Shown here one piece after another: positions 1-64,000 of a DNA stretch of 64,000 nucleotides. Below the pieces are notes generated by a model. It ran no database searches and was not told where the DNA came from. It saw nothing but the letters and a program-made list of their open reading frames with translations. Both the position numbers and the translations under genes were made by a program. Numbering within the stretch: position 1 is the first letter of the stretch; the number at the start of each line of letters is the position of its first letter. Origin of the DNA: an uncultured Bacillota bacterium (GTDB lineage Bacteria; Bacillota_I; Bacilli_A; RF39; UBA660); NCBI GenBank assembly GCA_946407495.1, contig CAMJOB010000001.1, positions 9,549 to 73,548 on the forward strand, read 5' to 3'.

Positions 1-64
1 TATACCCATACATATTATAAATCCTAAAACTCCACATAGACGTTTACTGCTGAACTAACCATTT

Positions 65-286
65 TCAGCACTTAGCATTTCTCTAAACCAATTCATTTCT
101 TTTATGAGATATATGATATTTGTTACACACTTTACATAGATAAACTATGTAATCTTTTAAATTCATTTTCTTAATATATTTAAACGCATCTTTTTCAGTT
201 TCAAAAATTATCTTAGTTTTACCACGTTTATTATAATGACAACGTGGTTTCTTATTTTGTAGATTACTTCTTGGAGCTAATTTCAT
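65..286 (-). CDS. small basic Cys/His-rich protein (possible zinc ribbon); standard ORF 83..286 ends in TAG, frame continues 6 codons to TGA at 65-67
   Basis: ORF track 83..286; terminal codon on minus strand is TAG (plus 83-85 = cta); CxxxxH...CxxC..H..H spacing. Confidence 0.3.
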
Positions 287-528
287 AATTATTTCAAATT
301 ATATAATACCAATCATCTCTTTTCTTCTCATTATCTAAATCATATTTAATATAATTGCCATTCTGGAAGTATACACTCTAATTAGCATAGTCCCATTTAA
401 AATAACCAACGTAATTTGGTAATAAGGCTGTTTTTCCTGCTTTAATTAATTTTTCAATTTCGCTGTATTTCATAATTACGATAATAATACATATTTATTT
501 TAAAATAACAAAATTTAACATTTAAAAA

Positions 529-559
529 TTTGATTTTGAAATTTTAAGATATATATTTG
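529..559 (+). promoter_or_regulatory. Bacteroidetes-type promoter candidate (TTTG 529-532, 19-nt spacer, TATATTTG 552-559) upstream of gene 587
   Basis: match to TTTG-N19-21-TAnnTTTG consensus read directly in the AT-rich intergenic 287-586. Confidence 0.35.
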
Positions 560-586
560 ATTATAATTTAAAAATACAATTTATTT

Positions 587-982
587 ATGGACGTAGTTAG
601 TTTATTTAATTTGTTTTTTCCTGATTTCGATAATACAATCGAAAAAGACGGAAAGATTTACCGAGTAAAACTCGAAGAAATCGAAAAAGAAGACACAGTA
701 AACGTAGCTGATATTAAAAAAGATATTGATAGTTACGTTGAAGACATAGATGCAGAAATCTGGAATGATGCAACAGTTATTTTTTCAAGGAAATATAATA
801 TTGCTTATTTCGATAGATTGTTAAAGAAAGATGTTTTAACAAAAGAAGAATTTTCTCAACTTGTAAACGCATTTACTGCTCTTAAAGAGTGTGTAGCAAA
901 TGCAGCACAAGCAAGGATTAATTATTTAACCGACAAATATTTATCAAGTGATGCTTAGACAAAAGCTAAAGTTGAAGACTGA
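587..982 (+). CDS. acidic hypothetical protein; one in-frame TAG (956-958), stop TGA 980-982
   Basis: ORF 587..958 continues in frame through TAG to TGA; acidic, coiled-coil-like composition. Confidence 0.4.
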
Positions 983-1187
983 ATCACTGATTAATGATAT
1001 TAAGGAAGTTAAAAGAATTGCTTTAGAAAATAAATTAACAAATGAACAGTGGTTCATAGACTTTGAAGACCAACTTAATCAATTAAGTGGAATCGAAGTT
1101 ATTAATACCTGTATAGAGTTATTTCCTAAACTCACAGGTACAGCAGAAGAAAGATTAAACAAATGGATTCAATATAAAAACTATTGA
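948..1187 (+). CDS. hypothetical protein (79 aa), overlaps end of previous gene in another frame
   Basis: ORF track; TGA stop. Confidence 0.3.
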   Translation: MMLRQKLKLKTESLINDIKEVKRIALENKLTNEQWFIDFEDQLNQLSGIEVINTCIELFPKLTGTAEERLNKWIQYKNY

Positions 1188-1198
1188 ATCCTTAATAT

Positions 1199-1270
1199 TC
1201 CCTTATGGTGTAATGGTCAGCACAGGAGGCTCTAACCCTCTTAGTCTGCGTTCGAATCGTAGTAGGGGTA
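1199..1270 (+). tRNA. amber suppressor tRNA, anticodon CUA (reads UAG); short variable arm and mismatched 1:72 pair favour a Gln-type identity
   Basis: Manual cloverleaf: acceptor tccctta/taggggt (U1:U72 mismatch, A73), U8, D-stem gtgt/gcac with aatggtca loop (G18G19), anticodon stem ggagg/cctct, loop cTCTAac (U33, CUA, A37), 4-nt variable, T-stem ctgcg/cgtag with TTCGAAT loop; no encoded CCA. Confidence 0.8.
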
Positions 1271-1342
1271 CTTCTTCATACTTTTCACGTCACTAAGGTA
1301 TCGGATGACCTTATTGATTTTTACTGTTTTTAATCATGATAA

Positions 1343-1376
1343 AAGGCGGCTTCGTTGTGAAACGAGGTCGCCTTAA
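1343..1376. terminator. bidirectional rho-independent terminator between tRNA/+ genes and the minus-strand gene
   Basis: 12-bp stem aaggcggcttcg / cgaggtcgcctt (two G-U) with 8-nt loop, followed by aatttattat; also U-rich on the other strand. Confidence 0.55.
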
Positions 1377-1380
1377 TTTA

Positions 1381-2079
1381 TTATACATTTCTTGCAAATT
1401 TAAGTCTACTACCATAATTAGCATATCTTTTATCTGGACGTTCATAACCATCCATTACAACACGTGTTGCTTCTTCAATAGTTTTAGTCTTTTTAAGTTT
1501 TTCTAAAACCTTTGAATATCCATTATTTAATTCATGCCAAACATAATCTAATTGTTGTTTTTTAGATGGAGTATATGTTCCTGTAAAATTGCGAAGACCT
1601 ATTTGTCTATCTTTAGAAGTCCATTGTGCTAATCCATAACCTGTTATTCCATCTATTTTTAAACTACCTCTTTTACCACCTTGAATGATATTATGAATAC
1701 CACCTCCTGATTCGTGTAATAAATTACCAACTAAACCGCGTGCTTGATTATATGTTAGTCCTTTATTAACAAAATAATTAACCATATCATTATTTGAAAA
1801 TTTTTCCTCAACAGATGATTCTCGATTAACTATTTCATTTGGTAAAAACCTATCAAAATAATTAAAGCCTTCGTATTTAGAAATAGGATTATTTTCTTCT
1901 GGTTCTTGAAAAGGATTTTCAGTATTTTGATAACTTTTAAGTTTTAAATTATCTAAATTTAAATTAGGAGAAGATTCCATTAAAGTTGCTTCATTTATTG
2001 GAATATTCTCATATGGCATATTATATTCACCAGCTTCAACAGGATTATAATATACAAAAGGAACATCATTAACATTCAT
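1381..2079 (-). CDS. lysozyme-like peptidoglycan hydrolase domain protein (phage tail-lysozyme-like HESGG / GLAQWT motifs); no TAG codons
   Basis: ORF 232 aa; C-terminal half has GNLLHESGGG...GYGLAQWTSKDR motif block reminiscent of phage tail lysozyme family; only convincing minus-strand gene in window. Confidence 0.45.
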   Translation of the reverse strand: MNVNDVPFVYYNPVEAGEYNMPYENIPINEATLMESSPNLNLDNLKLKSYQNTENPFQEPEENNPISKYEGFNYFDRFLPNEIVNRESSVEEKFSNNDMVNYFVNKGLTYNQARGLVGNLLHESGGGIHNIIQGGKRGSLKIDGITGYGLAQWTSKDRQIGLRNFTGTYTPSKKQQLDYVWHELNNGYSKVLEKLKKTKTIEEATRVVMDGYERPDKRYANYGSRLKFARNV

Positions 2080-2164
2080 AATTTATAATTTTTATTTTTA
2101 ATTTTACTTTTTTACTTGTAGAATGATTCTAATTTGTATTTTAATTTTTATTAAACATTTTTAG

Positions 2165-2210
2165 TTTGATTTTTACAAAAATAAACATATCTTTGAATAT
2201 TACAAAATAT
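2165..2210. promoter_or_regulatory. divergent promoter region: + strand TTTG(2165-2168)-N19-TATCTTTG(2188-2195) and minus strand CAAAaaTA(2176-2183)/CAAA(2203-2206)
   Basis: both orientations of the TTTG / TAnnTTTG motif pair seen in the 2080-2258 intergenic between divergent genes. Confidence 0.3.
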
Positions 2211-2258
2211 TTATAAAATTAAAAATTATTTTAATAAACGTGATAATGTAAATGTTAT

Positions 2259-4172
2259 ATGGAAATTACTAAACAAAACGGAAATATATGTTTCGCAGAA
2301 AAAGAACATATATATTGGGATCAAACAAATCCTAATGCTAAATATGTATCTGTAACTACTTTGATACATAGTTTTACACAACCTTTTGATAAAGAATTTT
2401 GGTCAGCGTATAAAGCATTAGAAAAAATATTAGATGCAGAATCTTGGAAAATTTTAAAGAAAGAATTATTACAAACTAAGAAATTTACTAAAGAAATTCT
2501 TTCAAATTATGATGTTCAAGAAATTGAATTTAATAAAGTACAACAAGATATACTAGATGACTGGCAACAAGAGAATTTTAAATCTTGTGAACGTGGAACT
2601 AAAATACACGCAGAATTAGAAAATTCAATGTATGAAATGGGAGCTAATGTAACTCTTAAAAAATTCGGAGTAGGTGGTACATTTACTTGTGAAAAAAATA
2701 GAACAGCATTAGACTTAGAAAATGGAGTTTATCCAGAATATCTTATTTCATACGAATCTCCAGATGGAATATTAAGAATAGCTGGACAAATTGACTTACT
2801 TGTTAAACGTGGTAACAAAGTTATAATAATGGACTGGAAAGGACTTCCTTTAAACACAAATATTCCTACACCCGATGGATTTAAACTATTAAAAGATTTA
2901 AAAGAAGGAGATATTATTTATGATAAAGATGGAAATTTTACAAAAATTTTACATAAATCAGAAATTCATAATAATCCTTGCTATAAAATAATTTTTGATA
3001 ACGGTGATGAAATAGTCGCAGATCATGAACATCGTTGGGAAATTTCTTTTAAAACTCAACCATCTTCAAAATGGCATGGTGAGTATAGACAAGAAGTTAT
3101 GACTACTGAACAAATTGCTAATTATTTAAAGCAAATTAAAGATAAAAAAACTTCTTATAATATTCCAAAAATATTAAATGCTAAACCTATTAAAACTAAT
3201 AATATAGATTTACCAATTGATCCATATGTTTTAGGTTGTTGGTTAGGAGACGGATCAAAACAATGTGGAATTATAACAAACGAAACAAATAATGTTTTAG
3301 GAGAAATTCAAAGAAGAGGATATACATTAGGAAACGATATTTCTGGAGAAAATAGAACATCTTCTTATACAATATTAGGAATATATTCAGCATTAAAACA
3401 ATTAAATTTAATTAATAACAAACATATTCCAGAACAATATATATTTAAAGCTTCTTATGAACAAAGATTAGATTTACTTAGAGGATTAATGGATACTGAT
3501 GGTTATTATAATCCAAAACGAAAAAGATTTGTAATGGAAACATCGCAAGAATGGCAATGTTACGATTTTATAAAACTTTTAGGAAGTTTAGGAATAAAAG
3601 CTACTAAATTTGATATTATTAAAAAATTAAATGGAAAAGAATTTCATGAATATAGTATTAATTTTAGTACATTATCTTTAAATCCTTTTTTAATGAGAAA
3701 TCAAAATATTGAATTTCCTATTAAAGATAAATGTTCTTTTAGAAATATAGAATCTGTAGAATTATGTGAAACTATTCCTACTCAATGTTTAGAAGTAGAT
3801 AGTCCTAGTCATACATTTTTATGTACTGAAAAATTTATAGTAACACATAATACGAATAAGAAAATTGATTTAAAAGGAGGATTTAATACTCAAACTAAAT
3901 CTACAGCTAAAATGCAATATCCATTAAATACATTAGATGATTGTAATTATATGCATTATACAATGCAATTATCTACATATGCTTGGATGATTAATAAATT
4001 ATTTGGATTTGAAATAGAAGATTTAATTCTTGTGCATTTTGACCATAATGGAAATAAAACGGTATATCATTTAGATTACTTAGAAAAAGAAGTAGAAAAT
4101 ATGCTCAAATTCCACAAAAAGAATTTATTAAAAGAAATACAGAGAAATAAAAGAGTTCCTATAGAATATTAA
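2259..4172 (+). CDS. PD-(D/E)xK (RecB/Cas4/YqaJ-like) nuclease interrupted by an intein; N-extein 2259-2840, C-extein 3852-4172; no TAG codons
   Basis: extein motifs GQIDLL (D), IIMDWK (DxK) and QLSTY (QxxxY) flank a 337-aa Hint+LAGLIDADG insertion; single 637-aa ORF. Confidence 0.65.
   Translation: MEITKQNGNICFAEKEHIYWDQTNPNAKYVSVTTLIHSFTQPFDKEFWSAYKALEKILDAESWKILKKELLQTKKFTKEILSNYDVQEIEFNKVQQDILDDWQQENFKSCERGTKIHAELENSMYEMGANVTLKKFGVGGTFTCEKNRTALDLENGVYPEYLISYESPDGILRIAGQIDLLVKRGNKVIIMDWKGLPLNTNIPTPDGFKLLKDLKEGDIIYDKDGNFTKILHKSEIHNNPCYKIIFDNGDEIVADHEHRWEISFKTQPSSKWHGEYRQEVMTTEQIANYLKQIKDKKTSYNIPKILNAKPIKTNNIDLPIDPYVLGCWLGDGSKQCGIITNETNNVLGEIQRRGYTLGNDISGENRTSSYTILGIYSALKQLNLINNKHIPEQYIFKASYEQRLDLLRGLMDTDGYYNPKRKRFVMETSQEWQCYDFIKLLGSLGIKATKFDIIKKLNGKEFHEYSINFSTLSLNPFLMRNQNIEFPIKDKCSFRNIESVELCETIPTQCLEVDSPSHTFLCTEKFIVTHNTNKKIDLKGGFNTQTKSTAKMQYPLNTLDDCNYMHYTMQLSTYAWMINKLFGFEIEDLILVHFDHNGNKTVYHLDYLEKEVENMLKFHKKNLLKEIQRNKRVPIEY
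2841..3851 (+). mobile_element. intein (Hint domain with LAGLIDADG homing-endonuclease core) inserted in the nuclease DxK motif; atypical Gly at position 1
   Basis: block A-like GLPLNTNIPTPDG...GDIIYDKDG, block B DHEHRW, LAGLIDADG motifs LGCWLGDGS and LRGLMDTDGYY, block F/G ...HTFLCTEKFIVTHN followed by +1 Thr. Confidence 0.75.
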
Positions 4173-4271
4173 TCTGAGTAGATATATCGTAACTTTATAT
4201 TTTAGAGTATTGTAATTTTAAAAATCAAATACTAAAAACAACATTAATTAAAATCGAAAGGATTAATATTT

Positions 4272-4559
4272 ATGGGAATTATAAATCAAAGTAAAAATAT
4301 AATACAAGGACATATAAATGAGTGGTTTAATTTAAGTGAAGACCTTTCAAGTAAAAGAATAGCCATTTGTAAGAAATGTCCATTATACAGACAGAATACT
4401 CCTGGACTTGGTGAAACTTGTGATAGGAGAAAGTGGTTAGATCCAAAAACAAACGATGTGTCTTTAGAAAAGAAAGACGGTTATATTAGAGGATGTGGTT
4501 GTAGATTGCGGGCTAAAACCACACTTCCTGAAACAATGTGTCCCGCATTTAAATGGTAA
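4272..4559 (+). CDS. Cys-rich small protein (CxxC...C...GCGC...C), possible Zn-binding
   Basis: ORF track 95 aa; TAA stop; no TAG. Confidence 0.35.
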   Translation: MGIINQSKNIIQGHINEWFNLSEDLSSKRIAICKKCPLYRQNTPGLGETCDRRKWLDPKTNDVSLEKKDGYIRGCGCRLRAKTTLPETMCPAFKW

Positions 4560-5158
4560 TATGTAATATGAATAATCTTAATAGAACAACTTTAACAGAA
4601 CAAGAAAAATTCGCATTAAACGTAGCAAAAGCAAATGGACTCTCAGGAGACCTTTCAGTAAATAATCAAGACCTTAACGTAATAGTAGATCGTGAAGCTC
4701 GTGCTAAATTCAACGATGAAGTAGATAAATTTAACGAAGCTACTATTGATTATGAGAAAAAGATTCACGAAGCTAATGAAAGGCTTTCTAAAGATATGAA
4801 CAATATTGAGTGTAAACCTTTATTCCAATATATTCATGTTGTACCTTATGATACAAACCCATTCCAGAAATTGGAAAAGAAAGGAAATCTTATAATTCCA
4901 ACTTATGAACCTACACATTTCAGTAATGAAACAGGTAAAGAAGAGAAAGATAAACCTTATATTATTGTAGCTGATGTTGTAGAGATTGGACCTGAGGTTA
5001 AATTTGTAAAGCCAGGTGATGTAGTAATGTATCTTAGAATAAATGAACTCCCAGTTCCTCTTTATAATACAGGAATTAAGTGTGTTCAAGAGCGTAGTGT
5101 TATCGCTGTTATTAATGAAGGATTAAGTGAACGTTTTAAAAATATAACAAACAACTAA
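4553..5158 (+). CDS. GroES-like (Hsp10 fold) protein with N-terminal coiled-coil extension; start among ATGs 4553-4568 uncertain
   Basis: C-terminal ~100 aa follows GroES pattern: KPLFQYIHVV / KKGNLIIP / IIVADVVEIGPE / VKPGDVVMY / ERSVIAVI; no TAG. Confidence 0.4.
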   Translation: MVICNMNNLNRTTLTEQEKFALNVAKANGLSGDLSVNNQDLNVIVDREARAKFNDEVDKFNEATIDYEKKIHEANERLSKDMNNIECKPLFQYIHVVPYDTNPFQKLEKKGNLIIPTYEPTHFSNETGKEEKDKPYIIVADVVEIGPEVKFVKPGDVVMYLRINELPVPLYNTGIKCVQERSVIAVINEGLSERFKNITNN

Positions 5159-5159
5159 T

Positions 5160-5381
5160 ATGGAAGAAAAAATATATTTCATGCCAGGAGACATAGTAAG
5201 CTTGAAGTAGGATATTCCTAACAAGCCTACTATGCTTGTGGTTAAAAAGGAAACCTATATCTTTAAAAATCAAAAAGATAAATAGGATAATGGTTTAATG
5301 GGAATTCGTTGTAGATGGTTCGCAAATGATGGAACTCTACAAGAAGCAATTTTTAATACAAAAGATCTTATAAAACTATGA
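5160..5381 (+). CDS. DUF2158/YodC-like small protein (73 codons, two in-frame TAG at 5208 and 5283)
   Basis: MPGDIVSLK-x-DIPNKPTMLVV ... GIRCRWFANDGTLQEAIFNTKDLIKL matches YodC family pattern; ATG overlaps upstream stop, TGA overlaps next ATG. Confidence 0.55.
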
Positions 5382-7120
5382 TTAACTATTTTCAACAAGG
5401 AGGACAAGTTGCTGATGAAAAGCAACAAATGCAAGAAATGTTTATGCAGTATCTTGCAGAAAAATATCAAACAGAAGATATAAACGCATTAGTTTAGCAA
5501 TTATAGTCAGAACCAGGTGAAACAGGTGAAACTAAATTAGAAGATGAATTAATCTCATTTCAATAGATGTTACAACAAGGTGGACAAGCACCATTAATGG
5601 CAGAAAAAGGAGCAAAATTAGATTATATTAAATCACTTAAAGGATTTTGTCCAGACGGAACACAAGTTGAATATTATAAAAATGGTAAGAAAATTTGTGG
5701 TAAGTGTATTGCTAAACAAGAAAATGGTGCTAAAATGAACCAGAAGAAATTCTTTACTCCAGCTGATGTTCCATCTGCTTGTAAAGGAGGAAAAGCTAAG
5801 AAATCTTGCAATGGTGCTAAACTTACTAAGAAATGTAAAACAGGTGGAACCATAGAATTTTTTCAAAAAGGAGGAACTCCTAAACTTCAAACTATAACTG
5901 TTGATGGTAAACAATATGGTCGTTATAAAGCTGGACAGCAATGGAGAGAAGTAAATAATGGTAAATTAGGTTCTGCTAAATACGATATTCGTAATGGTAA
6001 AGCACAAATCTTATTAACTAAGGCTGCTAAAGAGCGTGAAGCAAATGAATCAACTGTAGTAAAAGCAAGTGGTGCAAATGCTAAAAACGCTAAATATGGT
6101 AAAACATATAGAGGTGGAGTTTATGCAAATGCTGCATCTCAAGCTGAAGCTGAGAAACGTGCTATTAACGATAAAGTACAATATTACGATTATAACGGTA
6201 AAGTTTATAAAACTAAGTGGAATGATACTCCAACTGCACAAGGTGTAATTGATAATAGAGTTGAAATGGCTGGTCTTTACGGAAACGACTTAGGTTGGCG
6301 TAATTCTGGACGTTATAATGCTAAATCTAGACAGCATCGTAATAATGAAAGAATTTCTGCAAACGGAATGTCTGATGCACAATTTAATGCACAAATTGAT
6401 GCACAAAGACAACAACAATTTGCTGATCAACATAACGCAGAACTTGCAGATAGAGATTTAGCAAAACGCGCAATTGCATCTGAACTTATGGATGCTTCTA
6501 CAGCAGGTTTAGCACGTGGATTTAATCCATTCGGATATACAAATGATATAGTTAATGGAAATTATGGTTCACTTGCAGGTAGAGGTGTTGAAGCAGGTCT
6601 TACTCTCGCTGGTGGATCACTTATGCCTAAGATTCCTGGTATGCACAGACTTGGAAGATATTCTGATGTATTAAGACTTAGTTTAAATAAAGGATTTGAC
6701 AAAGTTGATAATTTCTTATGGAATGGTGTTCCTCAAAAAATTGTAAGTTGGGGTGGACGTTATATGCCAAAGAATAATGGTGGCTTTGTTAGAACTTATT
6801 TTGCTGAACCTTCAATGAGAACAGGTTTAGAAAATGCTAATCCTGTTGATTTAACAGTTAATATTGGAGGTAAGATGGCTAAAGGTGCTGTTGAAGGTGC
6901 TAAAAATGCTGGTAGCAAGATTGGAACAAGTCTTTCTGAGTTTGGACAAGATGTTGGTGCATTAGGTAGACAAATTGGACAAGGAGTTAGTAACACTGGT
7001 GCTAAAGTTAAAAACGCTTGGGTTAATCATCCTGATGATGTTATGTTAGGTGCTGGAGTTATAGTTCCTTCAAGTACAGCAGTTGGAATAGCTGGATATA
7101 ACTATTTTAATAATAAATAA
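5378..7120 (+). CDS. hypothetical Gly/Lys-rich protein (580 aa) with three QQGG-type motifs and Cys pairs; 3 TAG in first 80 codons, none after
   Basis: frame 2 continuous from ATG 5378 through TAG 5537, 5546, 5603 into ORF 5567..7120. Confidence 0.5.
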
Positions 7121-7127
7121 TTGAATT

Positions 7128-7712
7128 ATGCAAAAGATCTTTGTATACAATAATGGAACAGGACAAATTGAATTAAACATTCCTGAAATAATTTTAATTG
7201 ATGAATTTCATGCTTTGATGGATAATAAGAGAAATGTTTGTAAAGAAGATCCTGAAGGTATTCAACATTTAAGAGCATTTAGAGAATTTACTTATATTTG
7301 GTTAGCTATTGATTGGTTAAGTTTATATAATGATTATTCTAATCAAGAAAGACACCAAGAAGCATTAAGAGATTCTCAATTAACTGAAGAAGAATTTAAT
7401 GATCCTATATTTAGAGCAGCTTGTAGAAAATATCGTGAATTACAAAACTCAACACGATCAATTAAACTTTTACAAGCTGCTCAATTAACAGTAGATAAAT
7501 TTATTGACTACTTTACTAATATAGACCCAGAAGAAAGAGATCCTCAAACTGGAAAACCTATATTTAAAGTAAAAGACATTATGGCAGAAATGTCTAACCT
7601 TAGTAAAGTGTTAGAAGAATTGAAAATTTTAACTGACCAAGTTAAGAAAGATACACAAGCTGAATCTAAAATTAGAGCAGGAGCAACAGAAGGATATACT
7701 CCTAATTTTTAA
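7128..7712 (+). CDS. hypothetical protein directly upstream of TerL (terminase small subunit candidate by position only)
   Basis: ORF 194 aa, no TAG, TAA stop 2 nt before TerL ATG. Confidence 0.3.
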   Translation: MQKIFVYNNGTGQIELNIPEIILIDEFHALMDNKRNVCKEDPEGIQHLRAFREFTYIWLAIDWLSLYNDYSNQERHQEALRDSQLTEEEFNDPIFRAACRKYRELQNSTRSIKLLQAAQLTVDKFIDYFTNIDPEERDPQTGKPIFKVKDIMAEMSNLSKVLEELKILTDQVKKDTQAESKIRAGATEGYTPNF

Positions 7713-7714
7713 TT

Positions 7715-10117
7715 ATGAGTGAAATTAAATATAATAAAGATGGAAGTATTGCTAAGAAAAGAGGACGTCCTAAAAAGTAGAAACCTGAAATTCCAATAGA
7801 ACTTCCACAAGAAGTACAAGATATAATTAAAAAGGCTACTGAAGAAGTTCCAAAAATTACTGAAGTTCAAGAAGATCCATTAGCTAAAGTAAAAGAAGCT
7901 GTAAGAGATTCTTTTAATGGATGGGATGTTCCTAAAGAAGAACGTATTACACGTTTTGATAAAAGACTTTCTTATGAACTTACTGGATATAAACCAATTA
8001 CTGCAACTAAAAGTTTAGACTTTAGACCAGAATGGTTTACAGAAGCCAGAGATACCTTTTTAAGAACAGGTAAATATTGTAGTTATCCATTTCGTTCTAA
8101 AGCATACGATGACTTTTGGCATGAAGAATATGTAAGATGTAGAGATGGATATACTGTAAATGGTTATACACTTACAGGACCAAACTATTATTATCTTAAC
8201 TATTATCAATTACCTAATATTGATGTAGAGAAAGCGGGTAGTGGACGTTTAGCTGTATTTCCAAAATTCTTAGTATTTCAATATGAGTTCTTTCATTATT
8301 TTGAAATATGTAGAATACTTAAAAAAGATGTATGTTTGATGAAAGCTCGTGGAGTAGGATTTAGTGAGATTAACGCTGCCATTTGTGCTTGTATTTATAA
8401 TTGCTTTAGAGAAAGTAACTGTATGATAACAGCACAACTTAAAAACTATCTTGATAAATCATTAGATAAAGCATGGAACGCTTTATCTTTTACAAACGAT
8501 AATACAAGTGGTGGTATGTTCAAACTTACACAAGTGCATAACACTCAATATTATAAAAAATCATCTTGGTACAAAAAAGAAAACGGACAAGATATTGAAA
8601 CAGGTTGGAAATCACAAATCGTAGGAATTGTAGCAGATACTGATGCTAAGATTCGTGGTGATCGTGTTGACTTACTTGTTTATGAAGAGGCTGGATCAAA
8701 TACAGCTTTACGAAAATCTTATATTAAGGGTAAAGCCTTAATATATATTGGTGGTAAAAAGTTCGGAATAAGAATGTGTGGTGGTACAGGAGGAGACCGC
8801 GGTATTGCACTTGCAGACCTTGCAGATATGTATAATGATCCTGAGTCTTTTGATGTATTACCATTTTATCACAATTATACACCGTCTGGAGATTGGATTG
8901 AAACTGCTTATTTCATTCCTTCTTATATTGGAGCTGTAACAGAATACGGAGAAGATGCTGATGGTGTTAAAAGAAGACTTCTTGATGAAAGAGGTTATTG
9001 TTTTTGGGAAAATTACAAAGAACAATTAGATTACGATAGATCCAAAATTAAAAATCCTAAAGCATTAATTGAACATTGCGCAGAGTATTGTTATACTGCT
9101 GATGAAGCCTTTGCACTTGAGGGTGAAAATAAATTTAATAAAGTTTTATTAACAGAACAATTAATGCGTATTCGTGTTTTAAAACAAGCACCTAAATTTG
9201 ATTATGGTGTACTTAAATTTAAATACGAGTCTGGAAAACAACATACAAGTGAAAACGTAAGAGGTGTAACTTGGCAATCTACCGCTAAAGGTCCAGGAAC
9301 AATCAAGATTCTTGAGCATCCTTTATGGGAATGTCAACCTAAGAAAGATGAATCTGGAATGATAATCTGGAATCCACCTGATAAACAAGCTAATTTATAT
9401 GTAGCTGGTTGTGACGGTATTGACTTAGGTAAACAAGATACATCTGAATATACAAAAGACCCTTCTGATTTTTGTCTTGTTATTTATAAAAGACAATTTG
9501 GATTAAGTGATCCACAGATTGTTGCTATTTATAAAGATAGACCACAAGACATAAGAGAAGCACATGAAACCGCAGTTAAATTAGCAATGTATTATAATTG
9601 TTTAATTAACATAGAGGCTTCACGTATATCGTTAGTCGGATATTGTAGAGACCGTGGATGGTTAAATTATTTAATGAAACGTCCAAGTATGTGTTTTTCT
9701 GATGTTACAAGAAAACATAGAGCAGGTTTACAATATGGTGTTCCTGCTACTGTAGCAAACATTGACCACCATACCGATTTAACAAGAGATTTCATAAATG
9801 ACTATTCACAAGGTATTTGGTTTGAAGAGTTCTTAGTAGAAGCTACCAAATATAGTGATGAAGAAAAACGTAAATTCGATATTATTGCTGCTACAGGTAT
9901 GGCACTTATGGGTAATGAAGAATTAGGTTCATTAGTTCCTAAAACAGTTGCACCTGTAGAAGTAAGACATCAAGATATTGGATATTATACAGATGATAGA
10001 GGAATTAAACGATTTGGTGTTATTCCAGATAAATACGCTGTTAAACTTAAAATAACACCTCCAACTAAAACATATGGATATGGAAGACAAACTAACCCAA
10101 GATATAGAGACTATTAA
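7715..10117 (+). CDS. terL: terminase large subunit (TerL); one TAG at codon 22 (7778-7780)
   Basis: Walker-A-like KARGVGFS, ATPase core DRVDLLVYEEAGS, C-terminal RNaseH-like nuclease region (YVAGCDGIDLG); frame 2 continuous from ATG 7715 into ORF 8336..10117. Confidence 0.85.
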
Positions 10118-10361
10118 ACAAGAAGTTATTGATATAGTTGAAGAATTATATGAATGTAAATTTATAGGTAAATTAAAAGTTACAGCATTAGATCCTGTTG
10201 GATATTCTGTAGCAATTGATTTATTATAGGGTGAAGATCCCATATTTATCACTGCAGAATTTCCTCATGATAAATTCTTAAAATTCTTATGTGAAGAATT
10301 AAGAATGAGAACTTTAGATAGAGTACAATTATTTGGTTTATATAAAGTATTTCCTAAATGA
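10074..10361 (+). CDS. small hypothetical protein (95 aa) overlapping TerL 3' end in another frame; one TAG (10227); TGA overlaps portal ATG
   Basis: frame 0 ORF from ATG 10074 through TAG to TGA 10359-10361; acidic helix-rich. Confidence 0.3.
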
Positions 10362-12553
10362 CTGCTGAAGACGAAAGATTAATAGAATTAACAAACAGAA
10401 CGATTTCTGATTTAGTATACGAAAAGACGGAACTTCAGAAAGCGTATAACATATATAATGGAAAACGCGACAAAGAGTAGTATAAGTATCTTGAAGATAA
10501 TTTCGGAATAGGTACACCTACCTCTGTCGAGTTTACTCCATTAGTAAGAAAGCACGTTGATGCTATGGTAGGTGAGTTTTTAGGAACTCCTATATTACCA
10601 AAAATTACGTGTAAAGATAAAGAAACAATAAGTAATATACAACGTGAAAAGCAACTTAAAATAAATGCTGAAATTGTAGATTATTTAAAGCATCATTTAC
10701 AAAATTAGATTTTAAGATTTATTACAGGAAAAGCAATGGATGATACTTCTGTTAAAAATAAACTTCAACAAATTGTAGAAGATTTAGATGAAGATTTTAT
10801 TTCTGAATATGAAGTTGCTGCTTAGAATGTAATACAATATATTTTACAAAGTAGAAGAACTGATTTATTAACTAAATTAAAGTTAATTTTACTTGATTTA
10901 TTTATATCAGGATATACTTTTTATAGAGCTAAACCTTCTACTGCAAAAACTAATGTTGAAGTAGAAGTTTTAGATCCAAGAAATACATTTATTGATAGAA
11001 ATCCAGAATCTCCTTATGTAAAAGATTCATATAGAGCTGTAGTTAGAAAATGGTTGAGTAGACCAGAAATATTAGCTCGTTATGGAAAAGATTTATCAAA
11101 AGAAGATGTTGATAAATTAAGAGAAGAATTTGAAGGATTAGATCAAGGTGGAAGTTTTTATAGAAGAAGTCTCGAAGGTGTTCCTTCTCCAATGTCAGAA
11201 GGAATACAAGCAAGATTTGAAGGAACAATAGGTCTTGATGCTGAAAGTAATGCAAATTATAGACTAATTCCTGTATATGAAGTAGAATGGATAGAAACCG
11301 ATGAAAATTTTGTAATGCAGAGATATGAAACAATTCGTATTGGAGATAACCAATCAGAAGATAGTTTCTTTATCTTAAAAGGAAAGAATGAAAATGTAGT
11401 TCGTTCTAAAGATGATCCTGCATTTTGTACATTATCAATAAATGGTTTATACTTTTTAAATAGAAACGATGAACCTTATTCTTTAGTTTTAGCTTGCGCG
11501 CATCTTCAAGACAAATATGATATACTTCACTTTTTCAGAGATAATCTTATTGCAAATAGTGGCACTGTTGGTGATTGGATCGATGTCTCGCTTATTCCAA
11601 CATATTTAGGACCAGAACCAACAGAAAGACTGCTTAAATGGATCAGTTACAAAAAATCAGGAATAGGATTAATTGATACAGCTCAAGAAGGTAGAATTGC
11701 TTCAGGACAAGCTCCACTTAATCAAACTTTTAGTGGCTTTGATGATACTATTAAAGCTCAAGCAATTCAATCTATACAATTAGCAATAGAAGATGTTGAA
11801 AATAACTGCTCTTCTATTACAGGTGTATTTAGAGAAAGACTTCAAGGTATAGAACAACGTGATGCTGTTACTAATATTAAACAAGGTGTTCAAAACTCGT
11901 TTATTGTAACTAAGCAATGGTTCCATCAAATGGATACTATTACTGCAGAATTATTAATTGATTCTTTAAATGTTGCTAAAGTTGTTTATAAAAAAGGACT
12001 TACAGGAACAATTATTCTTGGTGATAAAAGACAGAAAATATTTACTGCTTTACCAGAATATTTCACAGTAACTGATTATGATATAAGTGTTGTTACAAGT
12101 TCTGAATTAATTCAAGACTTGGAACAAATAAAAGCAGTAGTTCCAGAATTTATTAAATCTGGACAATTACCTGCTGATATATTATTTGAAATTATAACTT
12201 GTAAGAGTCCATCTGATATTAAAATAAAAATCAGAAAAGCCTTAAAGAAACAAAAAGAAGAAAATAATACAATTCAGCAATTACAACAACAATTACAAGA
12301 AGCTCAACAACAATTACAACAATTACAAAATGAAAATTCTCAGCTTAAATCTAAGGTTGAAGCACTTAATGAAAAGAGACTTCAATTAGATGCTCAGAAA
12401 ATTCAACTTGATAATAAAGTTAATATGTTTAAAGCTCAAACTGATAGAGATTACAAAACAATTGAAGCACAAGTTGATCAAGATAAAGTTAAGATAGAAC
12501 AGGCTCAATTATACGATAATAATCCATATAATGATAAAATTAGAATGTCATGA
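10358..12553 (+). CDS. portal protein (call by size, position after TerL and C-terminal coiled coil); 3 TAG codons
   Basis: frame 2 continuous from ATG 10358 through TAG 10475, 10706, 10823 into ORF 11054..12553; 731 aa. Confidence 0.55.
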
Positions 12554-15500
12554 ATAAAAAGTTATCAAGTTTCGAAAGTATATCTACCTCAGAAATAAAT
12601 GATAGTTCAGTTTATGTATCTGCTGTTTAGAAATTAAAAGATGGTAGTTATAAAAATATTAATATTCCTATTTCTCAACTTTCTGGTTTATGGAATAACG
12701 ATGTTCAACTGGCTATTGCTAATGCAGATTTTGAGGGAGGTGCAATTGATGCTGAAGTAATTCATCAGGCTGCTTTATAGGCAGTAGATGCTGCATTAAC
12801 AGAAGCAAGACAGGCTGTTAATGCAGCTATCGCTGCTGCAAATGATTTTGCAGGAGATGTTGCTACAGGTAATACAGCAACATAGAAAGCAATTGCTGAT
12901 GCTCAACAGCAATTAAATCAAGCTATTCAAGATGGACAATCTGTAGTAGCTTAGATGCAAACTATGTATGCACAATATTTTGGAGATAATGGTGAAGTGC
13001 GTCAAGCATTAAACGAAGCAAATAGAGATTTAAATACATCTAGAGCACTTTTAACTTCAGCACAAGAAGATTTACAAGCATTAGCAAATGGTGAAATTAC
13101 TCCAGAAAGTTTACATGAAATCGAAAGAACTGTAAACGGAATTAAAGAAATGTGGGGAATTGAAGGTACTTATGTTAATTCAGAAGGTACTGTTGCAAAT
13201 AAAGTGTTAGAATATGTAGACATGGCATTAGCACAAAAGAATTTAAAAATGACTAACATTAATGGTGAAACTAATAATGTTACATCATTTGAACAACTTG
13301 TTGATGCTGCTAATGGAATGTACACAACTACATTAAATAGAATGAATACTGCTGAACAAAAAGTTACTCAAATGCAAGAAGAGTGGGATGTAACAAAAGG
13401 TGAAATGTCAGAATATGTAAAAACTTCTGACTTTAGCGATCCTACTAAAGCATCACTTAAATCAGCAGTAAAATCAATGACTGATAGTTTAATTAAACAA
13501 ACAGTTAGAGATACAACTTTAGATGTAATCACAACAATAACTATTCCTATTAACTCACCTCAAGGTTATACAGTGAGAGTTCCAAATATTGAAAAAGAAA
13601 CTTTCTATTATATGTCTTGGGATGATGCAGAAGGTGATAATGCAATTCCTTTAAATTATCAATTTAAAGTAGTTGCAAGTGGTAATGCTGTCCCATCTGC
13701 AGATAATAATAGTTGGAGTCCTTTAACTTTAGATGGAGTTAATTCTCCTACTGTTGTAGCCTATGACAATGAAAATGTTATTCCAGATACTAATGATAGA
13801 TATTTATTCATTCAGTATAATGGATTAGGACCAGCAACTAAACAAATTGATGTAAAAGTATGTATTGAAAAATACTTATCACAAACACAAATATAGCAAA
13901 CAGCTAATGCTATTGTTTTATCTGCAATTAATAGTTTAAAAGAAGGAGGACAATTAGCATCTAGTTTAACTCTTACAGACGACCAAATTAGTACAGCTGT
14001 AAGAAGATATTTTAATAGTATTAATTTCAATGCAACTAGCATAAAACAAACTGCCGATCTTATTCAACAAACAGTATTAAGTTTCTTAGACGAAGGAAAC
14101 AACAATTATAGAACATTACAATCTGTAATTAAATCTGCTAAAGATTCTATTGAACAATCTGTTGAAGATTATACTTTAACTTTATTAGAAGAATTTAAAA
14201 ATAGTGCTCCTAATACTGACCATAAAATAAATACTGATTATAGTATTGATAATAGTGGTTCAAGTATCACATTTAAAAATAGAAGAAGAATTATTTCAAA
14301 TCTTGAACAAGGACATACATATTTTATAAAATGCGTTGCTTTATCAAAAATTTATTATAAGTACGGAACTTATAATTTTGCAAATGTAAACGTAGATGTT
14401 GCTTTCCTTGAAAATGAAAATAACGGATGGACTAAAGTTGTAACTCCAGATTCTATTAAAGTAGATGTTCCTAGTGATGCATCTTGGAGTACAATTACAT
14501 TCTTCATAGAATGTGCAAAGAATAATGCTAATCCACCTCAGTATTTAGCAAATAATGATTTTTCTGTTCAAGTATTTGAAACTGCAACATCAAAAGCTGC
14601 TAATTTCAAAATTACTCCTGAAATGATTAAAGAAACCATTAGTGGTGATACAGGAGCTGATGGAATTATCCATTAGATTTATCAAAGACTTGCTCGTCCA
14701 AGTGGAACTTCAACAACATGGGGAGAAGTAGGTGGTGGATTCTTAAATCAAGCACAAGTTGATGAGAGTGCAGAAGAAATATGTAGAACATTAATGGGAA
14801 TGAGTACAGGAGATGCTTCTACTGATCCTATTGTTAGATCAAGTGAGTTAAAACAATCTTTAGATGAAATAAAATCAGATGTAAGTAAAATTCAGTATTT
14901 AGCTCTTAAAAACGAAGGAGATGATGCTCTTTCATCTGAATATTTCGGAATAAGTAATAAATCTGGATTTAATTATTTAAATGGTATATCACAATATTAG
15001 AAAGGTCCAGAATTTGATATAACTCCAAATGCAGATGCTTTTGGATATTTTAAAATAAAGGTTCCTTATCCAAATACAGACTATACTCTTCTTTTAGTTG
15101 ATTTAGATAAATATAATTTTGGAGAAGTTCACTTTGTAAATGCTGAAACTCTTAATAGCATTACAGAAAATAACTTCAAACAAGATAAATCACATACATC
15201 TTGTGTTTATACACCTGATACTAATTATCCAACTAAAAATAAATTAAATCCATTACATTTTGAAAGTGTAACAACAGGATATTTATCATTTAAAATAATT
15301 AGAGCTGCTGGCAATAACAATACTTTAAATGCTACTTATTTTTAGAACAATCCTGTTCATGTAAAATTAGGTATTCCTACAGATGTTGCTGTTAGTAACA
15401 TTAAACAAACAGCGGATTCTATAACAGAACAAGTAAGTAGTTTAGAAGAAACATGGGGTCCAAATGGAGAAAAAGCTCAATCATTAAATACAGCTTTATA

Positions 15501-18054
15501 GAGTATTACACCAAATGCTATAGAGTCTGTAGTAGCAGAAGAGATTGATGGTAAATTAACTGGTTACTCTACAATAGAACAAACTAAAGATTTTATTGCT
15601 TCTACTGTTGGTGCAGCTGGTGCAGTAACTAATAAATTCCATGATCCTTTATTTAAACATGATTATAGTTATTGGCATAGAAGATATAGTAATTATCCAA
15701 ATTATTCTAATATTGCAAATATAGTTAGTCCAGCTGCTAACGTATATAATAAATATTATGATAATAACAATAATTATTATCAAATAAACTCTTCAAATAT
15801 ATTAGAAAAAGATCTTAAATCATTTATAATATATGATAATAATACTTTAAATATTAACGGTTTAAGTGCTGAAGATAGAAGACATATTTATGGATTATAT
15901 ACAAATTTAAAAGTAATATCTGGTAATAAGTATACAGCATCATTTTATATTAAATTACCTGCAGTTTTTAGTTCAGGATATACATCACTTATCGATGTTC
16001 CTAATTCAAATAACAAATTTAGATGTTCTTTCCAAAATCTTATGTTAAATGTAGGATTTGTAGATGAATTAGCAAAATTAACTCCTAATTTTTATATTAC
16101 TCTTCTTTCTACAGAAAATTCTCTTGAAGATATAGAAAATACAGAATATACTATTGTTGATGGAGAAGAAGTTGAAAATTGGAGTTCAGAAACTCTTTAT
16201 AATACTCAACATAAAAAAGCATATAAGTTTAATAATCAAGGAAATTTAACAGGAAATGGATTTAATAATGGATCAGTTGATCTTGATCAATTTGGATTAT
16301 GGATTAAATTCGGATAGGGTAATTTATTAAATTATTTAAATAAAGCATTTACTATAAGTCTTGGAGATGTTGATAATTCTGGTATAAATATAGAATAGAA
16401 TATAAGATATAGATGGTTTAAAATATGGTTTACATTTACTGCTGATAATAAGCATATTGTTAAAAATTCCGATACTTCATTAACAAATATTGTGGATGAT
16501 CGTGATAGAGCATTTTGTTTTGAACCTTGGACTAATATTTATTCAAATAAATATTCAAGAATATTCTGTGAATTTGCTGCTCCTATGTTAAATTCTGGAA
16601 CTACACCTTTAAAGTTTAGTTCTCAAGAAAAATCTGATGAAGTTTATAGTGTAATTAGTCAAACTAAAAATGCAATTGATTTATCTATAAATAATGTTAG
16701 ACAAGGATTAGAAAAAGTAGGAATAACAATAGATGCTGAACATCCAGAAAAAAGTAAAATAAAACTTAATGCAGATGTATTAGAAGCTGATTTAGCTGAA
16801 GCTACATTTACAGGAAATATTAAAGCAAAAAGTTTTGAAGTACAACCAGAAGGTAGTGATAGTTCTATTTCATTAGTTATTTATAATCCAGACGATACTA
16901 GTTTTGTTCATAAATATATAACTGATCACAATACAACTTTAAAAATAAGTGCGGGAACTCCTGTTTTAGTTTCAACTGTAGGTGAGGATGTATATTTAAT
17001 AAACTTAACTAAGATTAATAAAAATGGAGACATTACATATTATTTTAAAATACGAACAGATATTCCTATTACAATAAAAAATATAGGATATTCTGAAGAA
17101 TCTGGAAGTACTATATCTACATTTAAAATTAAACCAGTAAAATACTTTTTAGATAATGTTTATAATATATATTTAGAGAAATATGTAGCAGAATCAATTG
17201 TAGATACTTAGAATAACACAATAACACTTGGTAATGTTACTTCAAATTCTTTCTATAATAGTCTTAATTGTAGTGGTTTTACTTTTAAGTATTCTACAAA
17301 TGAAGGTGATAAGTCATTAACTTTTGACGGTAATGATAAACCATATATAAAATCTACAGGAGTTTTAAAATACAAATCTATAAATTTAAAACAAGTTGCA
17401 CAAAACATTAGAGATATTAATTATTTTTCTATTAATAGTCCTGTATTTTCATTAGATTATTCAAGGGGCGGCGATATTTATGATATGCCAATATACAGAC
17501 ATAATTTTAGTCAACCAGGTAATTCTGCTTATGATTCAGCTGGAAATCTTCATGTTACAAATGAAGGTTCATTAAGAATGTTTAAAGTATATAAAAACAT
17601 AAATAGTTCAGGAACATTAATTGATTTAACTCACTTTGAAAATAATAAGCGTTCTGATGATAAATATTGTTATGCTATAGAATCTAAAGATCGAACAACA
17701 GGAGAGATTTTCTATCAAATCTTAGGATTTTATAATATTACAACTTATTTTGGAGATCTTACAAATAATAATCGTTATTATGGTGATATTTATGATGTTG
17801 AACAAGGTGATGGTTCAAAATGTTTTTCAATAGCAGAAAATATAATTAATAATTGTTTTGTAATAGGATGTTTTATTAGTAAAAATCTTAATGAAAATAC
17901 ATTAACTGATAATAATAATAGCTATAGAGTATTTTTCAATGAAGATGAATGTACTAGACTTAATGACAGATTATCACGTGGTTATGCAGGAGCAATAGGA
18001 AAAGCTAATAATTCTTGGAATAGTAAAAAAATTATAGTAGATAAGTACAATTAA
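12550..18054 (+). CDS. giant virion-associated protein (1834 aa) read through 12 TAG codons; function unknown (head/tail fibre or decoration-like)
   Basis: single frame (frame 1) with no TAA/TGA for 5.5 kb; joins ORF fragments 12955, 14794, 16042, 16492, 17485; ATG overlaps portal TGA (ATGA). Confidence 0.55.
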
Positions 18055-18064
18055 TAAAATTAAA

Positions 18065-18105
18065 ATGGAAGGGAATGATTCTCTTCCATTTTTTATTTAT
18101 TTATA
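18065..18105 (+). terminator. rho-independent terminator after the 1834-aa ORF
   Basis: 11-bp stem atggaagggaa/ttctcttccat with 3-nt loop followed by ttttttatttatttat. Confidence 0.6.
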
Positions 18106-18168
18106 AAATAAATTTTGAAAATTTAAATATTTAGTTTACTTTTATAAATAATCAATAAATATGTAATT

Positions 18169-18975
18169 ATGAATACATTAATAGACCTTTGTAAAAATCA
18201 AAATTGTGAAATAATAGTTACAGGAAAAGAACTCGATTAGAACTATTATGCTTAGGAATTATCAACAGAAATAGGTTCTTTTCGATATATTGACACAGTA
18301 ACTATTAATGTATTGTATAAAGTTAATTCTAATAATGAAGAAACTTTAAAAACTATGCAAATAGTTCAACATTTACAAGAAAATGTAAACGGAGAGATTA
18401 TAAATAATTTAGATAAAACACAATTTCAATTAGATGAAGACGGATTATATAGAATAGCTCATATTATAATTCCTACAAGAGAGTGGTTTGATCTTATGAT
18501 TTCTAATTATGGAATTGAAAATATTCCTTATGACAATATTTATGTATATGATAATTTAAAGATATATAAATATACAAATAATGAATTTATACAAGTTCCT
18601 TATTCTGAAATATTTGAACATGACTCAGAAGGATCAAATATTGAAAATTCTACATTATCTTTTACGTGTAATGAAACTTTTTCATTTTGTCATACTAAAA
18701 AATGTTATACCAAAATTGCAACAAAGTTATTAAATAAATATTGTCCTTTAGATTGTAACCTTGAATCATTTAGGGAATTAATATATAAAAGGGATTTACT
18801 TTGGATGGTAATGAATGTTATAACTTATTTACTTGAATTAGGAAGTTTCTTAGAAGCACAAAGAATTATAGAACAATTTACACATTGTAATGATTTTTGT
18901 AAAGAAGAATTAAAAAGTAAAGGAGGAGTTAGCTGTGGATGCGATACGAATAATGAAAAACTCGGTCATTTCTGA
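18169..18975 (+). CDS. hypothetical protein with Cys-rich C-terminus; 2 TAG near 5' end
   Basis: ATG 18169, TAG at 18238 and 18250, continues into ORF 18313..18975 (TGA). Confidence 0.4.
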
Positions 18976-19109
18976 TTTTCAAAAATTACTTAAACGATTA
19001 AATGTGGGTTATTAGGACGATTATCAAAAGATATTGACTAAAATAACTTTTATAGAAGTGGCAAGTTAGTTAAAAAATCCTTACTCAATTTATGAAAAAT
19101 TATTAAGTT

Positions 19110-20456
19110 ATGAATGATACTTTTGTAAAAAATTGTTGCGGATCAGGAATATACGGAAGTCCTGGACATTCAATAGATTTTAGTGGGAATGGTGGAAACA
19201 ATAATGGAAATAATGGAGGACAAACTCCTGTTACCATTGATGATTCAAACTATTTTAAAATAACTAAATTATTTTAGGAATTAGATACTGAACTTAAAAA
19301 AAGACAAGCAAGATAGAACTTAGGAATTTTATTAGAAAATTTCGCTACTACTGAAGATTTATTAGAATATTTAAGAATTAGTGATATTGATTTAACTCAG
19401 TTTTTAACACAAGCTGATTTAGAAAATTATATCACAAGAGAAGAATTTGAAAATTCTGAATCACATTCTAATAGTAGATTAAAAATGGAGTGGAGTAATG
19501 ACTTAGGTAAAATGAAAGCCACTCTTGAAGATGGAGACGTTTATGTAAGTAGTGCTTGGGAAAAACTTACAAAACCTCTTTCACCAACTATTGCAAATAG
19601 TTATTTAAATCATACAGTTAATACAGGTAGTGTTAAAATAGTTGTTACAAATAGACAAGTAGGTGCTGCCGTATATTATTCTGTAGATAATGGAGCATAT
19701 CAACCATTAAATAATAATTCTTTTACATTAGATAGTGGATTCCTTAATGATAACACTAATACTGCAAGAACATTTGTTGTAAAAGTTAAATGTTATTATA
19801 ATGGTATACAAAGTGATGAAGCAACTTATCAAATTGTAGTATCTCCTAAGTGTAATGCTGGTGTTATAACAATTAACAAAAATGGAAACGATAACGATTT
19901 CTCAACTAACGCTACTGTTATATTAACACCTTCTAATACAAAATGGGTTAATAATCAATATTCACTCGATGGTGGAGTAACTTGGTTTAACTTTAATAAA
20001 AATCCAAGTGACAACACAGATATTCCATTTGTTGTTCAGAATGTTTCACAATCTCAAAATGCAGGTAAATATCAAATTAGAAGTACATATCCAGGCTATG
20101 AAAGTGCTTCAGTAAGTAGTCCAGCGTTTATATTAAATGCTAAAAAGACTTATTATGGTTGGAGTACTAAAGAAAATATTACTACATTAAATGAAATTGT
20201 AGCATTTGGTACATCTGTTGAAGCATCTGGTTTGCAACCAGGTTCAATTGCTGGAACTTATCCATTAGGAGTTCCTAGTGCTCCATCTTATTTATGGGTA
20301 TTCCAAACAGATTATTTACGTCCTTCTCAATTCTTTACATCTGCCGATGACCAAATAGGTTGGGGTATGATACAAATGGAAAGTGTTGGAGGATATAATT
20401 GTTATCGTAGTGAAGTATTACAGAAAAAAGAAGCTAATAATATTTATATAAAGTAA
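19110..20456 (+). CDS. putative tail fibre/receptor-binding-like protein (448 aa); TAG at codons 65 and 77
   Basis: ATG 19110 frame 0 continuous into ORF 19485..20456; Gly/Asn-rich N-term then beta-rich domain. Confidence 0.4.
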
Positions 20457-20457
20457 T

Positions 20458-22503
20458 ATGGCATACAAATTAACTTAGCAACTAACTAGTGGTATGTATA
20501 ACAGAGGTGTTCTTAATACCACAGATGTAGACGATATAGATTCAAATGGAGTAAGAAGAACACAAAGAGAAATAAATGCCGATATTTATTCTAAACTTCC
20601 AAGTTCAGATACTGCAATAGCAGGTATAACAAAGGCTTTGTTTGATTCTGAAACAAATGAAATTAAATTTACAAACAATGATGATACAGTAATTTGTACT
20701 TTAGATGCTACACCTTTTTTAAATGATATAGCTATTGATGATATAGCTGTAGAAGATGCAGTAATAGACAATGAAACTGTAAAATGTCTTGTTTTTAAAT
20801 TTAATGATGAAAATAAAGAAAATATAAATATTCCTTTAGAAGATTTATACATTCAATTACAACCTCTTCTTACTGAACTTCAGAATGATATAAATAGTTT
20901 AAAGGATAGTCGTTTATTTAGAGAATAGAACGGAGGACTTAAAACATCTGAAGTTCTTAGAGCTTTCGGAAAAGATTCTTTCGCTGAAGGAAAAGGTATT
21001 TACAAAGCATTTGAACTTCGTGAAGATTATATTCCAGAAACTAATTATGTTTTCTTACTTGTAGAAGATAATGTTGGACAAAATATAACAATAGGTTCTA
21101 AATTATATTATCCTAAGAAAGTTGAAACTACAACTATACTTTCAAAATCATTAAAAGAAATTTATGAAGATTCTTTCTTAACATTAGAACTTGAATCTGC
21201 ATTTGTAAAAGATATAAGTGCTGGTGAAAACGTTTATGTAAAGATTGATAATAAATATGTTCCTATTGAAGTTGTAGATGATTATACAGCTGGAGATACA
21301 GAAATTAATGTTAACGAAAATGCTTTCTATAATATAGAAGATGGAGCAACTCTTTATGCAAATGTAACTGACGATCAATACGCTACAAAAATCGTTACTA
21401 ATTTAGAACATTATCATGGAGATAATGATTATGAAGCAATTAAAGTATATTTTGATTCAGCTATAGAATATAATTTAAATACAACTGATACAATTTATAT
21501 TGAATCAGGAATTGCTTCAGGTGAAGGCTCTCACGCAGAAGGACTCGGAAGTATTGCAAAAGGAGATTTCTCTCACGCATCTGGAGTATTCACAAATACT
21601 ACAAATGAAGGAGAATTTGCTTGTGGTAACAGAAATGTATCTACTCCAAATGTAACATTATTCTCAGTAGGAATAGGTGGTCAAGAGCAAAAAAAATGTG
21701 ACCATTTAAATGCTTTTGAAATAAACAAAGATGGAGATTTATATATAAAAGGAACAGGTGGTTACGACGGAACAAATATAACAGGAACAGGAGTTAAATC
21801 AGTACAAGAAGTTCTTTCTGATGTTGGAAACAATGCAGCATTAGAAGCAAGAGTTTCAGCAATAGAAGCAAGATTTGTACAAGAAATTATTGATAAGATT
21901 ACAGGTGGTATCAGTTTCACATTAGGAAACTTATACGCTGGTTATCCTAAAACAGTTACTGCAACAGGTACGATTTCTCTTCCTTCAGAAGTTACAGTTG
22001 ATAAAATTACTTCTATTAAATTAGTAGGTAATGGACAAACTGTAGAAGAGTCAGGTCAAACTTCTGTTAATATTCAAAATAGTGTAACTGCACCTCAAAC
22101 CTATACATTAACTGCAACAATAGCAGCACCATATACTAAAACAATTAGTAAATCTGCTACTATTAATCAAGTTTGTCCTATTTATATAGCACTTGTTGAT
22201 TCTAACATTGATACAGCAGCTAAAGTAATTACAGAAATTGCGAAAGTAGATAATCTTTACTCTCCAAATTCTCCTCTTAGTAATATTAAATCAATTACTA
22301 ATAAAGCATTTACTTATGCAGCTAATCAAAGATTAGCATTTATTTGTGGACAAAGTGGAATAAGAGTTAAACAAGTAGGAGGTTTAGCAGATGATCCTTA
22401 CACAGTTAATGGAGAATCAACTACAATTAATGGAATGACTGCTTATGTATATTTAACAGGTACACAACAAGCAGGAACAAGAAATATAACTTTTAACCCT
22501 TGA
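20458..22503 (+). CDS. tail fibre-like protein with repeated SHAEG motifs (681 aa); TAG at codon 7 and 20926
   Basis: GEGSHAEGLGSIAKGDFSHASG motif block typical of phage fibre/tailspike proteins; frame 1 from ATG 20458 to TGA 22501-22503. Confidence 0.45.
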
Positions 22504-22509
22504 TAAAAT

Positions 22510-24279
22510 ATGAATATAAATAACGGAAAAACAGGAAACGTAAACATCCCTGGAGCACTTCATTCTACAGGTGGCGATGGAGATGGTCAAGTAGGTGGAG
22601 TTGTAGCTTATGCTGGAGATATTTACGATGAAACTCTTGGGAAGAATCAAAAAGAAATTAACCAAACACTTTTAGATGGAAGTGCAGATTCTAATGTTAT
22701 AGTTGTTGCTTTAAATGATTTAAATGAGAAAGTTGAAGAACAAGAAAAAGTTACTTCTGAAGCATTAAATGATTTAAATGAAAAAACAGATAATTTAAAT
22801 AAAGATATTGAAGATTTAGAAAAAACTACATCTTCTTCATTAAACGATTTAAACGATAAATTAAATAATTTAGATAATAATGAAACAATCACATCTATTT
22901 CATTAAATGATTTAAATGAGAAAGTAGATGATTTAAATGATAAAACAAATAATGATGAATTAGTTACAGCATCTGCTTTAACTGATTTAAATGATAAATG
23001 TATACAAAAAGATGAAGATGGAAATGTAATTATTTAGAAAATTAAATTAGATGTATCAAAACCACCTAGACAAATAAATGAAAGAATAAAAATACAATTT
23101 ATAGATGATATAGATTTATTTGTTTCTCAATATATAAAATTACTTAAAATTATATACGAATCTGAAATATCTAATCTACCTGCTGATTAGGTAAATGAAT
23201 TTTGGAATGAACAAGAACAATCAATTCGTGAAAGACAAGAAAATTATAAATTATTTATAATTAATAATGATAAATATAAAAATTTAATAATTTCTGAAAT
23301 TTATGATGCTAATAATAATTTAGTAGAAGAAGTAGAAGGTGAAATTCCAGGATTGATTATGATTCCTAAAGAATCTTCTATTGTAGCTAATACTGATTAT
23401 TATCTTAATAGTTTTCATGTAATTGATGAAGAATTTATAACTATTTTTGATTTAAAAAGATCAGGAAAACTTTATTTACAAGGAGTAGGTAATTATGGAG
23501 AATCTAATTCTAATGAAGAATCAGATGAAGAATCAAGTGAAAATTCTGAAAATCCTAAATCAGTACAAGAAGTAATTTTTGATTTAAAAAATAATTTACA
23601 AAATCTAAATTTAGATTTTAAAAATAATTTAAAAATAGACAGTCAAGGAAATTTAGTTGTTCATGAAATAGGAACTTACGAAAAAGAAACACATGGATCA
23701 TCTGGCTTTCATTTATCAGATGATTATGAAAAAATATATACAGCTTTAACTTATGATCCAGATTCTTCTACTACTCCTCAATTGGATGTTTATACTCAAG
23801 AAGAGTTAAAACAAAAATTAGTACAAGATAATTTAATTAATCCTGATTATTATTATTATGTAGTAGTAAATTATGATGGATCACCATATTTAGCAGGTGA
23901 TAGTTTTTATAATCCAAATAATATTGATGGTTTTTCAAAATTTGTAAGAATAAGAATGAATGACGATTATGTTGAGTTTTCTGATTATATTGAAAAACGT
24001 AATAATGATGATATTATTGCTTATATAGTAATTGGATTAGAAACAGAATTTTCTGGAGATCTTTCAAATGTACTTTTAATGTATGACCATTATCCTAAAT
24101 TTGATAAATATATAAGTAAAATCAATTTAAATGATGGAAAGTTATATTTATCAGGAATAGGTAATTATACACCAACAAATCCTTCTTATAATGGTATTCT
24201 TAGTCTTTAGGAAGTAATTGCAAATTTAACAAGCAGAATTGAAACATTAGAAAATCAATTAAATGGAGGAAATTCTTAA
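22510..24279 (+). CDS. fibre-like protein with coiled-coil LNDLNEK repeats (589 aa); 3 TAG
   Basis: frame 1 continuous through TAG 23035, 23188, 24208 to TAA 24277-24279. Confidence 0.45.
22708..23000 (+). repeat. tandem ~14-codon repeats encoding (S/A)LNDLNEK, six or more copies
   Basis: gcattaaatgatttaaatgaRaaa-type units repeated in frame. Confidence 0.6.
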
Positions 24280-24297
24280 TAAATTTTAACGTATTAT

Positions 24298-24330
24298 TTT
24301 TGTTAGTTAAATTAATAAATTGTATATTTG
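24298..24330 (+). promoter_or_regulatory. Bacteroidetes-type promoter candidate (TTTG 24298-24301, spacer 21, TATATTTG 24323-24330)
   Basis: motif pair about 35 nt upstream of ATG 24364. Confidence 0.35.
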
Positions 24331-24363
24331 TTTATATTTTATTAATTTAATTAACAATGTAAT

Positions 24364-24735
24364 ATGAACGATATACGAAAAACTTTAATGTTATTAAAAA
24401 ACATAAACAAATACGGAATATTCGCATTAACTTTAATATGTATTATATATTGTGGTTTAATGTATTTTGGATATGATTATTTTGGTATCCATTTAGCTTT
24501 ATTCGGATTTGCTTTAGGTTTAAGACTAACTTTATCAAAAGTATTTGGTTTATGTTGGGTACATAGATTATGTATTATTTATATATTTCTTATATCATTT
24601 TGCGTAGCAACATTAAGACATAATATATTTAATATATTAGGCGTAGATATAAAATTAATAGAAGGTTTGTTATTTGGAATAGGACTATTACTTATTCCAT
24701 TAACGTTTTGGAAACTTAAAAACAAAAATTGTTAA
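24364..24735 (+). CDS. small polytopic membrane protein (about 4 TM, 123 aa), GtrA-like flippase candidate
   Basis: hydrophobic segments; KYGIFALTLICIIY ... LSKVFGLCWVHR loosely resembles GtrA-family pattern; size matches. Confidence 0.3.
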   Translation: MNDIRKTLMLLKNINKYGIFALTLICIIYCGLMYFGYDYFGIHLALFGFALGLRLTLSKVFGLCWVHRLCIIYIFLISFCVATLRHNIFNILGVDIKLIEGLLFGIGLLLIPLTFWKLKNKNC

Positions 24736-24738
24736 ATT

Positions 24739-25536
24739 ATGAATAAATATTTAAAACTTTTCGAAACAGAAGACGATTTTAAAAGTTGTCTTGAAGCTAA
24801 AATTGGTGGTGATAATACCGAAATGGGATTTCCAAATGTATCTGTAATAGGAGTAGAAGATAGTAATGGAAATTTTTCAGCAAGTGACGTTTTTTATATT
24901 AAAGATCTTAATAAAGCTGAAGCTGTTCGTGAGTATTTACGTTTAAACGGTAGTCGTTGGATTAATCCTACTGATATAAATATTGTATCATCAGAAGGAC
25001 ACGAGATAAAAACATTAAGTGTAACTATTAATAATCATATGGGTTATAATGGTTATCCTGAAAATTGGGCTGTTGTAAGATTTCAACCATATGATTGGTA
25101 TGATAAAAAAACTAATACTACATATTATGCATTTATAAGTAACGATGCTTATAAAAATATCACATATAGTACTGGAAATATAAATGTTCTTGATGGAAAT
25201 GATATCGCAATAAATCTTGTAAAAGGTTATAATGGATATGGGCCTAATGAACGACTTTCAAGTTATAATCCTCCTGATAATACTGTACCTCCATTTCATG
25301 GAAAAATCATATATGTAAAAGATTTATCAGGACATACAAGTTATAACGATACACTTCATGAAATTTATGAAAGAACATTTAATGTAGATGCACAGAGTAA
25401 TCTTACATTTAATGATGATATAAAACCATTTGAAGCTGATGGTGCTAGTTATCATGGAGTATATTATTCTAATTCTTATAATAATGCAATTGAAGGTTAT
25501 ATTGATTCAGGTTCTGGCTCAGGATCTGGTAATTAA
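24739..25536 (+). CDS. hypothetical protein (265 aa) ending in GSGSGSGN linker
   Basis: ORF track; TAA. Confidence 0.35.
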   Translation: MNKYLKLFETEDDFKSCLEAKIGGDNTEMGFPNVSVIGVEDSNGNFSASDVFYIKDLNKAEAVREYLRLNGSRWINPTDINIVSSEGHEIKTLSVTINNHMGYNGYPENWAVVRFQPYDWYDKKTNTTYYAFISNDAYKNITYSTGNINVLDGNDIAINLVKGYNGYGPNERLSSYNPPDNTVPPFHGKIIYVKDLSGHTSYNDTLHEIYERTFNVDAQSNLTFNDDIKPFEADGASYHGVYYSNSYNNAIEGYIDSGSGSGSGN

Positions 25537-25552
25537 TATTATTAATATAGAT

Positions 25553-25590
25553 AAGTTTGCTAGTATTTCTAGCAAACTTTTTTAATTTTA
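25553..25590 (+). terminator. rho-independent terminator
   Basis: perfect 11-bp stem aagtttgctag/ctagcaaactt, loop tattt, then ttttttaatttta. Confidence 0.55.
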
Positions 25591-25597
25591 TATATTT

Positions 25598-27970
25598 ATG
25601 AAAAATTGTATATTAACAGTAATTAAAAATGAACATGAATATCTTGATGAATGGATACAATATCATTTAAATTTAGGAATAGATTATATTTTCATATTTG
25701 AAGATATAGATAGTGATTCACATAAAGAAATCACAGATAAATACGATAAAGTATTTTTGAAAAACATAACATTCTTATTTAATGAAAAGGAAATTAAAAA
25801 GATAAAGGAATCAAAAATATCAAAAACACAAGGAAATATACAACATATGTATTATAAAAGTGGTATTAGTTATATTAAAAAACAATATAATTTTGATTGG
25901 TGTTTTGTAATAGATGACGATGAATTTATCACGCTTGAAAAAGATAAAAATTTAACTAATGTTTTATCTTTATATAATAATTATGATGCTGTTATATTAC
26001 AATGGAAATGTTATGGTGCAAATAGATATGTAAATAAACCAGATTATAGTAAAGGAACTATTGAAACATTTACAAAAGAAATTACAGGAAAATTACCTGA
26101 CCGATCTAAATCTTTAGTTAAAACTTGTTATAATTTAAATAAATATAAAGAAGGAAATCTTTCATCTCAACATTTACCTTCATTAGATTCTAATTGGTGT
26201 AAAACAGATTTTAGTAAAAATATAGAAATTCCTATTTATAACAATATTTTTATAAGACATTATGTAACAAGGTCTTGGGAAGAATGGATTTGGAAAACAA
26301 AAACAAGAGGAAGTTTTTGGGGAGAAACAAGACATTTAGATACATTCTTTGAAATAAATCCAGATATGGAATATTTAAAAAAGGATTTAATTAATGATTA
26401 TAAAAATAACATAACAAATTGTATTTTTACAATTATTAAGAATGAGCAAGAATATTTAAAAGAATGGATTGATTATCATTTGAATTTAGGTATTAATTAT
26501 ATATTTATATTAGAAGATTTCGATAGTACAAGTCATAAAGAAATTACTGATAAATATTCTAATGTAAAATTAGTTAGAGCTGAAGAATTTCTTACGAAAG
26601 AACAACTTCAAGAAGCAATCGAATTAAAAAAGAAAACAGCTCCTCAAAATTTTTATCTTAAACTTGCTCTTAATCATATTAAAAAATGTCATTCATATAT
26701 AGATTGGTGTTTTATAATTGATAATGATGAGTTTTTAACATTAGAAGAAAATAAAACATTACAAGATATATTTGTAGAATTTCAAAGTTACGATGCTTTT
26801 ATAATGCATTGGGAATGTTACGGAGCAAATAATCTTGTATTTAAACCCGATTATTCTGAAAAAGGAGTTGTTGAAACATATACAAAACCAGCAAGAGGAA
26901 GATTATTAAATGAAGATCGATTAAAAGTTAAAACTTGTTATAATATGAATAAATATAAAGATGGATATTTATTTAATATGCATACTCCATCTAATATTTG
27001 TTCTAATAAATGTAATACAAATCATAAAACTAATTTCTTAAATGAAACATATAAAAATATTTATATTAGACATTATATAACAAGATCTTTAGAAGAATAT
27101 CTTTGGAAAAAAGAATCACGAGGACAACAAGAAAGGCGTGATGATAATTTATCAATGTTTTATTGGATAAATCCAGAAATGAAAGATAAAAAAGAAGAAG
27201 ATTTAAAATTATTAAGACCAGAAACTTTAGTAATTTTACCGTATGTTCAAACAGGAGCACAAGGTAATGAAATTAGATTGTGTTTAAACGCTTGGAAAAA
27301 ATTCTGTACTTTTGAATATAAATTTATTGTAGTAGGAGAATTTTCAGATGATTTAAAAACTGAATATTCTTGGGTTGAATTTATGCATTTCTCTAAAATG
27401 AATGATACTAAAGGAGAATATACTCCACATCTGGATATATTTAATAAAATGTTTATATTAATGAATAAATACTATTCACATCAAAACTTTATTTATATTA
27501 CAGATGATGAATATGCAATTAAACCTTTTACTTTAGAAGATATTACAACTACACATTATTTAACTAAAGAAACAAAAGGAAATCCTAATTCACCTTCAAA
27601 TTATTGGTCTAATAATTTATGGAAAACTAAAAAATATTTATTAGAACATAATCATCCTGTTATTAATTATGTAACTCATTATCCTGTATATTTTAATATT
27701 GATAAATTATTAGAACTTGAAAGAAAAATCAATTTAAAAAAGAATAGTTATGTATTAGAAAACTTATATTTTAACATATTCCCTACAAAAAATATGATAC
27801 AAGTTGATTCTATAAGATTAGGTATTTGGGATAATGATATTTTTAGAGATAAATTTAAAGATGCTATAAATAATCCAAATATTAAATTTGTTTGTAATAG
27901 CGTAAAAGGTTGGAGTAAAGAATTAGAAATTGAATTAAATAAAATAATAAACGATGGAAAAACTAACTGA
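25598..27970 (+). CDS. multidomain glycosyltransferase: two tandem GT92-like (DUF23-type) domains plus a third DDE(Y)-containing C-terminal domain (790 aa)
   Basis: repeats NEHEYLDEWIQYHLNLGIDYIFIFED...DWCFVIDDDEFI and NEQEYLKEWIDYHLNLGINYIFILED...DWCFIIDNDEFL; single ORF without TAG. Confidence 0.5.
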   Translation: MKNCILTVIKNEHEYLDEWIQYHLNLGIDYIFIFEDIDSDSHKEITDKYDKVFLKNITFLFNEKEIKKIKESKISKTQGNIQHMYYKSGISYIKKQYNFDWCFVIDDDEFITLEKDKNLTNVLSLYNNYDAVILQWKCYGANRYVNKPDYSKGTIETFTKEITGKLPDRSKSLVKTCYNLNKYKEGNLSSQHLPSLDSNWCKTDFSKNIEIPIYNNIFIRHYVTRSWEEWIWKTKTRGSFWGETRHLDTFFEINPDMEYLKKDLINDYKNNITNCIFTIIKNEQEYLKEWIDYHLNLGINYIFILEDFDSTSHKEITDKYSNVKLVRAEEFLTKEQLQEAIELKKKTAPQNFYLKLALNHIKKCHSYIDWCFIIDNDEFLTLEENKTLQDIFVEFQSYDAFIMHWECYGANNLVFKPDYSEKGVVETYTKPARGRLLNEDRLKVKTCYNMNKYKDGYLFNMHTPSNICSNKCNTNHKTNFLNETYKNIYIRHYITRSLEEYLWKKESRGQQERRDDNLSMFYWINPEMKDKKEEDLKLLRPETLVILPYVQTGAQGNEIRLCLNAWKKFCTFEYKFIVVGEFSDDLKTEYSWVEFMHFSKMNDTKGEYTPHLDIFNKMFILMNKYYSHQNFIYITDDEYAIKPFTLEDITTTHYLTKETKGNPNSPSNYWSNNLWKTKKYLLEHNHPVINYVTHYPVYFNIDKLLELERKINLKKNSYVLENLYFNIFPTKNMIQVDSIRLGIWDNDIFRDKFKDAINNPNIKFVCNSVKGWSKELEIELNKIINDGKTN

Positions 27971-28175
27971 TAAAGATAAGCTCAAACATTTTGGTGCTTG
28001 TGTATTAATTTCAACTTTACATCCTTATTTAGCAATCGGTGCTTCATTAGGAAAAGAATATGGAGATAAAAATGCTGCTGGTAATCATTGGTGTTGGTTA
28101 GATTTAGCAGCAGACGGAATAGGTACTTTAATTGGAATGATTCCTCATTATATTATTTTTGGCTCATGGATTTAA
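27954..28175 (+). CDS. small hydrophobic/membrane protein (73 aa)
   Basis: ORF track; two hydrophobic stretches. Confidence 0.3.
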   Translation: MEKLTDKDKLKHFGACVLISTLHPYLAIGASLGKEYGDKNAAGNHWCWLDLAADGIGTLIGMIPHYIIFGSWI

Positions 28176-28429
28176 AAAGAATATTAGCACAATATTTAAG
28201 AGAGACTGCTGATAAAATAGAATAGAATACTTGTAGTTTAACTGATTCTGAAATAAAACATTTACTTAGATATATAATGCACGAAGAAATGAATAAGCAA
28301 CAAGCTGCTGATTATTTAAATATATCTACAAGAACATTTGATAGATATATAGAATCTGGTAAATTACCTCAAGGTATTCATGTAAGAGGAAGTAAAAACT
28401 TAATTTGGTATAAAGACGAATTAATATAA
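28166..28429 (+). CDS. helix-turn-helix DNA-binding protein, Xis/AlpA (HTH_17)-like; one TAG at codon 21
   Basis: QQAADYLNISTRTFDRYIESGKLPQGIHVRGSKNLIWYKDEL matches excisionase-type HTH pattern. Confidence 0.5.
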
Positions 28430-28430
28430 T

Positions 28431-28967
28431 ATGTTAGGCTCACATAACTCATTTACATATAAAACTTCAAAATGGTTAATATTTGATTTATTTTCTCATT
28501 TTTGGAGATGTCAAGAAAAAACTCTTGATGAACAATATGATTTAGGAGTAAGATATTTTGACATTAGAGTTAGAAAAATAGAAGATGGTTATCAAATTTG
28601 TCATGGAATAATAGATGTTAAAAAGAAATTTATTTCATTAGATGAAATATGTTATTTCATGGGACTAAATTATCCTAATTCTACATTTAGATTAGTTTTA
28701 GAAAGAGGTGACAAATCTGAATTTTTAAGAGATGTTGAATTTATTAAAAGTTTTAAAAATTTAGATGAAGTAATTATTAAAAAACCTTGGGAAACAATTT
28801 ATAAAAGAAAAGAAGCATTACCTATTATAGAATATTCTTTTGAAGATTGGACTTGGAAGAATCTTTTTAAATGTATTTATAAAAATTTAATAAAGAATAA
28901 AGAAAAAATTTCTATAGAGGATGCTTTAGAAGATAAGTCTACTATTCATCTTATGGATTATGTATAA
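28431..28967 (+). CDS. PLC-like phosphodiesterase (PI-PLC X-domain-like), 178 aa
   Basis: LGSHNSFTY ... LGVRYFDIRVRKIEDGYQICHGI reproduces catalytic His / R-x-F-D-I-R / HG motif arrangement of PI-PLC X domains. Confidence 0.45.
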   Translation: MLGSHNSFTYKTSKWLIFDLFSHFWRCQEKTLDEQYDLGVRYFDIRVRKIEDGYQICHGIIDVKKKFISLDEICYFMGLNYPNSTFRLVLERGDKSEFLRDVEFIKSFKNLDEVIIKKPWETIYKRKEALPIIEYSFEDWTWKNLFKCIYKNLIKNKEKISIEDALEDKSTIHLMDYV

Positions 28968-28973
28968 AATTAA

Positions 28974-29012
28974 AAGCTGAGACCAAATAAGGTTTCAGCT
29001 TTTATTATTTTA
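28974..29012 (+). terminator. rho-independent terminator
   Basis: stem aagctgagacc/ggtttcagctt (one G-U), loop aaataa, then ttattatttt. Confidence 0.55.
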
Positions 29013-29116
29013 AAAAATATGTGTCTAATGATATTGCACTCATATTATTAAATTTATATTTGTATAGATATTTAGATAGCGCGCTAATTATTATTAACCT
29101 TTTAAATTTTTATATT

Positions 29117-29905
29117 ATGAGTGACACAGTAGACAGAATTATAATGCCAGATAGCAATAATGCTGCAGAAACTATGGCATTAATGAATAATAATAACTGG
29201 ATGAATAATCCATTTATGTATTTAATTTGGTTAGCTTTCTTCGGAAACAATGGATTTGGAGGATTCGGCGGAAATGGTCAAGGAATTCAAAATTCAGAGA
29301 TAATGTCTTAGATTAATGCTTTAAGAAGTCAGATTGCTGAAAATCAGAATACAAATGGATTACAAGCAGCAATAGGTTCTAACCATGAAGCATTACATGG
29401 AATCAATAACGGATTAGGTTTAGGATTTGCTAATACTGCATCTAATATAAACAATGCATCTATGGCAAATGTTTTAAGTCAGAAAGATATTCAAGCACAA
29501 CTTGCAGGAAGTTCTTCTAATATAATTGCATCAATACTTGGACAAACTAATGATATACAGGCACAAGTTGCAGCAAATAACGCAGCAAATGCACTACAAG
29601 CTTGTCAAAATAATAGTGCAATACTAAGTAGAATTGATGCTCAAACAAATGCAGTAGAATCTCAACTTGCTCAAATGAGTTATGCTTTAGCAACAGGAAA
29701 AGGTGAAATTGTAAATCAGAATGATAGAAATACAAATGCTATTCTTCAAGGACAATTAGCACAGACACAGACTATTGTTAATACATTAAATAACCATTGG
29801 CAAGAAGAATTAGCTCAGAAATATCAGGATGCTAAATTAGAGCTTTCACAACTTAATCAAAACGCTACATTGATTGCGGCGCTTAAACCTACAACAACTG
29901 CTTAA
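29117..29905 (+). CDS. hypothetical protein with one TM segment and Gln/Ala/Asn-rich helical region (263 aa); 1 TAG
   Basis: ATG 29117, TAG 29309, continues into ORF 29462..29905; upstream TATATTTG at 29055-29062. Confidence 0.4.
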
Positions 29906-29907
29906 TT

Positions 29908-30270
29908 ATGATTATTATTTATAAGAAACCAGATTATTTTTCTAAATACGGAAAACATTTCAATGAAAAACTCTGTAAATATGCTATATCTTTAATGGAA
30001 CATCATAAATAGCCTTTAAATAAAGAATAGATAGATAGAATATTAAATAACAAAATTCCTGAAAATAATAAACTTTGGGATTATGTATTTGTTGCTAATA
30101 TGGCATATAATGATTTTTATAACAGTTCTATTGAAGATGAAAGACATTTAGCATTATATATAAAAGATTATATTGATGATGAAGACGGATATGAAGGATT
30201 ACCATTTTGTAGATGGTACGCAGATATTAAAGCAAAAAATATAGATGTAGATTTAAATGATATGATTTAA
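29908..30270 (+). CDS. hypothetical protein (120 aa); TAG at codons 36 and 41
   Basis: frame 1 from ATG 29908 to TAA 30268-30270. Confidence 0.35.
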
Positions 30271-30276
30271 AAAATT

Positions 30277-30320
30277 AAGTCGGGAAGAATTATCTTCTCG
30301 ACTTTTTTATTTTTATTTAA
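30277..30320 (+). terminator. rho-independent terminator
   Basis: 12-bp stem aagtcgggaaga/tcttctcgactt (one G-U), loop atta, then ttttatttttattt. Confidence 0.6.
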
Positions 30321-30325
30321 AAAAT

Positions 30326-30355
30326 TTTGATTTTAATAAAAATTAACATACATTT
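30326..30355 (+). promoter_or_regulatory. Bacteroidetes-type promoter candidate (TTTG 30326-30329, spacer 18, TACATTTG 30348-30355) for lysis cassette
   Basis: motif pair about 40 nt upstream of holin ATG 30397. Confidence 0.35.
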
Positions 30356-30396
30356 GTACGAATACTAATAAAACATAAATAACTAACAAAATAGAT

Positions 30397-30810
30397 ATGT
30401 TTAAAACATTTGATTTTTCACATTTGTAGGCAGAATCCGGTTGGATTGTTATAATATATATAGCAGTACTTATTGCAATGATTTTGGATTTCATTACTGG
30501 AGTTCATAAAGCAAGTTTAAGAGGAGAAGCTACTACAAGTCGTGGATTTAGACGTACAGCAGAAAAAGCATAGCAATATTTTTTACCTATGATATGTTTA
30601 ACTGCAATTGATGTTATTGCATCAAATTTTTTAGATTATCCGTATTTAACGGCTGTCATAGGTGCTTTTAATATTTATATTGAACTACGTTCTATTTGGG
30701 AAAATACACATAGCGTAGAAGAAACTAAAAAGCAACAACAGCAAGCAGCTCAATTAATAGATTTTATTGAAAAGAATCGTAAAGAATTAAAATTTATATT
30801 AGACAAATGA
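30397..30810 (+). CDS. holin, phage_holin_4_1 (toxin-secretion/phage-lysis holin) family; TAG at codons 11 and 51
   Basis: GWIVIIYIAVLIAMILDFITGVHKASLRGEATTSRGFRRTAEK pattern; TM segments; immediately upstream of endolysin. Confidence 0.65.
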
Positions 30811-31223
30811 ACTTTACAGTAAATGAATTATGTAAAAGTAAAACAGCAACTCGTAAAGGAATTAATAATACACCAACTCCTAAAGTAAAGGAGAATCTTG
30901 AAAAATTAATTAAAAATGTATTACAACCTTTAAGAGATAAATTTGGAGAACCTATTATCGTAGATAGCGGTTATCGTTGTCCAAAATTAAATACGGCTGT
31001 GGGTGGAGCTAAAACTTCACAACATTTATATGGACAAGCTGCTGATATTAGAACAGTATCTGACACAGTTACTGATAATAAAAGATTATTTGATACAGCT
31101 AAAAAGATGATAGACGATAAAGAAATTATCGTAGGGCAGTTAATTAATGAGTATAATTATAACTGGGTTCACATTTCAATTCCAGATGAAAGACATAAAA
31201 ATCAAATTATAGCAATAAAATGA
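30807..31223 (+). CDS. endolysin, peptidase M15 (L-Ala-D-Glu / D-Ala-D-Ala peptidase-like, Peptidase_M15_3)
   Basis: DSGYRCPKLNTAVGGAKTSQHLYGQAADI zinc-binding motif block; start overlaps holin stop. Confidence 0.7.
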   Translation: MNFTVNELCKSKTATRKGINNTPTPKVKENLEKLIKNVLQPLRDKFGEPIIVDSGYRCPKLNTAVGGAKTSQHLYGQAADIRTVSDTVTDNKRLFDTAKKMIDDKEIIVGQLINEYNYNWVHISIPDERHKNQIIAIK

Positions 31224-31519
31224 TGAATTGGGAACCAGGATTTGGAATAACTTATAAAAATGCAAATGGTGGTAGAACCGCCATTATTAATAATACAAAT
31301 AAGTTTAACAAAGAATTGTTACCTACTTTTGATAAAACTCCAATTACAGGTGATGATGTAATTTCTTCGGGAAATCTTAAACGATTTTTAGAAAAACAAA
31401 GTCCTGGCTTTTATTATTATTCTGAAGAAGAAAAAAATAAAGCTAAACAAGGTGACGTAGGACTTTATTTATTACTTGGTGATAAGAGTATATTGAAATT
31501 GGGTAATGATTTTATTTAA
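31220..31519 (+). CDS. hypothetical protein (99 aa) following endolysin
   Basis: ORF track; overlapping start ATGA. Confidence 0.3.
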   Translation: MMNWEPGFGITYKNANGGRTAIINNTNKFNKELLPTFDKTPITGDDVISSGNLKRFLEKQSPGFYYYSEEEKNKAKQGDVGLYLLLGDKSILKLGNDFI

Positions 31520-31531
31520 AATGTAAAGAAA

Positions 31532-32665
31532 ATGGCAATAGGAATTGATGAATTAGACGACGATTTTGAGTTTCAGAATCAAGATCCAAACCCAAATCCA
31601 GATGGCGATGAGGGTGGAAATGGTGGAGAAGGTAATCAACCAGATCCAGATAACAATGATGGAAATGGAGGTGCCGAAGAAAATGAAGGAAATGAAGGAA
31701 ATGAAAATGATGGAGGCGGTAACGAAGATATTGATAACGCCACATATGCTTTCCTAAAAACAAAAGGCATTGATGATCCATCCAAAATTAAGTTTGAAAA
31801 CGAAGATACAGGTGAAATCGAAGAAGTAAGTTGGGAAGATTTATCTGAAAAGGATAAATTAGGTATTCTAAACACTTCTAATGTAGATCCTGATAGAGAA
31901 TTAGAAGATCCAGAGATTGCACTAATTAATAGTATTAGAGAAAGCGGTTTGAGTATTGAAGATTACGTACAGGCTATTAAACAGTCTGGTATCGAAGAAG
32001 CTCGTAAGCAATTTGAAGAAAGTAATCCTCCAACTCAACAGTTTGAAGTAGATAACATTCCTGATGATGAATTATATCTTTTAGATTTACAACATAAATT
32101 AGGAGACAATGCTACCGATGAAGAATTATTAAAGGCTCTTGAGATTGAAAAACAAAATCCTGAATTTTTTGCGAAAAAGGTGAACGGATTACGTCAAGAA
32201 TATAAAGCTCTTGAGGAACAGCAACGTAATTTAATTGCTGAACAAGAAAAACAAGAGTATGAAGCAAAATTTGCTAATTTCCAAAACAATATATTAAATG
32301 AGATTCGTTCATTTAATAAAGTCGGTAATTTAGATATTGAGTTAGATGTTAACGATATGAATGAAATCGCTAACGTAATTTTATCAGATGATCCAGCTGG
32401 TGTAAACTATTTACAGAAAGCATTAAGTAGTCCTGCTAATTTAGTTAAAGTAGCATGGTTCTTAACAAAAGGAGAATCTGCATTTAAAGATATTAATGAT
32501 TACTATGCACAGCAGATTAAAGAGGTTTCTAGAGCACAATACAAGAGAGGCTTAGAAGATGGTAAAACTGGGAAAACTTCTAGTCCTATAAGCAAACCTC
32601 ATGTGGTAAAACAACCATCCCAGAATAATATTGTTAAACCAAAGTCAATTGATGACTTAGATTAA
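31532..32665 (+). CDS. putative scaffolding protein (highly acidic D/E/N/G-rich N-terminus, helical C-terminus) upstream of capsid gene
   Basis: composition and position immediately 5' of the capsid gene; 377 aa. Confidence 0.4.
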   Translation: MAIGIDELDDDFEFQNQDPNPNPDGDEGGNGGEGNQPDPDNNDGNGGAEENEGNEGNENDGGGNEDIDNATYAFLKTKGIDDPSKIKFENEDTGEIEEVSWEDLSEKDKLGILNTSNVDPDRELEDPEIALINSIRESGLSIEDYVQAIKQSGIEEARKQFEESNPPTQQFEVDNIPDDELYLLDLQHKLGDNATDEELLKALEIEKQNPEFFAKKVNGLRQEYKALEEQQRNLIAEQEKQEYEAKFANFQNNILNEIRSFNKVGNLDIELDVNDMNEIANVILSDDPAGVNYLQKALSSPANLVKVAWFLTKGESAFKDINDYYAQQIKEVSRAQYKRGLEDGKTGKTSSPISKPHVVKQPSQNNIVKPKSIDDLD

Positions 32666-32679
32666 AAATTAATTAAATT

Positions 32680-34098
32680 ATGTTAATAGCAGAATTTGTA
32701 ACAAATAAACAAAACATGAGTGAAACACGTACCTACGAAGATTTCTATACTTTCCTTGGTACTAATCCTCATAGAATGGGAGTTATCTCTCGTATGTATC
32801 CACACTTAACAGCTACTTATCTTCTTGAATCACTTAAGAATATTTTCTATCAAGACGTTAAGGGTGCTGAGAAACATCAGTCAATTAATTCAATGTTCTT
32901 CGAGTGGGAAATTGAATCTAATCAAATTAAGAGAATACCTTTCGCAGCTGAACCAATTGGTGATGGTAAAGGTGGATCTGAAATTCAAATGTTCTTTACA
33001 GAACGTTACTACGAACAGAATGATATTTTCAAGGTTGATGAAACCTTCCAGCAATTCTTCGTTGTAACAGAACCTACACGTACTCGTGATAATTACTGGT
33101 GTTATATTGTTCGTCTTATCGACGAAGACTATAAGGGTGAACTTGATCGTTCTGGTACTTATGTTGGTGCTACTACACGTTTCCAATCTAACGCATTCCC
33201 AGAACTATCTGAAAAAGGTTTCACAAAGTATCAGTCAAATATCGCTCGTATGCGTAACTATATGACAACTTTCCGTAATGATATTGATTATTCTTCACTT
33301 TATGCAGCACACGAAGAAAACTTCATTAAGATTTCTAAGGGTGAGGGTAACGGAAAGCTTTCTGAAACCATCTATAAGATGGATAAAGCTAAGAAGGTTC
33401 TTCTTGAGAACCACATGTATGCTAAGAACTCTGGTTATTTATTTAACCGTTCTAACATCGATAAGAATGGTCGTCCTACTATCGTAGATGCACAAGGTCG
33501 TCCTGTTTATATCGGTGCTGGTATAATTCCACAAATTGAGAAGTTTGCATCTAAATATGTTTATAGTAAGTTCACAATTAACGTACTTCGTACTGTTATT
33601 GCTGAAATGAATGATAAGGCTGATTCTCCAACAGGAAACAACTATATGTTCATTGTTTCTGAACCACTTTGGAATCAAATGCAGGGTGTTCTTTCAGCAC
33701 ATCTTGCTGCTTTCCAAACAGATGGAACTTATCTATATTCTAAGGCTGCTAACGATTACGTAAAAGTTGGTGCTACATTCAATTCTTACGAGTTCGGTGG
33801 AAATAAGATTACATTCAAAGTTGATCGTACATTAACTCGTGAATACGGTAGTGAAAAGGGATTCGGTGTATGTATTGACTTAACAGCTGATAAGACAAGT
33901 AACGCTCCTGCTCTTGGTCTATTCACATTTAAGGGTGGTGAGTTCATTCAAGGTACACTTGAAGGTCTTGGAGGACTTGATGGACTTTCTTCAGGTAAGA
34001 TTTCTTCTCCTGTAGCTGGTTCTAAACTTGCTGTAATGAGTTACGGTGGTGTTGCAGTATTTAATCCTTACAAGAGTTACATTATTACACAGGCATAA
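32680..34098 (+). CDS. major capsid protein candidate (472 aa)
   Basis: size, position after scaffold, and marked shift to highly-expressed codon usage (cgt, ggt, ctt, gct) relative to neighbours; hairpin after stop. Confidence 0.55.
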   Translation: MLIAEFVTNKQNMSETRTYEDFYTFLGTNPHRMGVISRMYPHLTATYLLESLKNIFYQDVKGAEKHQSINSMFFEWEIESNQIKRIPFAAEPIGDGKGGSEIQMFFTERYYEQNDIFKVDETFQQFFVVTEPTRTRDNYWCYIVRLIDEDYKGELDRSGTYVGATTRFQSNAFPELSEKGFTKYQSNIARMRNYMTTFRNDIDYSSLYAAHEENFIKISKGEGNGKLSETIYKMDKAKKVLLENHMYAKNSGYLFNRSNIDKNGRPTIVDAQGRPVYIGAGIIPQIEKFASKYVYSKFTINVLRTVIAEMNDKADSPTGNNYMFIVSEPLWNQMQGVLSAHLAAFQTDGTYLYSKAANDYVKVGATFNSYEFGGNKITFKVDRTLTREYGSEKGFGVCIDLTADKTSNAPALGLFTFKGGEFIQGTLEGLGGLDGLSSGKISSPVAGSKLAVMSYGGVAVFNPYKSYIITQA

Positions 34099-34126
34099 TT
34101 CAGATAAATTTTATATACAATAGATT

Positions 34127-34157
34127 GTGAGAGAGCATTAAGACTCTCTCACTTTTA
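34127..34157 (+). terminator. hairpin / partial terminator after capsid gene
   Basis: perfect 9-bp stem gtgagagag/ctctctcac, 8-nt loop, followed by tttt. Confidence 0.45.
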
Positions 34158-34175
34158 AATGATAATACGAAATAA

Positions 34176-35021
34176 ATGGCTAAGGAAATGAATCAATTTG
34201 AAGCAAGTAATAAAATAATACTTCGCTCAGTATACGGAAAAACAGAACAAAAATATTGGATAGCTCCAGTTAAAGATCCTAAAACAAGACGTTATCCAGA
34301 TTGTGTAAAAGAAGTAGATGATCGCGGAAATCTTATAATGACAGATGCAGAAAGAAATTCTGGTAATGTATTTCTAAGTGCTGATGAACCTATTATGGTT
34401 CAAGACGGTAAGATTTTCGATCTAACTAATCCAGTTGATGCAGCAGAATGGGAAGCTATTAAAAATAGTTTTTTAATTGCATCAGATAGATATGCTACAG
34501 ATGAAAACGGAAACTCTATTATAGATGGACATATTGATAGAGTTACTCATATGCCTACTTACGGTAGAGCAGAACTTTATGTTTATAAACCAGGTGAAGC
34601 AGCTAAGAATAAAGTTTCAAGAGCTAAACTTAAGAATACTGCTATAACTTATATTATTGAAGATTCACTTGAACATCAAGTACAAATAGCAAGATTACTT
34701 GGTAAACATATGGAACACGTTCATCACGCAGATTTAGAAAATTATCTTATTGAAACTGCAGAAAGAGATCCACAAAAGATTATCAACCTTTATCGCGGTA
34801 ATGATACAGAACTTAGAATTATGTTCTATGAAGCTGTAGATAGAAAAATTATTGAGATAAAAGATGGAATTTACGTATACGATGGTTCTATTAACTTAGG
34901 CGGAACTGACGACTCTTCTATTTCTTGGCTTAAAGACGCTAAGAATAAAAAGTGGTTAGATCGTATTACTGAAGAGGTTTATCCAGAATTTGCAAAGAAA
35001 AATAAATCAAATAAAGAATAA
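34176..35021 (+). CDS. hypothetical head-module protein (281 aa)
   Basis: ORF track, no TAG. Confidence 0.35.
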   Translation: MAKEMNQFEASNKIILRSVYGKTEQKYWIAPVKDPKTRRYPDCVKEVDDRGNLIMTDAERNSGNVFLSADEPIMVQDGKIFDLTNPVDAAEWEAIKNSFLIASDRYATDENGNSIIDGHIDRVTHMPTYGRAELYVYKPGEAAKNKVSRAKLKNTAITYIIEDSLEHQVQIARLLGKHMEHVHHADLENYLIETAERDPQKIINLYRGNDTELRIMFYEAVDRKIIEIKDGIYVYDGSINLGGTDDSSISWLKDAKNKKWLDRITEEVYPEFAKKNKSNKE

Positions 35022-35028
35022 TTAAAAT

Positions 35029-36339
35029 ATGACTGCACGCTAGATATTTGAAGCTATGTTAGTTGAATTAAATAACACTAGTTCACCTAGCTTGCTTTTA
35101 GACGATTATAACTATTTTATCAATAAGGCTGTTGATATGTATATCAATAAGCGATATGCAAATTATGATACCACCCAACAAACAACTGACGATTTAAGAG
35201 TACTTAAAGCAACTGCAATTTTACCTGTTAATAAAAAGGTATTTAGTGATGAAAACACAGAATTTCATGACGCAAAATTACAGGAACTTGTTGATCTTAT
35301 TAAACAAGACCAATCATTTAATGCTATGGCAGAAGTAATTCTTCCTTCTGATTATATGCATACTCTTAATTGTACTTGTATTTATAAAATAAATAAACAG
35401 TCTGGATGTTACGATGGCGGAGACGTTGCTAAATATGCAGCAAAACGTCTTACTGCGGATTCTTGGAGTATCATAATGAATGATTATTACAATCGTCCTA
35501 CACCAAAAAATCCTTGGTATTATATACACAATATAAATACACAAACTGAACTCCCAACTAATCCATTAAATGATAAAGATGACGGAACAGATCCTTGGGA
35601 TTTAAGAAAATCTTTTACAGAACTTGAAAGACAATACGCTAAATATATTGAAGATAGTATAAAAGCTAATGTTTTAATAGTTTCAACTACAGAAAATGAT
35701 GTTTTAAAAACATCAGATGGTTCTTACTGTAAAGTAGTTAAACTTGAAAATGATGCATACACATATGTACTTGTAAATGATATTGCTTTTGCAACAGTTT
35801 ATAATAAGTATGGAATTTATAATGAATTTGACCTTTATTCTGTTAATTATAGTTCAGATATACAAGGTGTTTATTCAGCAGGAACTAAGATAAAAACAAT
35901 TAAAAAAGAAGACTTCACAAAAGATTTTCCAAGAGAAATTAAAATTGGAAATAAAGTTATAGGAGTTAATAACGTAAATACAAGTGTCGTAGAAAAAACT
36001 GCTGGAGTTCGTTATGGAAATGCATCTAAAGTTCGTATGGAAATTAGATATGGACAGGCAGATGTATTTGAATTAAAGGGAATCGCTATTGATTATATTA
36101 AAGCTCCACAACATATTAGATTAACTAAAAATCAGATGGATTTAACTGAAGATACTTCTCAGATTATTGAATTCCCTGATTATGCATGTCAAGAGATTAT
36201 AAATCAATTGGTTGCACTAGTAATGGCGAACAATGCAGATCCTCGCATACAAACTACTGTACCAATTTCTCAGTCTATTAGTGATCCTAGTCAACAACAA
36301 GCTGCACAAGCTCGTAGACAAGCTCAACAATAGGCTTAA
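35029..36339 (+). CDS. hypothetical head-module protein (436 aa); TAG at codon 5 and two codons before the TAA stop
   Basis: ATG 35029, TAG 35041, continues in frame 1 through ORF 35056..36333 and TAG 36331 to TAA 36337-36339. Confidence 0.45.
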
Positions 36340-36367
36340 TATTAACTTTTTAACAATTATTTAAATT

Positions 36368-37486
36368 ATGTTTAATTTTACAACTAACGTAATTATTAAT
36401 AGTGCTGATCAGATTGCACTTCTTGATGCAACAGGCAATGCTACTACAGCATCAGCAACAGGTGCATCTGCTCCAAAATTATTTAGAATTAAGAGATATC
36501 GCGACTTCAAGATTGGTGATCCAACTGAAGTAGTAAAAGGTGCTTATAAAGCAGTAGGTTACAACAAAGTTCTTTCTAAAGCTACTATCAATGAGGCTGC
36601 TCTTACAGCTCTTGTACCAGCAACAAGCGGTGCAAAGAATCTTGCTCGTCTTAATCTTTATGTAAAACTTCAAGGTTCTAACAATCCTCTATTCGCTAAT
36701 CCATTCGTTCAGAAAGGTAAGCCTTTTGGATTCGAGTTTGTTGTTAAGTATGGTGATACTGCTTCTGATGTTGCTGATAAACTTATTGCTTCATTAAAAA
36801 AAGTTCAATCAATGCTTCTTAATGACGACATTGTAACTATTGCTAAGGTTACTACACCTGGTGCTAATAGTACAACTGTTACTTCTGTTGAAATTACAGC
36901 AGTAAATGAGTTTGAGAAGTTTACAAATGTAGATCTTGAGCTTTATGTTGAAGATCCTACTTTCAAGGATGGTACATTTGAAAATTCTTCATATGTAGAA
37001 AAAGTAACAAACATTGATCCACGTACAGGAACTGTTTCAGCTACAGCGTCTTATTTCAGTGATCGTAATGTAAAAGGTTCTTCTACTATTGCTACTCCTA
37101 AAATTGTTGTAGCACAGGGTATCGAAGGATTTGGTACATTTGAGCATCTAAGAAAAGACTATCGTCTTCCAACTGCTGAAAACGGACGTTGGCTAAGAAT
37201 TGATGAAGATAATTATCCTATTAAGGGTACTATCTACAATCAGTACACAATTAAGGTTGAAACTGATCGTGGTATTACTGGTCAGTCTGTAATTGGACAG
37301 CCTGGTACATCTATCACAACTCACATTTTCTGGGTACCACAGTCTTTAGCATCTACTTTCGAAGCAGGTCTTGGACTACTTGGATGGACAGGTAATGTTG
37401 CTGCTGGTCTTGGAACTAACACTCCAGTTGCTCCATCAACAGACCACATTGCAGATGATACAGAACTAGCTGCAGCAGGTAAGTAA
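36368..37486 (+). CDS. abundant virion structural protein candidate (372 aa; auxiliary capsid/decoration or tube-like)
   Basis: same highly-expressed codon bias as capsid gene; followed by strong terminator. Confidence 0.4.
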   Translation: MFNFTTNVIINSADQIALLDATGNATTASATGASAPKLFRIKRYRDFKIGDPTEVVKGAYKAVGYNKVLSKATINEAALTALVPATSGAKNLARLNLYVKLQGSNNPLFANPFVQKGKPFGFEFVVKYGDTASDVADKLIASLKKVQSMLLNDDIVTIAKVTTPGANSTTVTSVEITAVNEFEKFTNVDLELYVEDPTFKDGTFENSSYVEKVTNIDPRTGTVSATASYFSDRNVKGSSTIATPKIVVAQGIEGFGTFEHLRKDYRLPTAENGRWLRIDEDNYPIKGTIYNQYTIKVETDRGITGQSVIGQPGTSITTHIFWVPQSLASTFEAGLGLLGWTGNVAAGLGTNTPVAPSTDHIADDTELAAAGK

Positions 37487-37505
37487 TTTATTAATAATTA
37501 AATAT

Positions 37506-37538
37506 AAGGCGGAGGGCGCAAAGCCTTTCGCCTTTTTT
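37506..37538 (+). terminator. GC-rich hairpin plus T6 terminator
   Basis: aaggcggagggcgcaaagcctttcgcc followed by tttttt. Confidence 0.6.
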
Positions 37539-37542
37539 GCTT

Positions 37543-38223
37543 ATGGAATTTAATCATTTAGACAAATTAGCATCAGCTATTCGCAATGATATATACAGTG
37601 GATTACAAGGCTATCATACTAATTTATCTTTAAACGTAGAGCAATTAAAAGATGATATTGTTGATGAAAGATTACAAATTATTAAAGAATTTGCTTTAAA
37701 AGGAACTCTTCCTTATAAAGATTTATTAGTTGCTTTAAATTGTGTTCCTGTAGATTGTAAAAATATTGAAAAATGTCGTTGCACATCTGATTACGGAACT
37801 CCAACTGCACATTTTGAAATACCATAGATTGTTAATGATTTTGATGATTTATTAATAGATTATATTGGAACTATTGATAAAGAAACAGAATTTGTTTTAT
37901 ATACATCTTTAAATAATAAAAGACTACATAAATATAAAAGAAGAAATAACATTAAAAAGCCATTTGTTTGGATTGATGTTACTCCAAACGAAAATGGAAT
38001 GTACGATGGATTTATTTTTAATGCTCCATTAATAAAAGTTCTTTCTATAGTTGCTGTATTTAAAGATATTAGATAGTTAGAAAAATATGAGTGTTGTATG
38101 CTTAATGGCGAAAATATATCATTCTTAGATAATGAAATTAAAAAGAGACTTACTCAAAAGAAACTTATGTATTATCGTCAGTATTCTGCACCAATAAGAC
38201 CAAACGATTAGGCATATGAATGA
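37543..38223 (+). CDS. hypothetical protein (226 aa); 3 TAG
   Basis: frame 1 from ATG 37543 through TAG 37828, 38074, 38209 to TGA 38221-38223. Confidence 0.4.
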
Positions 38224-38911
38224 TTTAAGAAACATACACACCGCTCAATATCAAGCTAAATTACTTTACGGCGCTGATATTAAAGATGATGATTTTGAGG
38301 AACTTGCTTTAGTAGCATTACCTCAAATTGGAAATCATCATACTGAATTAAAAAAGATAAGAGTTAAATTAGATGAAAACTTATGTGTTAAACTTCCATG
38401 TGATTGCAAATTGATAGAATCTGTAACATATGATTTTGAAGATCCGTATCTTAGTAGTAATATACATGAAAATGGAGATTATTTTAAGACACATACTGAA
38501 CATTACATAGAAGATCGTAAACACTTTCAAGATGCTTATTATGAAAGAGGAAGATTAGTAAATTACCAACAAATAGGAGATACATTAAAATTTGAAAGAA
38601 ATTACGGACCAATTACAATTGAATATCATGCTGAATTACAGGATGAAGATGGACTACCTTTAGTAAACGATAAAGAAATTAACGCGATAGCTGCATTTTG
38701 TGCATATTACGTTCTTTACAGAAAAGGCTTAACAACAAGTAATCCTAATTTCTTAAAATTATCAGAACAGCCTCATAGAGATTGGATTAATTTCTGTAGT
38801 CAAGCAAGAAATCCAGAATGGCTTAGTCAAAATGATGTTGATAAAATACTTAATAGTAAATCTTCTTTTGATAGAAAAGTATATAATAAAAGTTATAAAC
38901 CTATAAAATGA
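38216..38911 (+). CDS. hypothetical protein (231 aa)
   Basis: ORF track. Confidence 0.35.
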   Translation: MNDLRNIHTAQYQAKLLYGADIKDDDFEELALVALPQIGNHHTELKKIRVKLDENLCVKLPCDCKLIESVTYDFEDPYLSSNIHENGDYFKTHTEHYIEDRKHFQDAYYERGRLVNYQQIGDTLKFERNYGPITIEYHAELQDEDGLPLVNDKEINAIAAFCAYYVLYRKGLTTSNPNFLKLSEQPHRDWINFCSQARNPEWLSQNDVDKILNSKSSFDRKVYNKSYKPIK

Positions 38912-39348
38912 ATTACGCTACAGGTCATTGTTTTAATGTTGATGATATGTTTTATAATTTTGATTATTCAAAATTAAAAATGAATTGTAAAGATTGCGAG
39001 AAAATAAATAACGATCCTCATCGCGATATACTTGTTAAAAAAATTTTTCGAGCTGGAATGAAATATGTTCTCAATGACATAGTTGAAAATAACAATACAT
39101 TTGTATTACCTACAGGAAGTAAACGTGCTGAAATTCACGTTAAAAGAACATCAGGTGAACAATTTAAAAAGTTGAGAATTAACGGTAAATGGCAAGATGT
39201 TGATTTATTTAGTTCTCATTTCTCTGGTAACGAATTAGTATTAGAAATGTACGGATCTGGTCGTTGTCGTACAAAACCAATCTATGTTGATAAAAACATT
39301 AAAGATAAAATTACAGAAAATACTAACAAAGGTATGCAATATTGTTAA
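38908..39348 (+). CDS. hypothetical protein (146 aa)
   Basis: ORF track. Confidence 0.35.
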   Translation: MNYATGHCFNVDDMFYNFDYSKLKMNCKDCEKINNDPHRDILVKKIFRAGMKYVLNDIVENNNTFVLPTGSKRAEIHVKRTSGEQFKKLRINGKWQDVDLFSSHFSGNELVLEMYGSGRCRTKPIYVDKNIKDKITENTNKGMQYC

Positions 39349-39350
39349 TT

Positions 39351-39929
39351 ATGGAAATTAAAAGAAGCTCGAATTATATTGAAGCAATAAATTAGCTATT
39401 TCCTGAAGTTTCTAAAAATGATATAAAAAGAATTATGGAATATGGATGGAAATAGCTATATTTATTAAATAGTTATGGTGGAGATACACTTATTACAAAC
39501 AATGGTTTTTGGATGTATACAGGAGCATTAACACCTGATTCTTTATATTATATGAGATATTATTGCAAAAAATTAGCACGAAAGATACGCATTTTATACA
39601 AAAGAAAGAAAAAAACTTGGGATGGGTATTATTATTTTGCATTAACAACAGCTCAATATGAAGAATATTTAAAGTAGAAGAAAAAGAGAGGTCGCCCTAA
39701 GAAACATTTTAAATATGGAAACATATTTTTATATAAAATAAAAGATGAATGTAAAGTTTCTTAGTGGGGATGCACACATATATTTAGAGTTCCTTATATC
39801 TCAGATTTTGGATATAAAATATATAAAGAAGATTATAATACAGATAATGCGGAACTAATTGAAGAAAGAGAAGTTCCTAAATTTAAAGATATTTTAATAA
39901 CAAACAATAATTACGAAGTACTAAAATGA
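39351..39929 (+). CDS. hypothetical basic protein (192 aa); 4 TAG
   Basis: frame 0 from ATG 39351 through TAG 39393, 39444, 39675, 39759 to TGA 39927-39929. Confidence 0.4.
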
Positions 39930-42900
39930 ATTAGGCACAAAATACATTTGAAAATGGATTACTTATGGATTTTCATCCATTGACTGTTCCTAATACTGCG
40001 GTTACTAATTGTTTAAATGGAACATTTCTAACTTATAATGGAAATGAATTTGTATTACAGAATGATATGGGAAATGGTAAAGTAGAAACAGCAGCTTTAC
40101 CAGCAGGTTATATTCCTTTAGGAACTACTTCTTTTGGAGGAATTATTTACATAGTATCTTATAATCCATTAAAAGATGTATGTCAAATAGGATGTTTTCC
40201 TAGTCCAGAACGTAATTTTTCTTATGAAGAATTAACCGAAGACGGATTTCAAATTCATAGTATAACTAATTCAGACTTTAAAAATGGTGATAATATCATC
40301 AATTTTAAAACTAAAGTTGAATTAACAAAAATAACTTTAAATCCAGGTGATAAGTTTTTAATTACTTCCGATTTAGCAAATAATGCTGATAGAATTACTG
40401 ATTATAAAAGCAGTAGTAGAAGAATAGGCGACAATCCTAAATTCTTAAGATTACACGTTGCAACTAAAGATTCTTCTGGAAGATTAGTTTATCTTGATTC
40501 TTCTTTAAAGTGGTATAAATTTGAACAAAATAAATACTATTATATACCAAAAGATAGCACAATTGAAGATACATTAGTTGCATCTAAATATTCTATATTT
40601 AATAGTAAACTTAGTGGTAATCTTTATTTAATTGCTGAATTAGAAACAATTAGTATGTTTTCATCAACATATACCATTACAGCAGATAATGATGATTATT
40701 ATCTTACATTAAATTTAGAATGGAATAGTGATAATTGGAATGAAACACAGCAAGGTATTGATCCTAAAGCTATATTATTTAATTCTCCAGCAAGTGACCA
40801 ACAAGTTTCTTTAATACCAGTTGGTTCTACTGATGAATCTTCAGAATTTTCTATTGATGTATATAATTCTGAATTAGATACAATTGATGGAACTAAAGAT
40901 GTTTCACAGAGATATAAAGAAAACGGTGGAAACATTAATATAGATTTACAAAATAAGGTAAATACTATTTCTGTTTTATGTGGTAAAATTCCACAACACT
41001 ATATTGATGAAAAAGAAAATATAAATAGAAACTTCAAATTAATTCCAGCAATGGAATTTGGAGCATTGCCAACATTTGAAGTATCACAAAATATAAACTT
41101 TGCACAAATTGGAACAGGAAATACTATAATTGATGAATGGAGATATTTTAAACAAGATGATTCTCTTATTCTTACTTATGGTTTCCAAGATTATCCAAAA
41201 CCTTTCTATAAAACATTTGAAGTATCTTTACACTTTATGTCATTAGACTTAAAAGAGATATTCCAAATAAAGAATATAGGAAAAATATCATACGCTGGAT
41301 CATTTACAACAGAACTTGAATTTGATTCATTATTTGAAGAAAATAATTTATATATTATTAAAATAACAAAGAAATCTGCTTTAGCAAATTCTGAAGATAT
41401 AACAGAAATTCCTGAAGAAGTAATAGGATATAGACTTTTATATACAACAGATTTCTTTAATGAACATTATATATCTGATGTAGAAGATTATTCAACTTTA
41501 AATTTACCTGATGGTATTTTAAGTAGTGGACTTTCAGTATCAAATACAAGTTTATCTGAAACACAAACAAATAAACTTTATAGTGATTCTGATTTACATA
41601 ATGAAACAGAATATTCTTCTGAAAAATGTCTTGTTAGAGCAACAGAAAATACACCTATCTATAATTGTGCTATTTCTAAAAAGACAACAAAATGGATAGG
41701 TATTACAGCAAAAGCAAACATTTCATCAGATTATCCTTTATTCAATACTTTTGAATGTTTATATAAACCATCTGGACCTGTTATTACTAAAAAGAGCGGA
41801 AGCGGAACTTATAATGAATTAACAAGGTCTCTTGAAATGGAAAATACACTTAAATTAGCATGGAACGGATATACAGAAGAAACCGTACAATATCAACATG
41901 GTTTAGTTCCACTAATTTATGAATTACAAGATACAGGATATTATAATTTATCTTTTGATTCTATTCAAAAGCACTTTGTATTCAACAATTTCTCATTCCT
42001 TACAAACTCTGGTGGAATAAGAGAAGGTGGAATTGAATATCATAATGGAACCTTTACAGATGATGATCAATCAGAGAATATTAGTAATTCTCAATATTGG
42101 TTTATGGAACCATTTGTAAAAGATCATGTAAATTATCATAGACACAATGGTAATCAATGTTATCCAGGTTCTGATTTCCAAAAGAATTTCAATGAATATG
42201 CTAAAACAAAAGAAAACTTTATTCCATTAACTTTTGTTAATAGTAATTATGATCCAAGTCACAATGATACTAGTCATAGAGACAGAAATGCAATGGACTG
42301 GATTGATAGTATAACAGGTGCTGATTTCTATTGGAAAGGACATTCTAATGGTGTTCATATTGCAGTAGGTAAAAATGGAGATAAAGGAGATAGTGTAAGA
42401 AAAATGCCAAATGGAAAAGGACGTATGTTATATTCTGATTATATTGGTTTTTATGAAAAAAAGCATGGTATAGAACAAGCTCCGTTCAATTATAAAATTG
42501 AGGCAAGAAGTGATAATGGAAATCCCGTAACAGAAAATAATTTATTTGAAGCTAATGGAAACTTTAAATTCAATAATTCAGCTTATAATTACGATGATAT
42601 TCCTGTTGTAAGTATAATGATGAAAGCTGTTGATAGAAATGGTGATTCATTACACTTATTTACAAATAACTTCTCTTTTATTTCACCATATAAACATTAC
42701 ATACAACCATTACCAACAAATATAGAACTATCTTTTGGTGACTTATTTGGAATGTTTATGATGCAAACATATAAATATGTTACAGAAGATTTAGAAGAAG
42801 ATATGAAATGTCCTGACGGTATAGAAGCAATAGATGATACCGATAAACCATCTAGTTGTATTTTTAATGTTAAATCTGAAGTTAAAATATTAGACTTTAA

Positions 42901-43507
42901 AATTAGGGATAAACAAAGAAGTGATTTAGAAAATACTCTTAAAACATTAGGTATTCCAGTAAATAATATCAAATTTAAATCAGAAACTAATCTTTCTGAA
43001 TATTTAGAGATAAATGATTCTGTTACTTTTAGTACACAAGTTGATAATGTTGTTAGAGAAGGATTAGCATTAAAATCATTCGATAAAAATATTTTAGTTA
43101 AAACTTGTCAAGGTTTGGTTTATACTTTACCTAAAACTAAATCTTTAAATGAATCACATATTTATGGAATTAAGAATAATTCTGAGTATACTGATTTATC
43201 AGCAATCCATTTAAGTAATTATGATGATTATTATAAGATTTTAAATAACTTATCTTATAATGAGCAAAACGGAGTAATTAATTATTCTGGATATTTATCT
43301 GAAAATGGAAATAACAATCTAAGTCCTTCTTATATAGATATATTAAAATTAGATGAAGATAAAACATTAGTAATAGACCTTGATAAATATAGACGTATTG
43401 CAAACAGAAGTTGGGATATTAACAACTGTGGTCGATACAGTGTAACTAGAATACAAGGAATATCTAGTAAGTTCTCATTCTCTAAATTATTAAATGTATT
43501 ACGCTAA
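39926..43507 (+). CDS. large tail-associated structural protein (1193 aa); single TAG at codon 3
   Basis: ATG 39926 overlaps upstream TGA (ATGA); atg aat TAG gca...; continuous with ORF 39965..43507. Confidence 0.5.
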
Positions 43508-46500
43508 TGAATTATAAATAGATATTAAATGAACCATTAAATTTTAAATTCCAAGCTAAGACTTTACCTACTAAGGGAGTCTTAGCATGGGAATATAATC
43601 CATTTAGAAATTATAGACTTACTAAATGTAATAAATTTAAATATAATGATAAATATTATACTCTTGAAGAAATAGAAGATATTCTATCTATAACTATTGG
43701 TGGTGATACTAATCTTAAACCAGAATTTGGATATAATAGAACTAGACATAATGTAGAAAATACCGATCCTCAAAAATGGTATACTTGTGAATTATCGGAA
43801 GATAAAAATCATACTACATTATTAAATGAAGTTCAAGATGTTCTTGATATTGAGTTATATGAAAAAGGACAATTAGTAGATTTTGAAACGGATGAATTAG
43901 AATTTGATTTAAAACATCCTGTTGATATAATCGCTCAAGAGTCTTATGATAATTCAGTAAATCTTATAATTAATGATGGAAAGAATATACCTAGATTAAT
44001 TAATTCTCGTTTTTCTCCTACTGAAAAGAATCATTATCAAATAGTAGATAGAAAAGGAGATAATGATACAAACATATATGATTAGGGAGATCAATTTGAT
44101 ATTGATACTTCTCTTTATAAACGTACTATTAAAATACCAAAACTAAAATTTGATGGTGTTTACCCTGGTGGTAACTTAGGAGTTGGAAACTATCATTTCT
44201 TTTTTAAATATATTGATTCTGATGGTAATGAAACAGATTGGATTGCAGAATCTGGTTTAGTTTCAGTATTCTTAGGTAATACTCCACAAAGTATTGATAG
44301 TGGTTTTGGAAATTAGAATAGTAAAAAATTAATTAAATTTACTTTAACTAATATTGATTCTGCTTATAATTATGTAAAAGTTTATTATAGTAAAGAAACT
44401 TCTGGATTTAATCAAGAAGCACAAACAACTTGTTATGAAATTGAACATAAATATATAGTAGATAAAAACAATACTTGTAATATAACAATATCTGGATTTA
44501 TTAAGGATATTGAAGTTTCAGAAGATGTAATTAATATGCAATATCAACTTGTATCATCTGTTGAAACACAAACAGTTTGTAAAAATATGTTATTTTTAGG
44601 TAACGTTAAAAAACCAGAAATTCCATATAAAGAACTTACTGATTTATCTTTAAGATTTTTACCAAAACGTTCACTTATTGATTATAATTTAAGTATTGAT
44701 TCTCAATATAATATCAATAGTAGTTCAGAAGGATATTATGATCCTGAATACATATATAATTATACAGGTTATTGGAATGATGAAATATATAGACTTGGAA
44801 TAGTTTATATTCTTCCTGATAATTCATTATCTCCAGTATTTAATATAAGAGGTGGATATAATATTGATGAAAATTCAAAATATTCATATGAACCTCTTTA
44901 TAAAAATGGAGTTAGAAATTATTTAACAATATCAGAAGATAATTATTCTATAATTTCGTCTAATAAGAATCCTATTAAGTTAGAAAATGCTAAAGGTGTT
45001 ATAACCTTAAAGACATATGATTCAAATAAAGGACCAAATGAAGAACAGCCTTATAAAATATATGGTATTAAAATAGAAATAGATAAACTACAAAAAGAAG
45101 AAGTTTTAAACGAACTTAAAAAATATACTAAAGGATTTTTCTTTGTAAGACAAAAAAGAATCCCTACAACATTATGTCAAGCTATATCTATTGCAACTGA
45201 TAAGCATAACTATTTACCTGTATTTCCAATTGGAAATAAGAAATCGTTATTTGTTAGTCAACTAACAGGTGTTTCTTACACTCAACCTAAAGAAACAAAA
45301 CTTAGTATATTTAAACAATTAACTGATGTTGGAACTGAAATTATAGATCCATACACAGGAACTACAAAACGTATTGCAGGTTCAGATAAAAACTTGGCTG
45401 AAGTTAGTTTAAAAGAAAATACAGAATATTATCTTGCTGAGTCATTTATTGATTCAAGAGATAGATATATAACAAATGATTTCTTTAGTAGAATTAGACC
45501 TATAGAATCATCTAAAGTAAAAGTTAATGCTGCGCTATGTCCAGAATTTGAACTTGATTAGACATTCTATGCTAATTTATTTACAGGTGACCAATTTGTA
45601 TTAAAGAAATCAGATATGCAACCACAAGGTTCAAGTCTATCTTGGAGTCAAGATGAAGAACGTAATTTCTATGTAGGAAAATACGTATATGCTAATGATA
45701 CAGTAGAATATAAATCTAAAATATTAGCTGTTCCAGATAGTTCTAAATTAATGGCTATTGATAAAGATAATTATAAAGGAACTGCTGGTAATTCAACAGA
45801 TGGTTGGAGATTTGATTATATAGCAAAAGAAAACAAAAAGACAGAAGCAACAAACTTTATTAGAGGTAATTGGGGACCATATTTAGGTGTTCAAAGTGCT
45901 ACTAAAAATAAAGTTTTAACACAATATGATATTAAAATTCCTGGATATAGTAAAAGTAAAATTCAAGAATACTTTAATGTTAGATATAGTGATAATTCTT
46001 CATTCTATCCTATTTCAGATAGATTAGAAATAAATGATTTTGGAGACAATTTTGTTTTATATAGAGGTGACTGTTACATATGTCAATTTACACATAGAAT
46101 GAACCGTAATTTCCAAGATCCAGCTGCACCTACTAATGATGATATTGTAAATCCTAAATGTTGGAAAGAAAACTATTCTGTTAAAGACGGAGTAATTGAA
46201 AAACATAAGTTTGCTAATATTAACATTGGTGATTTAAATGCAGTAAGATTAGGAACATGGGTTACATTTACAGTACGTTCTACTAAGAATTTATGTATAC
46301 GTGGTGTAGATGATAGTCATTCTGATGAAAAAGCATTAATAGGACACGGTCGTGGTTTTTATCCTCGTTATAAAATAAACTTAGATGGTTCTTATAAAAC
46401 ACCAGAATCTTCATACTTTAATAAAGGATTTCAAAAGGAATTTGGTGTTAAAAAATACATAGAAGCTGCTGATGTACCTGCAGAAAAGAATGAATTTTCA

Positions 46501-48777
46501 AGTAGAATTTTATATTCAAACCCTGCATCAAATGATTCTTATACAAATAACTTTAGAGTATTCGAATTAGGACACTTTAAAGATTATTCTAAAGAATATG
46601 GTTCTATTACTAAATTAGTAGAATCAAATGGTTCAATACTTATTGTATTTGAACATGGAATAGGTAGTCTTGCAGTTAATGAAAAAGCATTATTACAAAA
46701 TATTCAAGGTGATGATGTTTATATAGGAGCTAATAAAGTAATTGGTGAACCAAGAATTATTTCTGATAAATTTGGTAGTCAATGGAAAGAAAGTATTGTT
46801 AAAACTCCACATTACATTTATGGTGTTGATACAGTTGCTAAGAAAATATGGAGAGTTGGAATAGATTCTCCAAATGTAGAATGTATTTCTGATAAACGTA
46901 TACAACAATTCTTAAATCAAAATATTATATTAAGTGAACGTGAATTAATTCCTATTATTGGAATTAGAAACGTTAAATCTCACTATAATGGATTTAAAAA
47001 TGATGTATTATTTACATTCTATGATAATCTAAGAGGATTTGAAGAAAAAGTATGGAATATATGTTGGAATGAGATTACTTAGAATTGGACAACTCTTTAT
47101 TCATGGGTTCCTTCTTATTCTGAAAACATATTTAATCAGTTCTTTACTTTTGATAGAAATACATCTAAATGGATTGCTAAATTAGGAATTAGTAATTGTA
47201 ATTCTGATTTTGCTGATGGTATCACTTTAGACAATAATATTATTGATGATAGTTCAGAAAATTACCAAAATTTGGCACTTTACAACAGAGATGGAATCGA
47301 ATCTGAAGAAATCCATGTTGGACTATTAACTTTATCAAATAGGGACTTAGAAGACGATTATATAGTAGAATATACATTAGAAAGAGATCCATTCGGTAAC
47401 TATAAATATTTCGCTGTAGATGATGGTACAATTCACATTATTGACGAAACAGGAAGAAGAATATTAACTGAAGATTATATTGGTGATACTTATGATGAAG
47501 AAACAGGAGATAGTGATTTAATTACAGAACCTGTTGATTTAACACATGGTAAACCTTGGGCAGTTGTTCAAAAATATAAACTACCAGATGATTATCCTTA
47601 TCCTGTAATATTACTTAATATTTCAGCAAAAGTTGTATCTGCTAAAAATGAAAATAAAACATTATTAAATAGCACATTAGTAAAAGAAAATTATTATAAT
47701 AATACTATTGCTATTTGTTTAAAATCTGTTTATGATAATGGAAATACAGTACCTTATGATGAATCTAAACCATCATTAATGAGTGCTTTCTGGAGACATG
47801 GACAAGCTGGCTTACAAGATATTGCTGAAAAAATTAAACCTTGTCATTGGTATGGTAAACAACATCCATTTGAATTTGAATTCTGTGTAAATGAAAACCC
47901 AGAACTTCAAAAAGTATTTGATAACTTACAAATTATATCAAATAATGCAGAGCCTGATTCATTCCATTATGAAATAATAGGAGATGGTATAGAATTTGCT
48001 AATGACAAAAAGAATATGTATATTCGTCAAGAATCTACAAAAGAATTATATCAATATAATGGAAGTGATATTCTTTACAACGATGATTGGAAAGAACTTG
48101 AAAAAGATGGAGTAAAACAAAATCCGAAATCTACAATCTTACCACAAATGTATGAAGCACGTCAAGATACATTTAATGAGATTGAGGATCAATATAAGAA
48201 AATTACTTCATCTAATAAAAACTATGATGAATTAACAGGAACCGAAGTTACTTATGATAAAGTAACTGGAGAATATGGTTTATGGGTTCATAGTAAAGCC
48301 ATTGATGTAAATAGTGGATCTGGAAATAGATTAAGAGGTAATATGCAGTATAGAAATGATAATTGGAAAGTTCAAATCTCTCCTATTAATTTCGTACAAA
48401 AGAACGAAAATGAAGGTTTAGACGAACAAGGAAATATCATAAATTCAACTTGGAAGAATGGTAAAGTACCTATTAGTATTGCTAATATTCCAATTCCTGC
48501 CAATATTACTAATTATGATTTAGATATTCCAGAATCTTTAAAAGATAAAGAAATAGATGTTGATTCTTGGGGAGATTTACCTATAATTCAAAATGTAGAA
48601 CGTAAATCTAATGATGGAAAAACTACTTATACTTATGAAGTTGGAAATCCTGACTCAAAATGTACGAGACAGCAAACTAAAATAAGAGATAAATATGTGC
48701 GAATTAGAATACGTTATTCAGGTGAAAAACTTGCTTTAATTCGTAAAATAATCACTATATATTCACAATCATTATAA
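43507..48777 (+). CDS. giant tail-associated structural protein (1756 aa); TAG at codons 5, 193, 270, 685, 1192
   Basis: frame 1 continuous from ATG 43507 (TAATG overlap) through ORFs 44536, 45616, 47272 to TAA 48775-48777. Confidence 0.5.
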
Positions 48778-48778
48778 T

Positions 48779-51466
48779 ATGAATGATAGATTAAACATAA
48801 ATGGGAGAAATCCTTGGGTTTCTCCCAATTATAACCCTTGGCTTAATTCTGATTATAGTTGGATTGATTTTTAGCAATTTAATGATGTAACTAATAATTT
48901 TGATGCAATCCCAAATTATTCTTCTTATTTTGATGAATTAGAAAAATCTAACGAAATAGGAAATTCAATTGCAAATGTTGGATAGACTATTGCTGATTAT
49001 TTAAAAAAGAATCAAGAAAAGAACACACCTTTAGTTAGTTCTGCACCTAAAATTGATATATCTAAATCTTCATTAAAGAACTTTGATGAAAATAACTTTA
49101 ATGGAGTTAATGATTTTAATAAACGTGCAAATGATAGAGGTGTAGTAAAACAACAATCAGATGTTATTACAAACCCATCAATGTTTAATGTTGGATTTAC
49201 TCCTAATAAAACCGATACTTTTAAACCTAAATTAAGTGGAGGTGATATTAATAAAATGATAGTAAATCCTAAATCAGCAGCACCTATTAATGGAACAATT
49301 AATCAAACTAATAATGGAATAACTGAACAAGTTAATACACAAATTGATTAGGTTGGTCCAAATAAAGGTATGCTTAATGGTAAATATATTGGTGTAGGTC
49401 TTGAAGCAGCTAAAGCAGCAGGAGTATCATTAGGAAATGAAACCGCAGATGGTATTGTTTCTTCTGGTATTAATAACTTAAGTAACGGAATAAACGGAGA
49501 TAGTTTATTAGATACAGGTATAGGAGCTGTAAGTAGTATGCTTGGAACATCTGATAATTCAGTAGTAAGAGCTGGTGGATAGCTTTTAAGTTCTGGTAGA
49601 AGTGCTTTAGAAAGTGTTAAAGCACTTAAAGCTATAAATGCTGCTAAAAAAGCTGGAGATGCTACTAAATTAGCAAATCTTGGTGGTAATATGGCTAAAG
49701 CAAGTAATATTGCTAATATAGGTGGTATAGCCGCTGGTGTTTTTGATACTGCATTATTTGGAAATAGTACACCTTCTGAATATCAAGGTGTAAAAGGTGG
49801 TATTACACAAGGTCTTGATACAGCATATGATGCTATACAAGCAGGTGTTAGTACATTAGGACCAGTTGGTACTATTGTTTCTGCGGCTATGGCTGCATAG
49901 AAATTAGGAGGACACGCACTTAAATCAATAGGTGGTGGTACAGATGGTATGACAACTATTGATGCTATTCTTGGTTCATCTTTCTTACAAGGTACTCCAT
50001 TAGGAGCCATTAATGGATTTGGTGGTAGTTCTACAGCAAGGTTTACTAAAGATTCAGATATATTTAGTAATATAGGTGGATCTTATTTAGGTTCTAATGC
50101 TTTAGCAGATGAAGTTGAGCCTTACGCTGGTAAGAAGTTTGGATTATTCTCAAGAAGTCAAAGAAATAAATGGGAAAATAAAATTCAAGATATTATTGGA
50201 CAACAAAGAATACTTGCGAGTATTTCTAAAGAATCAGAAAGAGCTAAAACATTGCAACAAACAATGTCAGGAGCTGAAGCTCAATCTCTTAATAATTTAC
50301 TTAATGGCGGTTATAGAGATATAGTATTTAGTAAAAAAGGTGGTTTATTAAATTTATTTGGAGATAAATTAAGTAGAGCACATAGAATTATTATACAAAA
50401 GACTATAATAATTGAGCCTAAAGAAGAGAAAAAAGAAAATAAAACTGAAAACGTAATTCCAGAAGGTGCTTTACACGCTAATCTTCATCATATGGATGTA
50501 AAGAACATTACTAAAAAAGGTGTTCCTGTAGTTGATACAGATGGAGAATAGCAAGCAGAAATAGAGCGTGATGAAATTATATTTAGATTAGAAGTAACAA
50601 AATTACTTGAAAAATTAAAAGCGGATGGAAGTGATGAAGCAGCTATTACTGCAGGTAAGCTACTCGCTGAGGAAATATTATATAACACAGAGGATAGAAC
50701 AGGACTTCTTGAAAAGTTTAAACAAGGAGGAGAGATTTAGATTGCTTAGGAAGGAACTAAATTAAATCCTAAATCTATTGTAGATTTCGATTCTTTCCAA
50801 AAATATTTAAAAGAAACGGGACGATTTGCTCCTGATTTCGATTATCAAGGATTTTATGATGATGAAGAATTAAGAGCAAGATGGTTAGAAGAAGAATTAT
50901 CTAATCCTGGTAATGCTCATATGAATGATTATTATAAACTTCCTCAACATCATACTTATTCTAAAGAATCAAAAGGTGGTAAAGATTTTGGTGGAGAATG
51001 GTTAGGAAATGATGAAGTAGGTTGGATGTTTAAAGCATCTCCATTTAATATGGCTCAACATTCATTTGAAGATATGAAGAAATATTGGGATAATAATGAA
51101 CCAGAAGCTGTATTATGGTATGGAAATGATTTTTACAAAGCTAAACCTAAGCAAGAAATAGAAACTCTTGAATTTAAACAAGGAGGTTCTTTAAATGTAA
51201 TACCAGATGGTGCTCTTCATGCAAGATTACACCACATGGATATAGATAATATAACTAAGAAAGGTATTCCAGTTATAGATAATGACAATAATCAACAAGC
51301 TGAAATTGAATTAAATGAAATAATCTTTAGACTTGATGTTACTAAGAAACTTCAAGAACTAAGAGAAAAGAATACGGAAGAAGCAGAGATCGAAGCTGGA
51401 AAATTATTAGTAGATGAAATTTTAAATAATACAGATGATAGAACAGGTTTAATACAAACAATTTAA
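48779..51466 (+). CDS. Gly-rich virion/ejection-like protein (895 aa) with C-terminal tandem GALHAxLHHMD domain repeats; 8 TAG
   Basis: frame 2 continuous through ORFs 49370, 49691, 49949, 50921 to TAA 51464-51466. Confidence 0.5.
50452..51463 (+). repeat. protein-level tandem duplication of a ~95-aa domain (K[KQ]GG.LN.IP[ED]GALHA.LHHMD..NITKKG.PV.D...QAEIE..EIIFRL.VTK...EL......EA.I.AGKLL..EIL.NT.DRTGL)
   Basis: two copies, 50452-50735 and 51170-51463, diverged at DNA level. Confidence 0.55.
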
Positions 51467-51482
51467 TTAAAATTAATAATAA

Positions 51483-51935
51483 ATGGCTAATAAATTAAAA
51501 TTAATTCCAAAAGCATAGAGAGGAGCAGTTATTCCTAATGGAAGAGAAACTTTACCAGCAGGATTAACTTTAGAACAGTATCTTAACGCAAAAGATCAGT
51601 TAATGAAACTTTACGGAGCATCTGAAATGAATCCTATTTATGGTTCTCGTAAAGGTGATGATACTATTGAACAAGCTGTTAACTTTATTGGAAGACAAGC
51701 TCCAGCTGCAGCTCCAACAACACCAACACAGCCATCAGCAACTGTGCAGACTCCACAAAGTAATAGTAATCTTCTTAATTCATTTAAATTAATTGCACCT
51801 AAATTTGCTGAATTAAAAGGAACAGACGCTGCTCCAATTCAAGCAAGACCAGGTGGAAATCAAGAAAATGATATTCAGCGTGAAGCAAGATTAAGAGCAC
51901 AAAATTCTGAACTTGGAAGATTCTTCACTCATTAA
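51483..51935 (+). CDS. hypothetical protein (150 aa); TAG at codon 12
   Basis: ATG 51483 frame 0 continuous into ORF 51603..51935. Confidence 0.4.
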
Positions 51936-51943
51936 TAAAAATT

Positions 51944-52534
51944 ATGATAAACATTAAAATAGGCAATAAATCCTATAAGGTTGAAGAATGTAAAACTGAA
52001 GAGGAAAGAGAAAAAGGTTTACAAAATGTAAAAGAATTACCTGAAGACGAAGGTATGTTATTTTATCACAATCCTCCAGAGGATGTTGCTTATTGGATGG
52101 AAGATACATATATACCACTTGATATAGTTTTTATAAATGATGATCAAGAAGTAATAAGTGTAAAACAAGGTAAACCTCTATCTCTTGATTATATTGAAGA
52201 AAAAGATGTAGCATACGTACTTGAAGTTAATGCAGATTCCGGAATTAAACCAGGAGACGAACTAAAATTTGAAGGAGATGAAGTAGAAGGTATCATGAAA
52301 GTTCTTGCACCAGATGGTTCAGTTCAAATGTGGCTTCAAGGCGGAGAAAGAATCGTATCTCGTAGAGAAACAAAAATTCTTATCAAAAAGGCTAAAAAAG
52401 CTGATAAAAGTAAAGATGACAAGGATTACAAGGCTCTCGGTAGATATATGTTCAAAGTTTTAAAAGGTCAAGATGAAAGACCTATAGAATATGTAGAATC
52501 TAATAACGAAGATGGTAAAAAATCGGAAGAATAA
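51944..52534 (+). CDS. DUF192-family protein
   Basis: GMLFYHNPPEDVAYWMEDTYIPLDIVFINDDQEVISV...AYVLEVNADSG matches DUF192 (COG1430) pattern. Confidence 0.5.
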   Translation: MINIKIGNKSYKVEECKTEEEREKGLQNVKELPEDEGMLFYHNPPEDVAYWMEDTYIPLDIVFINDDQEVISVKQGKPLSLDYIEEKDVAYVLEVNADSGIKPGDELKFEGDEVEGIMKVLAPDGSVQMWLQGGERIVSRRETKILIKKAKKADKSKDDKDYKALGRYMFKVLKGQDERPIEYVESNNEDGKKSEE

Positions 52535-52643
52535 TCTATATATTTTATTATTTAATTTAATTAATTTTATTTTTTGATTTTACTTAAATATTATTTATAT
52601 TTGAGTATTAAAAAATTAAAGTTTAAATTTAAACAAATTTATT

Positions 52644-52973
52644 ATGAAAATATTATTTACAAACGGTAACAAAACTAAGAAATTCCAGCAAGGTGGAGAA
52701 GTTGCACCAGAAGCAGGTGGTGCACCAGTAGGAGCACCAGAAGGAGGAGCACCACAAGGTGGTGGAGAAGATCCAATGATGCAGATTGCTCAAATGGCTT
52801 TACAAGCATTACAAACACAAGATTGTAATGCAGCTATGCAAGTATGTCAAGTATTTGTTCAACTTCTACAGCAAGCACAAGGCGGTGGAGCACCTGAAGA
52901 AGCACCTGCTGAGGAAATGGGAGAACCTGTTTATCGCAGAGGTGGAACATTAGTAAAGAGAATTAAGAAGTAA
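52644..52973 (+). CDS. small protein with N-terminal KFQQGG motif, GGAP low-complexity and Gln-rich helix
   Basis: ORF track 109 aa; followed by terminator. Confidence 0.4.
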   Translation: MKILFTNGNKTKKFQQGGEVAPEAGGAPVGAPEGGAPQGGGEDPMMQIAQMALQALQTQDCNAAMQVCQVFVQLLQQAQGGGAPEEAPAEEMGEPVYRRGGTLVKRIKK

Positions 52974-52981
52974 TTTATTTT

Positions 52982-53015
52982 AGGAGCGCACACTAACAAT
53001 GTGTGCTCCTTTTTC
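52982..53015 (+). terminator. rho-independent terminator
   Basis: 11-bp stem aggagcgcaca/tgtgtgctcct (one G-U), loop ctaacaa, then ttttt. Confidence 0.6.
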
Positions 53016-53022
53016 ATTTAAT

Positions 53023-56000
53023 ATGGCTCAAGTAAAGAAATTTTAGCAAGGTGGTTCCGTTAATTCTAACCTTTTTGACATAGGAGGTAGAAATGTAAAT
53101 AAAAATGATTTTATTTACTTAGCTAAAAAGAATTGGAACACCTTCAAATCAAATTATAATATCTCAGGCGATGATGCTGTTGATGCTGATAATGCTTTTA
53201 ATAAAGTATTACAAAGTATCGAAAGAGGAGATATTAGTTCAATGGGTGAAAATGGAGAATTATTCGATAAGACAGGTACATTATCAAATAATTCAGACCA
53301 GAAAAACTCTTACGGTAAAGCAGCTCAATATTTATGGGAACTTGGCGTAGGAATGGACACCTATCAAGAAGATAATAAAAAGAAAGGACTTAAATACGAA
53401 GATACAAGAGGAGCTTTAGGTAATATCATTAATAATAGTTTTTATGGTGGTAATTATACAGGCTCTGACCAAGATATTAAACTTTGGCTAAATCAAGATG
53501 CTGTTGATGCTAACGGAGTTCGTTCTAGAGTTAATAGAATGAATGCTTTAGCTAATTATTTAGAAAAATTAAAAGCAGATGTAAATACACAAGATATTGA
53601 TTATGAAGGAAGTAAATATAAAGATAAAAATGAAAGACTTTCTCATATTGATAATGCTATATCTCTTCTTAAAAAAGGAGAATATAACGATAATGTATTA
53701 CGTGCTTTAATGGATGTTGGTGATATGACAAGTACTCAAGCAATGTCATGGTTAGCTGATGGTACAGAACAATCAACTCAACAAAATCCAGAAGAACCTG
53801 CTCAACTTTCTGATGATGACAAAATAAAAGTACTTGCTAAACAATTAATGCAAGAAAGACCTGGTGTTTCATTAGAAGATGCTACTTCTTTAGCAACAGC
53901 TAAATTCAATCGTGATAAACAACAATCTCAAGCTCAAATCAGAAAAGAAATTCAAGACATCAACTTTAATAATTGGTTTGATGAAGTTTCTAAAGATTTC
54001 CAAGCAACTAATTTTAGTTTACACGATCCAAAATATAGTTTAAACTATTATAAAAATACTGATGCACCAAATTTCGGAATACACGATACTATCATTGATA
54101 AGTATGAACAATTAATGTCAGGTAAGAATAGATCTTTTATTGACTATTATAAAGTGGCAAATTCAGGTGTTAAACATAGACTTAGAGCATTACTTGATAT
54201 AGAATCTGAACGTGCCGAAAGAGATGGTTTTACAAAAAATCTTAGAAAACTTGGAAACGGTTTATATGCTTTAAGAGGATATACTCGTTATAATAACGGA
54301 TATGCTTGGGTATATAATAGTAGAACAGGTGATTTAAATAAAATACAAACTAAATCAAATCCATATTTGTTTGAAGAAAACGAAAAATGGTGGACTACTA
54401 ATAATGCTAAATATAAGCAAGGTGGTATTCTTTTTGCTCAACAAGGTGCAAGTATTAGAGAAATTCTCGCAGAAGAAACAAAAAATGCTAGACAAGCAAG
54501 ACAAGATAAAATTAAAACTGCATCAAAAGCTCAAAATAGACCAGAAGAAGCAGTAAAGAATGGTTCTAAGAAAGCGAATAGTTTAGGTGAAGCATATGAT
54601 AATATGAACACTGCAAATAAAGTTAGATTCTATTCTGCTGTTGGTGATTTAACAGGTGCTGTTGCTTCTTTTGTACCAGGTTACGGAAATGCAATTTCTT
54701 TAGGTCAAGGTATTATATCTGATGTTGCAAGAGCAGGTGCTGATATTTCAGAAGGATATTCAGCAGGTGATGTAGCTTGGAATTTTGCTAAAGGTTTAGG
54801 AATGACTGCTATTGGAGCTATTCCATTAGTAGGTACAGGAACTAAATTATCAAAAGCATGGAAAGCAACAAGAGCATTTGTTCCTTGGGCACTTAGTATT
54901 GGTGCAACAATGGGTGATGTAAGTGCTGCAGAACAAGCATATAAAAATATAGAATCTGGTAAAGGTACAGTTGATGATTATATGGCTATGGTTAAATTGC
55001 TAACAAGTGTTTCTAATACAACAAAACTTGGAAGTAGTACACTTAAAGCAAGAGCTATTAAAAATGCCACAAAAACTAATAATACTGAAATTACTATTAA
55101 AGGTAAAAAAGGTAACATTAAATTAAATCAACAGCAATTAGACAAATTAAAAACAGCTAAGACTCAAGATGAAATGAACCAAATGATTAAATCAATGGGA
55201 CATAATGATGAAATAGCATTTAGTCGTAATGTATTTGGTGAAAATCTTAAGCCTACAGATGCTGGTCGATTTGGAAAATCAGCTAGAGTAACTAAATCTC
55301 CAGTATATGATTTTAGTTTAGTTGCTAATAATTCAATATATAGAAAAGGTCCTGTTTCAGAAGTCGGAATGATGCAAATGAATGTAAATCGTCCATCTTG
55401 GTTACATTTACCATCAATTGGTTATAAACCTACTACTGTTACAAAATCTGCAACACCTGTTGTAGCACCTAGTGTAACACCTACAAGAGTTGCAGCTTTA
55501 CCTAATTCTCCATTACGTTCTAATACTCCATCACCAATTCCTCCAGCAACACGAATGATAGGAAGAAATAATAAACTAACAATTGGTGGATATAAAAAAG
55601 GAGGACGTATAGAACGTCTAATTGAAAAATATCAAGCAGGTGGTAAAACAGTAAAACAATATGGTTTACCAACAGATGATATTTGGAACGCTGTAATATA
55701 TGATTTAGATAATCGTTATCGTAATAACTTTACAAATGATACTGATTTTGATTATGTAAATCGTAATATTGATGTTACAGATAAAGTAAGTCCTAAAAAC
55801 AATCTTTATGATGTAGAAGGAAATAAACCTTATACAGATCCTAAACAATTAGAACTTTATCATAATCAAGGTAAATTAGTTGAAGATAGAAATAAAAACT
55901 TTTATAAACAATTATTAACAAACCCTGTTCTTGCTGAAAAGTGGGCACGTGATTATTTAAAATATAATCATTCTACTACTCATGGTAAAGAATGGTTTGA

Positions 56001-57423
56001 AAAGAATAACATTATTAAAGACGGCATTTTTAATTTTGGTAATTTTGTAAATGCTAAATATAATGGAAATCGTTTATGGGAAGACCATTTAAATGCAACA
56101 GGACATGATGTTTATAAAGGTAAAGTTTATTATATTGAAGGACAAGATGGTTATTATGGAGATAAATTACCAGAAGGATATAGGATTGATCCTACTGATC
56201 AAGGTATTGATGTTGAAAATGGATTAATAAGAAAGTATAAACTTATTAAAGATCCAACTCAACCACAACCTAATCCACAACCTACTCCACAACCTCAAAA
56301 CAAACAGTCAGTAATAACTCCTCCTACTAAGGAAGAAGTTCAACCTACTACAACAAATCCTTCAGTAGTTCAACCTAAATCTAATTTTGATCCAACTCGT
56401 TTAGGTGCTGATGCACTTGCATTAAGAACAGCACTTGATACTATTAGAACTAATAATTTATTAGCTGATAGAGCTTTAGGAAAACAACTTCCTTTAAAAA
56501 ATCCTAATAGTATGGTTGCTCCAACTGCTGATGTTTATAATATCTTAGCAAATGGACAACAAAACGCTGGACAAATTAATACACAAGGTCGTCAAGCACA
56601 AAATAGTGTTGCTAATACAGAAACAGGTCTTTTAGCAAGACTTCATGCTGCAAGAGATGCTACTAAAGTAAAACAAGAAGCAGGTCTAAAAGCAGATGAA
56701 AAACGTCAAGCATATGCTGATAAGGCTGTTGAAGTTGGAAATTACAATCACGCTCAAGAAGTTGAAACAGGTAATTTTAACAACGGTCAACTTGTTAATA
56801 AAAAGAATATGGACATAGATATTCTTAACGGACGTGATGCAGCTAATTTACAAGTTCGTTCTGCATTAAGTGATAAATATGAATTAGATTTAAGACAAAA
56901 ACTCGCTAAGGCTGAGGCTAAACGAGATATGGAAGAGCAAAAAGCTGAGTTAAAGAAAGAACAAATTGCTGATATGCAAGAACAATGGAATCAAAGACAA
57001 GTTCAATTGTTAACAAATTATCATATGAATGTTGATCCAGCTTATGTAAAAGCACGTAGAGGTTATGAAGAAGCTGTTAAAAATAAAGACACAGCAAATG
57101 CTTCTAAATATAAAGCGGATATGGATGTTATTGCAAATAAGTATAAAGTAGATGCTTATAATCAAATGGGACGATATAGTGCTAATAGATATGGAGTAAA
57201 TTGGAATGATTTACAAATATCTAAAAATCCTTATTCATATTCAATGCCTACTAAGAAAGCAAAAGGTGGAACAATTTATGATAATATATTCAAGGCTCGA
57301 CTTGATGACAATAGAAGATTTGATAAAAGAATTTCAGAATCTATAAAAACTACTTAGAAAGCAATTGGAGATAGCAGTGCTATCACAAAAGCTATTCTTA
57401 ACAAGTTAATGAGTAAGTGGTAA
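53023..57423 (+). CDS. giant virion/cargo-like protein (1466 aa) with N-terminal KFQQGG motif (Q encoded by TAG at codon 8)
   Basis: ATG 53023 frame 1 continuous through TAG 53044 into ORF 53242..57357, through TAG 57355 to TAA 57421-57423. Confidence 0.5.
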
Positions 57424-57424
57424 T

Positions 57425-59332
57425 ATGATAAAATTTTTACAATCTGGAGGTGGTTTACCACCTTTTCAATATTATAGACCAGTAACGGTCACAACTCCTA
57501 GTGGATCAGTAGCACAACCTCAAAGTGCTACTGCATCTACAAAGGAAACAAAATCTGATGCGTTAACTGATAAAGATGTTCTTAAAGCATTAGATAAAAT
57601 AGATGGACTTCCTTCAGATATGTCCGTTCTTAAATCAGGTTTAGTATCTGCATTAGGTACAGATTCTGGTTTTAGTATATTCGGTTCATCTGATAGTCTT
57701 TTTGGTAGTATCAATCAAATTGCAACTCAATATGCTGATACTTTATTAGGAATTAAAATTGCTAATTTTAGTAAAAAGAAATATGATGATATTAAAAAGA
57801 CACTTGACCAAAATGGCGGATTGAATGAAATTGCCGTTACAGATTCTGGAGGAGTATTAGTAACAGATAGGGACGGAGAAATATCTCAAATTTCTATAGA
57901 TACTTATTTATAGAATAAACACAGATACAAGGCTCTTACTAATTCAAATATTCTTTATATGAGAGCCTATAATCCAGACTATGCTAACAATGATGCTTTA
58001 ATGGATATAGCATCAAATGGTATTGGTCTTACTGAAATTAATAAACAAATTAAAGGAGCACTTGGAAGTCTTGGTCACGATGATAATACAAGAGAATCTT
58101 ATACTGTTATAAAAGGTGTAGAAGCACTTAAAGAAATATATAATAAAACAGGTGAAATAAAACCTGAAGGATTATATAAAATTAAAAATGCTACATCTAC
58201 TCAAAGAGATCAAGCACAAGCAGCTATCAATTATATATGGAATATGTTACCTGAAAACTCTAAAGCAGTTCTTAAATTGAAGTCAGGTAGTGAACAAGAT
58301 GCTAAACTTCTTGTTGCTAATTTTGTTGCTTCTGGAACTACAAGCAAACAAGATTATGGAGAAAGCTATATTCTTGATGCTGAGGGTAACAAACCAGGTG
58401 CTAAGAAAGAAGGCGAAGGTGGTGAGAAAAATGAATACAAACCAGGAGTTGTTTCTAATTTCATTAGAGGTAACGGTAAGCCTTCATCTTTTGTAATAAT
58501 GAATGGAACTACAGATGGTTTAGTTGTTCAAGGTATAACTTCATCATTAACAAATAATTCTGGTAAAATATTAGGAGCTTCAAGTTTAGCTACTATTAAT
58601 AAAGGTGGATATAATGGAGTTCTTGATTGGAATAATGTTAGTATGGGTGGAGTACCTATATCAGAAGCACATTTATCTGAATTAATGTGTACTGATGGAC
58701 GTATAACTTCTATTGATTTTCCTATTGATATAGCGGAAAAACAAAAAGGAAATATTGTTCCTAATTATGAAATGTTTGCATTAAAAGAAAAAGCTGATAG
58801 AGAAATAAAGGCTGCAAACTTAGAAGAAAAACAAGATTATGATTCAATTAATGCTATATATGCTAAATACAATCTTCCTACTAAATATGATGCAAGTGGT
58901 AATTTAATTACAACTCATTGGGCAAGATTTGGAGTTATGCAAGGTGTTGCATTAAGTAAAGCATTTGATGATGATCAATCATTTAATGATTTATTAAAAG
59001 AAGTTTCAGATAATGAATTAGAAAGTTACTTAAAGTTATTCAATAATGAAGCACACATTAGCGGTTCACAACAAGAATTAAAAGGAAAAGATATTGAATT
59101 TGATAAATCAAGTTGGTGGGATAAAATGTGGGGTAACGGACAACATTGGTGGTCTACACATGATCAAATGTTTAAAGGTACTATATTTATTCCAATTGTT
59201 GTTGATGAATTTGCTGCTATGGCGGGTGATGATAGTCATACCAAAATAGATGAAAATGAAAGAATAGCTGGTTTACAACAAGATCACGATTTACAAGAAA
59301 CAACTTAGTTACAAGGTCGTCTTGATGAATAA
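57425..59332 (+). CDS. virion/cargo-like protein (635 aa) with N-terminal KFLQSGGG motif; 2 TAG
   Basis: frame 2 through ORFs 57425 and 57959, TAG 57911 and 59306, TAA 59330-59332. Confidence 0.45.
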
Positions 59333-62300
59333 TGGAAAAGAATTATGATTTAATTTTAAATATGACTGCTAATCCTGGACTGTCTTTAGGTAATCTAAAG
59401 ACAGTTGGATTAACAGCTGATAATACTGCTTTAGAAAGTGAAGACAAGTATTTAAATTCATAGAAAATTCAGAATATGAGCATTTTTAAAGATGATGAAG
59501 GAAACTTTAGTAAAAGTAAATTTCATGATTTTTATAAAGTAGCTCAATCAACATATAATATAATGGCTAGTGACGCATATACAGATGACGTCGCTAAGAA
59601 AAGTCGTACCTATCACAGAGATAATATTTTTGCACCTCTTGAACAAAGAAGAAAAGGTCCAGAAATAAATTGGGTAAAACAAAGTAATCCATTTAAATCT
59701 ACACAAAGTATTGTTCGTTTAGGTAAGGTAGAAGATGGAAAATATACATGGGATGAACTTGCACAAAGAGAAAAAGTTCTTGCAAATCCTAGAGAGGCAA
59801 CAAGACCTGATGGAACTATTGATGAATCTAAAGCTATTTGGCAAGATGCACCAAATGATTCTTGGTTTAGTAATTTCTGGGAAACTCGTGTAGCTGCACA
59901 ATGGGATGAAGACGGTGAACATTTAAATCCTGTTACAGGTGAAAAAGAAACACATAAAAAAGGAGATTTAAAACTTAATTCTTCTGGTAATTTCTATTAT
60001 GAAAATCTTGATGGACGTGATGTTTACGGACGTAGAGTTCTTAATAAAATGAACACTTTAACTACTGATGGATCTGAATTTAATAAATATGATTTCTTTG
60101 ATTCTGATGGTAAAGATAAAAGTGTTGGAGGAACTATACTTAAAAATGCAGCCTTAGTTGGTTCTATGTTTATTCCTTATATTGGACCTGTTGTAACAGG
60201 ATTAGGATTAGCATCACAAACTGCTGGTTTACTTGGAACATTAGGTAAAATGGGAGCAAATTTTGCTAATGATAATCTTGGTACTAACATAAACAATTCT
60301 ATATTTTCTGAAATGGAAGGATTTAGTAAATCTGTAGGCAGAAATGCAGTTTCAGAATATTCTCAGCAAAATATGTGGTCTGCTGAAAATTTAATTGGTT
60401 TAATAGGTGATGTAATGGCTCAATTTAAAGAGCAACGTTTCTTATTTGAAAAAGCACCAATTATTTTTAATAATAAATATGGAATTGTAAATAATGGTAA
60501 TTATCAAAGTAAATTAGCTGAATTAGAAAGTCAAATTGCTAAATTTGATAAAACAAGAATTGATGATTTAGTAAAATCAGGAAAAACTATTACTGATATT
60601 CAAAGAGCCGCTAAAGAACTTGCATTAGTAAGACAAGAAAGAGCGGTTACTGAACTTGATTCTTATATTAAAGGATACAATAAGATAGGAGAAATCTTAT
60701 CTAAAACATATATGACAGGTCTTGTTGTAGGTGATACCTATGGTGAGGCTAAATTACAAGGAGCATCTGATAATGAAGCATTATGGCTTACACTTGGATA
60801 TGCTTCAGCCGAAGCCGCATTACTTAATACAGGTGTTGGTGAATGGCTATTTCCAGAACTTCGTTATAATAAACTACATCAAAAAGCTATTGGTGAAGCA
60901 TTAGTTAAAGCTAAAAACGAAACAGCAAAACTCGGTGAAAGTTTAACAAGTTCTGCAATAAAGAAAGGTGAAAAAGAGGCAAAGAAAGATTATGTTAAAA
61001 GACTTTTTAATCTTGGTAAAAAAACTGCTGAAGATTTATATACAGCTAATAAATCAACTGGAGACAAGACTATAAAAGCAGCATTTGCTAATGCTCTTGG
61101 TGAAGGTACTGAAGAAGTAACAGAAGAATTTTTAGCAGATTTCTCTAAATCTTGTTTTAATGCAATAGGATGGTTAAGAGGAGATAATACTCGTTTAGAA
61201 GCATTTGACAATTTTAATTGGCAAGATCTTCTTAGTAGATACTCTATGAACTTCTTAGGAGGTTTTATTGGAGGTGGAGCCGCTGGATTTAGTTTAGATA
61301 ATATGCGTAATATGAAAAAGCTTGACCATATGGAATTCGATCAAGCTATTCAAGAACTTGCATATATTGTTCGTAATGGACAAACTAAGGAGTTCCTAAA
61401 GACTGTTGATGAAATGACTTTAGGCGATAGACGTAAATCTGCAACTCAATTTACTAAAGAAGGTGATAATTATGTTTGGGCACAAGGTACTGATGAAGAT
61501 AACCAAGATCTTGCAGCTAAAAATGCAATTCGTGCACAAATACAATTATTTGAAGATATACTTTCAAGCGAAGGTATTAAAATGAGTGATGATTCATTCT
61601 TATCAAAAAATGTTGATTTACTACCAGATATTAAATTTGGTCTATTAAAACAATCTTCTACAGCAGGTCGTTTCCTACAACAATTTAACTCTTTAAGTAC
61701 AAAATTAATTGAAGCAAATGCTTCATTACTTGCAGCTAAAGGTAAATTGACTGAAAATTCAGAGAATAAAGAAACAGGAAACGCACAAGTTGATATTGCT
61801 GATAATCAAAAACAATTATTACAACAACAAATAGCTCAAATAGAGCAACAATTACAAACTGCATCAACTGAAGAGCAAGTTGCTTTAAAAGAAAGTCTTA
61901 AAAATCTTAAATCTCAATTAGGTAATCAACAAAACGGAGCAAGCGAAGTTCAAAGATTAGAAAGACAATTAAAAGATTTAAGACAACAAAAAGAAGACTT
62001 AATTTCTGGAAAACGTGCTAATGAATTTTTACAAGATTCATTATATGAAATGACTGATGCTATTAATAATAACTTTATTAAACCATCATTTATTCGTTAC
62101 GCAGAATATAAAACTAAAAAGAAGTTTAACGAAATTCCAGAAAATCTTTTAGGTAAACTTCAACAAGAATGGAAAGCATGGGGAGAAATGGACAGAGCAG
62201 AACAAGTACACCAATCTGCTGAGATATTCAAAAATGTACTTGTTAATTCAATGCCTATTTTAACTCAAAATGTTGCAAAATATGAAGAGTTACTTCAATC

Positions 62301-64000
62301 ACAAGATGTTGCTAATTTACAAGAAAACTTTGCTAATTGGTTAAATCTTTATCAAGATATATCTAATGTTAGAAATTCTGATAATTGGATAGAAAAAGTA
62401 TCTGCATCATTATCTAGTTTATATCAAGGAATTGGTTTAGTATTTTCTGATGAAACTTTTAGAAATAACTATAGTAAACTTGTAGAAGATGCTATTAAAT
62501 TAGAACAAAAGTTTAATGAGCAACGTGCTGAAATAAAAGGTAAAATTAATGATGCTAATATTAACACAAGTTTATCTCAAGATGAAAAGACTCAATTAAT
62601 TGATGATCTTAATTTACAATTACAAGCATTAGAAAATAATTATAAAAAGGATTCTAATGAACATAGTAAAAAACTTGATTTTGCAGTGTCTGACCAACTT
62701 GTTAAATCAGTTGAAGATTTAGTTAATCCTTATATCAAACAAGGATTTATTAATTCTGAAGTAAAACACGCTTTAAAAGAAATTTTAACTCAGGCTCAAT
62801 CTGTTTTAAGACAACAATCTAGTCCTTATCATACAACATTAGCAAATCTTAGATGGAAAAAGCGTTCTGATGAGGAAGAGAAACAACTTAAAGAAGCAGA
62901 GGAAAAAATAAAAGAAAGTAACGGTCATAGAGACAGATTTAAAGAAATACAAAAACAATTAGATACTTTAAGTTCTTCACCTATTGAACAAATACTTGAT
63001 CAATTTACTACATCTGTTGGAAGTGATATTAAAGTTTCAGCTTTATTAAAAACAATTAATGATATTTTAGATGGTGTTAAATCTGATGTTACTCAATTCT
63101 CATTAAGTAAACCATTATCAGATCAAATTGTAGAAGCATTAAATCTTATTGATTTATTAGGTTCTGTAATTGAAGCATCTAAAGTAGATGAAGGTAACAT
63201 TGATCATATTTATGGTTATACTAAAGTATTAAATGAAATTAACCATAAAGTTGGTAACTCTAAATGGGTTGATTTAGCAGAACTTAAATCTTCAACAGCT
63301 GATGTGTTAAAACAAGATTTATCAATTATAAGAAATAAACTTAATTTCTTATATAATCTTTATGCTATTTCTTCTGGACAAAAATTTGCTGAACAAAAGA
63401 GAGTTTCTTTAAATACAAATTATTTATTCTATAATAGATTAAATCAATTTGTTGCTGCCATCCCTGATGATAATGAATGGGAAGGTTTAAGTGAATTAAA
63501 GAATAAACTTAATTCATTAGCAACTTTAAGTAAAAATGCTCCAACAAGAAATTTAACACTTAGCACAGAAGACCAAAATAAAATAGACGAAGAGGTAATT
63601 CAAATGGAAGATGCTATTTATGATTTCTTCCAAAAGAATATCGAAAACGTAAAAGATAAACAAAAACTTGCTAATTTACTACATAAAAATGTTAATCTTT
63701 ATCAATTACCTACTGAAACTTTAACAAGTAAACTTGAGGCAATAGATGATAACTCATTTGTTTGGTGGTTAGCAACTCGTGGTGCACTTAAATCTACAGA
63801 CTTCCATAAAGAATATGCTGCTATCATAGACGATAAGATAGCACCTATTCCTACACAAGAAATTGCAACTTATGAGAACTATGCATCCATTGTTAATAAA
63901 GATTTCTTTACTGATTTTTATAATGGATTCAGACAAGCAATTAAAGATGATTGGAGTACTTTAGATGAAGATGGAAGACTTGAAATTATCAATCAACAAA
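59332..64000 (+). CDS. giant coiled-coil-rich protein, 5'-partial in window (more than 1555 codons, runs off the window end); 1 TAG at codon 44
   Basis: ATG 59332 (TAATG overlap); frame 1 has no TAA/TGA to position 64000; not in ORF track because it has no stop within window. Confidence 0.5.

What the first reader, a model, noticed from the sequence alone, without database searches (positions are those of the whole stretch)
5378..57500. Recurring [FL][KQ]QGG peptide motif near the N-termini of multiple virion/cargo-like proteins
The motif occurs in at least five genes, near the N-terminus in the first three and in front of each GALHAxLHHMD domain copy in the fourth: 5378 gene (YFQQGGQV at residue 5, also MLQQGGQAPL and FFQKGGTPKL), 52644 gene (KFQQGGEV), 53023 gene (KF-Q-QGGSV with the first Q encoded by TAG), 48779 gene (FKQGGEI, FKQGGSLNV and KKGGLLNL), and a looser KFLQSGGG in 57425. 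A shared short N-terminal signal in proteins that are otherwise unrelated is reminiscent of capsid-targeting or portal/scaffold-recognition peptides of packaged internal proteins, or of a common processing site.
Basis: seen in the sequence. Interest (0 to 1): 0.65.

Follow-up and report, generated by a model that had tools for sequence, protein, structure and literature searches.

The report
Shared short motif on crassvirus cargo proteins
A short peptide (aromatic residue, K or Q, any residue, Gly-Gly, then a hydrophobic residue two positions on) recurs at the ends and domain joints of several otherwise unrelated proteins encoded next to the tail "muzzle" gene of a divergent gut crAss-like phage; it is conserved across hundreds of relatives and is most likely a common docking tag for proteins carried inside the virion, a feature I could not find described.

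Summary
[FYLM][KQ][KQ]GG occurs 9 times in the window's proteome against 0.25 expected, with none in the other five reading frames. A matrix trained only on non-window sequences finds 10 hits, all in the same four genes. Codons differ between copies, so selection acts on the peptide.

The window is a TAG-to-Gln recoded, deep-branching crass-like phage. Most motif genes lie between the muzzle gene and the giant polymerase-like genes, where crAss001 encodes its cargo proteins.

The motif keeps its position in orthologues of about 40-60% identity:
- 115 of 120 homologues of the 109-aa protein have the N-terminal KKFQxGG.
- 117 of 120 have the C-terminal YR[RK]GG, usually followed by exactly 8 residues.
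- 115 of 127 representatives of the "GALHA" domain have the motif exactly 7 residues upstream.

AlphaFold models show the motifs as low-confidence or hairpin-like segments tethered by Pro/Ala/Gly/Glu linkers.

The best reading (confidence about 0.45) is a shared docking or targeting peptide for internal ejection proteins. It is analogous to encapsulin targeting peptides or the T4 capsid-targeting sequence.

A Gly-Gly cleavage site is the main rival. It is weakened by Pro directly after GG in 38% of copies and by the absence of a protease gene in the window. Function remains untested, and I found no published description.

The parts
43507..48777 (+). Crassvirus muzzle (MUZ) protein gene. Context marker: the main motif-bearing gene block starts immediately downstream.
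   Evidence: Pfam PF25731 crAss_MUZ 3.9e-23 and PF25729 crAss_MUZ_C 2.5e-7. The order MUZ, then a motif-bearing protein, holds in L005, L006, L007 and L022; in L021 an assembly gap follows MUZ.
48779..51466 (+). g48779, 895 aa, in the position of cargo protein C1. It has a Gly/Ala-rich hydrophobic middle, three motif copies and two 'GALHA' domain copies.
   Evidence: Translation. 339 homologues found by word search. 1477 clusters at 50% identity carry the GALHA domain. Hydrophobic segment at residues 353-373.
50327..50344 (+). Motif copy FSKKGG (residues 517-522 of g48779), about 40 residues before the first GALHA block.
   Evidence: Kept as FSKKGG or FSKQGG in homologues.
50465..50497 (+). 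First GALHANLHHMD block.
   Evidence: Invariant P-x-G-A-L-H-A in alignment A1.
50717..50731 (+). Motif copy FKQGG (residue 647), extended form FKQGGEIQIAQEG, following the first GALHA domain.
   Evidence: (23.1 bits).
51173..51187 (+). Motif copy FKQGG (residue 799), 7 residues before the second GALHA block.
   Evidence: 32.9 bits, the best hit. The same 7-residue spacing occurs in 115 of 127 family representatives.
51209..51241 (+). Second GALHARLHHMD block.
51483..51935 (+). g51483, 150 aa, with a degenerate N-terminal copy KLIPKAQRGAVIP at 51504-51536.
   Evidence: The orthologue in L002 reads LIPRHQRGGFVVP.
51944..52534 (+). DUF192 protein with no motif. It is a conserved neighbour of the motif genes.
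   Evidence: PF02643 4.6e-24. Matches PDB 3m7a and 3pjy, both of unknown function. Adjacent in L005, L006, L007, L021 and L022.
52644..52973 (+). g52644, 109 aa. N-terminal KKFQQGG (52683-52697), a Pro/Ala/Gly/Glu linker, a helical hairpin core, a second linker, and C-terminal PVYRRGGTLVKRIKK (motif at 52932-52946).
   Evidence: AlphaFold2 model: helices 44-58 and 61-78; residues 23-35, 39-42 and 84-89 below pLDDT 50; short hairpin strands flank RRGG.
53023..57423 (+). Large protein (1466 aa from the ATG at 53023; an upstream ATG at 52999 is also open). Motif copies: N-terminal KKF-Q(TAG)-QGG at 53041-53055, YKQGGILFAQQG at 54412-54426, tandem YKKGG at 55591-55605 and YQAGG at 55630-55644, and a near-C-terminal KKAKGGTIY at 57253-57279.
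   Evidence: Orthologues keep the N-terminal copy in 5 of 9 genomes, counting the window. The internal [YHWF][KR]xGG[IV][LI]xA[QKR]xG is kept in 8 of 9. The near-C-terminal copy is also kept.
57425..59332 (+). g57425, 635 aa, in the position of cargo protein C2. N-terminal MIKFLQSGGGLPPFQYY (motif at 57431-57454).
   Evidence: All 8 orthologues begin M-x(1-6)-[KEQ]-[LMF]-[QA]-x-GG.
5378..7120 (+). g5378, 580 aa, two genes upstream of the gene taken to be the large terminase. Motif copies at 5390-5404 (YFQQGG), 5570-5584 (MLQQGG) and 5861-5875 (FFQKGG). It also has a Cys-rich segment and a C-terminal hydrophobic segment (residues 555-573).
   Evidence: Only three close homologues exist and all keep the copies present in their span. 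Unrelated proteins at the same position in L010 and L019 carry YYKQGGRLCRKC.

Best explanation
The motif is a short, autonomous docking peptide. Its consensus is [IV]-x-x-[FYH]-[KQR]-x-G-G-x-[ILMVF], probably a mini beta-hairpin with Gly-Gly at the turn.

It is shared by a set of internal virion (cargo or ejection) proteins of this crass-like lineage. Copies sit at N-termini, at C-termini and between domains. They are usually separated from folded parts by flexible linkers.

I infer that each copy becomes ordered only when it binds a repeated site inside the particle. Candidates are the portal wing, the tail-barrel rings, the muzzle, or the inner face of the HK97-fold shell. Binding would recruit these proteins during assembly and hold their ends in register for ordered ejection.

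Shown: the motif is non-random, selected at peptide level, positionally conserved, confined to the cargo gene block in a 121-kb relative, and tethered or poorly ordered in monomer models.

Inferred: that it binds a partner, and which partner.
For: 1. Enrichment and restriction.
- 9-10 copies against 0.25-1.4 expected, all in 4 of 42 proteins, none in other frames.
- In the 121.6-kb relative MT835492, 6 of 11 loose-pattern hits fall in four adjacent cargo-block genes. The other five are scattered singletons, which matches the chance expectation of 4.2.

2. Positional conservation at low overall identity.
- Small protein: 115 of 120 have the N-terminal F-Q-x-GG and 117 of 120 the C-terminal copy. 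Five of the six invariant alignment columns lie in the two terminal motifs.
- The 620-645-aa protein has an N-terminal copy in 8 of 8 orthologues.
- The large protein keeps its internal copy in 8 of 9 genomes.

3. Tethered-peptide architecture.
- The motif is followed or preceded by Pro/Ala/Gly/Glu-rich low-complexity linkers.
- AlphaFold2 gives a helical core with linkers below pLDDT 50 and a hairpin at YRRGG-TLV.
- The motif plus GALHA segment is below pLDDT 50 although it is the most conserved part of the domain. That pattern is typical of segments that fold on binding.

4. Fixed geometry.
- 7-8 residues from GG to the C-terminus in 113 of 117 homologues.
- Exactly 7 residues from GG to GALHA in 115 of 127 representatives.

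5. Context.
- Most motif genes follow the muzzle gene and precede the giant polymerase-like genes.
- crAss001 cargo protein C1 (gp45) is itself enriched in aromatic-x(0-2)-GG: 10 against 2.9 expected, reached by 10 of 5000 shuffles.
- C1 has a basic N-terminus followed by IFDTGG. Its two resolved segments start at or just after such motifs: 425-AFGG for the portal-bound domain, and residue 214 just after SAYGG for the tail-barrel segment (PMC10172136).

6. Precedent.
Encapsulin cargo of HK97-fold shells uses short Gly-containing targeting peptides at C- or N-termini. Family 2 cargo has Gly-rich motifs repeated between domains and at the very C-terminus, proposed as targeting sequences (PMC8346489).
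Against: - No binding partner is identified and no complex could be modelled.
- The giant polymerase-like proteins, cargo in crAss001 and taken as cargo here by position only, lack the motif. The tag is therefore not general.
- g5378 lies outside the cargo block and its virion location is unknown.
- Homology of g48779 and g57425 to crAss001 gp45 and gp46 was tested and not detected. 'Cargo' therefore rests on gene order alone.
- Low pLDDT is also what an ordinary flexible hinge would give.
- N-terminal copies (Q after the aromatic residue) and internal copies (K or R there) differ systematically. They may not share one receptor.
Confidence: 0.45

Rival explanations
1. Proteolytic maturation site. 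A phage or host endopeptidase cuts after Gly-Gly. This would remove short basic N-terminal leaders and the 8-residue C-terminal tail, and would split the large proteins into pieces. The analogues, cited from general knowledge, are adenovirus protease (M/L/I-X-G-G|X), the ASFV pS273R polyprotein sites (G-G|X), and host Prp cleavage of the shared N-terminal leader on staphylococcal phage 80alpha capsid and scaffold proteins.
For: - Gly-Gly with an upstream hydrophobic residue resembles known viral cleavage sites.
- Copies sit near N-termini and at domain junctions.
- The crAss001 C1 fragments seen in the tail and on the portal begin at or after aromatic-GG. Separate fragments would explain this as well as a single threaded chain does.
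- One relative (L007) encodes a weak retropepsin-like protein inside the block.
Against: - Pro follows GG in 44 of 115 N-terminal copies of the small protein. Most endopeptidases cut X-Pro bonds poorly.
- Residues after GG are conserved (hydrophobic at +2; TLVRRIKK), and tail length is fixed at 7-8 residues. A discarded peptide would not be expected to show this.
- Leaders can be as short as 4-5 residues (MIIKLQQGG, MINYFQQGG).
- Tandem copies lie 10-13 residues apart.
- No protease family was detected in the window apart from an M15 endolysin-type peptidase.
- The L007 retropepsin-like protein has a lipoprotein-type signal sequence, so it is probably exported.
Confidence: 0.2
2. A post-ejection epitope. 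After injection the motif engages a host envelope component, such as a periplasmic Tol/Ton-type protein, peptidoglycan or membrane. Alternatively, it drives assembly of the ejection proteins with each other into the trans-envelope channel. The analogue, from general knowledge, is the short Tol- and TonB-box epitopes in the disordered translocation domains of colicins.
For: - The motif proteins have Gly/Ala-rich hydrophobic segments like channel-forming ejection proteins (compare the crAss001 gp45 transmembrane prediction).
- The motifs lie in disordered, Gly-rich surroundings and in multiple copies.
- The split between N-terminal Q-type and internal K-type copies could reflect pairing between proteins.
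Against: - No host is known and no host partner can be named.
- The motif sequence does not resemble known TonB or TolB boxes.
- Strict conservation across phages spanning 40-100% identity, and presumably different hosts, argues for a phage-internal partner.
Confidence: 0.15
3. No common partner. The motif is a favoured local structural element, a beta-turn or hinge, spread by duplication of a short module among rapidly evolving, low-complexity virion proteins. Its recurrence would then reflect common descent of segments rather than a shared signal.
For: - In the GALHA family the motif is part of a longer conserved unit, F-K-x-G-G-x-h-N-h-I-P-[ED]-G-A-L-H-A.
- The large protein carries a partial copy of that unit (YKQGGILFAQQGAS), which suggests module shuffling.
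- Gly-Gly turns are common.
Against: - The terminal copies are the most conserved columns of the small protein, while its core and linkers vary.
- Copies in g5378, g52644 and g57425 have no flanking similarity to the GALHA unit.
- Spacing between the motif and GALHA is variable in some members, 5-21 residues or more. The motif is therefore separable from the domain.
- Fixed distance to the C-terminus implies recognition of a terminus.
Confidence: 0.15

Closest known systems
Cargo protein C1 (gp45) of Bacteroides phage crAss001 (Bayfield et al. 2023, PMC10172136)
   Same: - The gene lies directly after the muzzle gene.
- It has a Gly-rich hydrophobic N-terminal half and a basic N-terminus followed by hydrophobic-x-x-GG (MAKKKIKRRGKMPPNIFDTGG).
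- It has repeated aromatic-GG motifs: 10 against 2.9 expected.
- Its structured segments start at or after such motifs (425-AFGG on the portal wing; 214 after SAYGG in the tail barrel).
   Different: - No detectable sequence or profile homology to g48779 (hhalign probability below 1%; no PDB hit).
- In crAss001 the motif is looser (A-[FY]-x0-2-GG). Of the nine crAss001 proteins scanned with a loose pattern, only C1 shows recurrent copies.
- Here a sharper consensus is shared by five or six different proteins.
- Bayfield et al. do not discuss the motif.
Encapsulin targeting (cargo-loading) peptides (PMC8346489)
   Same: - Short conserved Gly-containing peptides are shared by unrelated cargo proteins of an HK97-fold shell.
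- They lie at the C-terminus or N-terminus, behind flexible linkers.
- In Family 2 cargo, Gly-rich motifs are repeated between domains and at the extreme C-terminus.
   Different: - The consensus differs (SDGSLGIGSLKRS, TVGSL, GPTGLGT against [FY][KQ]xGGx-hydrophobic).
- Encapsulins have no portal, tail or DNA.
- Binding to the shell is demonstrated for encapsulins and untested here.
Capsid targeting sequence of phage T4 internal proteins
   Same: A roughly 10-residue N-terminal sequence shared by otherwise unrelated internal proteins. It directs them into the prohead, and they are later injected with the DNA.
   Different: - The T4 sequence is removed by the prohead protease gp21 at L/I-x-E sites.
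- It is strictly N-terminal and single-copy.
- It has no Gly-Gly and no internal or C-terminal copies.
Gly-Gly viral maturation cleavage sites: adenovirus protease (M/L/I)XGG|X and ASFV pS273R GG|X (general knowledge)
   Same: A hydrophobic residue a few positions upstream of Gly-Gly, in several virion precursor proteins, both near termini and internally.
   Different: - The hydrophobic residue is at P5 here rather than P4.
- Pro is frequent at P1'.
- The downstream sequence is conserved.
- No clan CE cysteine protease, or any other protease, was found in the window.

Membership tests
Crassvirales-type virion module | Muzzle protein with the crass fold | tested here: met
   PF25731 3.9e-23 and PF25729 2.5e-7 on 43507-48777.
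Crassvirales-type virion module | Tail ring protein, P22-like portal and crass-type major capsid protein in the conserved order | tested here: met
   - CrAss_Ring_1 PF24228 1.9e-7 (38216-38911).
- Weak P22_portal match, 2.3e-4, below the curated cut-off (10358-12553).
- Capsid protein matches phrog_11589 at 8e-16 and is 20-24% identical to named Crassvirales capsid proteins.
crAss001 cargo protein C1 (gp45) family | Detectable sequence or profile homology to gp45 | tested here: not met
   hhalign probability 0.5% and 0.2%. phmmer and Foldseek against the PDB gave no crassvirus hit. Caveat: the gp45 profile has low diversity.
crAss001 cargo protein C1 (gp45) family | Gene immediately downstream of the muzzle gene; Gly-rich hydrophobic segment; repeated aromatic-GG | tested here: met
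   Gene order. Hydrophobic segment at residues 353-373. Motif copies.
crAss001 cargo protein C1 (gp45) family | Presence inside virions, bound to the portal wing and tail barrel | not testable with these tools
   Needs virion proteomics or cryo-EM of a cultured member of this clade.
Terminal targeting peptide of packaged cargo (encapsulin or T4 type) | Short conserved peptide shared by otherwise unrelated proteins, at a terminus, behind a flexible linker | tested here: met
Terminal targeting peptide of packaged cargo (encapsulin or T4 type) | Peptide is necessary and sufficient for incorporation and binds a defined site on the shell, core or portal | not testable with these tools
   No multimer modelling or experiment was available.
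Terminal targeting peptide of packaged cargo (encapsulin or T4 type) | Present on all packaged cargo | tested here: not met
   The giant polymerase-like proteins downstream (g59332 and orthologues, most of them cut at the locus end) have no convincing copy; the only loose match is MQNGG in L023.
Gly-Gly maturation cleavage site | A cognate protease encoded by the phage | tested here: not met
   No protease family in the 64-kb window other than an M15 peptidase. The rest of the roughly 180-kb genome was not available.
Gly-Gly maturation cleavage site | Residue after the scissile bond compatible with cleavage; downstream sequence unconstrained | tested here: not met
   Pro at +1 in 38% of N-terminal copies. 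Conserved hydrophobic residue at +2. Conserved 8-residue C-terminal tail.
Gly-Gly maturation cleavage site | Mature proteins begin after GG | not testable with these tools
   Needs N-terminal proteomics of virions.

The most novel reading that the evidence does not exclude
The motif is a two-flavour 'Velcro' code that pre-assembles the ejection apparatus.

N-terminal Q-type hairpins (KK-F/L-Q-x-GG on the small, large, C2-position and some C1-position proteins) would dock onto K/R-type hairpins (F/Y-K/R-x-GG, internal or C-terminal) of the neighbouring protein, or onto 12-fold sites of the portal or tail.

This would daisy-chain five or six cargo proteins in a fixed order through the portal and tail, so that they leave the virion as one thread. 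The 109-aa protein, with a tag at each end, would act as the bivalent connector. The always-adjacent DUF192 protein might act as loading chaperone.

An even bolder variant is that the conserved Gln and Lys are partners for an isopeptide cross-link.
Probability: 0.1. Interest if true: 0.85.

Novelty: new variant of a known kind. Interest (0 to 1): 0.6.

Why it matters
Crass-like phages are the most abundant viruses of the human gut. Their hallmark is a large load of proteins carried in the head and tail and injected before the DNA. How these proteins are selected, positioned and released in order is unknown, and no sorting signal has been described in the crAss001 structure paper.

A short, transferable tag shared by the smaller cargo proteins would give a directly testable handle:
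- tag-reporter packaging assays;
- peptide-portal or peptide-muzzle complex modelling;
- mutagenesis in cultured crassviruses, where C1 carries a looser version of the motif.

It would also provide a sequence rule for recognising cargo and ejection proteins in the many uncultured lineages where homology searches fail. Here none of the motif proteins hits Pfam or PHROGs. If the tag is sufficient for packaging, it could be used to load foreign proteins into phage particles.

Tried and rejected
1. GALHA domain as the portal-bound domain of crAss001 gp45 (residues 425-552). A by-eye alignment looked good (I-x-[ED]-G-x-x-H ... G-I-x-[IV]-x-[VI]-D ... E-x-x-E-h-h-[YF]). Profile comparisons gave probabilities of 0.5% or less, so the claim is dropped.

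2. g57425 family as homologues of crAss001 gp46 (C2). hhalign probability was 0.4%. Only positional analogy remains.

3. Fold identification of the GALHA domain. The AlphaFold2 model had mean pLDDT 64, and Foldseek against the PDB gave nothing below E = 1.

4. PHROGs and Pfam on all motif proteins gave no hits.

5. A metal-binding role for GALHAxLHHMD. Only the first His and the Met are invariant, so this is rejected.

6. A DNA-level repeat or Shine-Dalgarno-like artefact (CAA GGA GGA). Codons vary and many copies are GGT GGT, so this is rejected.

7. The capsid-protein segment FTFKGGEFIQG as a further copy. The L001 orthologue has FKNGEF, so it is not conserved and I treat it as chance.

8. 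The retropepsin-like gene in L007 as a maturation protease. It has a lipoprotein-type signal sequence and is absent from the window and other relatives.

9. Double-glycine bacteriocin leaders, GlyGly-CTERM, ubiquitin-like or Pup-like tails, and transglutaminase Q-tags (LLQGG). I considered these from memory. None fits the flanking pattern or the protein architecture, and none was tested.

10. Literature searches for the motif, for crassvirus cargo signals and for DUF192 function found nothing relevant.

Full report
**What the window is**

The 64-kb window has 29% G+C, and all long reading frames are on the + strand. Reading TAG as Gln fuses many fragments into long genes, for example 12550-18054 with 12 in-frame TAG codons.

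Pfam identifies a crassvirus muzzle protein at 43507-48777 (PF25731, PF25729) and tail ring protein 1 at 38216-38911. It gives a weak P22-type portal match at 10358-12553. PHROGs identifies the major capsid protein at 32680-34098.

The capsid protein is only 20-24% identical to those of named Crassvirales. It is 53-58% identical to two unannotated human-gut phage scaffolds. The 109-aa protein of the window occurs identically on contigs up to 181 kb. This is therefore a deep-branching crass-like phage with a large genome.

Yes.
- In the six-frame translation, [KQ][KQ]GG occurs ten times, always in the coding frame of four genes.
- Against residue shuffles of the 42-protein set (20,180 aa), [FYLM][KQ][KQ]GG is seen 9 times against 0.25 expected. 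None of 2000 shuffles reached that count.
- A 17-column matrix trained only on sequences from other phages recovers ten hits of at least 10 bits in the window. All fall in g5378, g48779, g52644 and the 53023 gene; shuffles give 0.2 hits.
- The matrix gives the consensus [IV]-x-x-[FYH]-[KQR]-[EKNQ]-G-G-x-[ILMFV].
- Codons differ among copies (CAA, CAG and TAG for Gln; GGA and GGT), so selection acts on the peptide.

- the C-terminal PVYRRGGTLVKRIKK of g52644;
- YKQGG, YKKGG, YQAGG and KAKGG in the large protein;
- a degenerate copy in g51483.

**Conservation**

Gene neighbourhoods from eight related phages show a conserved order (L001, L002, L005-L007, L021-L023). The order is: muzzle, a C1-position protein, a variable gene, DUF192, a roughly 100-aa protein, a 970-1570-aa protein, a 610-645-aa protein, then giant polymerase-like proteins. 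In L023 the last four form a cassette detached from the muzzle gene.

The motif keeps its positions in these orthologues.
- Among 120 homologues of the small protein, 115 have the N-terminal [KR]-K-F-Q-x-GG.
- 117 of the 120 have the C-terminal E-P-V-[YF]-R-[RK]-GG followed by 8 (90 cases) or 7 (23 cases) residues.
- Five of the six invariant alignment columns lie in these two motifs.

The 'GALHA' domain of g48779 is found in 1477 clusters at 50% identity. In 115 of 127 representatives the motif lies exactly 7 residues before G-A-L-H-A. Some members have the motif 5-21 or more residues away, or lack it. The motif is therefore a separable element.

N-terminal copies have Gln after the aromatic residue, preceded by Lys-Lys. 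Internal copies have Lys or Arg there, and C-terminal copies Arg.

In the 121.6-kb scaffold MT835492, the hits cluster in four adjacent cargo-block genes. The remaining five weak matches equal the chance expectation.

g5378 has only three close homologues, all of which retain the copies. Unrelated proteins at the same genomic position in relatives carry YYKQGGRLCRKC.

**Anatomy**

The small protein is the clearest case: motif, Pro/Ala/Gly/Glu linker, helical hairpin, linker, motif. AlphaFold2 with 66 sequences gives helices 44-58 and 61-78. The linkers fall below pLDDT 50, and short strands flank the RRGG turn.

In the GALHA domain model the motif-plus-GALHA stretch (residues 7-35) is below pLDDT 50, although it is the most conserved part. 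The rest forms a beta-hairpin and two helices.

g48779 has a Gly/Ala-rich moderately hydrophobic segment, and g5378 has a C-terminal hydrophobic segment. This fits membrane-active ejection proteins.

**Comparison with crAss001**

Bayfield et al. (PMC10172136) showed the following.
- gp45 (C1), encoded right after the muzzle gene, is cargo.
- Residues 425-552 bind the SH3-like wing loops of the portal in twelve copies.
- Residues 214-245 line the tail barrel.
- An N-terminal piece probably sits at the muzzle.

The gp45 sequence is enriched in aromatic-x(0-2)-GG: 10 against 2.9 expected, p about 0.002. It begins MAKKKIKRRGKMPPNIFDTGG. Its resolved segments start at A425-F-G-G and four residues after S-A-Y-G-G. 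Relatives of gp45 keep this N-terminal pattern and the AFGG-type repeats.

I could not show homology between g48779 and gp45, or between g57425 and gp46. The paper itself notes that the epsilon group lacks a detectable gp45 homologue. The link is therefore positional and compositional, not a family assignment.

**Mechanism**

The best-supported reading is a shared docking peptide. It would recruit and position a subset of internal proteins on a repeated site inside the particle. The supporting points are the terminal and linker-tethered placement, the fixed distance to the C-terminus, the multiplicity, the restriction to the cargo block, and the crAss001 precedent that ordered, partner-bound segments begin at such motifs. 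Encapsulin targeting peptides are the nearest known logic. They are short Gly-containing peptides at either terminus, and repeats between domains have been proposed for Family 2 cargo (PMC8346489).

Cleavage after Gly-Gly is the main rival. It is weakened by four observations:
- Pro at +1 in 38% of N-terminal copies;
- conserved downstream residues;
- very short leaders;
- the lack of any protease gene in the window.

Only proteomics can exclude it. A post-ejection host-binding or self-assembly role, and a purely structural hinge, remain possible.

**Novelty**

Full-text searches for crassvirus cargo signals, for the motif's context and for DUF192 function found no description. The concept of a shared terminal tag on packaged proteins is known. 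This motif is not: neither its sharp consensus, nor its multi-position use, nor its distribution over five or six cargo-block proteins in a large uncultured crass-like clade appears to have been described.

Noticed in passing
window 2259-4172: The PD-(D/E)XK-like nuclease gene (637 aa) carries a 337-aa insertion relative to the 300-301-aa orthologues in L010 and L014. The insertion lies between ...IMDWK and TNKKIDL..., contains a LAGLIDADG_3 domain and ends in ...VTHN. It is probably an intein with a homing endonuclease, although its first residue appears to be Gly rather than Cys or Ser.
   Followed up: partly
L021 about 6600-7400 (frame 2); P0030, P0032, P0033: Some homologues of the C1-position protein carry an intein (PF14890 and PF14528) inserted in the conserved GGGTDGM|TTxDAILGS segment. 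That site is at window 49931-49978 and is uninterrupted here. Inteins usually target functionally critical sites.
   Followed up: no
window-wide, e.g. 12550-18054 (12 TAG), 43507-48777 (5), 48779-51466 (8); none in 24364-27970 or 30807-34098: TAG is read through as a sense codon, presumably Gln, in many but not all genes. Relatives use it far more heavily, with up to 67 TAG codons in one gene of MT835492. L023 uses none.
   Followed up: partly
window 51944-52534 and orthologues in L005, L006, L007, L021, L022: A DUF192 (COG1430) protein of unknown function, lacking the signal peptide usual in bacteria, is a constant neighbour of the motif genes. It is a possible chaperone or partner.
   Followed up: partly
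L007 11688-12257: A 189-aa protein with weak retropepsin-like hits (Asp_protease_2, gag-asp_protease) and a lipoprotein-type signal sequence (MKYLLVLLLSLFIFSC) lies between the C1-position gene and DUF192 in one relative.
   Followed up: no
L023 1-9900: In one relative without TAG recoding, the small/large/612-aa/giant protein cassette is detached from the muzzle gene. It is preceded by NAD-salvage and nucleotide genes (NAPRTase, NAD synthase, CTP_transf_like, NUDIX, Thy1).
   Followed up: no
window 25598-27970: A 790-aa protein with two family-2 glycosyltransferase domains (a tandem duplication) lies inside the late gene block.
   Followed up: no
window 50732-51172 (g48779 residues about 652-798): The segment between the second and third motif copies is present or absent among close homologues (about 900-aa against 748-782-aa forms, such as P0005, P0008 and P0010-P0014). 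It is an indel-variable inserted domain flanked by motif copies.
   Followed up: no
L008 12778-13242 (phage cr53_1, Suoliviridae): The gene annotated 'protease' directly after the portal gene encodes a 154-aa protein with an HExxH-like HENIH motif. No counterpart was seen in the window.
   Followed up: no

Follow-up and report, generated by a model that had tools for sequence, protein, structure and literature searches.

A giant gene directly after the portal gene of a distant crAss-like phage probably encodes one fibre-like protein with TAG read as glutamine

We describe a giant open reading frame (ORF) that lies directly after the portal gene in a 64,000-nucleotide stretch of DNA (the window). 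The ORF is probably one gene that belongs to a distant crAss-like phage, in which TAG is read as Gln, and that encodes a fibre-like protein of the virion. Taken separately, a single full-length product with TAG read as Gln is very likely, and the assignment of that product as a fibre or adhesin is reasonably likely. The gene is single and conserved, and its protein is modular and mosaic. The tRNA, the portal gene, the giant ORF with its segments and the terminator described below lie on the forward (+) strand.

Results

The giant ORF and its neighbourhood

The giant ORF occupies positions 12550-18054 and comprises 1834 sense codons (ATG plus 1833) followed by TAA. Twelve TAG codons lie in frame, at 12628, 12778, 12883, 12952, 13894, 14674, 14998, 15343, 15499, 16315, 16396 and 17209. 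No TAA or TGA was found in this frame across the 1834 codons, which bears out the preliminary description of a 5.5-kb frame broken by TAG alone. At the base composition of the window, the probability of 1834 codons without TAA or TGA is ~1e-57, and TAA/TGA-free runs in 20 shuffles of the window reached at most 193 codons. The remaining two frames of the same stretch contain 93 + 7 and 156 + 100 TAA + TGA codons, and no minus-strand ORF of at least 90 aa was found in the region. With TAG read as Gln, the product has a mass of ~204.6 kDa and a pI of 4.9.

The ORF is positioned directly 3' of the genes for TerL and the portal, within the virion module. The portal gene (10358-12553; 731 aa, three in-frame TAGs) was identified by its match to phrog_6547 (portal, E = 6.8e-42), and its TGA at 12551-12553 overlaps the giant-ORF ATG at 12550-12552, which agrees with the ATGA overlap reported earlier. 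Behind the ORF lies an intrinsic terminator (18062-18102), which consists of a 14-bp hairpin at 18062-18092 (-17.9 kcal/mol, z = -4.8) and a subsequent T-run, so that the strong terminator previously placed at 18065 was recovered. This terminator is kept in all nine loci compared (the window and eight relatives), with compensatory changes in the stem, which confirms the TAA as the end of the giant ORF. Downstream within the window are three further fibre-like ORFs and a separate block of giant ORFs (39926-59332).

TAG as a sense codon

In total, the window holds 62 in-frame TAGs spread over 40 ORFs, which include the portal gene, TerL and the giant ORF. All 40 modelled ORFs stop at TAA or TGA, a result that is partly so by construction. 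The ORF for the major capsid protein (MCP; 32680-34098) and two neighbours (31532-32665 and 36368-37486) are TAG-free. A phage suppressor tRNA with anticodon CUA, which reads UAG, is located at 1199-1271 (ARAGORN; 52.4 bits with the Rfam tRNA model). ARAGORN labels this tRNA 'Pyl' from the anticodon alone, and the residue it carries is presumably Gln.

In a 30-sequence alignment of the family, Gln makes up 47% of residues in the columns of window TAGs, 51% in CAA/CAG columns and 1.9% in all others. At the DNA level, CAA is the commonest partner codon of TAG in the nine loci, and Gln accounts for 21% of TAG partners against a background of 3.8%, which is a ~5.5-fold enrichment. Codons 27 and 112, both TAG in the window, fall in nearly invariant Gln columns, where seven of eight relatives have CAA. 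To judge from its sequence, this is a phage of genetic code 15, with TAG acting as a sense codon that is equivalent to Gln. Since the phage tRNA-CUA would decode all 12 UAG codons of this putative late structural gene, the ORF from ATGA to TAA is expected to yield one 1834-aa polypeptide, with the conserved intrinsic terminator behind it.

The gene in related phages

Eight syntenic relatives with available DNA carry the same gene directly after the portal gene, with 1770-1879 codons and 5-12 TAGs at mostly different positions, and full-length giant proteins are present in 29 database clusters. This conservation upholds the earlier suggestion of one giant structural protein. All nine loci share one and the same start context, TGTCATGAA, and end in a TAA stop, with no in-frame TAA or TGA over their 1770-1879 codons. 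Their TAGs occupy 47 alignment columns, of which 24 are singletons and none is TAG in more than four loci. At every position where the window has one of these TAGs, five or more of the eight relatives have a sense codon, most often CAA, and protein conservation continues unbroken across every TAG of the giant ORF. The preliminary description had looked to non-recoded relatives for separate genes with stops at the TAG positions; no such split was seen in the eight relatives, all of which are themselves recoded.

The family is lineage-restricted, with ~7 representative clusters among 1.84 billion. A profile search of these representatives with the N-terminal 1030 aa returned the family itself and weak matches to the linkers described below, and nothing else, and a search with the C-terminal 810 aa returned same-family fragments and nothing else. 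The giant protein had no match by tblastn among 50,697 phage records and no usable match in Pfam, PHROGs, NCBIfam or a PDB sequence profile, and phmmer found nothing similar among all ORFs of L003, L004 and crAss001 or in the rest of the window. Among related contigs, one derives from a bovine metagenome.

Domain architecture of the predicted protein

AF2 models were made for monomers of P0001, a proxy that is 97% identical to the window protein, and their confidence was moderate (mean pLDDT 60 and 50). At the start is a nearly invariant module (aa 1-60; 12550-12729) that keeps 70-100% identity to the window in the aligned family members, includes a beta-hairpin predicted with low pLDDT at aa 22-40, and presumably serves as the virion-attachment anchor. 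An Ala/Gln/Glu-rich helical stalk of coiled-coil-like character follows (aa 61-320; 12730-13509), for which AF2 predicts helices at aa 68-323. Its hydrophobic periodicity is 3.5 residues, and the segments analysed between aa 99 and 280 exceed the 99th percentile of shuffles.

Throughout the monomer models, long heptad-periodic helices alternate with beta domains. Beta domain 1 (aa 321-445; 13510-13884; pLDDT ~66-87) gave generic jelly-roll or carbohydrate-binding-module (CBM)-like matches in Foldseek and no other. It is followed by helical linker L1 (aa 446-545; 13885-14184), which is of the 'IKQTAD' type and homologous to linker L3 (hhalign probability 85%, E = 6.7e-6). Beta domain 2 (aa 546-690; 14185-14619) is composed of strands with pLDDT ~50-70, and the helical, Gly-rich linker L2 (aa 691-800; 14620-14949) was assigned from AF2, hhalign and periodicity. 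Beta domain 3 (aa 801-940; 14950-15369) has pLDDT ~67-86 for the most part, with a dip near 880-900. Linker L3 (aa 941-1030; 15370-15639; VSNIKQTAD...GYSTIEQTKDFIASTVG) shows heptad periodicity at aa 939-995 and forms the junction for cassette exchange. L3 is 60-99% identical in all family members, whereas identity in its flanks falls to 18-50%.

The exchangeable cassette is beta domain 4 (aa 1031-1355; 15640-16614; pLDDT ~60-88), a large jelly-roll-like domain. In P0002 and P0003, domain 4 is 39-47% identical to that of the window and the upstream part is 89-100% identical, and the reverse holds for P0009-P0013, with 88-91% in domain 4 and 18-73% upstream. Linker L4 (aa 1356-1425; 16615-16824), which was delimited by AF2, family identity and hhalign, leads into a hypervariable, beta-rich C-terminal region with a helical tail (aa 1426-1834; 16825-18051), as judged from AF2 and family identity. 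Over aa 1561-1834, identity to most family members is 13-24%, and several discrete C-terminal types are present. We presume that the C-terminal region (aa 1426-1834) is the ligand- or receptor-binding end.

Domain prediction along the length, which the preliminary description had proposed, thus recovered a helical stalk and jelly-roll-like beta domains in the AF2 models, but the fold matches are generic: three Foldseek searches, two of PDB and one of BFVD, yielded low TM-scores, with matches to jelly-roll/CBM folds or weak matches to phage tail proteins. Internal duplication of the beta domains was not detected by hhalign, in which L1 and L3, both linkers, were the sole related pair. A search of the window for a diversity-generating retroelement found no template/variable repeat pair in which the giant ORF takes part.

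Discussion

Comparison with known systems

In crAss-like phages, metaproteomics has shown that TAG is read as Gln through peptides that span TAG-encoded Gln; among the proteins concerned is a tail-related one that falls into six pieces under the standard code (Peters et al., 2022; PMC9523058). The window shares with code-15 crAss-like phages the presence of in-frame TAGs in late and structural genes, a phage tRNA-CUA, the alignment of TAG with Gln of homologues, and the fragmentation of genes under code 11 (Yutin et al., 2021, PMC7886860; Borges et al., bioRxiv 10.1101/2021.08.26.457843; PMC9523058). It differs from them in that the MCP ORF and its two neighbours are TAG-free inside a recoded module. 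Furthermore, the lineage is distant from the named crass families: in tblastn, its portal gene reaches 21-28% identity to portal genes annotated in crAss-like phages.

Programmed read-through, as in Q-beta A1 or retroviral gag-pol, likewise involves a UAG within a longer frame that is decoded by a tRNA. However, those systems rely on a single stop that is conserved, as is its context, and make two defined products, whereas the giant ORF has 12 unconserved TAGs that swap with CAA within a reassignment of the codon across the genome, and a given TAG position is shared by four of the nine loci at most.

In phiCrAss001, the genes directly after the portal gene (gp20) encode a trimeric head fibre (gp21) and a trimeric tail fibre (gp22) (PMC10172136). 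The giant protein resembles these proteins in its genomic slot, in a short conserved N terminus that might dock in a virion pocket, and in flexible distal domains. It is far larger (1834 aa versus 97 and 832 aa) and, unlike gp21 and gp22, seems to fuse a stalk and several binding domains in one chain. Comparison of the giant protein with crAss001 gp21 and gp22 by hhalign gave a probability of 0.1-0.4%, which is no significant similarity. Homology to gp21 was considered on the basis of a manual alignment, in which the N termini are in register from Met1 with 10/37 residues identical, several of them family-invariant; it was rejected as unsupported (hhalign 0.13%; the N-terminal HMM run against the crAss001 ORFs gave E = 0.45, second among 65) and kept as a lead.

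The 'IKQTAD' linkers (aa 449-546 and 948-1025) match Gp58-like (PF07902) and central tail fibre J proteins of siphoviruses weakly (E = 5e-6 to 2e-4 among 1.84 billion proteins). Two linker-matched proteins scored as Gp58-like below the Pfam cut-off, and one of them also matches Phage-tail_3 and the PHROG 'central tail fiber J'. In contrast to these proteins, the giant protein contains neither Phage-tail_3 nor a tip-attachment domain, and the linkers alone match, in part for compositional (coiled-coil) reasons.

Evidence for a fibre and for a single product

Because the giant protein has no family match, its function as a fibre has to be inferred from context and architecture. The slot matches that of crAss001, in which TerL and the portal are followed by the gp21 head fibre and the gp22 tail fibre, and the three further fibre-like ORFs of the window come after the giant ORF. 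The helical stalk and beta domains of the AF2 models, the heptad periodicity, the cassette mosaicism and the hypervariable C terminus all argue for a fibre, as do the jelly-roll/CBM and weak tail-protein matches in Foldseek and the weak linker matches to Gp58-like and central tail fibre J proteins. A conserved N terminus is combined with a variable, mosaic distal part, with exchange at conserved linkers. The predicted plan would thus comprise an N-terminal anchor, a stalk resembling a coiled coil, four beta domains of jelly-roll-like (CBM-like) type on conserved helical linkers, and a hypervariable end. Phages would exchange distal cassettes by recombination at these linkers, in the manner of receptor-binding proteins. 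The protein would be attached to the tail, which is the more likely site, or to the head, and any oligomeric state assigned to it would likewise be presumptive. An alternative that we consider unlikely is that the full-length protein is no external fibre but internal cargo, an ejection protein or another non-adhesin component of the virion or its assembly. The modest AF2 confidence and the lack of homology to any characterised fibre leave room for it, and crassviruses package very large internal proteins (PMC10172136). However, the crAss001 cargo and RNA-polymerase genes come after the muzzle gene, far 3' of the capsid genes, and it is the block at 39926-59332 that occupies this place in the window. 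Cassette exchange and a hypervariable C terminus are, moreover, typical of host-contacting proteins, and a coiled-coil stalk alternating with jelly-roll beads is fibre-like.

The number of products can be weighed separately. Competition between a suppressor tRNA and host RF1 means that suppression is rarely complete. The preliminary description had raised a nested set of products with ratios set by UAG suppression. In a functional version of this set, deliberately partial suppression would give a ladder of C-terminally truncated proteins that end at particular TAGs, each with its own role. Consistent with this proposal, TAG makes up 16% of the Gln-like codons of the giant ORF while the most abundant capsid genes are TAG-free, and A directly follows 52% of in-frame TAGs versus 30% of CAA codons (p = 9e-4), which would fit selection on context. 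The placement of TAGs at domain boundaries held in part, because the TAGs at 13894 and 14998 (codons 449 and 817) are near predicted edges but the one at 16315 (codon 1256) falls within a beta domain that is conserved. Against these points, TAGs turn over freely between loci and swap with CAA at invariant Gln columns, and some relatives have just five TAGs in the same gene, placed elsewhere. Four of the 12 TAGs fall within the first 135 codons, where termination would leave stubs of 26-134 aa. The enrichment of A after TAG extends to close relatives but is weaker there, the depletion of T is seen in the window alone, and L003 and L004 show no bias. A functional nested set is therefore very improbable with TAG positions so unconserved, although some truncated by-products of the giant ORF may exist. 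That the region instead holds separate standard-code genes that share one frame by chance, with TAG as a true stop, is already refuted. Code-11 fragments of 313, 259, 271, 270 and 280 aa look gene-sized, but the others measure 22-114 aa. A TAG with ATG immediately 3' does exist, as was noted previously, but at 12952-12954 rather than 12949, and in relatives this ATG corresponds to Met or Ile and codon 135 to Ser, Glu or TAG. For the other 11 TAGs, 24-348 codons separate the TAG from the next ATG in the frame, which argues against several genes, and yet protein conservation runs straight past each TAG. Moreover, all 12 TAG positions are occupied by sense codons in relatives, the portal gene, TerL and most late genes likewise carry in-frame TAGs, and an open frame of this length has the vanishing chance probability given above.

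A rather unlikely variant of the single full-length product is that the number and context of TAGs adjust how much of each late protein is made, because suppression competes with host RF1, and thereby delay it until suppressor tRNA accumulates. Such a throttle fits the TAG-free MCP gene and its two neighbours as compared with the 12 TAGs of the giant ORF, and the phage might then tolerate, or even use, the short N-terminal fragments that arise at the first four TAGs. If true, it would partly vindicate the idea of ratios set by suppression, in the form of gene dosage and not of defined nested isoforms.

Significance

The giant ORF is an ordinary example of the published TAG-to-Gln recoding in crAss-like phages, and as this recoding is already established, our finding holds no new principle. 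It does offer a clean worked example of how gene calling under code 11 breaks a predicted virion protein of roughly 205 kDa into 13 pieces. Furthermore, it defines an unannotated family of giant, modular, probably fibre-forming proteins in a crAss-like lineage of which little has been described. Within this family, the conserved linkers that flank the jelly-roll cassettes would mark the points at which host-range determinants are swapped, which may be of use in host prediction and engineering.

A single TAG-containing frame follows the portal gene

The preliminary description placed a 1834-codon frame directly after the portal gene, joined to it by an ATGA overlap, interrupted by 12 TAGs and closed by a terminator, all of which was confirmed by reading the sequence, by a chance estimate and by conservation of the hairpin. 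The giant ORF (12550-18054, +) comprises ATG, 1833 further sense codons and TAA, with 12 in-frame TAGs (12628, 12778, 12883, 12952, 13894, 14674, 14998, 15343, 15499, 16315, 16396 and 17209) and no in-frame TAA or TGA. Its ATG (12550-12552) shares bases with the TGA (12551-12553) of the portal gene (10358-12553), which matches phrog_6547 (E = 6.8e-42) and, by tblastn, annotated crAss-like portals; the ORF preceding the portal encodes the large terminase (7715-10117; phrog_6681). At window composition (29% G+C), the probability of 1834 codons without TAA or TGA is ~1e-57, the longest such run in shuffled windows was at most 193 codons, and the other two frames of the stretch contain 100 and 256 of these triplets.

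Downstream of the ORF lies a 14-bp hairpin (18062-18092; -17.9 kcal/mol, z = -4.8) followed by a T-run. Each of the nine loci examined has this hairpin 3' of the orthologous stop codon, the stem differing between loci by compensatory changes, and the terminator is genuine. Three stem variants occur among these loci (the window and related phage loci L002, L005-L007 and L009-L012), namely GGAAGGGA/TCTCTTCC, GGAAGG(A)A/T(T)CCTTCC and GGAGAAGA/TCTTCTCC, and the structure is kept in each by compensatory changes.

TAG behaves as a drifting glutamine codon

Reading the window with only TAA and TGA as stops yields a dense, nearly all plus-strand gene array, in which 62 in-frame TAGs are distributed over 40 ORFs. 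ARAGORN detected a tRNA with anticodon CUA at 1199-1271 (+), whose 'Pyl' label rests on the anticodon only. Manual folding of this tRNA gave a U:U mismatch at 1:72 and an A73 discriminator, and it adjoins a phage tail lysozyme gene (1381-2079, -; PF18013) that lacks TAG.

Database homologues of the giant ORF form 29 clusters, mostly full length at 1762-1879 aa. In their alignment, Gln accounts for 47% of residues at window-TAG columns, 51% at CAA/CAG columns and 1.9% at all others. Some database Gln residues may themselves derive from TAG, and the test was therefore repeated on DNA, using the window and the eight loci (L002, L005, L006, L007 and L009-L012) that carry an orthologue directly 3' of the portal gene. 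These eight orthologues share an identical start context (TGTCATGAA), end in TAA, lack in-frame TAA or TGA and each contain between 5 and 12 TAGs in frame. TAG occurs in 47 columns of the nine-locus alignment, 24 of which are singletons, and in no column do more than four loci have it; at every TAG site of the window, five or more of the eight relatives have a sense codon. The top partner codon of TAG is by far CAA, and Gln makes up 21% of partner codons against a background of 3.8%. At window codons 27 and 112, seven of the eight relatives have CAA in columns that are nearly invariant Gln. These data agree with published crAss-like phages, in whose peptides metaproteomics detected Gln at TAG positions; one of the proteins concerned is tail-related and falls into six pieces under the standard code (PMC9523058).

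Alternatively, the region could comprise several standard-code genes, or partial read-through could yield a nested set of products, as had been proposed beside a single giant structural protein. Under the standard code, the region breaks into pieces of 26, 49, 34, 22, 313, 259, 107, 114, 51, 271, 26, 270 and 280 aa. The next in-frame ATG lies 24-348 codons downstream for 11 of the 12 TAGs and protein conservation restarts right after TAG, which rules out separate genes. The sole TAG-ATG pair (codons 135/136), previously placed at 12949, lies three bases further on at 12952, and relatives have Ser, Glu or TAG there, followed by Met or Ile. Codons 1-135 contain four of the TAGs, and stopping at these would release only stubs of 26-134 aa. 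Of three TAGs thought to mark domain boundaries, those at 13894 (codon 449) and 14998 (codon 817) are indeed close to predicted domain edges, but that at 16315 (codon 1256) is internal to a beta domain, in its conserved motif LWIKFG-Q-GNLL, and none of the three is kept as TAG across the family. Nested products ending at domain boundaries are thus unsupported, and full-length orthologues in eight loci with conservation continuous across TAGs favor one giant protein. Truncated by-products of incomplete suppression are physically possible, and nothing in the sequences points to defined nested isoforms. The comparison across relatives, with its non-conserved sites and interchange with Gln, suggests that TAG in this gene is an ordinary, freely drifting Gln codon.

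Recoding has also been suggested as a gate on late genes (bioRxiv 10.1101/2021.08.26.457843). TAG accounts for 16% of Gln-like codons in the giant ORF and is absent from the major capsid gene (32680-34098; phrog_11589) and from two nearby ORFs (31532-32665 and 36368-37486) that may also encode abundant virion proteins; each of the three has 9-22 CAA/CAG codons and lies inside the recoded late module. A is the next base after 52% of the 62 window TAGs, versus 30% of CAA codons (p = 9e-4); T follows 8% of these TAGs, versus 21% across all codons. Close relatives show a weaker A bias (45% versus 32%), none is seen in L003 and L004, which are more distant and recoded to a greater extent, and the T depletion was not replicated in relatives. 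The absence of TAG from the capsid gene, set beside its use in the giant ORF, and the A bias would fit a role of TAG as a mild translational throttle, without establishing it.

The encoded protein is predicted to be modular

The giant protein showed no family match in Pfam, PHROG, NCBIfam or PDB sequences, and tblastn of 50,697 phage records returned none. Searched against 1.84 billion representatives, a profile of the N-terminal 1030 aa recovered only its own family (~7 representatives) and weak matches to the helical linkers. Two of these linker matches have sub-threshold Gp58-like similarity, and one of the two also hits Phage-tail_3 and PHROG 'central tail fiber J'. Two of the linkers, 446-545 and 941-1030, were aligned with each other as homologues (hhalign 85%).

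AlphaFold2 models were built on database orthologue P0001, which is 97% identical to the window protein, and were of moderate confidence (mean pLDDT 50 and 60). They predict a small N-terminal beta-hairpin (residues 22-40), long helices (68-323) and beta domains at about 324-440, 544-677, 783-943, 1065-1355 and 1425-1735, separated by helical linkers. Only the stalk (99-280) and the linkers (463-530 and 939-995) show hydrophobic 3.5-residue periodicity above the 99th percentile of shuffles. Foldseek returned only generic jelly-roll or CBM-like matches, all with low TM-scores. Among the PDB matches are Cry8Ba2, tandem CBM51 and CBM22, and the capsid jelly rolls of picornaviruses and polyomaviruses, and among the others are a siphovirus tail protein, a lactococcal neck passage structure and an uncharacterised crAss-like protein in BFVD.

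Over residues 1-60, every aligned family member shares 70-100% identity with the window. Homologues P0002 and P0003 match the window at 89-100% identity over 1-1030 but at only 39-47% over 1031-1360; for P0009-P0013, identity is only 18-50% across most of the first 940 residues but 88-91% over 1031-1360. The last 270 residues, at 13-24% identity in most members, fall into discrete C-terminal types. Cassette exchange takes place across conserved linkers, and this mosaicism is the strongest clue to function.

Putative mobile insertions in the window and its relatives

A 637-aa ORF (2259-4172, +) encodes a PD-(D/E)XK exonuclease (phrog_298) split by a ~340-aa insert with a LAGLIDADG domain (PF14528), which also matches intein-bearing terminase PHROGs. 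Because the exonuclease is uninterrupted (300-301 aa) in L005, L006 and L007, the insert looks like an intein. The large terminase is encoded by one 800-aa ORF in the window; in L001, L002 (6240-9761) and L006, a 295-aa ORF weakly similar to LAGLIDADG separates terminase parts of 353 aa and 429 aa, which suggests a mobile intron or homing-endonuclease insertion in only some relatives.

Gene order and architecture suggest a virion fibre

In PhiCrAss001, TerL and portal are followed by gp21 (trimeric head fibre), gp22 (trimeric tail fibre) and more fibre components, and the capsid, barrel, muzzle and cargo genes come later (PMC10172136). The window has the same order, with the giant ORF in the gp21/gp22 slot, followed by three fibre-like ORFs, the major capsid gene and a block of giant ORFs (39926-59332). 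A fibre-like ORF (22510-24279, 589 aa) contains four tandem ~75-nt copies (22712-22998) encoding 'LNDLNEK'-type coiled-coil repeats. Also among the fibre genes, a TAG-free 790-aa ORF (25598-27970, +) has a tandem duplication with a period of about 810 nt, the unit being a GT2-type glycosyltransferase domain (PF13704).

Based on the mosaicism, the predicted structural features and gene order, we read the giant-ORF product as a probable virion fibre or adhesin. The protein would attach to the particle by its invariant N-terminus, more likely at the tail than at the head, and the distal cassettes may bind host or gut surface glycans. A resemblance of the N-terminus, in the same register, to the capsid-binding N-terminus of gp21 was rejected, as statistics gave it no support, and no relationship of the family to the crAss001 fibres was detected.

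L003 (12393-14060) and L004 (about 6630-10142), whose portals show 54% identity, have in the slot after the portal gene fibre-like ORFs that are shorter and unrelated (555 aa in L003; 161, 235 and 630 aa in L004), and therefore the giant ORF is, on this comparison of loci, confined to one sub-lineage. L003 and L004 are recoded more heavily, with 13-15 TAGs in the portal gene alone.

The recoding mechanism is already known and validated elsewhere, and the giant gene adds another example; the family to which its protein belongs is narrow and has no annotation. The product of the giant gene is best described as a modular phage fibre in a crAss-like phage that uses code 15, in which UAG is read as Gln, and the giant ORF is real and ordinary for such phages.

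What the first reader, a model, noticed from the sequence alone, without database searches (positions are those of the whole stretch)
24280..29012. Terminator-flanked accessory island: GtrA-like membrane protein, tandem GT92-like glycosyltransferase, small membrane protein, Xis-type HTH, PLC-like phosphodiesterase
A self-contained block sits between the tail-fibre genes and the lysis cassette. Its own Bacteroides-type promoter is at 24298-24330, with an internal terminator at 25553 and an end terminator at 28974. It encodes a ~4-TM 123-aa protein of GtrA size and pattern, a 790-aa protein with duplicated GT92/DUF23-type domains (conserved E..YL.EW..YHLNLGI.YIFI.ED ... DWCF.ID.DEF) plus a third domain, a 73-aa hydrophobic protein, an excisionase-like HTH and a PI-PLC-X-like phosphodiesterase. 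None of these are needed for virion assembly. The set resembles serotype-conversion gtrABC logic (flippase plus glycosyltransferases), but with GT92-type enzymes and a lipid/polysaccharide phosphodiesterase. This could be a novel host-surface (capsule/LPS) modification or virion glycosylation system carried by a crAss-like phage.
Basis: inference. Interest (0 to 1): 0.7.

Follow-up and report, generated by a model that had tools for sequence, protein, structure and literature searches.

The report
Phage glycosylation enzyme with Ser-Gly partner
A gut crAss-like phage carries a three-domain sugar-transferring enzyme that, across dozens of unrelated phages, always sits next to a protein with a Ser-Gly repeat tract, which points to a previously undescribed phage system that decorates its own proteins with (phospho)sugars rather than remodelling the host surface.

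Summary
The ORFs, the promoter, the two terminators, the tandem GT92 domains, the HTH and the PI-PLC-like enzyme are real. The window is a TAG-recoded crAss-like phage.

The block is not one functional island and is not gtrABC-like:
- The 123-aa membrane protein shows no GtrA relationship.
- That protein, the 73-aa YfiM-like protein and the HTH are backbone genes, also present in relatives that lack the glycosyltransferase.

The GT92+Stealth-like unit (~515 aa) is abundant in metagenomic phages. In 26 of 38 non-redundant loci, an (SG)n≥3 tract lies on the same strand within 1.5 kb upstream; about 0.9 are expected by chance. GT92-only loci have none. Related LRR proteins away from this enzyme rarely carry SG tracts.

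Best reading (about 0.5): a late-expressed cytoplasmic enzyme O-(phospho)glycosylates the Ser-Gly tract of a co-encoded, hypervariable, probably virion-associated protein. This is inference only; no biochemistry exists.

The parts
24299..24330 (+). Bacteroides-type promoter motif (TTTG, 20 nt, TATATTTG), 34 nt upstream of mem123
   Evidence: one of 8 matches in the window (2.9 expected). All five + strand matches are intergenic and lie just upstream of genes. Sequence read.
24364..24735 (+). mem123: 123-aa membrane protein with 3-4 hydrophobic segments. It is a backbone gene of this crAss-like lineage and is not GtrA.
   Evidence: It has 50 homologues, mostly 126 aa, on ~90-kb crAss-like contigs. 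It is present at the same position in GT-less phages L010/L011/L012. No Pfam/PHROG/NCBIfam hit. hhalign against GtrA gives probability 0.2%.
24739..25536 (+). p265: soluble 265-aa protein. Its N-terminal ~45-aa module is shared with phage BspA-like LRR proteins, its body is hypervariable, and its C-terminal tail is DSGSGSGSGN. It is the proposed acceptor substrate.
   Evidence: Nucleotide identity to the near-identical relative L001 falls to 50-83% here, against 97-100% in the flanks.
25507..25530 (+). (SG)4 tract, the only (SG)n>=3 run in all six frames of the 64-kb window
   Evidence: Codons are mixed (TCA GGT TCT GGC TCA GGA TCT GGT), so this is not a simple DNA repeat. Tracts in other loci mix TCN and AGY serine codons.
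25553..25579 (+). Hairpin plus T-run between p265 and GT790: an internal terminator or attenuator, 18 nt before the GT790 start
   Evidence: The stem is conserved in L001 and L002 although the p265 3' end diverges.
25598..26401 (+). GT790 domain 1 (res 1-268): extra GT92-type GT-A domain with a DDDEF motif
   Evidence: It is absent from the 519-aa variants in close relatives. It is closer (50-56%) to the GT92 domains of other phages than domain 2 is (42-49%).
26408..27211 (+). GT790 domain 2 (res 271-538): GT92-type GT-A domain of the canonical unit, with a DNDEF motif
27218..27967 (+). GT790 domain 3 (res 541-790): divergent Stealth-like (hexose-1-phosphate transferase-like) domain. Conserved residues are E558, DD636-637, H694 (THYP) and R740.
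   Evidence: - hhalign of the whole unit against real Stealth proteins selects this domain, with colinear E / N-x-H / DD / H-x-P motifs, but weakly (P 0.03).
- Distant homologues hit Pfam Stealth_CR2 in the homologous region.
- The window sequence itself has no direct Pfam or PDB sequence hit.
27954..28175 (+). sm73: 73-aa YfiM-like small protein, a backbone gene
   Evidence: phrog_26616, E 7.5e-10. NCBIfam YfiM NF008028, E 1e-6, below the cut-off. Present in GT-less L010-L013.
28166..28429 (+). HTH87: 87-aa HTH_17 / excisionase-type DNA-binding protein with an in-frame TAG at 28223-28225
   Evidence: The 87-aa orthologue was called in L001. A homologue is present in GT-less L010/L011.
28431..28967 (+). 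PLC178: minimal (178 aa) PLC-like phosphodiesterase with no signal peptide. H5, R41, D44, R46 and H58 are invariant.
   Evidence: It occurs without the GT next to lysis genes in L013. It occurs next to a 2xGT92 + PIG-L + GT25 cluster in the unrelated phage L014.
28971..29004 (+). Strong intrinsic terminator (14-bp stem plus T-run) that closes the transcription unit
1199..1271 (+). Suppressor tRNA (anticodon CTA). This is context: TAG is read as sense in late genes, including HTH87 and the L001 orthologue of p265.

Best explanation
The functional core is a two-gene module, p265 plus GT790. It is embedded in the plastic region between the tail-fibre genes and the lysis genes of a TAG-recoded crAss-like phage.

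GT790 is a soluble, late-expressed, three-domain enzyme. It has two GT92-type inverting glycosyltransferase domains and a divergent Stealth-like sugar-1-phosphate transferase domain.

I propose the following mechanism.
1. GT790 acts in the cytoplasm on the Ser-Gly tract at the C-terminus of p265.
2. The Stealth-like domain attaches a sugar-1-phosphate, either directly to serine (phosphoglycosylation) or to a first sugar.
3. The GT92 domain(s) add or extend hexoses.
4. The result is an anionic glycan on a hypervariable protein that is probably virion-associated and adhesin- or fibre-like.

The hairpin between the two genes would keep the enzyme sub-stoichiometric to its substrate.

What is shown: the domain identities, the absence of membrane segments, the late-type (TAG-containing) coding context, and a strong two-way genomic coupling between this enzyme family and (SG)n tracts.

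What is inferred: that the tract is the acceptor, that the linkage contains phosphate, which domain acts first, and that p265 is in the virion.

mem123, sm73 and HTH87 are lineage backbone genes of unknown role near the lysis cassette. PLC178 is a separate accessory phosphodiesterase whose link to the module is weak.
For: Enzyme identity
- GT-A + domain 3 fusions recur with GT2 partners as well.

Coupling to (SG)n tracts
- 26 of 38 non-redundant GT92+domain-3 loci have an (SG)n>=3 tract on the same strand within 1.5 kb upstream, and 3 more have one just downstream.
- Background is 5 hits in 322 kb of the same loci, which predicts about 0.9.
- There are none in about 14 GT92-only loci, Fisher p 6e-6.
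- There is only one tract in the whole 64-kb window, and it is at the p265 C-terminus.

Reverse test
- Of 69 related BspA-like LRR phage proteins, 7 carry SG tracts, and 4-5 of those have domain 3 nearby.
- Of the 62 without SG tracts, 2 have domain 3 nearby. Odds ratio 40, p 5.6e-4.

Nature of the tract
- The carriers are heterogeneous: p265-type, LRR, tail-fibre-like and a 141-aa protein. The tract is often a terminal tail, not a linker.
- Codons mix TCN and AGY, so selection acts on the peptide.

Module behaviour
- p265, GT790 and sm73 diverge together from L001 (50-96% nucleotide identity) within 97-100% identical flanks.
- 790-aa and 519-aa enzyme variants coexist among close relatives.

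Late, cytoplasmic setting
- No TM or signal segments in p265 or GT790.
- In-frame TAG in HTH87 and in the L001 orthologue of p265.
- The gene lies after tail-fibre genes in three different phage types.

Sugar-nucleotide supply in relatives
- Some relatives fuse or neighbour sugar-nucleotide enzymes: an epimerase fusion in P0071, and an adjacent UDP-glucose dehydrogenase fragment in L007.
Against: - There is no experimental evidence of any glycosylation.
- About a quarter of the loci (9 of 38) have no (SG)n>=3 tract nearby. Some of these have shorter SGSG or a tract 2-5 kb away.
- Domain 3 has no direct Pfam or PDB sequence match, and the hhalign score is weak (probability 1.7%).
- The catalytic Arg of Stealth enzymes is not aligned.
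- Known Stealth enzymes phosphoglycosylate glycans or build capsule polymers; a Ser acceptor is my inference.
- Gene adjacency shows functional linkage, not an enzyme-substrate relation. The SG protein could instead be a scaffold, adaptor or primer.
- Virion association of p265 is untested.
Confidence: 0.5

Rival explanations
1. The block is a host-surface (capsule/LPS) modification or serotype-conversion system. The GT builds or modifies a host polysaccharide, the small membrane proteins flip or export it, and the PLC-like enzyme trims it.
For: - GT92/GT-A and Stealth-type enzymes are typical of polysaccharide and capsule synthesis.
- Real Stealth genes sit in capsule or teichoic-type clusters.
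- Two small membrane-associated proteins flank the GT.
- Crass-like phages interact with Bacteroides capsules (PMC8375218, title/abstract).
Against: - mem123 is not GtrA-like. It and sm73 are conserved in GT-less phages.
- Outside the window's clade they never accompany the GT.
- GT790 is soluble, and no polyprenol-linked GT, GT-C, Wzx/Wzy or ABC exporter is present.
- The coding context is late and lytic, with TAG codons.
- This view does not explain the (SG)n coupling.
Confidence: 0.12
2. GT790 makes a free or differently anchored poly(oligosaccharide-phosphate) polymer, or it glycosylates other virion proteins such as tail fibres or capsid. In this view the SG-tract protein is a primer, scaffold, chaperone or docking partner rather than the final glycoprotein.
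For: - Multi-domain GT + hexose-phosphate transferase capsule polymerases make such polymers (PMC5974469).
- GalS1, the closest GT92 structure, is a polymerising galactan synthase.
- The gene follows tail-fibre genes.
- Mycobacteriophage GTs glycosylate capsid proteins (PMC11256854).
Against: - The only recurrent neighbour feature is the SG tract, not any particular structural protein.
- Tracts are often extreme C-terminal tails, which fits a modification site.
- No exporter or anchor genes are present.
Confidence: 0.18
3. There is no functional link. The GT and the SG-tract proteins are independent 'moron' cargo that accumulate in the same recombination hot spot next to tail-fibre genes, and SG tracts are ordinary flexible linkers.
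For: The region between the tail fibres and the lysis genes is mosaic. GT, PLC, HTH and mem123 come and go among relatives. SG runs are common linkers in general (my own knowledge).
Against: - In GT92-only loci that also carry LRR proteins, no SG tracts occur.
- 60 of 69 related LRR proteins lack SG tracts, and those that have them are next to domain 3.
- The tract is on the same strand and immediately adjacent in 26 of 38 loci from very different phages.
Confidence: 0.07
4. GT790 modifies phage DNA (sugar or sugar-phosphate on hypermodified bases) to evade restriction.
For: Phage glycosyltransferases often act on DNA (my own knowledge). The megaphage neighbourhood L005 has nucleotide-metabolism genes.
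Against: - The position is in the late structural/lysis region.
- No hydroxymethylase or kinase partners are nearby.
- GT92 and Stealth enzymes have no known nucleic-acid acceptors.
- This does not explain the SG coupling.
Confidence: 0.03

Closest known systems
CAZy GT92 / Pfam PF01697 (plant galactan synthase GalS1, C. elegans GALT-1)
   Different: Here the domain is phage-encoded, cytoplasmic, duplicated in tandem and fused to a Stealth-like domain. The window protein itself passes the Pfam threshold for PF13704 rather than PF01697. Donor and acceptor are unknown.
Stealth family hexose-1-phosphate transferases (GNPTAB, M. tuberculosis CpsY, meningococcal CsaB/CsxA)
   Different: It is too divergent for any Stealth Pfam model. 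A CR1-type motif and the conserved Arg could not be matched. It is about 250 aa, fused to GT92 (or GT2 in relatives), and genomically coupled to Ser-Gly protein tracts rather than to capsule loci.
Mycobacteriophage virion glycosylation (Che8/Rita; Freeman et al. 2023, as cited in PMC11256854)
   Same: Phage-encoded glycosyltransferases that modify the phage's own proteins rather than the host surface.
   Different: The enzyme families differ. There is no Stealth-like domain and no SG-tract acceptor in that system, and the hosts are Actinobacteria. Here nothing has been shown biochemically.
Eukaryotic Ser phosphoglycosylation (GlcNAc-1-P-Ser of Dictyostelium proteinase I) and the CryoSeek 'TLP-2' glycofibril (dipeptide repeat with Ser-phospho-linked glycans; bioRxiv 10.1101/2025.09.30.679562)
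   Same: A repetitive X-Ser peptide carries sugar-1-phosphate-linked glycans. This is the chemistry predicted by a Stealth-like + GT enzyme next to an (SG)n tract.
   Different: No gene has been tied to TLP-2, and the link to this phage family is only an analogy. The tracts here are short (4-18 repeats) and are embedded in globular proteins.
gtrABC serotype-conversion cassettes of temperate enterobacterial phages
   Same: Phage-borne glycosylation genes located outside the core structural set.
   Different: There is no GtrA homologue, no membrane-anchored GtrB-type GT2 and no GtrC. The phage is lytic-type and crAss-like, and the genes are in the late operon.
Bacterial PI-PLC (B. cereus, S. aureus, Listeria PlcA)
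   Same: PLC178 shares the catalytic His/Arg/Asp/His constellation and the N-terminal half of the TIM barrel (profile E 7e-11; Foldseek probability 1.0).
   Different: It is only 178 aa against about 300 aa. It has no signal peptide and is phage-encoded next to the lysis genes. The substrate is unknown.
Multi-domain capsule polymerases such as CslB/Cps12B (GT-A + TagF-like)
   Same: One polypeptide combines glycosyl- and hexose-phosphate-transfer modules, and the number of modules matches the number of linkages in the repeat unit.
   Different: Those enzymes use a TagF-like domain, not a Stealth-like one (PMC5974469). They act in group 2 capsule export systems.

Membership tests
GT92 glycosyltransferase (PF01697 / CAZy GT92) | Sequence match to the family model | tested here: inconclusive
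   The window protein matches the related clan model PF13704 (E 8.7e-27, two stretches), not PF01697. Many 47-50% identical homologues carry precomputed PF01697 hits.
GT92 glycosyltransferase (PF01697 / CAZy GT92) | GT-A fold closest to a solved GT92 enzyme, with a DxD metal/nucleotide-sugar motif | tested here: met
   [not shown]
GT92 glycosyltransferase (PF01697 / CAZy GT92) | Inverting beta-1,4-galactosyltransferase activity | not testable with these tools
   Needs an enzyme assay.
Stealth hexose-1-phosphate transferase family | Match to the Stealth CR1-CR4 sequence models | tested here: not met
   Domain 3 and 17 homologues have no Stealth Pfam hit at E<=10, and the profile finds no PDB sequence hit. 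Only distant homologues (P0353, P0287, P0296) reach Stealth_CR2 at E 5e-6 to 1e-3, below the gathering score.
Stealth hexose-1-phosphate transferase family | Fold similarity to solved Stealth catalytic domains | tested here: met
   [not shown]
Stealth hexose-1-phosphate transferase family | Conserved catalytic residues (DD for Mg, His base, Arg on the transferred phosphate; PMC9388126) | tested here: inconclusive
   DD636-637 and H694 (THYP) align with the Stealth NDD and H-x-P motifs. The Stealth FR arginine falls in a gap. An invariant R740 exists but is not aligned.
gtrABC serotype-conversion system | GtrA-family 4-TM flippase (PF04138) | tested here: not met
   mem123 and four homologues have no PF04138 hit at E<=1, while a control GtrA scores 2.6e-13. 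hhalign gives probability 0.2%.
gtrABC serotype-conversion system | Membrane-anchored GT2 bactoprenol glucosyltransferase (GtrB) and a multi-TM GtrC | tested here: not met
   GT790 has no hydrophobic segment. No other GT or multi-TM protein larger than 123 aa is in the block.
PLC-like phosphodiesterase (PI-PLC X domain) | Catalytic His...Arg/Asp...His motifs and a TIM-barrel fold | tested here: met
   H5, R41, D44, R46 and H58 are invariant in 20 sequences. The profile hits S. aureus, Listeria and Bacillus PI-PLC at E 7e-11 to 1e-5. Foldseek gives probability 1.0 with TMq about 0.5. A single-sequence Pfam hit reaches only E 0.08.
PLC-like phosphodiesterase (PI-PLC X domain) | Activity on phosphatidylinositol | not testable with these tools
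   Needs an assay. The protein is about 120 aa shorter than characterised bacterial PI-PLCs.
Excisionase / HTH_17 | PF12728 match at or above the gathering score | tested here: met
   27.2 bits against a cut-off of 27.0. TIGR01764 is below its cut-off. No integrase partner was seen, so a role as an excisionase is not implied.
YfiM-family small lipoprotein | Match to NF008028 / DUF2279 and a lipobox | tested here: inconclusive
   29 bits against a cut-off of 117, matching only the C-terminal motif. phrog_26616 'lipoprotein' scores E 7.5e-10. No lipobox is evident in the sequence.
Phage virion/protein self-glycosylation systems | Covalent glycan on a phage-encoded protein, dependent on the phage GT | not testable with these tools
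   Only genomic coupling is shown.

The most novel reading that the evidence does not exclude
GT92+Stealth-like enzymes and their adjacent (SG)n-tract proteins constitute a widespread, previously unrecognised phage-encoded protein phosphoglycosylation system, with Ser-O-phosphate-linked glycans on Ser-Gly repeats. It would be the first such system outside eukaryotes. Gut and rumen phages (crAss-like to megaphages) would use it to coat hypervariable adhesin- or fibre-like proteins with anionic glycans. It may also be the genetic basis for glycan-coated dipeptide-repeat fibrils seen in environmental cryo-EM.
Probability: 0.3. Interest if true: 0.9.

Novelty: new variant of a known kind. Interest (0 to 1): 0.72.

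Why it matters
Glycosylation of phage proteins by phage enzymes is known from only a few cases (mycobacteriophages). It affects immune recognition, stability and possibly host or mucus binding.

Here a single enzyme family is abundant in gut and rumen phage metagenomes but essentially absent from deposited phage genomes (one weak hit among 50,697 records). It is tied by comparative genomics to a simple, recognisable acceptor-like motif.

That gives a directly testable enzyme-substrate pair: a 265-aa protein plus one enzyme. It also gives a predicted unusual chemistry, a sugar-phosphate linkage from a Stealth-like domain, and a possible new layer of variation in crAss-like phage-host and phage-mammal interactions. 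The enzyme exists in 1-GT and 2-GT versions among near-identical phages, next to a hypervariable partner.

The result also corrects annotation. Standard-code gene calling truncates genes here, and the 'GtrA/serotype conversion' frame would mislead.

Tried and rejected
- Nucleotide search of the block against GenBank phages: no match.
- tblastn of the GT unit against the same collection: one weak hit to a 595-kb uncultured phage.
- Genome-contig scan with GT790: nothing confirmed. The patterns were specific to this sequence, so this does not show absence from bacteria.
- Exact look-up of GT790: not on record.
- PDB sequence searches with GT790 and with a domain-3 profile: no hits.
- Pfam on domain 3 and 17 homologues: nothing relevant.
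- PADLOC: only a generic HTH hit.
- NCBIfam: nothing for mem123, GT790 or PLC178.
- GtrA hypothesis: rejected.
- CslB as a Stealth-containing analogue: rejected after reading PMC5974469. CslB uses a TagF-like domain.
- PLC178 as an 'uncovering' partner of the Stealth-like domain: not supported by co-occurrence. PLC accompanies the GT only in the window's clade, occurs without it in L013, and occurs with a different GT92 cluster in L014.
- TAG-free status of the block as evidence of recent acquisition or early expression: rejected. HTH87 and the L001 orthologue of p265 contain in-frame TAG, and the downstream lysis and capsid genes are also TAG-free.
- SG tract as a slippage-prone DNA repeat: rejected because the codons are mixed.
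- Apparent ORF desert at 59.3-64 kb: simply a >1,500-aa ORF that runs off the window end.
- The third fold search was not used, because no library output would give per-domain ranges.


Full report
**Context**

The window is a low-GC (about 28%) phage genome segment with almost all genes on the + strand.
- PHROG profiles identify a large terminase (7715-10117), a portal (10358-12553) and a major head protein (32680-34098).
- The 98.7% identical capsid orthologue in a 174-kb relative carries Pfam Crass_capsid. It is therefore a crAss-like phage.
- ARAGORN finds a tRNA with anticodon CTA at 1199-1271.
- Reading TAG as sense fuses many fragments into long ORFs: 12550-18054 (1,838 aa), 22510-24279 (590 aa), 43507-48777 and 48779-51466.
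- TAG is therefore recoded in late genes. That it encodes Gln is an assumption from published work on crAss-like phages, not something tested here.
- The gene upstream of the finding is thus a 590-aa coiled-coil tail-fibre-like protein ending at 24279, not the 285-aa ORF of the standard code.

**Checking the observation**

The ORFs, both terminator-like hairpins and the promoter motif are present at the stated places.
- Hairpins: 25553-25579 and 28971-29004. Five were found in 9.5 kb against 0.9 expected.
- Promoter: TTTG-N20-TATATTTG at 24299-24330. The same motif occurs eight times in the window against 2.9 expected. The five + strand copies all lie in intergenic DNA just upstream of genes.

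Two things were missed.
- A 265-aa gene, p265 (24739-25536), lies between the membrane protein and the glycosyltransferase.
- The HTH gene begins at 28166 and contains an in-frame TAG at 28223-28225. This gives an 87-aa protein, as called in the relative L001.

**Gene by gene**

*mem123* has 3-4 hydrophobic segments but no family hit in Pfam, PHROGs or NCBIfam.
- A profile of 24 homologues aligned against a GtrA sequence gives probability 0.2% over 11 columns. That control sequence itself scores 2.6e-13 on PF04138.

*GT790* matches Pfam Glyco_tranf_2_4 twice (E 8.7e-27).
- Its homologues carry precomputed GT92 (PF01697) hits.

*sm73* matches phrog_26616 and, below threshold, the YfiM lipoprotein family.

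*HTH87* is HTH_17 / excisionase-type.

*PLC178* scores only E 0.08 on PI-PLC-X as a single sequence.
- A profile of 20 homologues hits S. aureus, Listeria and Bacillus PI-PLC at E 7e-11 to 1e-5.
- The His, Arg/Asp/Arg and His catalytic positions are invariant.
- The AF2 model (pLDDT 89) finds the same enzymes with Foldseek.

**The block is a mosaic, not a unit**

In 93-kb crAss-like phages L010/L011, homologues of sm73, mem123 and the HTH lie in the same place, after the tail-fibre genes and before the lysis genes. No glycosyltransferase and no PLC are present. In L012, sm73 and mem123 flank a lysozyme-like gene.

In the 209-kb crAss-like contig L013 the order is tail fibres, sm73, PLC, holin-like gene, endolysin, again without the GT.

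Outside the window's own clade (L001, L002), none of mem123, sm73, HTH87 or PLC178 is found within 8-10 kb of the roughly 40 other GT homologues examined.

The PLC family does co-occur once more with glycosylation genes. In the unrelated 87-kb phage L014 it lies next to two adjacent single-domain GT92 genes, a PIG-L deacetylase and a GT25 gene. A loose link to glycan metabolism therefore remains possible.

**Architecture of GT790**

BLAST of 120 homologues shows that the common form is about 515 aa and corresponds to residues 272-790 of GT790. That is one GT92 domain plus the 'third domain'.
- The window protein has an extra N-terminal GT92 domain.
- Close relatives (at least 90% identical over the shared part) exist in both 790-aa and 519-aa versions.
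- Domain 1 is more similar to the GT92 domains of other phages (50-56%) than domain 2 is (42-49%). This suggests acquisition by recombination rather than local duplication.
- Some homologues are further fused to an NAD-dependent sugar-nucleotide epimerase or reductase domain, or are followed by a UDP-glucose dehydrogenase fragment.
- The long contigs that carry them look like phages, including a 491-kb megaphage-like contig and a 119-kb phage with DNA polymerase III alpha.
- GenBank phages contain essentially no member.

**The third domain**

An AF2 model of residues 272-790, built with 63 homologues, is confident (pLDDT 92.8).

- I retrieved five annotated Stealth proteins from plasmids.
- Profile-profile alignment of the whole unit selects the third domain, not the GT92 domain.
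- It aligns QGNEI-RL with the Stealth EL(K/R)YxLRS motif, QYNxH with LPTFNSH, xDDxY with FNDD, and THYP with HxP.
- The score is weak, however (P 0.03, probability 1.7%).

Independent support comes from an exhaustive HMMER search with the third domain.
- It finds 365 representative clusters, many stand-alone (about 250 aa) or fused to GT2 domains.
- Three of the distant members hit Pfam Stealth_CR2 at E 5e-6 to 1e-3; in P0353 and P0296 the hit lies within the region homologous to domain 3, in P0287 at residues 15-102, outside its best domain-3 stretch.
- Direct Pfam or PDB sequence matches for the window's domain are absent, and the Stealth catalytic arginine could not be aligned.

I therefore call it Stealth-like, not a demonstrated member.

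**The key finding: coupling to Ser-Gly tracts**

p265 ends in ...IDSGSGSGSGN. Its orthologues end in (SG)6-DYSY (L001) and (SG)5-NN (L002).

In the megaphage-like L005, the gene directly upstream of the GT is a BspA-like LRR protein with (GS)15 and (GS)7 tracts.

I scanned all six frames of the loci fetched with the GT unit from IMG/VR and, as an independent sample, from metagenomes using a domain-3 profile. I then de-replicated them at 95% nucleotide identity.
- 38 clusters have at least 1.5 kb of upstream sequence.
- 26 have an (SG)n>=3 run on the same strand within 1.5 kb upstream of the GT start.
- 3 more have one only within 2 kb downstream.
- 9 have none. Three of these have a same-strand tract 1.5-4.9 kb upstream, and L003 has GGGGSGSGAG in the 73-aa upstream ORF.
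- Elsewhere in those loci there are 5 hits in 322 kb, which predicts about 0.9 loci by chance.
- Loci that encode GT92 homologues without the third domain have none, including some at 37-48% identity and two that also carry LRR proteins. The comparison is 15/19 against 0/14, Fisher p 6e-6.
- The whole 64-kb window has a single such run, at the end of p265.

The reverse test also holds.
- Of 69 non-identical BspA-like LRR phage proteins fetched through a conserved C-terminal motif, only 7 contain SG tracts.
- Of these 7, 4 have a domain-3 gene within 4 kb. A fifth has one at 4.3 kb, and another locus ends at the contig edge.
- Only 2 of the 62 proteins without SG tracts have one nearby. Odds ratio 40, p 5.6e-4.

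The tract-bearing proteins are not one family.
- They include p265-type proteins, LRR proteins with several kinds of N-terminal module, a tail-fibre-like protein with a C-terminal tract (L037) and a 141-aa protein with (SG)18 (L038).
- The tract is often a terminal tail rather than an inter-domain linker.
- Its codons mix TCN and AGY serine codons and three glycine codons. The alternation is therefore maintained at the peptide level.

**Module behaviour**

Against L001, whose flanks are 97-100% identical in nucleotides, identity drops as follows:

| Segment | Nucleotide identity to L001 |
|---|---|
| p265 body | 50-83% |
| GT790 | 85-96% |
| sm73 | about 92% |
| From 28210 onwards | 97-99% |

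- The C-terminal part of the preceding tail-fibre gene is also replaced.
- p265 thus behaves like a receptor- or environment-facing protein, and the enzyme has diverged with it.
- The N-terminal ~45 residues of p265 (MNKYLKLFETE...PNVS) form a module shared with the LRR proteins next to the GT in other phages, and with a stand-alone 55-aa ORF before the GT of L004.
- The hairpin between p265 and GT790 is conserved in L001 and L002. No room for a promoter follows it, because only 18 nt remain. GT790 and the downstream genes are therefore probably expressed by read-through at a lower level than p265. This is an inference.

**Interpretation**

Neither p265 nor GT790 has membrane or signal segments. 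The operon carries TAG codons typical of late genes, and the module lies beside tail-fibre genes in three phage types.

The most economical reading is a cytoplasmic, late, phage-encoded protein-modification system in which the Ser-Gly tract is the acceptor.
- A Stealth-like domain predicts a sugar-1-phosphate linkage.
- Serine-linked GlcNAc-1-phosphate is known from Dictyostelium proteinase I.
- A glycan-coated dipeptide-repeat fibril with Ser-phospho-linked glycans was recently modelled from pond water (bioRxiv 10.1101/2025.09.30.679562). These are analogies only.
- The closest solved relative of the GT92 domains is a polymerising beta-1,4-galactan synthase. They would add or extend hexoses.
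- The 1-GT and 2-GT enzyme variants would then give different glycans in near-identical phages.
- Phage self-glycosylation has a precedent in mycobacteriophages, where it shields capsids from antibodies (PMC11256854, citing Freeman et al. 2023).

**Limits**

- Everything about chemistry and acceptor is inferred from gene neighbourhood and fold.
- A quarter of the loci lack an obvious tract.
- The Stealth assignment rests on structure plus weak or transitive sequence signals.
- Virion association of p265 is untested.
- The roles of mem123, sm73, HTH87 and PLC178 remain open. Their recurrent position next to holin and endolysin genes suggests lysis- or envelope-related functions for the two small membrane-associated proteins. 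It suggests a phosphodiester (lipid or glycan) target for PLC178, which starts directly with its catalytic GSH motif and so has no export signal.

**Verdict**

The gtrABC/host-surface model is not supported. The interesting entity is the p265-GT790 pair. It is a member of a large, undescribed family of phage GT92+Stealth-like enzymes coupled to Ser-Gly tract proteins.

Noticed in passing
window 1199-1271 and late genes throughout (e.g. 12550-18054, 22510-24279, 43507-48777, 48779-51466): There is a suppressor tRNA (anticodon CTA), and in-frame TAG codons fuse many standard-code fragments into long structural ORFs. TAG is recoded. Several late genes (endolysin, capsid, 31532-35021) are nevertheless TAG-free.
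   Followed up: partly
window 2259-4172: The translation of this 637-aa ORF reads like a nuclease-type protein interrupted by an intein with a LAGLIDADG-like insert (…CYKIIFDNGDEIV… to …FIVTHNT). Relatives L010/L011 have Intein_splicing/LAGLIDADG_3 hits on a gene in their structural region. Not checked with a profile for the window.
   Followed up: no
L002 14942-18224; L013 12423-14825: The crAss capsid gene of relatives is split into 2-3 pieces by insertions. In L013 a GIY-YIG endonuclease gene lies between the pieces. This suggests self-splicing introns or homing elements in the major capsid gene. The window's capsid gene is intact.
   Followed up: no
window 22510-24279 vs L001 7559-8722: The tail-fibre-like protein just upstream of the block keeps its N-terminal coiled-coil repeats (77% identity). 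Its C-terminal ~400 aa has been replaced relative to a phage whose other genes are 97-99% identical (590 aa against 387 aa). This is a host-range-type swap adjacent to the p265/GT module.
   Followed up: partly
L014 8001-16224 (ENA ERZ27280571 k141_277491, 86.6 kb): A non-crAss phage (T4-type portal, Terminase_6N) has a PLC178 homologue facing a glycosylation cluster. The cluster holds two adjacent single-domain GT92 genes, a 507-aa and a 338-aa unknown, a PIG-L deacetylase, a GT25 and a zinc-ribbon protein. It has no SG tract.
   Followed up: partly
window 529, 2165, 30326, 52573 (+ strand): Four of the five intergenic Bacteroides-type promoter matches begin with the same extended -33 element, TTTGATTTT. 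The one in front of the block (24299) reads TTTGTTAGT, so it may belong to a different promoter class or strength.
   Followed up: no
L023 6391-11401; L029 2739-7294; L003 4-6367: In several large phages the GT92+Stealth-like gene is sandwiched between two or more BspA-like LRR genes. In L023 and L029 each of these has its own SG tract, which suggests one enzyme serving several substrates.
   Followed up: partly
L004/L031 9992-11143 (IMGVR_UViG_3300032007_000022, 178.7 kb): In this distant crAss-like phage the GT gene ends prematurely inside the third domain (383 aa). The upstream p265-like ORF is only the 55-aa N-terminal module, with no SG tract. This may be a decaying copy of the module.
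   Followed up: partly
window 29117-29905 and 29908-30270: Between the block and the holin lie two genes that are absent from L002: a 262-aa Gln/Asn-rich coiled-coil protein with an N-terminal hydrophobic, Gly-rich segment (phrog_16490) and a DUF7841 protein. This is another variable piece of the same plastic region.
   Followed up: no
window 59464-64000: The apparently ORF-free 3' end of the window is one ORF of more than 1,500 aa that runs off the window end. The ORF listing does not show it.
   Followed up: yes

What the first reader, a model, noticed from the sequence alone, without database searches (positions are those of the whole stretch)
25598..27970. Internally duplicated glycosyltransferase (two GT92-like domains plus extra C-terminal domain) in a phage
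Residues ~1-265 and ~270-535 are clear paralogous repeats at protein and DNA level: IKNEHEYLDEWIQYHLNLGIDYIFIFEDIDSDSHKEITDKY versus IKNEQEYLKEWIDYHLNLGINYIFILEDFDSTSHKEITDKY, each with a D-x-D-type IDDDEF / IDNDEF motif. A third ~250-aa domain has a DDEY motif. Multi-catalytic-domain GTs usually build or modify repeating polysaccharides. GT92 is mostly eukaryotic (galactan/N-glycan galactosyltransferases), so a tandem GT92 in a phage is unusual.
Basis: partly seen in the sequence, partly recalled or inferred. Interest (0 to 1): 0.55.

Follow-up and report, generated by a model that had tools for sequence, protein, structure and literature searches.

The report
Phage enzyme for glycosylating Ser-Gly tails
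A crAss-like phage encodes an enzyme with two GT92-like glycosyltransferase domains and one Stealth-like sugar-phosphate transferase domain, and a gene-neighbour pattern seen across many phages suggests it puts sugar chains on Ser-Gly repeat tails of the phage's own particle proteins.

Summary
The ORF (25598-27970, 790 aa) and its internal repeat are real: the two halves share 50% of residues (E 1e-81) and 68% of bases. Both halves are GT-A glycosyltransferases. They match Pfam PF13704, and the closest solved structure is the GT92 galactan synthase GalS1. The repeat is not an in-gene duplication. A sister phage has only GT2 plus the C-terminal domain, and GT1 is a diverged paralogue added at the N-terminus.

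The third domain is the main news. It is a divergent Stealth-like sugar-1-phosphate transferase: its model has pLDDT 95, its top PDB matches are CpsY and GNPTAB, and its remote homologues hit Stealth_CR2.

The commonest form of this family is one GT plus the Stealth-like domain.

In 14 of 20 independent GT-Stealth loci and 10 of 24 loci with a stand-alone Stealth-like gene, a nearby same-strand gene, usually the next one upstream, encodes a protein with a (Ser-Gly)n tract. None of 43 loci with only a GT relative has one. These proteins are BspA-type LRR proteins, major capsid proteins and other proteins of the structural gene modules. In the window it is the upstream ORF, which ends ...DSGSGSGSGN.

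My best reading is phage-encoded, possibly phosphodiester-linked, glycosylation of SG tails on virion proteins. This rests on sequence analysis only; no experiment supports it yet.

The parts
25598..27970 (+). Whole ORF, 790 aa, with three domains: GT1, GT2 and a Stealth-like domain
   Evidence: ORF listing. Full-length AF2 model has pLDDT 91.5 and pTM 0.76. Near-identical 788-790 aa homologues P0001-P0003 exist at 68-91% identity.
25598..26401 (+). GT1: GT92-like / PF13704 GT-A domain (residues 1-268). This is the module added in this lineage.
   Evidence: Pfam PF13704 matches two stretches. GT1 keeps all 63 family-conserved positions. It is 61-63% identical to the GTs of single-GT proteins P0012, P0015 and P0016 but only 50% to GT2. 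It is absent from sister phage L018.
25910..25927 (+). GT1 metal-binding motif IDDDEF (D106-x-D108-E109)
   Evidence: The same D-x-D-E-[FY] block aligns with GalS1.
26408..27211 (+). GT2: GT92-like / PF13704 GT-A domain (residues 271-538). This is the ancestral GT of this lineage.
   Evidence: Best Pfam stretch is residues 281-389. GT2 keeps 62 of 63 conserved positions. It is 88% identical to the single GT of L018 and 69% to that of P0009. The clade has 100/100 bootstrap support.
26717..26734 (+). GT2 metal-binding motif IDNDEF (D375-x-D377-E378)
27203..27967 (+). Stealth-like sugar-1-phosphate transferase domain (residues 536-790)
   Evidence: AF2 model has pLDDT 95.3. Foldseek PDB top hits are CpsY 8j2n (E 5e-9) and GNPTAB structures. 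Giant-virus proteins named 'Stealth protein' are among the top BFVD hits. Of 91 proteins scanned from the domain's profile hits, 43 match Pfam Stealth_CR2, 5 match CR4 and 1 matches CR3.
27500..27514 (+). TDDEY: D636-D637, invariant in the 91-sequence alignment A5. Inferred to be the metal and diphosphate-binding pair corresponding to Stealth CR2 N-D-D.
   Evidence: D101 and D102 of the domain are invariant over the 91-sequence alignment. They are replaced by NN only in L015/P0009 and P0014. The role of CpsY D324 is taken from PMC10668966.
27674..27685 (+). THYP: H694 is invariant and P696 nearly invariant (CR3-like region)
24739..25536 (+). Upstream ORF (265 aa), the predicted acceptor protein. 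Its N-terminal module MNKYLKLFET...FPNVS is shared with phage BspA-type LRR proteins.
   Evidence: No Pfam or PHROG hit. Orthologues in L014 and L018 also end in SG tails.
25507..25530 (+). (Ser-Gly)4 C-terminal tail SGSGSGSG, in the context ...IDSGSGSGSGN*. It is the only tract of three or more SG repeats in the + strand reading frames of the window, and it uses mixed codons.
25553..25579 (+). Terminator-like hairpin (11-bp stem followed by a T run) between the acceptor gene and the enzyme gene
   Evidence: Two sites were found where 0.6 were expected; they are the same palindrome read on both strands.

Best explanation
The gene encodes a soluble enzyme with three catalytic modules and no identified membrane segment.

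Shown:
- Two GT92-like GT-A glycosyltransferase domains each keep the full set of family-conserved residues, including D-x-D-E.
- The C-terminal domain has a Stealth-like GT-A fold and keeps the E, H-x-D, D-D, H-x-P, R and C-N positions that are conserved across its family.
- Genes for this Stealth-like domain, whether fused to the GT or alone, sit next to phage genes whose products carry (Ser-Gly)n tracts. Most often the tract is a C-terminal tail and the gene is the immediate upstream neighbour.
- These products include major capsid proteins, BspA-type LRR proteins and other proteins of the structural gene modules.

Inferred:
- In the infected cell the Stealth-like domain uses a UDP-sugar to put sugar-1-phosphate on the serines of the SG tail of the protein encoded by 24739-25536. 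This would be phosphoglycosylation, releasing UMP.
- The two GT92-like domains, which would be metal-dependent and inverting if they behave like GT92, each then add a further sugar. This lineage would therefore build a chain one sugar longer or differently linked than its single-GT sister phages.
- The decorated protein is carried on the virion. A dense anionic glycan brush there could change adhesion, host recognition or antibody and protease access.

Origin: the tandem GT arrangement arose when a diverged paralogous GT module was added to an ancestral gene encoding one GT plus the Stealth-like domain. It was not an in-gene duplication.
For: Domains:
- PF13704 scores 93.9 bits against a cut-off of 27.5, in two stretches.
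- The family profile hits GalS1 8d3t at E 5e-4 over the DxD block.
- The full-length model (pLDDT 91.5) has GalS1 as its top hit, E 8.6e-10, rmsd 3.6 Å over 242 columns. Tandem GT-A polymerases K4CP and PmHS2 and the multidomain enzyme LH3 follow.
- GT1 and GT2 keep 63/63 and 62/63 conserved positions.
- The C-domain model (pLDDT 95.3) has CpsY and GNPTAB as top PDB hits and giant-virus 'Stealth protein' entries in BFVD.
- A C-domain profile finds 748 clusters. Of 91 scanned, 43 hit Stealth_CR2, and the ten scanned singly match it over nearly the whole model.

Acceptor:
- 19 of 25 GT-Stealth loci have a tract of three or more SG repeats. In 17 it lies within 1.5 kb upstream on the same strand.
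- Counting related loci once, 14 of 20 lineages have a tract, and in 12-13 of those 14 the tract-bearing gene is the immediate upstream neighbour. None of 43 GT-only loci has one (Fisher p 1e-9).
- 10 of 24 independent loci with a stand-alone Stealth-like gene also have such tracts (p 8e-6).
- The tract-bearing proteins are unrelated to one another apart from the tract: LRR_5 proteins (E 1e-99 to 1e-10), major head proteins (phrog_617 at 3e-23, phrog_29 at 1e-9) and small proteins of the structural gene modules.
- The two loci with a degenerate Stealth domain, L015 (DD replaced by NN) and L022, have no SG tract. In L015 the upstream gene is cut down to 76 aa.
- In several small phages no other glycosyltransferase was identified beside the Stealth-like gene; not every neighbour was scanned.

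Sugar-nucleotide supply: family members are fused to, or lie next to, NAD-dependent epimerase, UDP-glucose dehydrogenase, acetyltransferase and methyltransferase genes.

Precedents:
- Serine-linked GlcNAc-1-phosphate occurs on Dictyostelium proteinases, one with a serine-rich domain. A cryo-EM glycofibril (TLP-2) was modelled as a dipeptide repeat with every second residue phosphodiester-linked to a glycan.

Origin of the tandem.
Against: - Nothing here is biochemical. The donor sugars, the linkage, the order of action and even the acceptor are all inferred.
- The query's C domain gets no Pfam Stealth hit. Its remote homologues score 15-36 bits, below the Stealth_CR2 cut-off of 39.4.
- The textbook CR1 (IDVVYTF) and CR4 (CLND) motifs are present only in altered form, as LVILPYV and CNS.
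- Foldseek TM-scores to Stealth structures (about 0.6) are only moderately above those to retaining GT6 and GT8 enzymes (about 0.5). A plain retaining glycosyltransferase activity is therefore not excluded.
- Four loci with an intact Stealth-like domain (L003, L016, L024, L028) and 14 stand-alone loci have no SG tract within the DNA fetched.
- The GT-only control loci come from more distant viruses, so part of the contrast could be phylogenetic.
- The window's 265-aa protein has no recognised structural-protein domain, so its place on the virion is assumed from context.
- Characterised bacterial Stealth enzymes make capsule polymers, not protein modifications.
Confidence: 0.55

Rival explanations
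1. The target is the same (SG tails of virion proteins) but the chemistry differs. A GT92-like domain, or a host enzyme, first makes an ordinary O-glycosidic bond to serine. The Stealth-like domain then adds sugar-1-phosphate onto that glycan, as GNPTAB does on mannose. Alternatively the C domain is simply a retaining GT-A glycosyltransferase.
For: GNPTAB, a top structural match, acts on glycans rather than on amino acids. Retaining GT6 and GT8 enzymes and the PBCV-1 capsid glycosyltransferase A64R are close runners-up. The literal CR1 and CR4 motifs are not kept.
Against: Stand-alone Stealth-like genes sit next to SG-tailed capsid proteins with no other identified glycosyltransferase beside them. 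GT-only loci never carry SG tracts. This suggests that the Stealth-like domain is the one that recognises the tract.
Confidence: 0.2
2. The enzyme is a polymerase for a free or lipid-linked poly(oligosaccharide phosphate), a capsule-like or teichoic-acid-like polymer. Alternatively it remodels a host surface glycan during infection, for example to block superinfection or to stop progeny sticking to debris. This is.
For: Characterised bacterial Stealth proteins are capsule polymerases. Multidomain enzymes that combine a GT-A with a hexose-phosphate transferase make such polymers (PMC5974469). The tandem GT-A polymerases K4CP and PmHS2 are among the whole-protein structural hits. Membrane-protein ORFs flank the gene.
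Against: No export or flippase genes and no GtrA/GtrB-type partners were recognised. The phage is of the crAss type, and no lysogeny genes were noticed in the window. This reading does not explain why the gene lies beside SG-tract proteins in many unrelated phages.
Confidence: 0.15
3. The enzyme glycosylates modified bases in phage DNA, as T-even phages glucosylate hydroxymethylcytosine, to evade restriction.
For: In some large phages the family gene lies near replication or nucleotide-metabolism genes: PolIII alpha and RecJ in L016, dCTP deaminase/dUTPase in L017, and a nucleoside deoxyribosyltransferase in L001.
Against: In the window and its relatives the gene lies in the structural and lysis region. 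No hydroxymethylase was seen near it in the loci examined. From my own knowledge, the T4 DNA glucosyltransferases have a GT-B fold. The SG-tract association has no explanation under this reading.
Confidence: 0.03

Closest known systems
GT92 glycosyltransferases (Pfam PF01697; solved example poplar galactan synthase GalS1, PDB 8d3t) and the related Pfam family PF13704 Glyco_tranf_2_4
   Same: GT-A fold. The D-x-D-E-[FY] block aligns with GalS1. GalS1 is the best solved structural match. PF13704 is matched well above its cut-off.
   Different: Identity to GalS1 is only 13-14%. The query itself does not reach PF01697. The domains are fused in tandem and to a Stealth-like domain, and they are phage-encoded. 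No membrane anchor or stem region was identified, unlike the Golgi-resident GT92 enzymes (the latter point is from my own knowledge). The donor and acceptor are unknown.
Stealth hexose-1-phosphate transferases (M. tuberculosis CpsY, GNPTAB, meningococcal capsule polymerases)
   Same: They are the best structural matches for the C domain. Homology can be traced stepwise through relatives that hit Stealth_CR2, CR3 and CR4. The acidic pair, a His and an Arg are conserved in the order expected for CR2, CR3 and CR4.
   Different: The match is below the Pfam threshold. The CR1 and CR4 signature peptides are altered. The domain is compact (about 250 aa) and lacks long spacer segments. It is fused to GT92-like domains. 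Stealth polymerases were described as single-domain enzymes in PMC5974469. The predicted acceptor is a protein Ser-Gly tract rather than a sugar.
Mycobacteriophage virion glycosylation (Che8 gp110, Corndog gp38; Freeman et al. 2023, as summarised in PMC12363180)
   Same: Phage-encoded glycosyltransferases modify the phage's own capsid and tail proteins. Here too, SG tails occur on a major capsid protein and on other proteins of the structural gene modules, next to the enzyme gene.
   Different: The enzyme families differ. No Stealth-like domain or phosphodiester linkage has been reported in the papers searched here. The acceptor signature is a (Ser-Gly)n tract. The phages are crAss-like phages, other large low-GC phages and small siphovirus-like phages known only from metagenomes.
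GT-A/TagF-like multidomain capsule polymerases (CslB, Cps1B, Ccs2; PMC5974469)
   Same: One polypeptide combines a GT-A glycosyltransferase with a sugar-phosphate transferase, giving products that have both glycosidic and phosphodiester bonds.
   Different: In those enzymes the phosphotransferase module is TagF-like (GT-B-like), not Stealth-like. They are bacterial, they make free capsule polymers, and they have no link to SG-tract proteins.
Eukaryotic protein phosphoglycosylation (Dictyostelium GlcNAc-1-P-Ser on proteinases, one with a serine-rich domain) and the TLP-2 'glycofibril' (bioRxiv 10.1101/2025.09.30.679562)
   Same: Sugar-1-phosphate is attached to serines in serine-rich or dipeptide-repeat sequences. 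TLP-2 was modelled as a dipeptide repeat with every second residue carrying a phosphodiester-linked glycan.
   Different: No link to phages is known, and the papers read here do not name the enzymes. The resemblance is a lead, not a test.
Chlorovirus PBCV-1 A064R, a multidomain viral glycosyltransferase that glycosylates the capsid
   Same: It is a virus-encoded, multi-module, soluble glycosyltransferase acting on the virus's own capsid protein. Its GT-A domain (2p6w, 2p72) is among the structural hits. The multidomain nature is from my own knowledge.
   Different: It belongs to a eukaryotic virus. It has no Stealth-like module and acts on a different kind of acceptor (N-linked glycans on the capsid protein, from my own knowledge).

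Membership tests
Pfam PF13704 (Glyco_tranf_2_4, GT-A clan) | HMM score above the curated gathering cut-off | tested here: met
   93.9 bits against a cut-off of 27.5, E 8.7e-27, two stretches. All 18 family members tested match.
GT92 (Pfam PF01697 / CAZy GT92) | Match to the PF01697 HMM | tested here: not met
   The query has no PF01697 hit at E<=1. Seven of 18 relatives match, best E 2.9e-7, and many homologues carry a precomputed PF01697 hit. The family borders on GT92, but the query itself does not qualify.
GT92 (Pfam PF01697 / CAZy GT92) | GT-A fold closest to a solved GT92 structure, with the D-x-D metal site | tested here: met
   GalS1 8d3t is the top Foldseek hit, E 8.6e-10, rmsd 3.6 Å over 242 columns. 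The profile hit to GalS1 covers the DxDE[FY] block. The DxD residues are conserved in both domains.
GT92 (Pfam PF01697 / CAZy GT92) | CAZy/dbCAN family assignment and inverting beta-galactosyltransferase activity | not testable with these tools
   No dbCAN library is available, and activity needs biochemistry.
Stealth protein family | Fold of the catalytic domain | tested here: met
   The top PDB hits of the C-domain model are CpsY 8j2n (E 5e-9, TM 0.60) and GNPTAB 9bgg, 7s6n, 7sj2 and 7dxi. Giant-virus 'Stealth protein' entries are among the top BFVD hits.
Stealth protein family | CR2 (about 100 residues, with Glu and the N-D-D metal site); Pfam Stealth_CR2 above its cut-off | tested here: inconclusive
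   The query has no hit. Of 91 remote homologues, 43 hit Stealth_CR2. In the ten scanned singly the hits cover model positions 4-100 of 108 but score only 15-36 bits against a cut-off of 39.4. E558, H611-x-D613 and D636-D637 are conserved.
Stealth protein family | CR1 signature IDVVYTF or very similar (PMC10668966) | tested here: not met
   The first strand reads LVILPYV (family consensus LVVLPYK). Only the hydrophobic pattern and the Tyr are kept.
Stealth protein family | CR3 with the essential Arg (CpsY R419) | tested here: inconclusive
   An Arg (R740) invariant in the close family, and H694-x-P696, lie in the expected order. No residue-level superposition could be made, so equivalence is not shown. 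One remote homologue hits Stealth_CR3.
Stealth protein family | CR4 tetrapeptide CLND or CIND | tested here: not met
   The sequence here is KFVCNSV (C766-N767-S768), which is similar but not the signature. Five remote homologues hit Stealth_CR4 weakly.
Phage virion self-glycosylation systems | A phage-encoded glycosyltransferase genetically linked to the structural proteins it modifies | tested here: met
   The enzyme gene lies beside SG-tract proteins, including major head proteins.
Phage virion self-glycosylation systems | Glycan demonstrated on virion proteins | not testable with these tools
   This needs mass spectrometry or glycan staining of purified virions.
Tandem duplication within a gene | The two copies are each other's closest relatives | tested here: not met
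   GT1 plus GT2 as sisters gets 0/100 bootstraps. GT2 plus the single-GT proteins P0009 and P0014 gets 100/100. Sister phage L018 lacks GT1. P0005 is a contrast, with its two GTs as sisters in 83/100.

The most novel reading that the evidence does not exclude
Tailed phages of several unrelated lineages (crAss-like phages, phages on 360-490 kb contigs and small siphovirus-like phages) share an undescribed post-translational modification system. A compact Stealth-like enzyme phosphoglycosylates the serines of genetically encoded (Ser-Gly)n tags on capsid, tail and adhesin proteins. Fused or neighbouring glycosyltransferases, such as the two GT92-like modules here, extend the chains into a dense anionic glycan brush. 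This would be the first protein phosphoglycosylation system outside eukaryotes. It would also offer a candidate biosynthetic route for dipeptide-repeat 'glycofibrils' like TLP-2.
Probability: 0.4. Interest if true: 0.85.

Novelty: new variant of a known kind. Interest (0 to 1): 0.7.

Why it matters
If the inference holds, a short portable peptide tag, (Ser-Gly)n, together with one compact enzyme would mark phage particle proteins for glycan-phosphate decoration.

That would extend virion self-glycosylation from mycobacteriophages to abundant crAss-like and other very large phages known only from metagenomes.

It would give Stealth-type enzymes a protein substrate in the prokaryotic world.

It would also give a directly testable explanation for the SG tails on capsid proteins. 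Such a coat could influence mucus or host adhesion, antibody recognition and particle stability, all of which matter for gut phage ecology and for phage therapy. A tag-plus-enzyme pair might also be useful for glyco-engineering.

Even on the conservative reading, the work redefines the finding. It is one architectural variant of a large modular phage family combining a GT with a Stealth-like domain, not an odd duplicated eukaryote-like GT92.

Tried and rejected
- PHROGs and NCBIfam gave nothing for the protein.
- A single-sequence search of the PDB gave no hit.
- The phage genome collection has no close relative: megablast found nothing, and tblastn found one 25% hit in a 595-kb uncultured phage.
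- I first read the 515-aa homologues, which cover 65% of the query, as tandem GTs. The alignment showed they are one GT plus the C domain.
- I first assumed an in-gene duplication. The domain tree and sister phage L018 reject it.
- I recalled the meningococcal polymerase CslB as a Stealth fusion. PMC5974469 shows it is GT-A/TagF-like and unrelated to Stealth, so it is only a functional analogue.
- DNA glycosylation and host seroconversion were considered and ranked low; see the rival explanations.
- Literature searches for crAss-like plus glycosyltransferase, GT92 plus phage, Stealth_CR2 plus phage, and phosphoglycosylation plus phage found no description of this family. Most 'stealth protein' hits concern unrelated H-NS-like proteins.
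- The Freeman 2023 paper could not be read, so it is cited through PMC12363180 and PMC12582341.
- One Pfam call failed because of a wrong ORF coordinate.
- The upstream 265-aa protein has no Pfam or PHROG match, so its role on the virion remains an assumption.
Full report
**1. The observation**

The window carries an uninterrupted ORF at 25598-27970 on the + strand (790 aa). Its stop codon is TGA and it has no in-frame TAG. Residues 1-262 and 271-530 are 50% identical (BLASTP E 1e-81). The corresponding DNA halves are 68% identical over 733 nt (E 3e-64).

The surroundings are phage. There are terminase, portal and major head protein genes and an M15 peptidase. The capsid protein at 32680-34098 matches Pfam Crass_capsid (E 1e-19). 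A relative that is 84% identical at this gene lies on a 174-kb contig with the same gene order, including a holin and the M15 peptidase. This is therefore a large crAss-like phage. It has no close relative among deposited phage genomes.

**2. The two N-terminal domains**

Pfam assigns both repeats to PF13704 (Glyco_tranf_2_4; 93.9 bits against a cut-off of 27.5). The query does not reach PF01697 (GT92). Seven of 18 family members do (best E 2.9e-7), and many homologues carry a precomputed PF01697 hit. A family profile hits one solved protein only, the poplar GT92 galactan synthase GalS1, over the D-x-D-E-[FY] block (E 5e-4).

The full-length AlphaFold model is confident (pLDDT 91.5, pTM 0.76). 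Its best PDB match is GalS1 (E 8.6e-10, rmsd 3.6 Å over 242 columns). Two-domain GT-A polymerases such as K4CP and PmHS2, and the multidomain enzyme LH3, come next.

Across 130 domain copies of the family, 63 positions are at least 93% conserved. GT1 keeps all 63 and GT2 keeps 62, including the DxD residues. Both domains therefore look catalytically competent. 'GT92-like GT-A' is a fair description, but strict membership of PF01697 is not met by this protein.

**3. Not an internal duplication**

The database search found 271 relatives. I first read the many proteins of about 515 aa as tandem GTs. The alignment shows they are one GT plus the C-terminal domain, written 'C' below. Among the 146 retrieved proteins, including cluster members, the architectures are as follows:

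| Architecture | Count |
|---|---|
| GT-C | 113 |
| GT-GT-C | 27 (three lineages) |
| GT-C-GT | 3 |
| GT-C-C | 2 |

Some GT-C proteins also carry a fused NAD-dependent epimerase.

In a neighbour-joining tree of the GT domains, the query's GT2 groups with the single GT of P0009 and P0014 in 100 of 100 bootstraps. GT1 and GT2 are never sisters (0 of 100). GT1 is 61-63% identical to the GTs of other single-GT proteins but only 50% identical to GT2.

A sister phage (L018, DNA 81-89% identical around the gene) encodes a 519-aa GT-C protein. It is 88% identical to GT2, 86% to C and only 52% to GT1. The ancestral gene was therefore GT2-C, and GT1 is a diverged paralogous module added at the N-terminus. 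The first 28 or so residues of the L018 protein resemble GT1 rather than GT2. This hints at a recombination junction inside the conserved N-terminal motif; that is my inference.

No close relative turned up in a pattern-based scan of species-representative bacterial and archaeal genomes. The scan found only 24-39% (best-segment) single-GT relatives in Bacteroidota, Streptococcus, a gammaproteobacterium, a Pacearchaeote and a Parachlamydiaceae genome. Nothing points to a eukaryotic origin.

**4. The third domain is Stealth-like**

It has no Pfam, PHROG or NCBIfam hit. Modelled alone with a 101-sequence alignment it gives pLDDT 95.3. Its best PDB matches are these:
- M. tuberculosis CpsY (8j2n, E 5e-9, TM 0.60);
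- GlcNAc-1-phosphotransferase catalytic domains (9bgg, 7s6n, 7sj2, 7dxi);
- behind them, retaining GT6 and GT8 enzymes and the PBCV-1 capsid glycosyltransferase.

In the viral structure library the top named hits include giant-virus proteins annotated 'Stealth protein'.

A profile of the domain alone finds 748 clusters among 1.84 billion representatives, many of them stand-alone proteins of about 250 aa. Of 91 such proteins, 43 match Pfam Stealth_CR2, 5 match CR4 and 1 matches CR3. In ten scanned singly, the CR2 matches span positions 4-100 of the 108-position model. They score 15-36 bits, below the cut-off of 39.4.

In that 91-sequence alignment D636, D637 and H694 are invariant, and Y549, E558, P696 and others are nearly so. 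Within the close family R740 is invariant and C766 and N767 are conserved.

According to PMC10668966, Stealth proteins are defined by four conserved regions:
- CR1: IDVVYTF;
- CR2: a Glu and an N-D-D metal site;
- CR3: an essential Arg;
- CR4: CLND or CIND.

Here the order of conserved residues fits, but CR1 (LVILPYV) and CR4 (CNS) are not the literal signatures. I therefore call the domain Stealth-like: homologous by transitive sequence evidence and by fold, but not a threshold-passing member.

**5. The gene-neighbour pattern**

The ORF immediately upstream (24739-25536, 265 aa) ends ...IDSGSGSGSGN*. This is the only tract of three or more SG repeats in the + strand frames of the 64-kb window. 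It is written with mixed codons. Its orthologues in L014 and L018 end ...GSGSGSGSGSGSGDYSY* and ...DSGSGSGSGSGNN*.

I fetched 62 loci from viral contigs with the GT profile and added the loci already held. After splitting by domain content the counts are as follows:

| Locus type | Loci with an SG tract | Independent lineages with a tract | Fisher p against GT-only |
|---|---|---|---|
| GT plus Stealth-like | 19 of 25 | 14 of 20 | 1e-9 |
| Stand-alone Stealth-like | 13 of 27 | 10 of 24 | 8e-6 |
| GT relative only | 0 of 43 | not collapsed | - |

In 17 of the 25 GT-Stealth loci the tract lies within 1.5 kb upstream on the same strand. In 12-13 of the 14 lineages that have a tract, its gene is the immediate upstream neighbour. 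The stand-alone loci came from a second scan with a profile of stand-alone Stealth-like proteins. The association therefore follows the Stealth-like domain, not the GT92-like one.

The two loci whose Stealth-like domain is degenerate have no tract: L015/P0009 (DD replaced by NN, with a deletion near H-x-D) and L022 (partial). In L015 the upstream gene is reduced to 76 aa with no SG tail.

**6. What carries the tracts**

Next to the fused enzymes, the tract-bearing proteins are mostly BspA-type leucine-rich-repeat proteins (Pfam LRR_5, E 1e-99 to 1e-10). They share a short N-terminal module (M..YLKKFET...LPNVS) with the window's 265-aa protein.

Next to stand-alone Stealth-like genes they are major head proteins. 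L094 6118-7353 matches phrog_617 at 3e-23 and ends ...ECAGGSGSGSGSGN*. L085 4035-5306 matches phrog_29 at 1e-9 and ends ...TPSGSGSGSGSGSGSGTEGGA*.

In the same small siphovirus-like contigs, several further proteins of the structural gene modules end in SG tails. One of them is the protein in the position of the major tail protein. No other glycosyltransferase was identified beside the Stealth-like gene, although not every neighbour was scanned. Proteins that are otherwise unrelated thus share only the tract. That is what one expects of an enzyme recognition tag.

**7. Mechanism proposed**

Shown: the three domains, their conserved residues, and the genetic linkage to SG-tract proteins, several of them identified or positional virion components.

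Inferred:
- The Stealth-like domain transfers sugar-1-phosphate from a UDP-sugar to the tract serines.
- The GT92-like domains extend the chain, and this lineage's extra GT adds one more sugar or linkage.
- Fusions to, or neighbouring genes for, epimerase, UDP-glucose dehydrogenase, acetyltransferase and methyltransferase in relatives would supply or tailor the donors.

Precedents:
- Ser-linked GlcNAc-1-phosphate occurs on Dictyostelium proteinases, one with a serine-rich domain.
- A recent cryo-EM 'glycofibril' (TLP-2) was modelled as a dipeptide repeat with every second residue phosphodiester-linked to a long glycan.
- GT-A/TagF-like capsule polymerases combine glycosyl and hexose-phosphate transfer in one chain. 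The same paper describes Stealth polymerases as single-domain enzymes.

**8. Weak points**

- There is no biochemistry.
- The Stealth assignment is below the Pfam threshold, and retaining glycosyltransferase activity is not excluded.
- Some loci with an intact domain lack SG tracts in the DNA fetched.
- The GT-only controls are evolutionarily more distant.
- The window's acceptor candidate has no recognised structural domain.

The rivals are ordinary O-glycosylation followed by phospho-sugar capping, a free capsule-like polymer or host-surface remodelling, and DNA glycosylation. They are listed with what would refute them.

**9. Novelty and verdict**

Searches of the paper library found no description of this family, of Stealth-like enzymes in tailed phages, or of phage phosphoglycosylation.

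The component folds are known, and so is phage self-glycosylation. What looks new is the fusion of GT92-like and Stealth-like domains, its modular shuffling, and above all the SG-tract signature. I classify it as a new variant of a known kind. There is a substantial chance, about 0.4, that it is a previously unrecognised protein phosphoglycosylation system of phage virions.

Noticed in passing
window 1199-1271 (+); also 12538-18054, 20452-22503, 43486-48777 and 48752-51466: The phage appears to read TAG as a sense codon. Reading through TAG, but not TGA or TAA, merges fragmented ORFs into long ones. For example, 12538-18054 becomes 1838 aa, matching an 1821-aa gene in relative L014. A suppressor tRNA with anticodon CTA lies at 1199-1271. 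The glycosyltransferase gene and the region from about 24.3 to 39 kb have almost no in-frame TAG.
   Followed up: partly
window 28431-28967 (+): A 178-aa ORF, conserved at the same place in L014 and L015, matches the N-terminal half of bacterial PI-specific phospholipase C (S. aureus 3v18, E 9e-4, residues 17-108). It includes a GSHNS...GVRYFDIR...HG pattern. It may be a truncated PLC-like phosphodiesterase lying between the glycosyltransferase and the holin and endolysin genes. Whether it relates to lysis or to phosphodiester glycans is unknown.
   Followed up: partly
window 27954-28175 (+) and 24364-24735 (+): A 73-aa hydrophobic ORF overlaps the 3' end of the enzyme gene by 17 nt. A 123-aa ORF with about four predicted membrane helices lies just upstream of the SG-tail gene. 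ORFs of the same lengths (73 and 123 aa) lie at the same positions in L014 and L015. Neither gave a significant Pfam match.
   Followed up: no
L015 7717-7947 and 8001-9512 (P0009); also P0014: A related crAss-like phage has a GT-C protein whose Stealth-like domain has lost the acidic pair (DD replaced by NN) and part of the H-x-D region. Its upstream gene is reduced to 76 aa without an SG tail. This looks like enzyme and acceptor decaying together.
   Followed up: partly
Proteins P0004, P0007, P0008, P0010, P0011, P0030, P0044, P0065, P0071: The family is strongly modular. There are GT-C-GT, GT-C-C, GT-C-epimerase and epimerase-GT-C forms. The C-terminal GTs of P0004, P0008 and P0011 form their own clade (93/100). 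P0005 is a true in-gene duplication (83/100).
   Followed up: partly
L081, L085, L088, L091, L093, L094 (small siphovirus-like viral contigs): Several proteins of each structural module end in short SG tails. They include the major head protein, a protein of about 120 aa, and proteins of about 155-218 aa in the position of the major tail protein. A stand-alone Stealth-like gene sits just before the chaperone and tape-measure genes.
   Followed up: partly
L001 (491-kb contig), L003 (428 kb), L017 (361 kb): The same enzyme family occurs on very large contigs that look like phages of exceptionally large genome size: many small unannotated ORFs plus Acb3, PNKP, DnaJ and nucleoside deoxyribosyltransferase genes. 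In L003 the gene sits in a small sugar-modification cluster with a methyltransferase, a hexapeptide acetyltransferase and an epimerase.
   Followed up: no
L015 14383-15018: A LAGLIDADG homing-endonuclease ORF lies within the region where the relatives have one continuous Crass_capsid gene. This suggests an intron or intein-like insertion in the capsid gene of that phage.
   Followed up: no
window 2259-4172 (+) and 8336-10117 (+): Two separate ORFs hit terminase large-subunit PHROGs. The first also hits exonuclease and helicase-loader families, so its assignment is ambiguous.
   Followed up: no
window 25553-25579: An 11-bp-stem hairpin followed by a T run lies in the 61-nt gap between the SG-tail gene and the enzyme gene. 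It could set the ratio of acceptor to enzyme transcripts.
   Followed up: no
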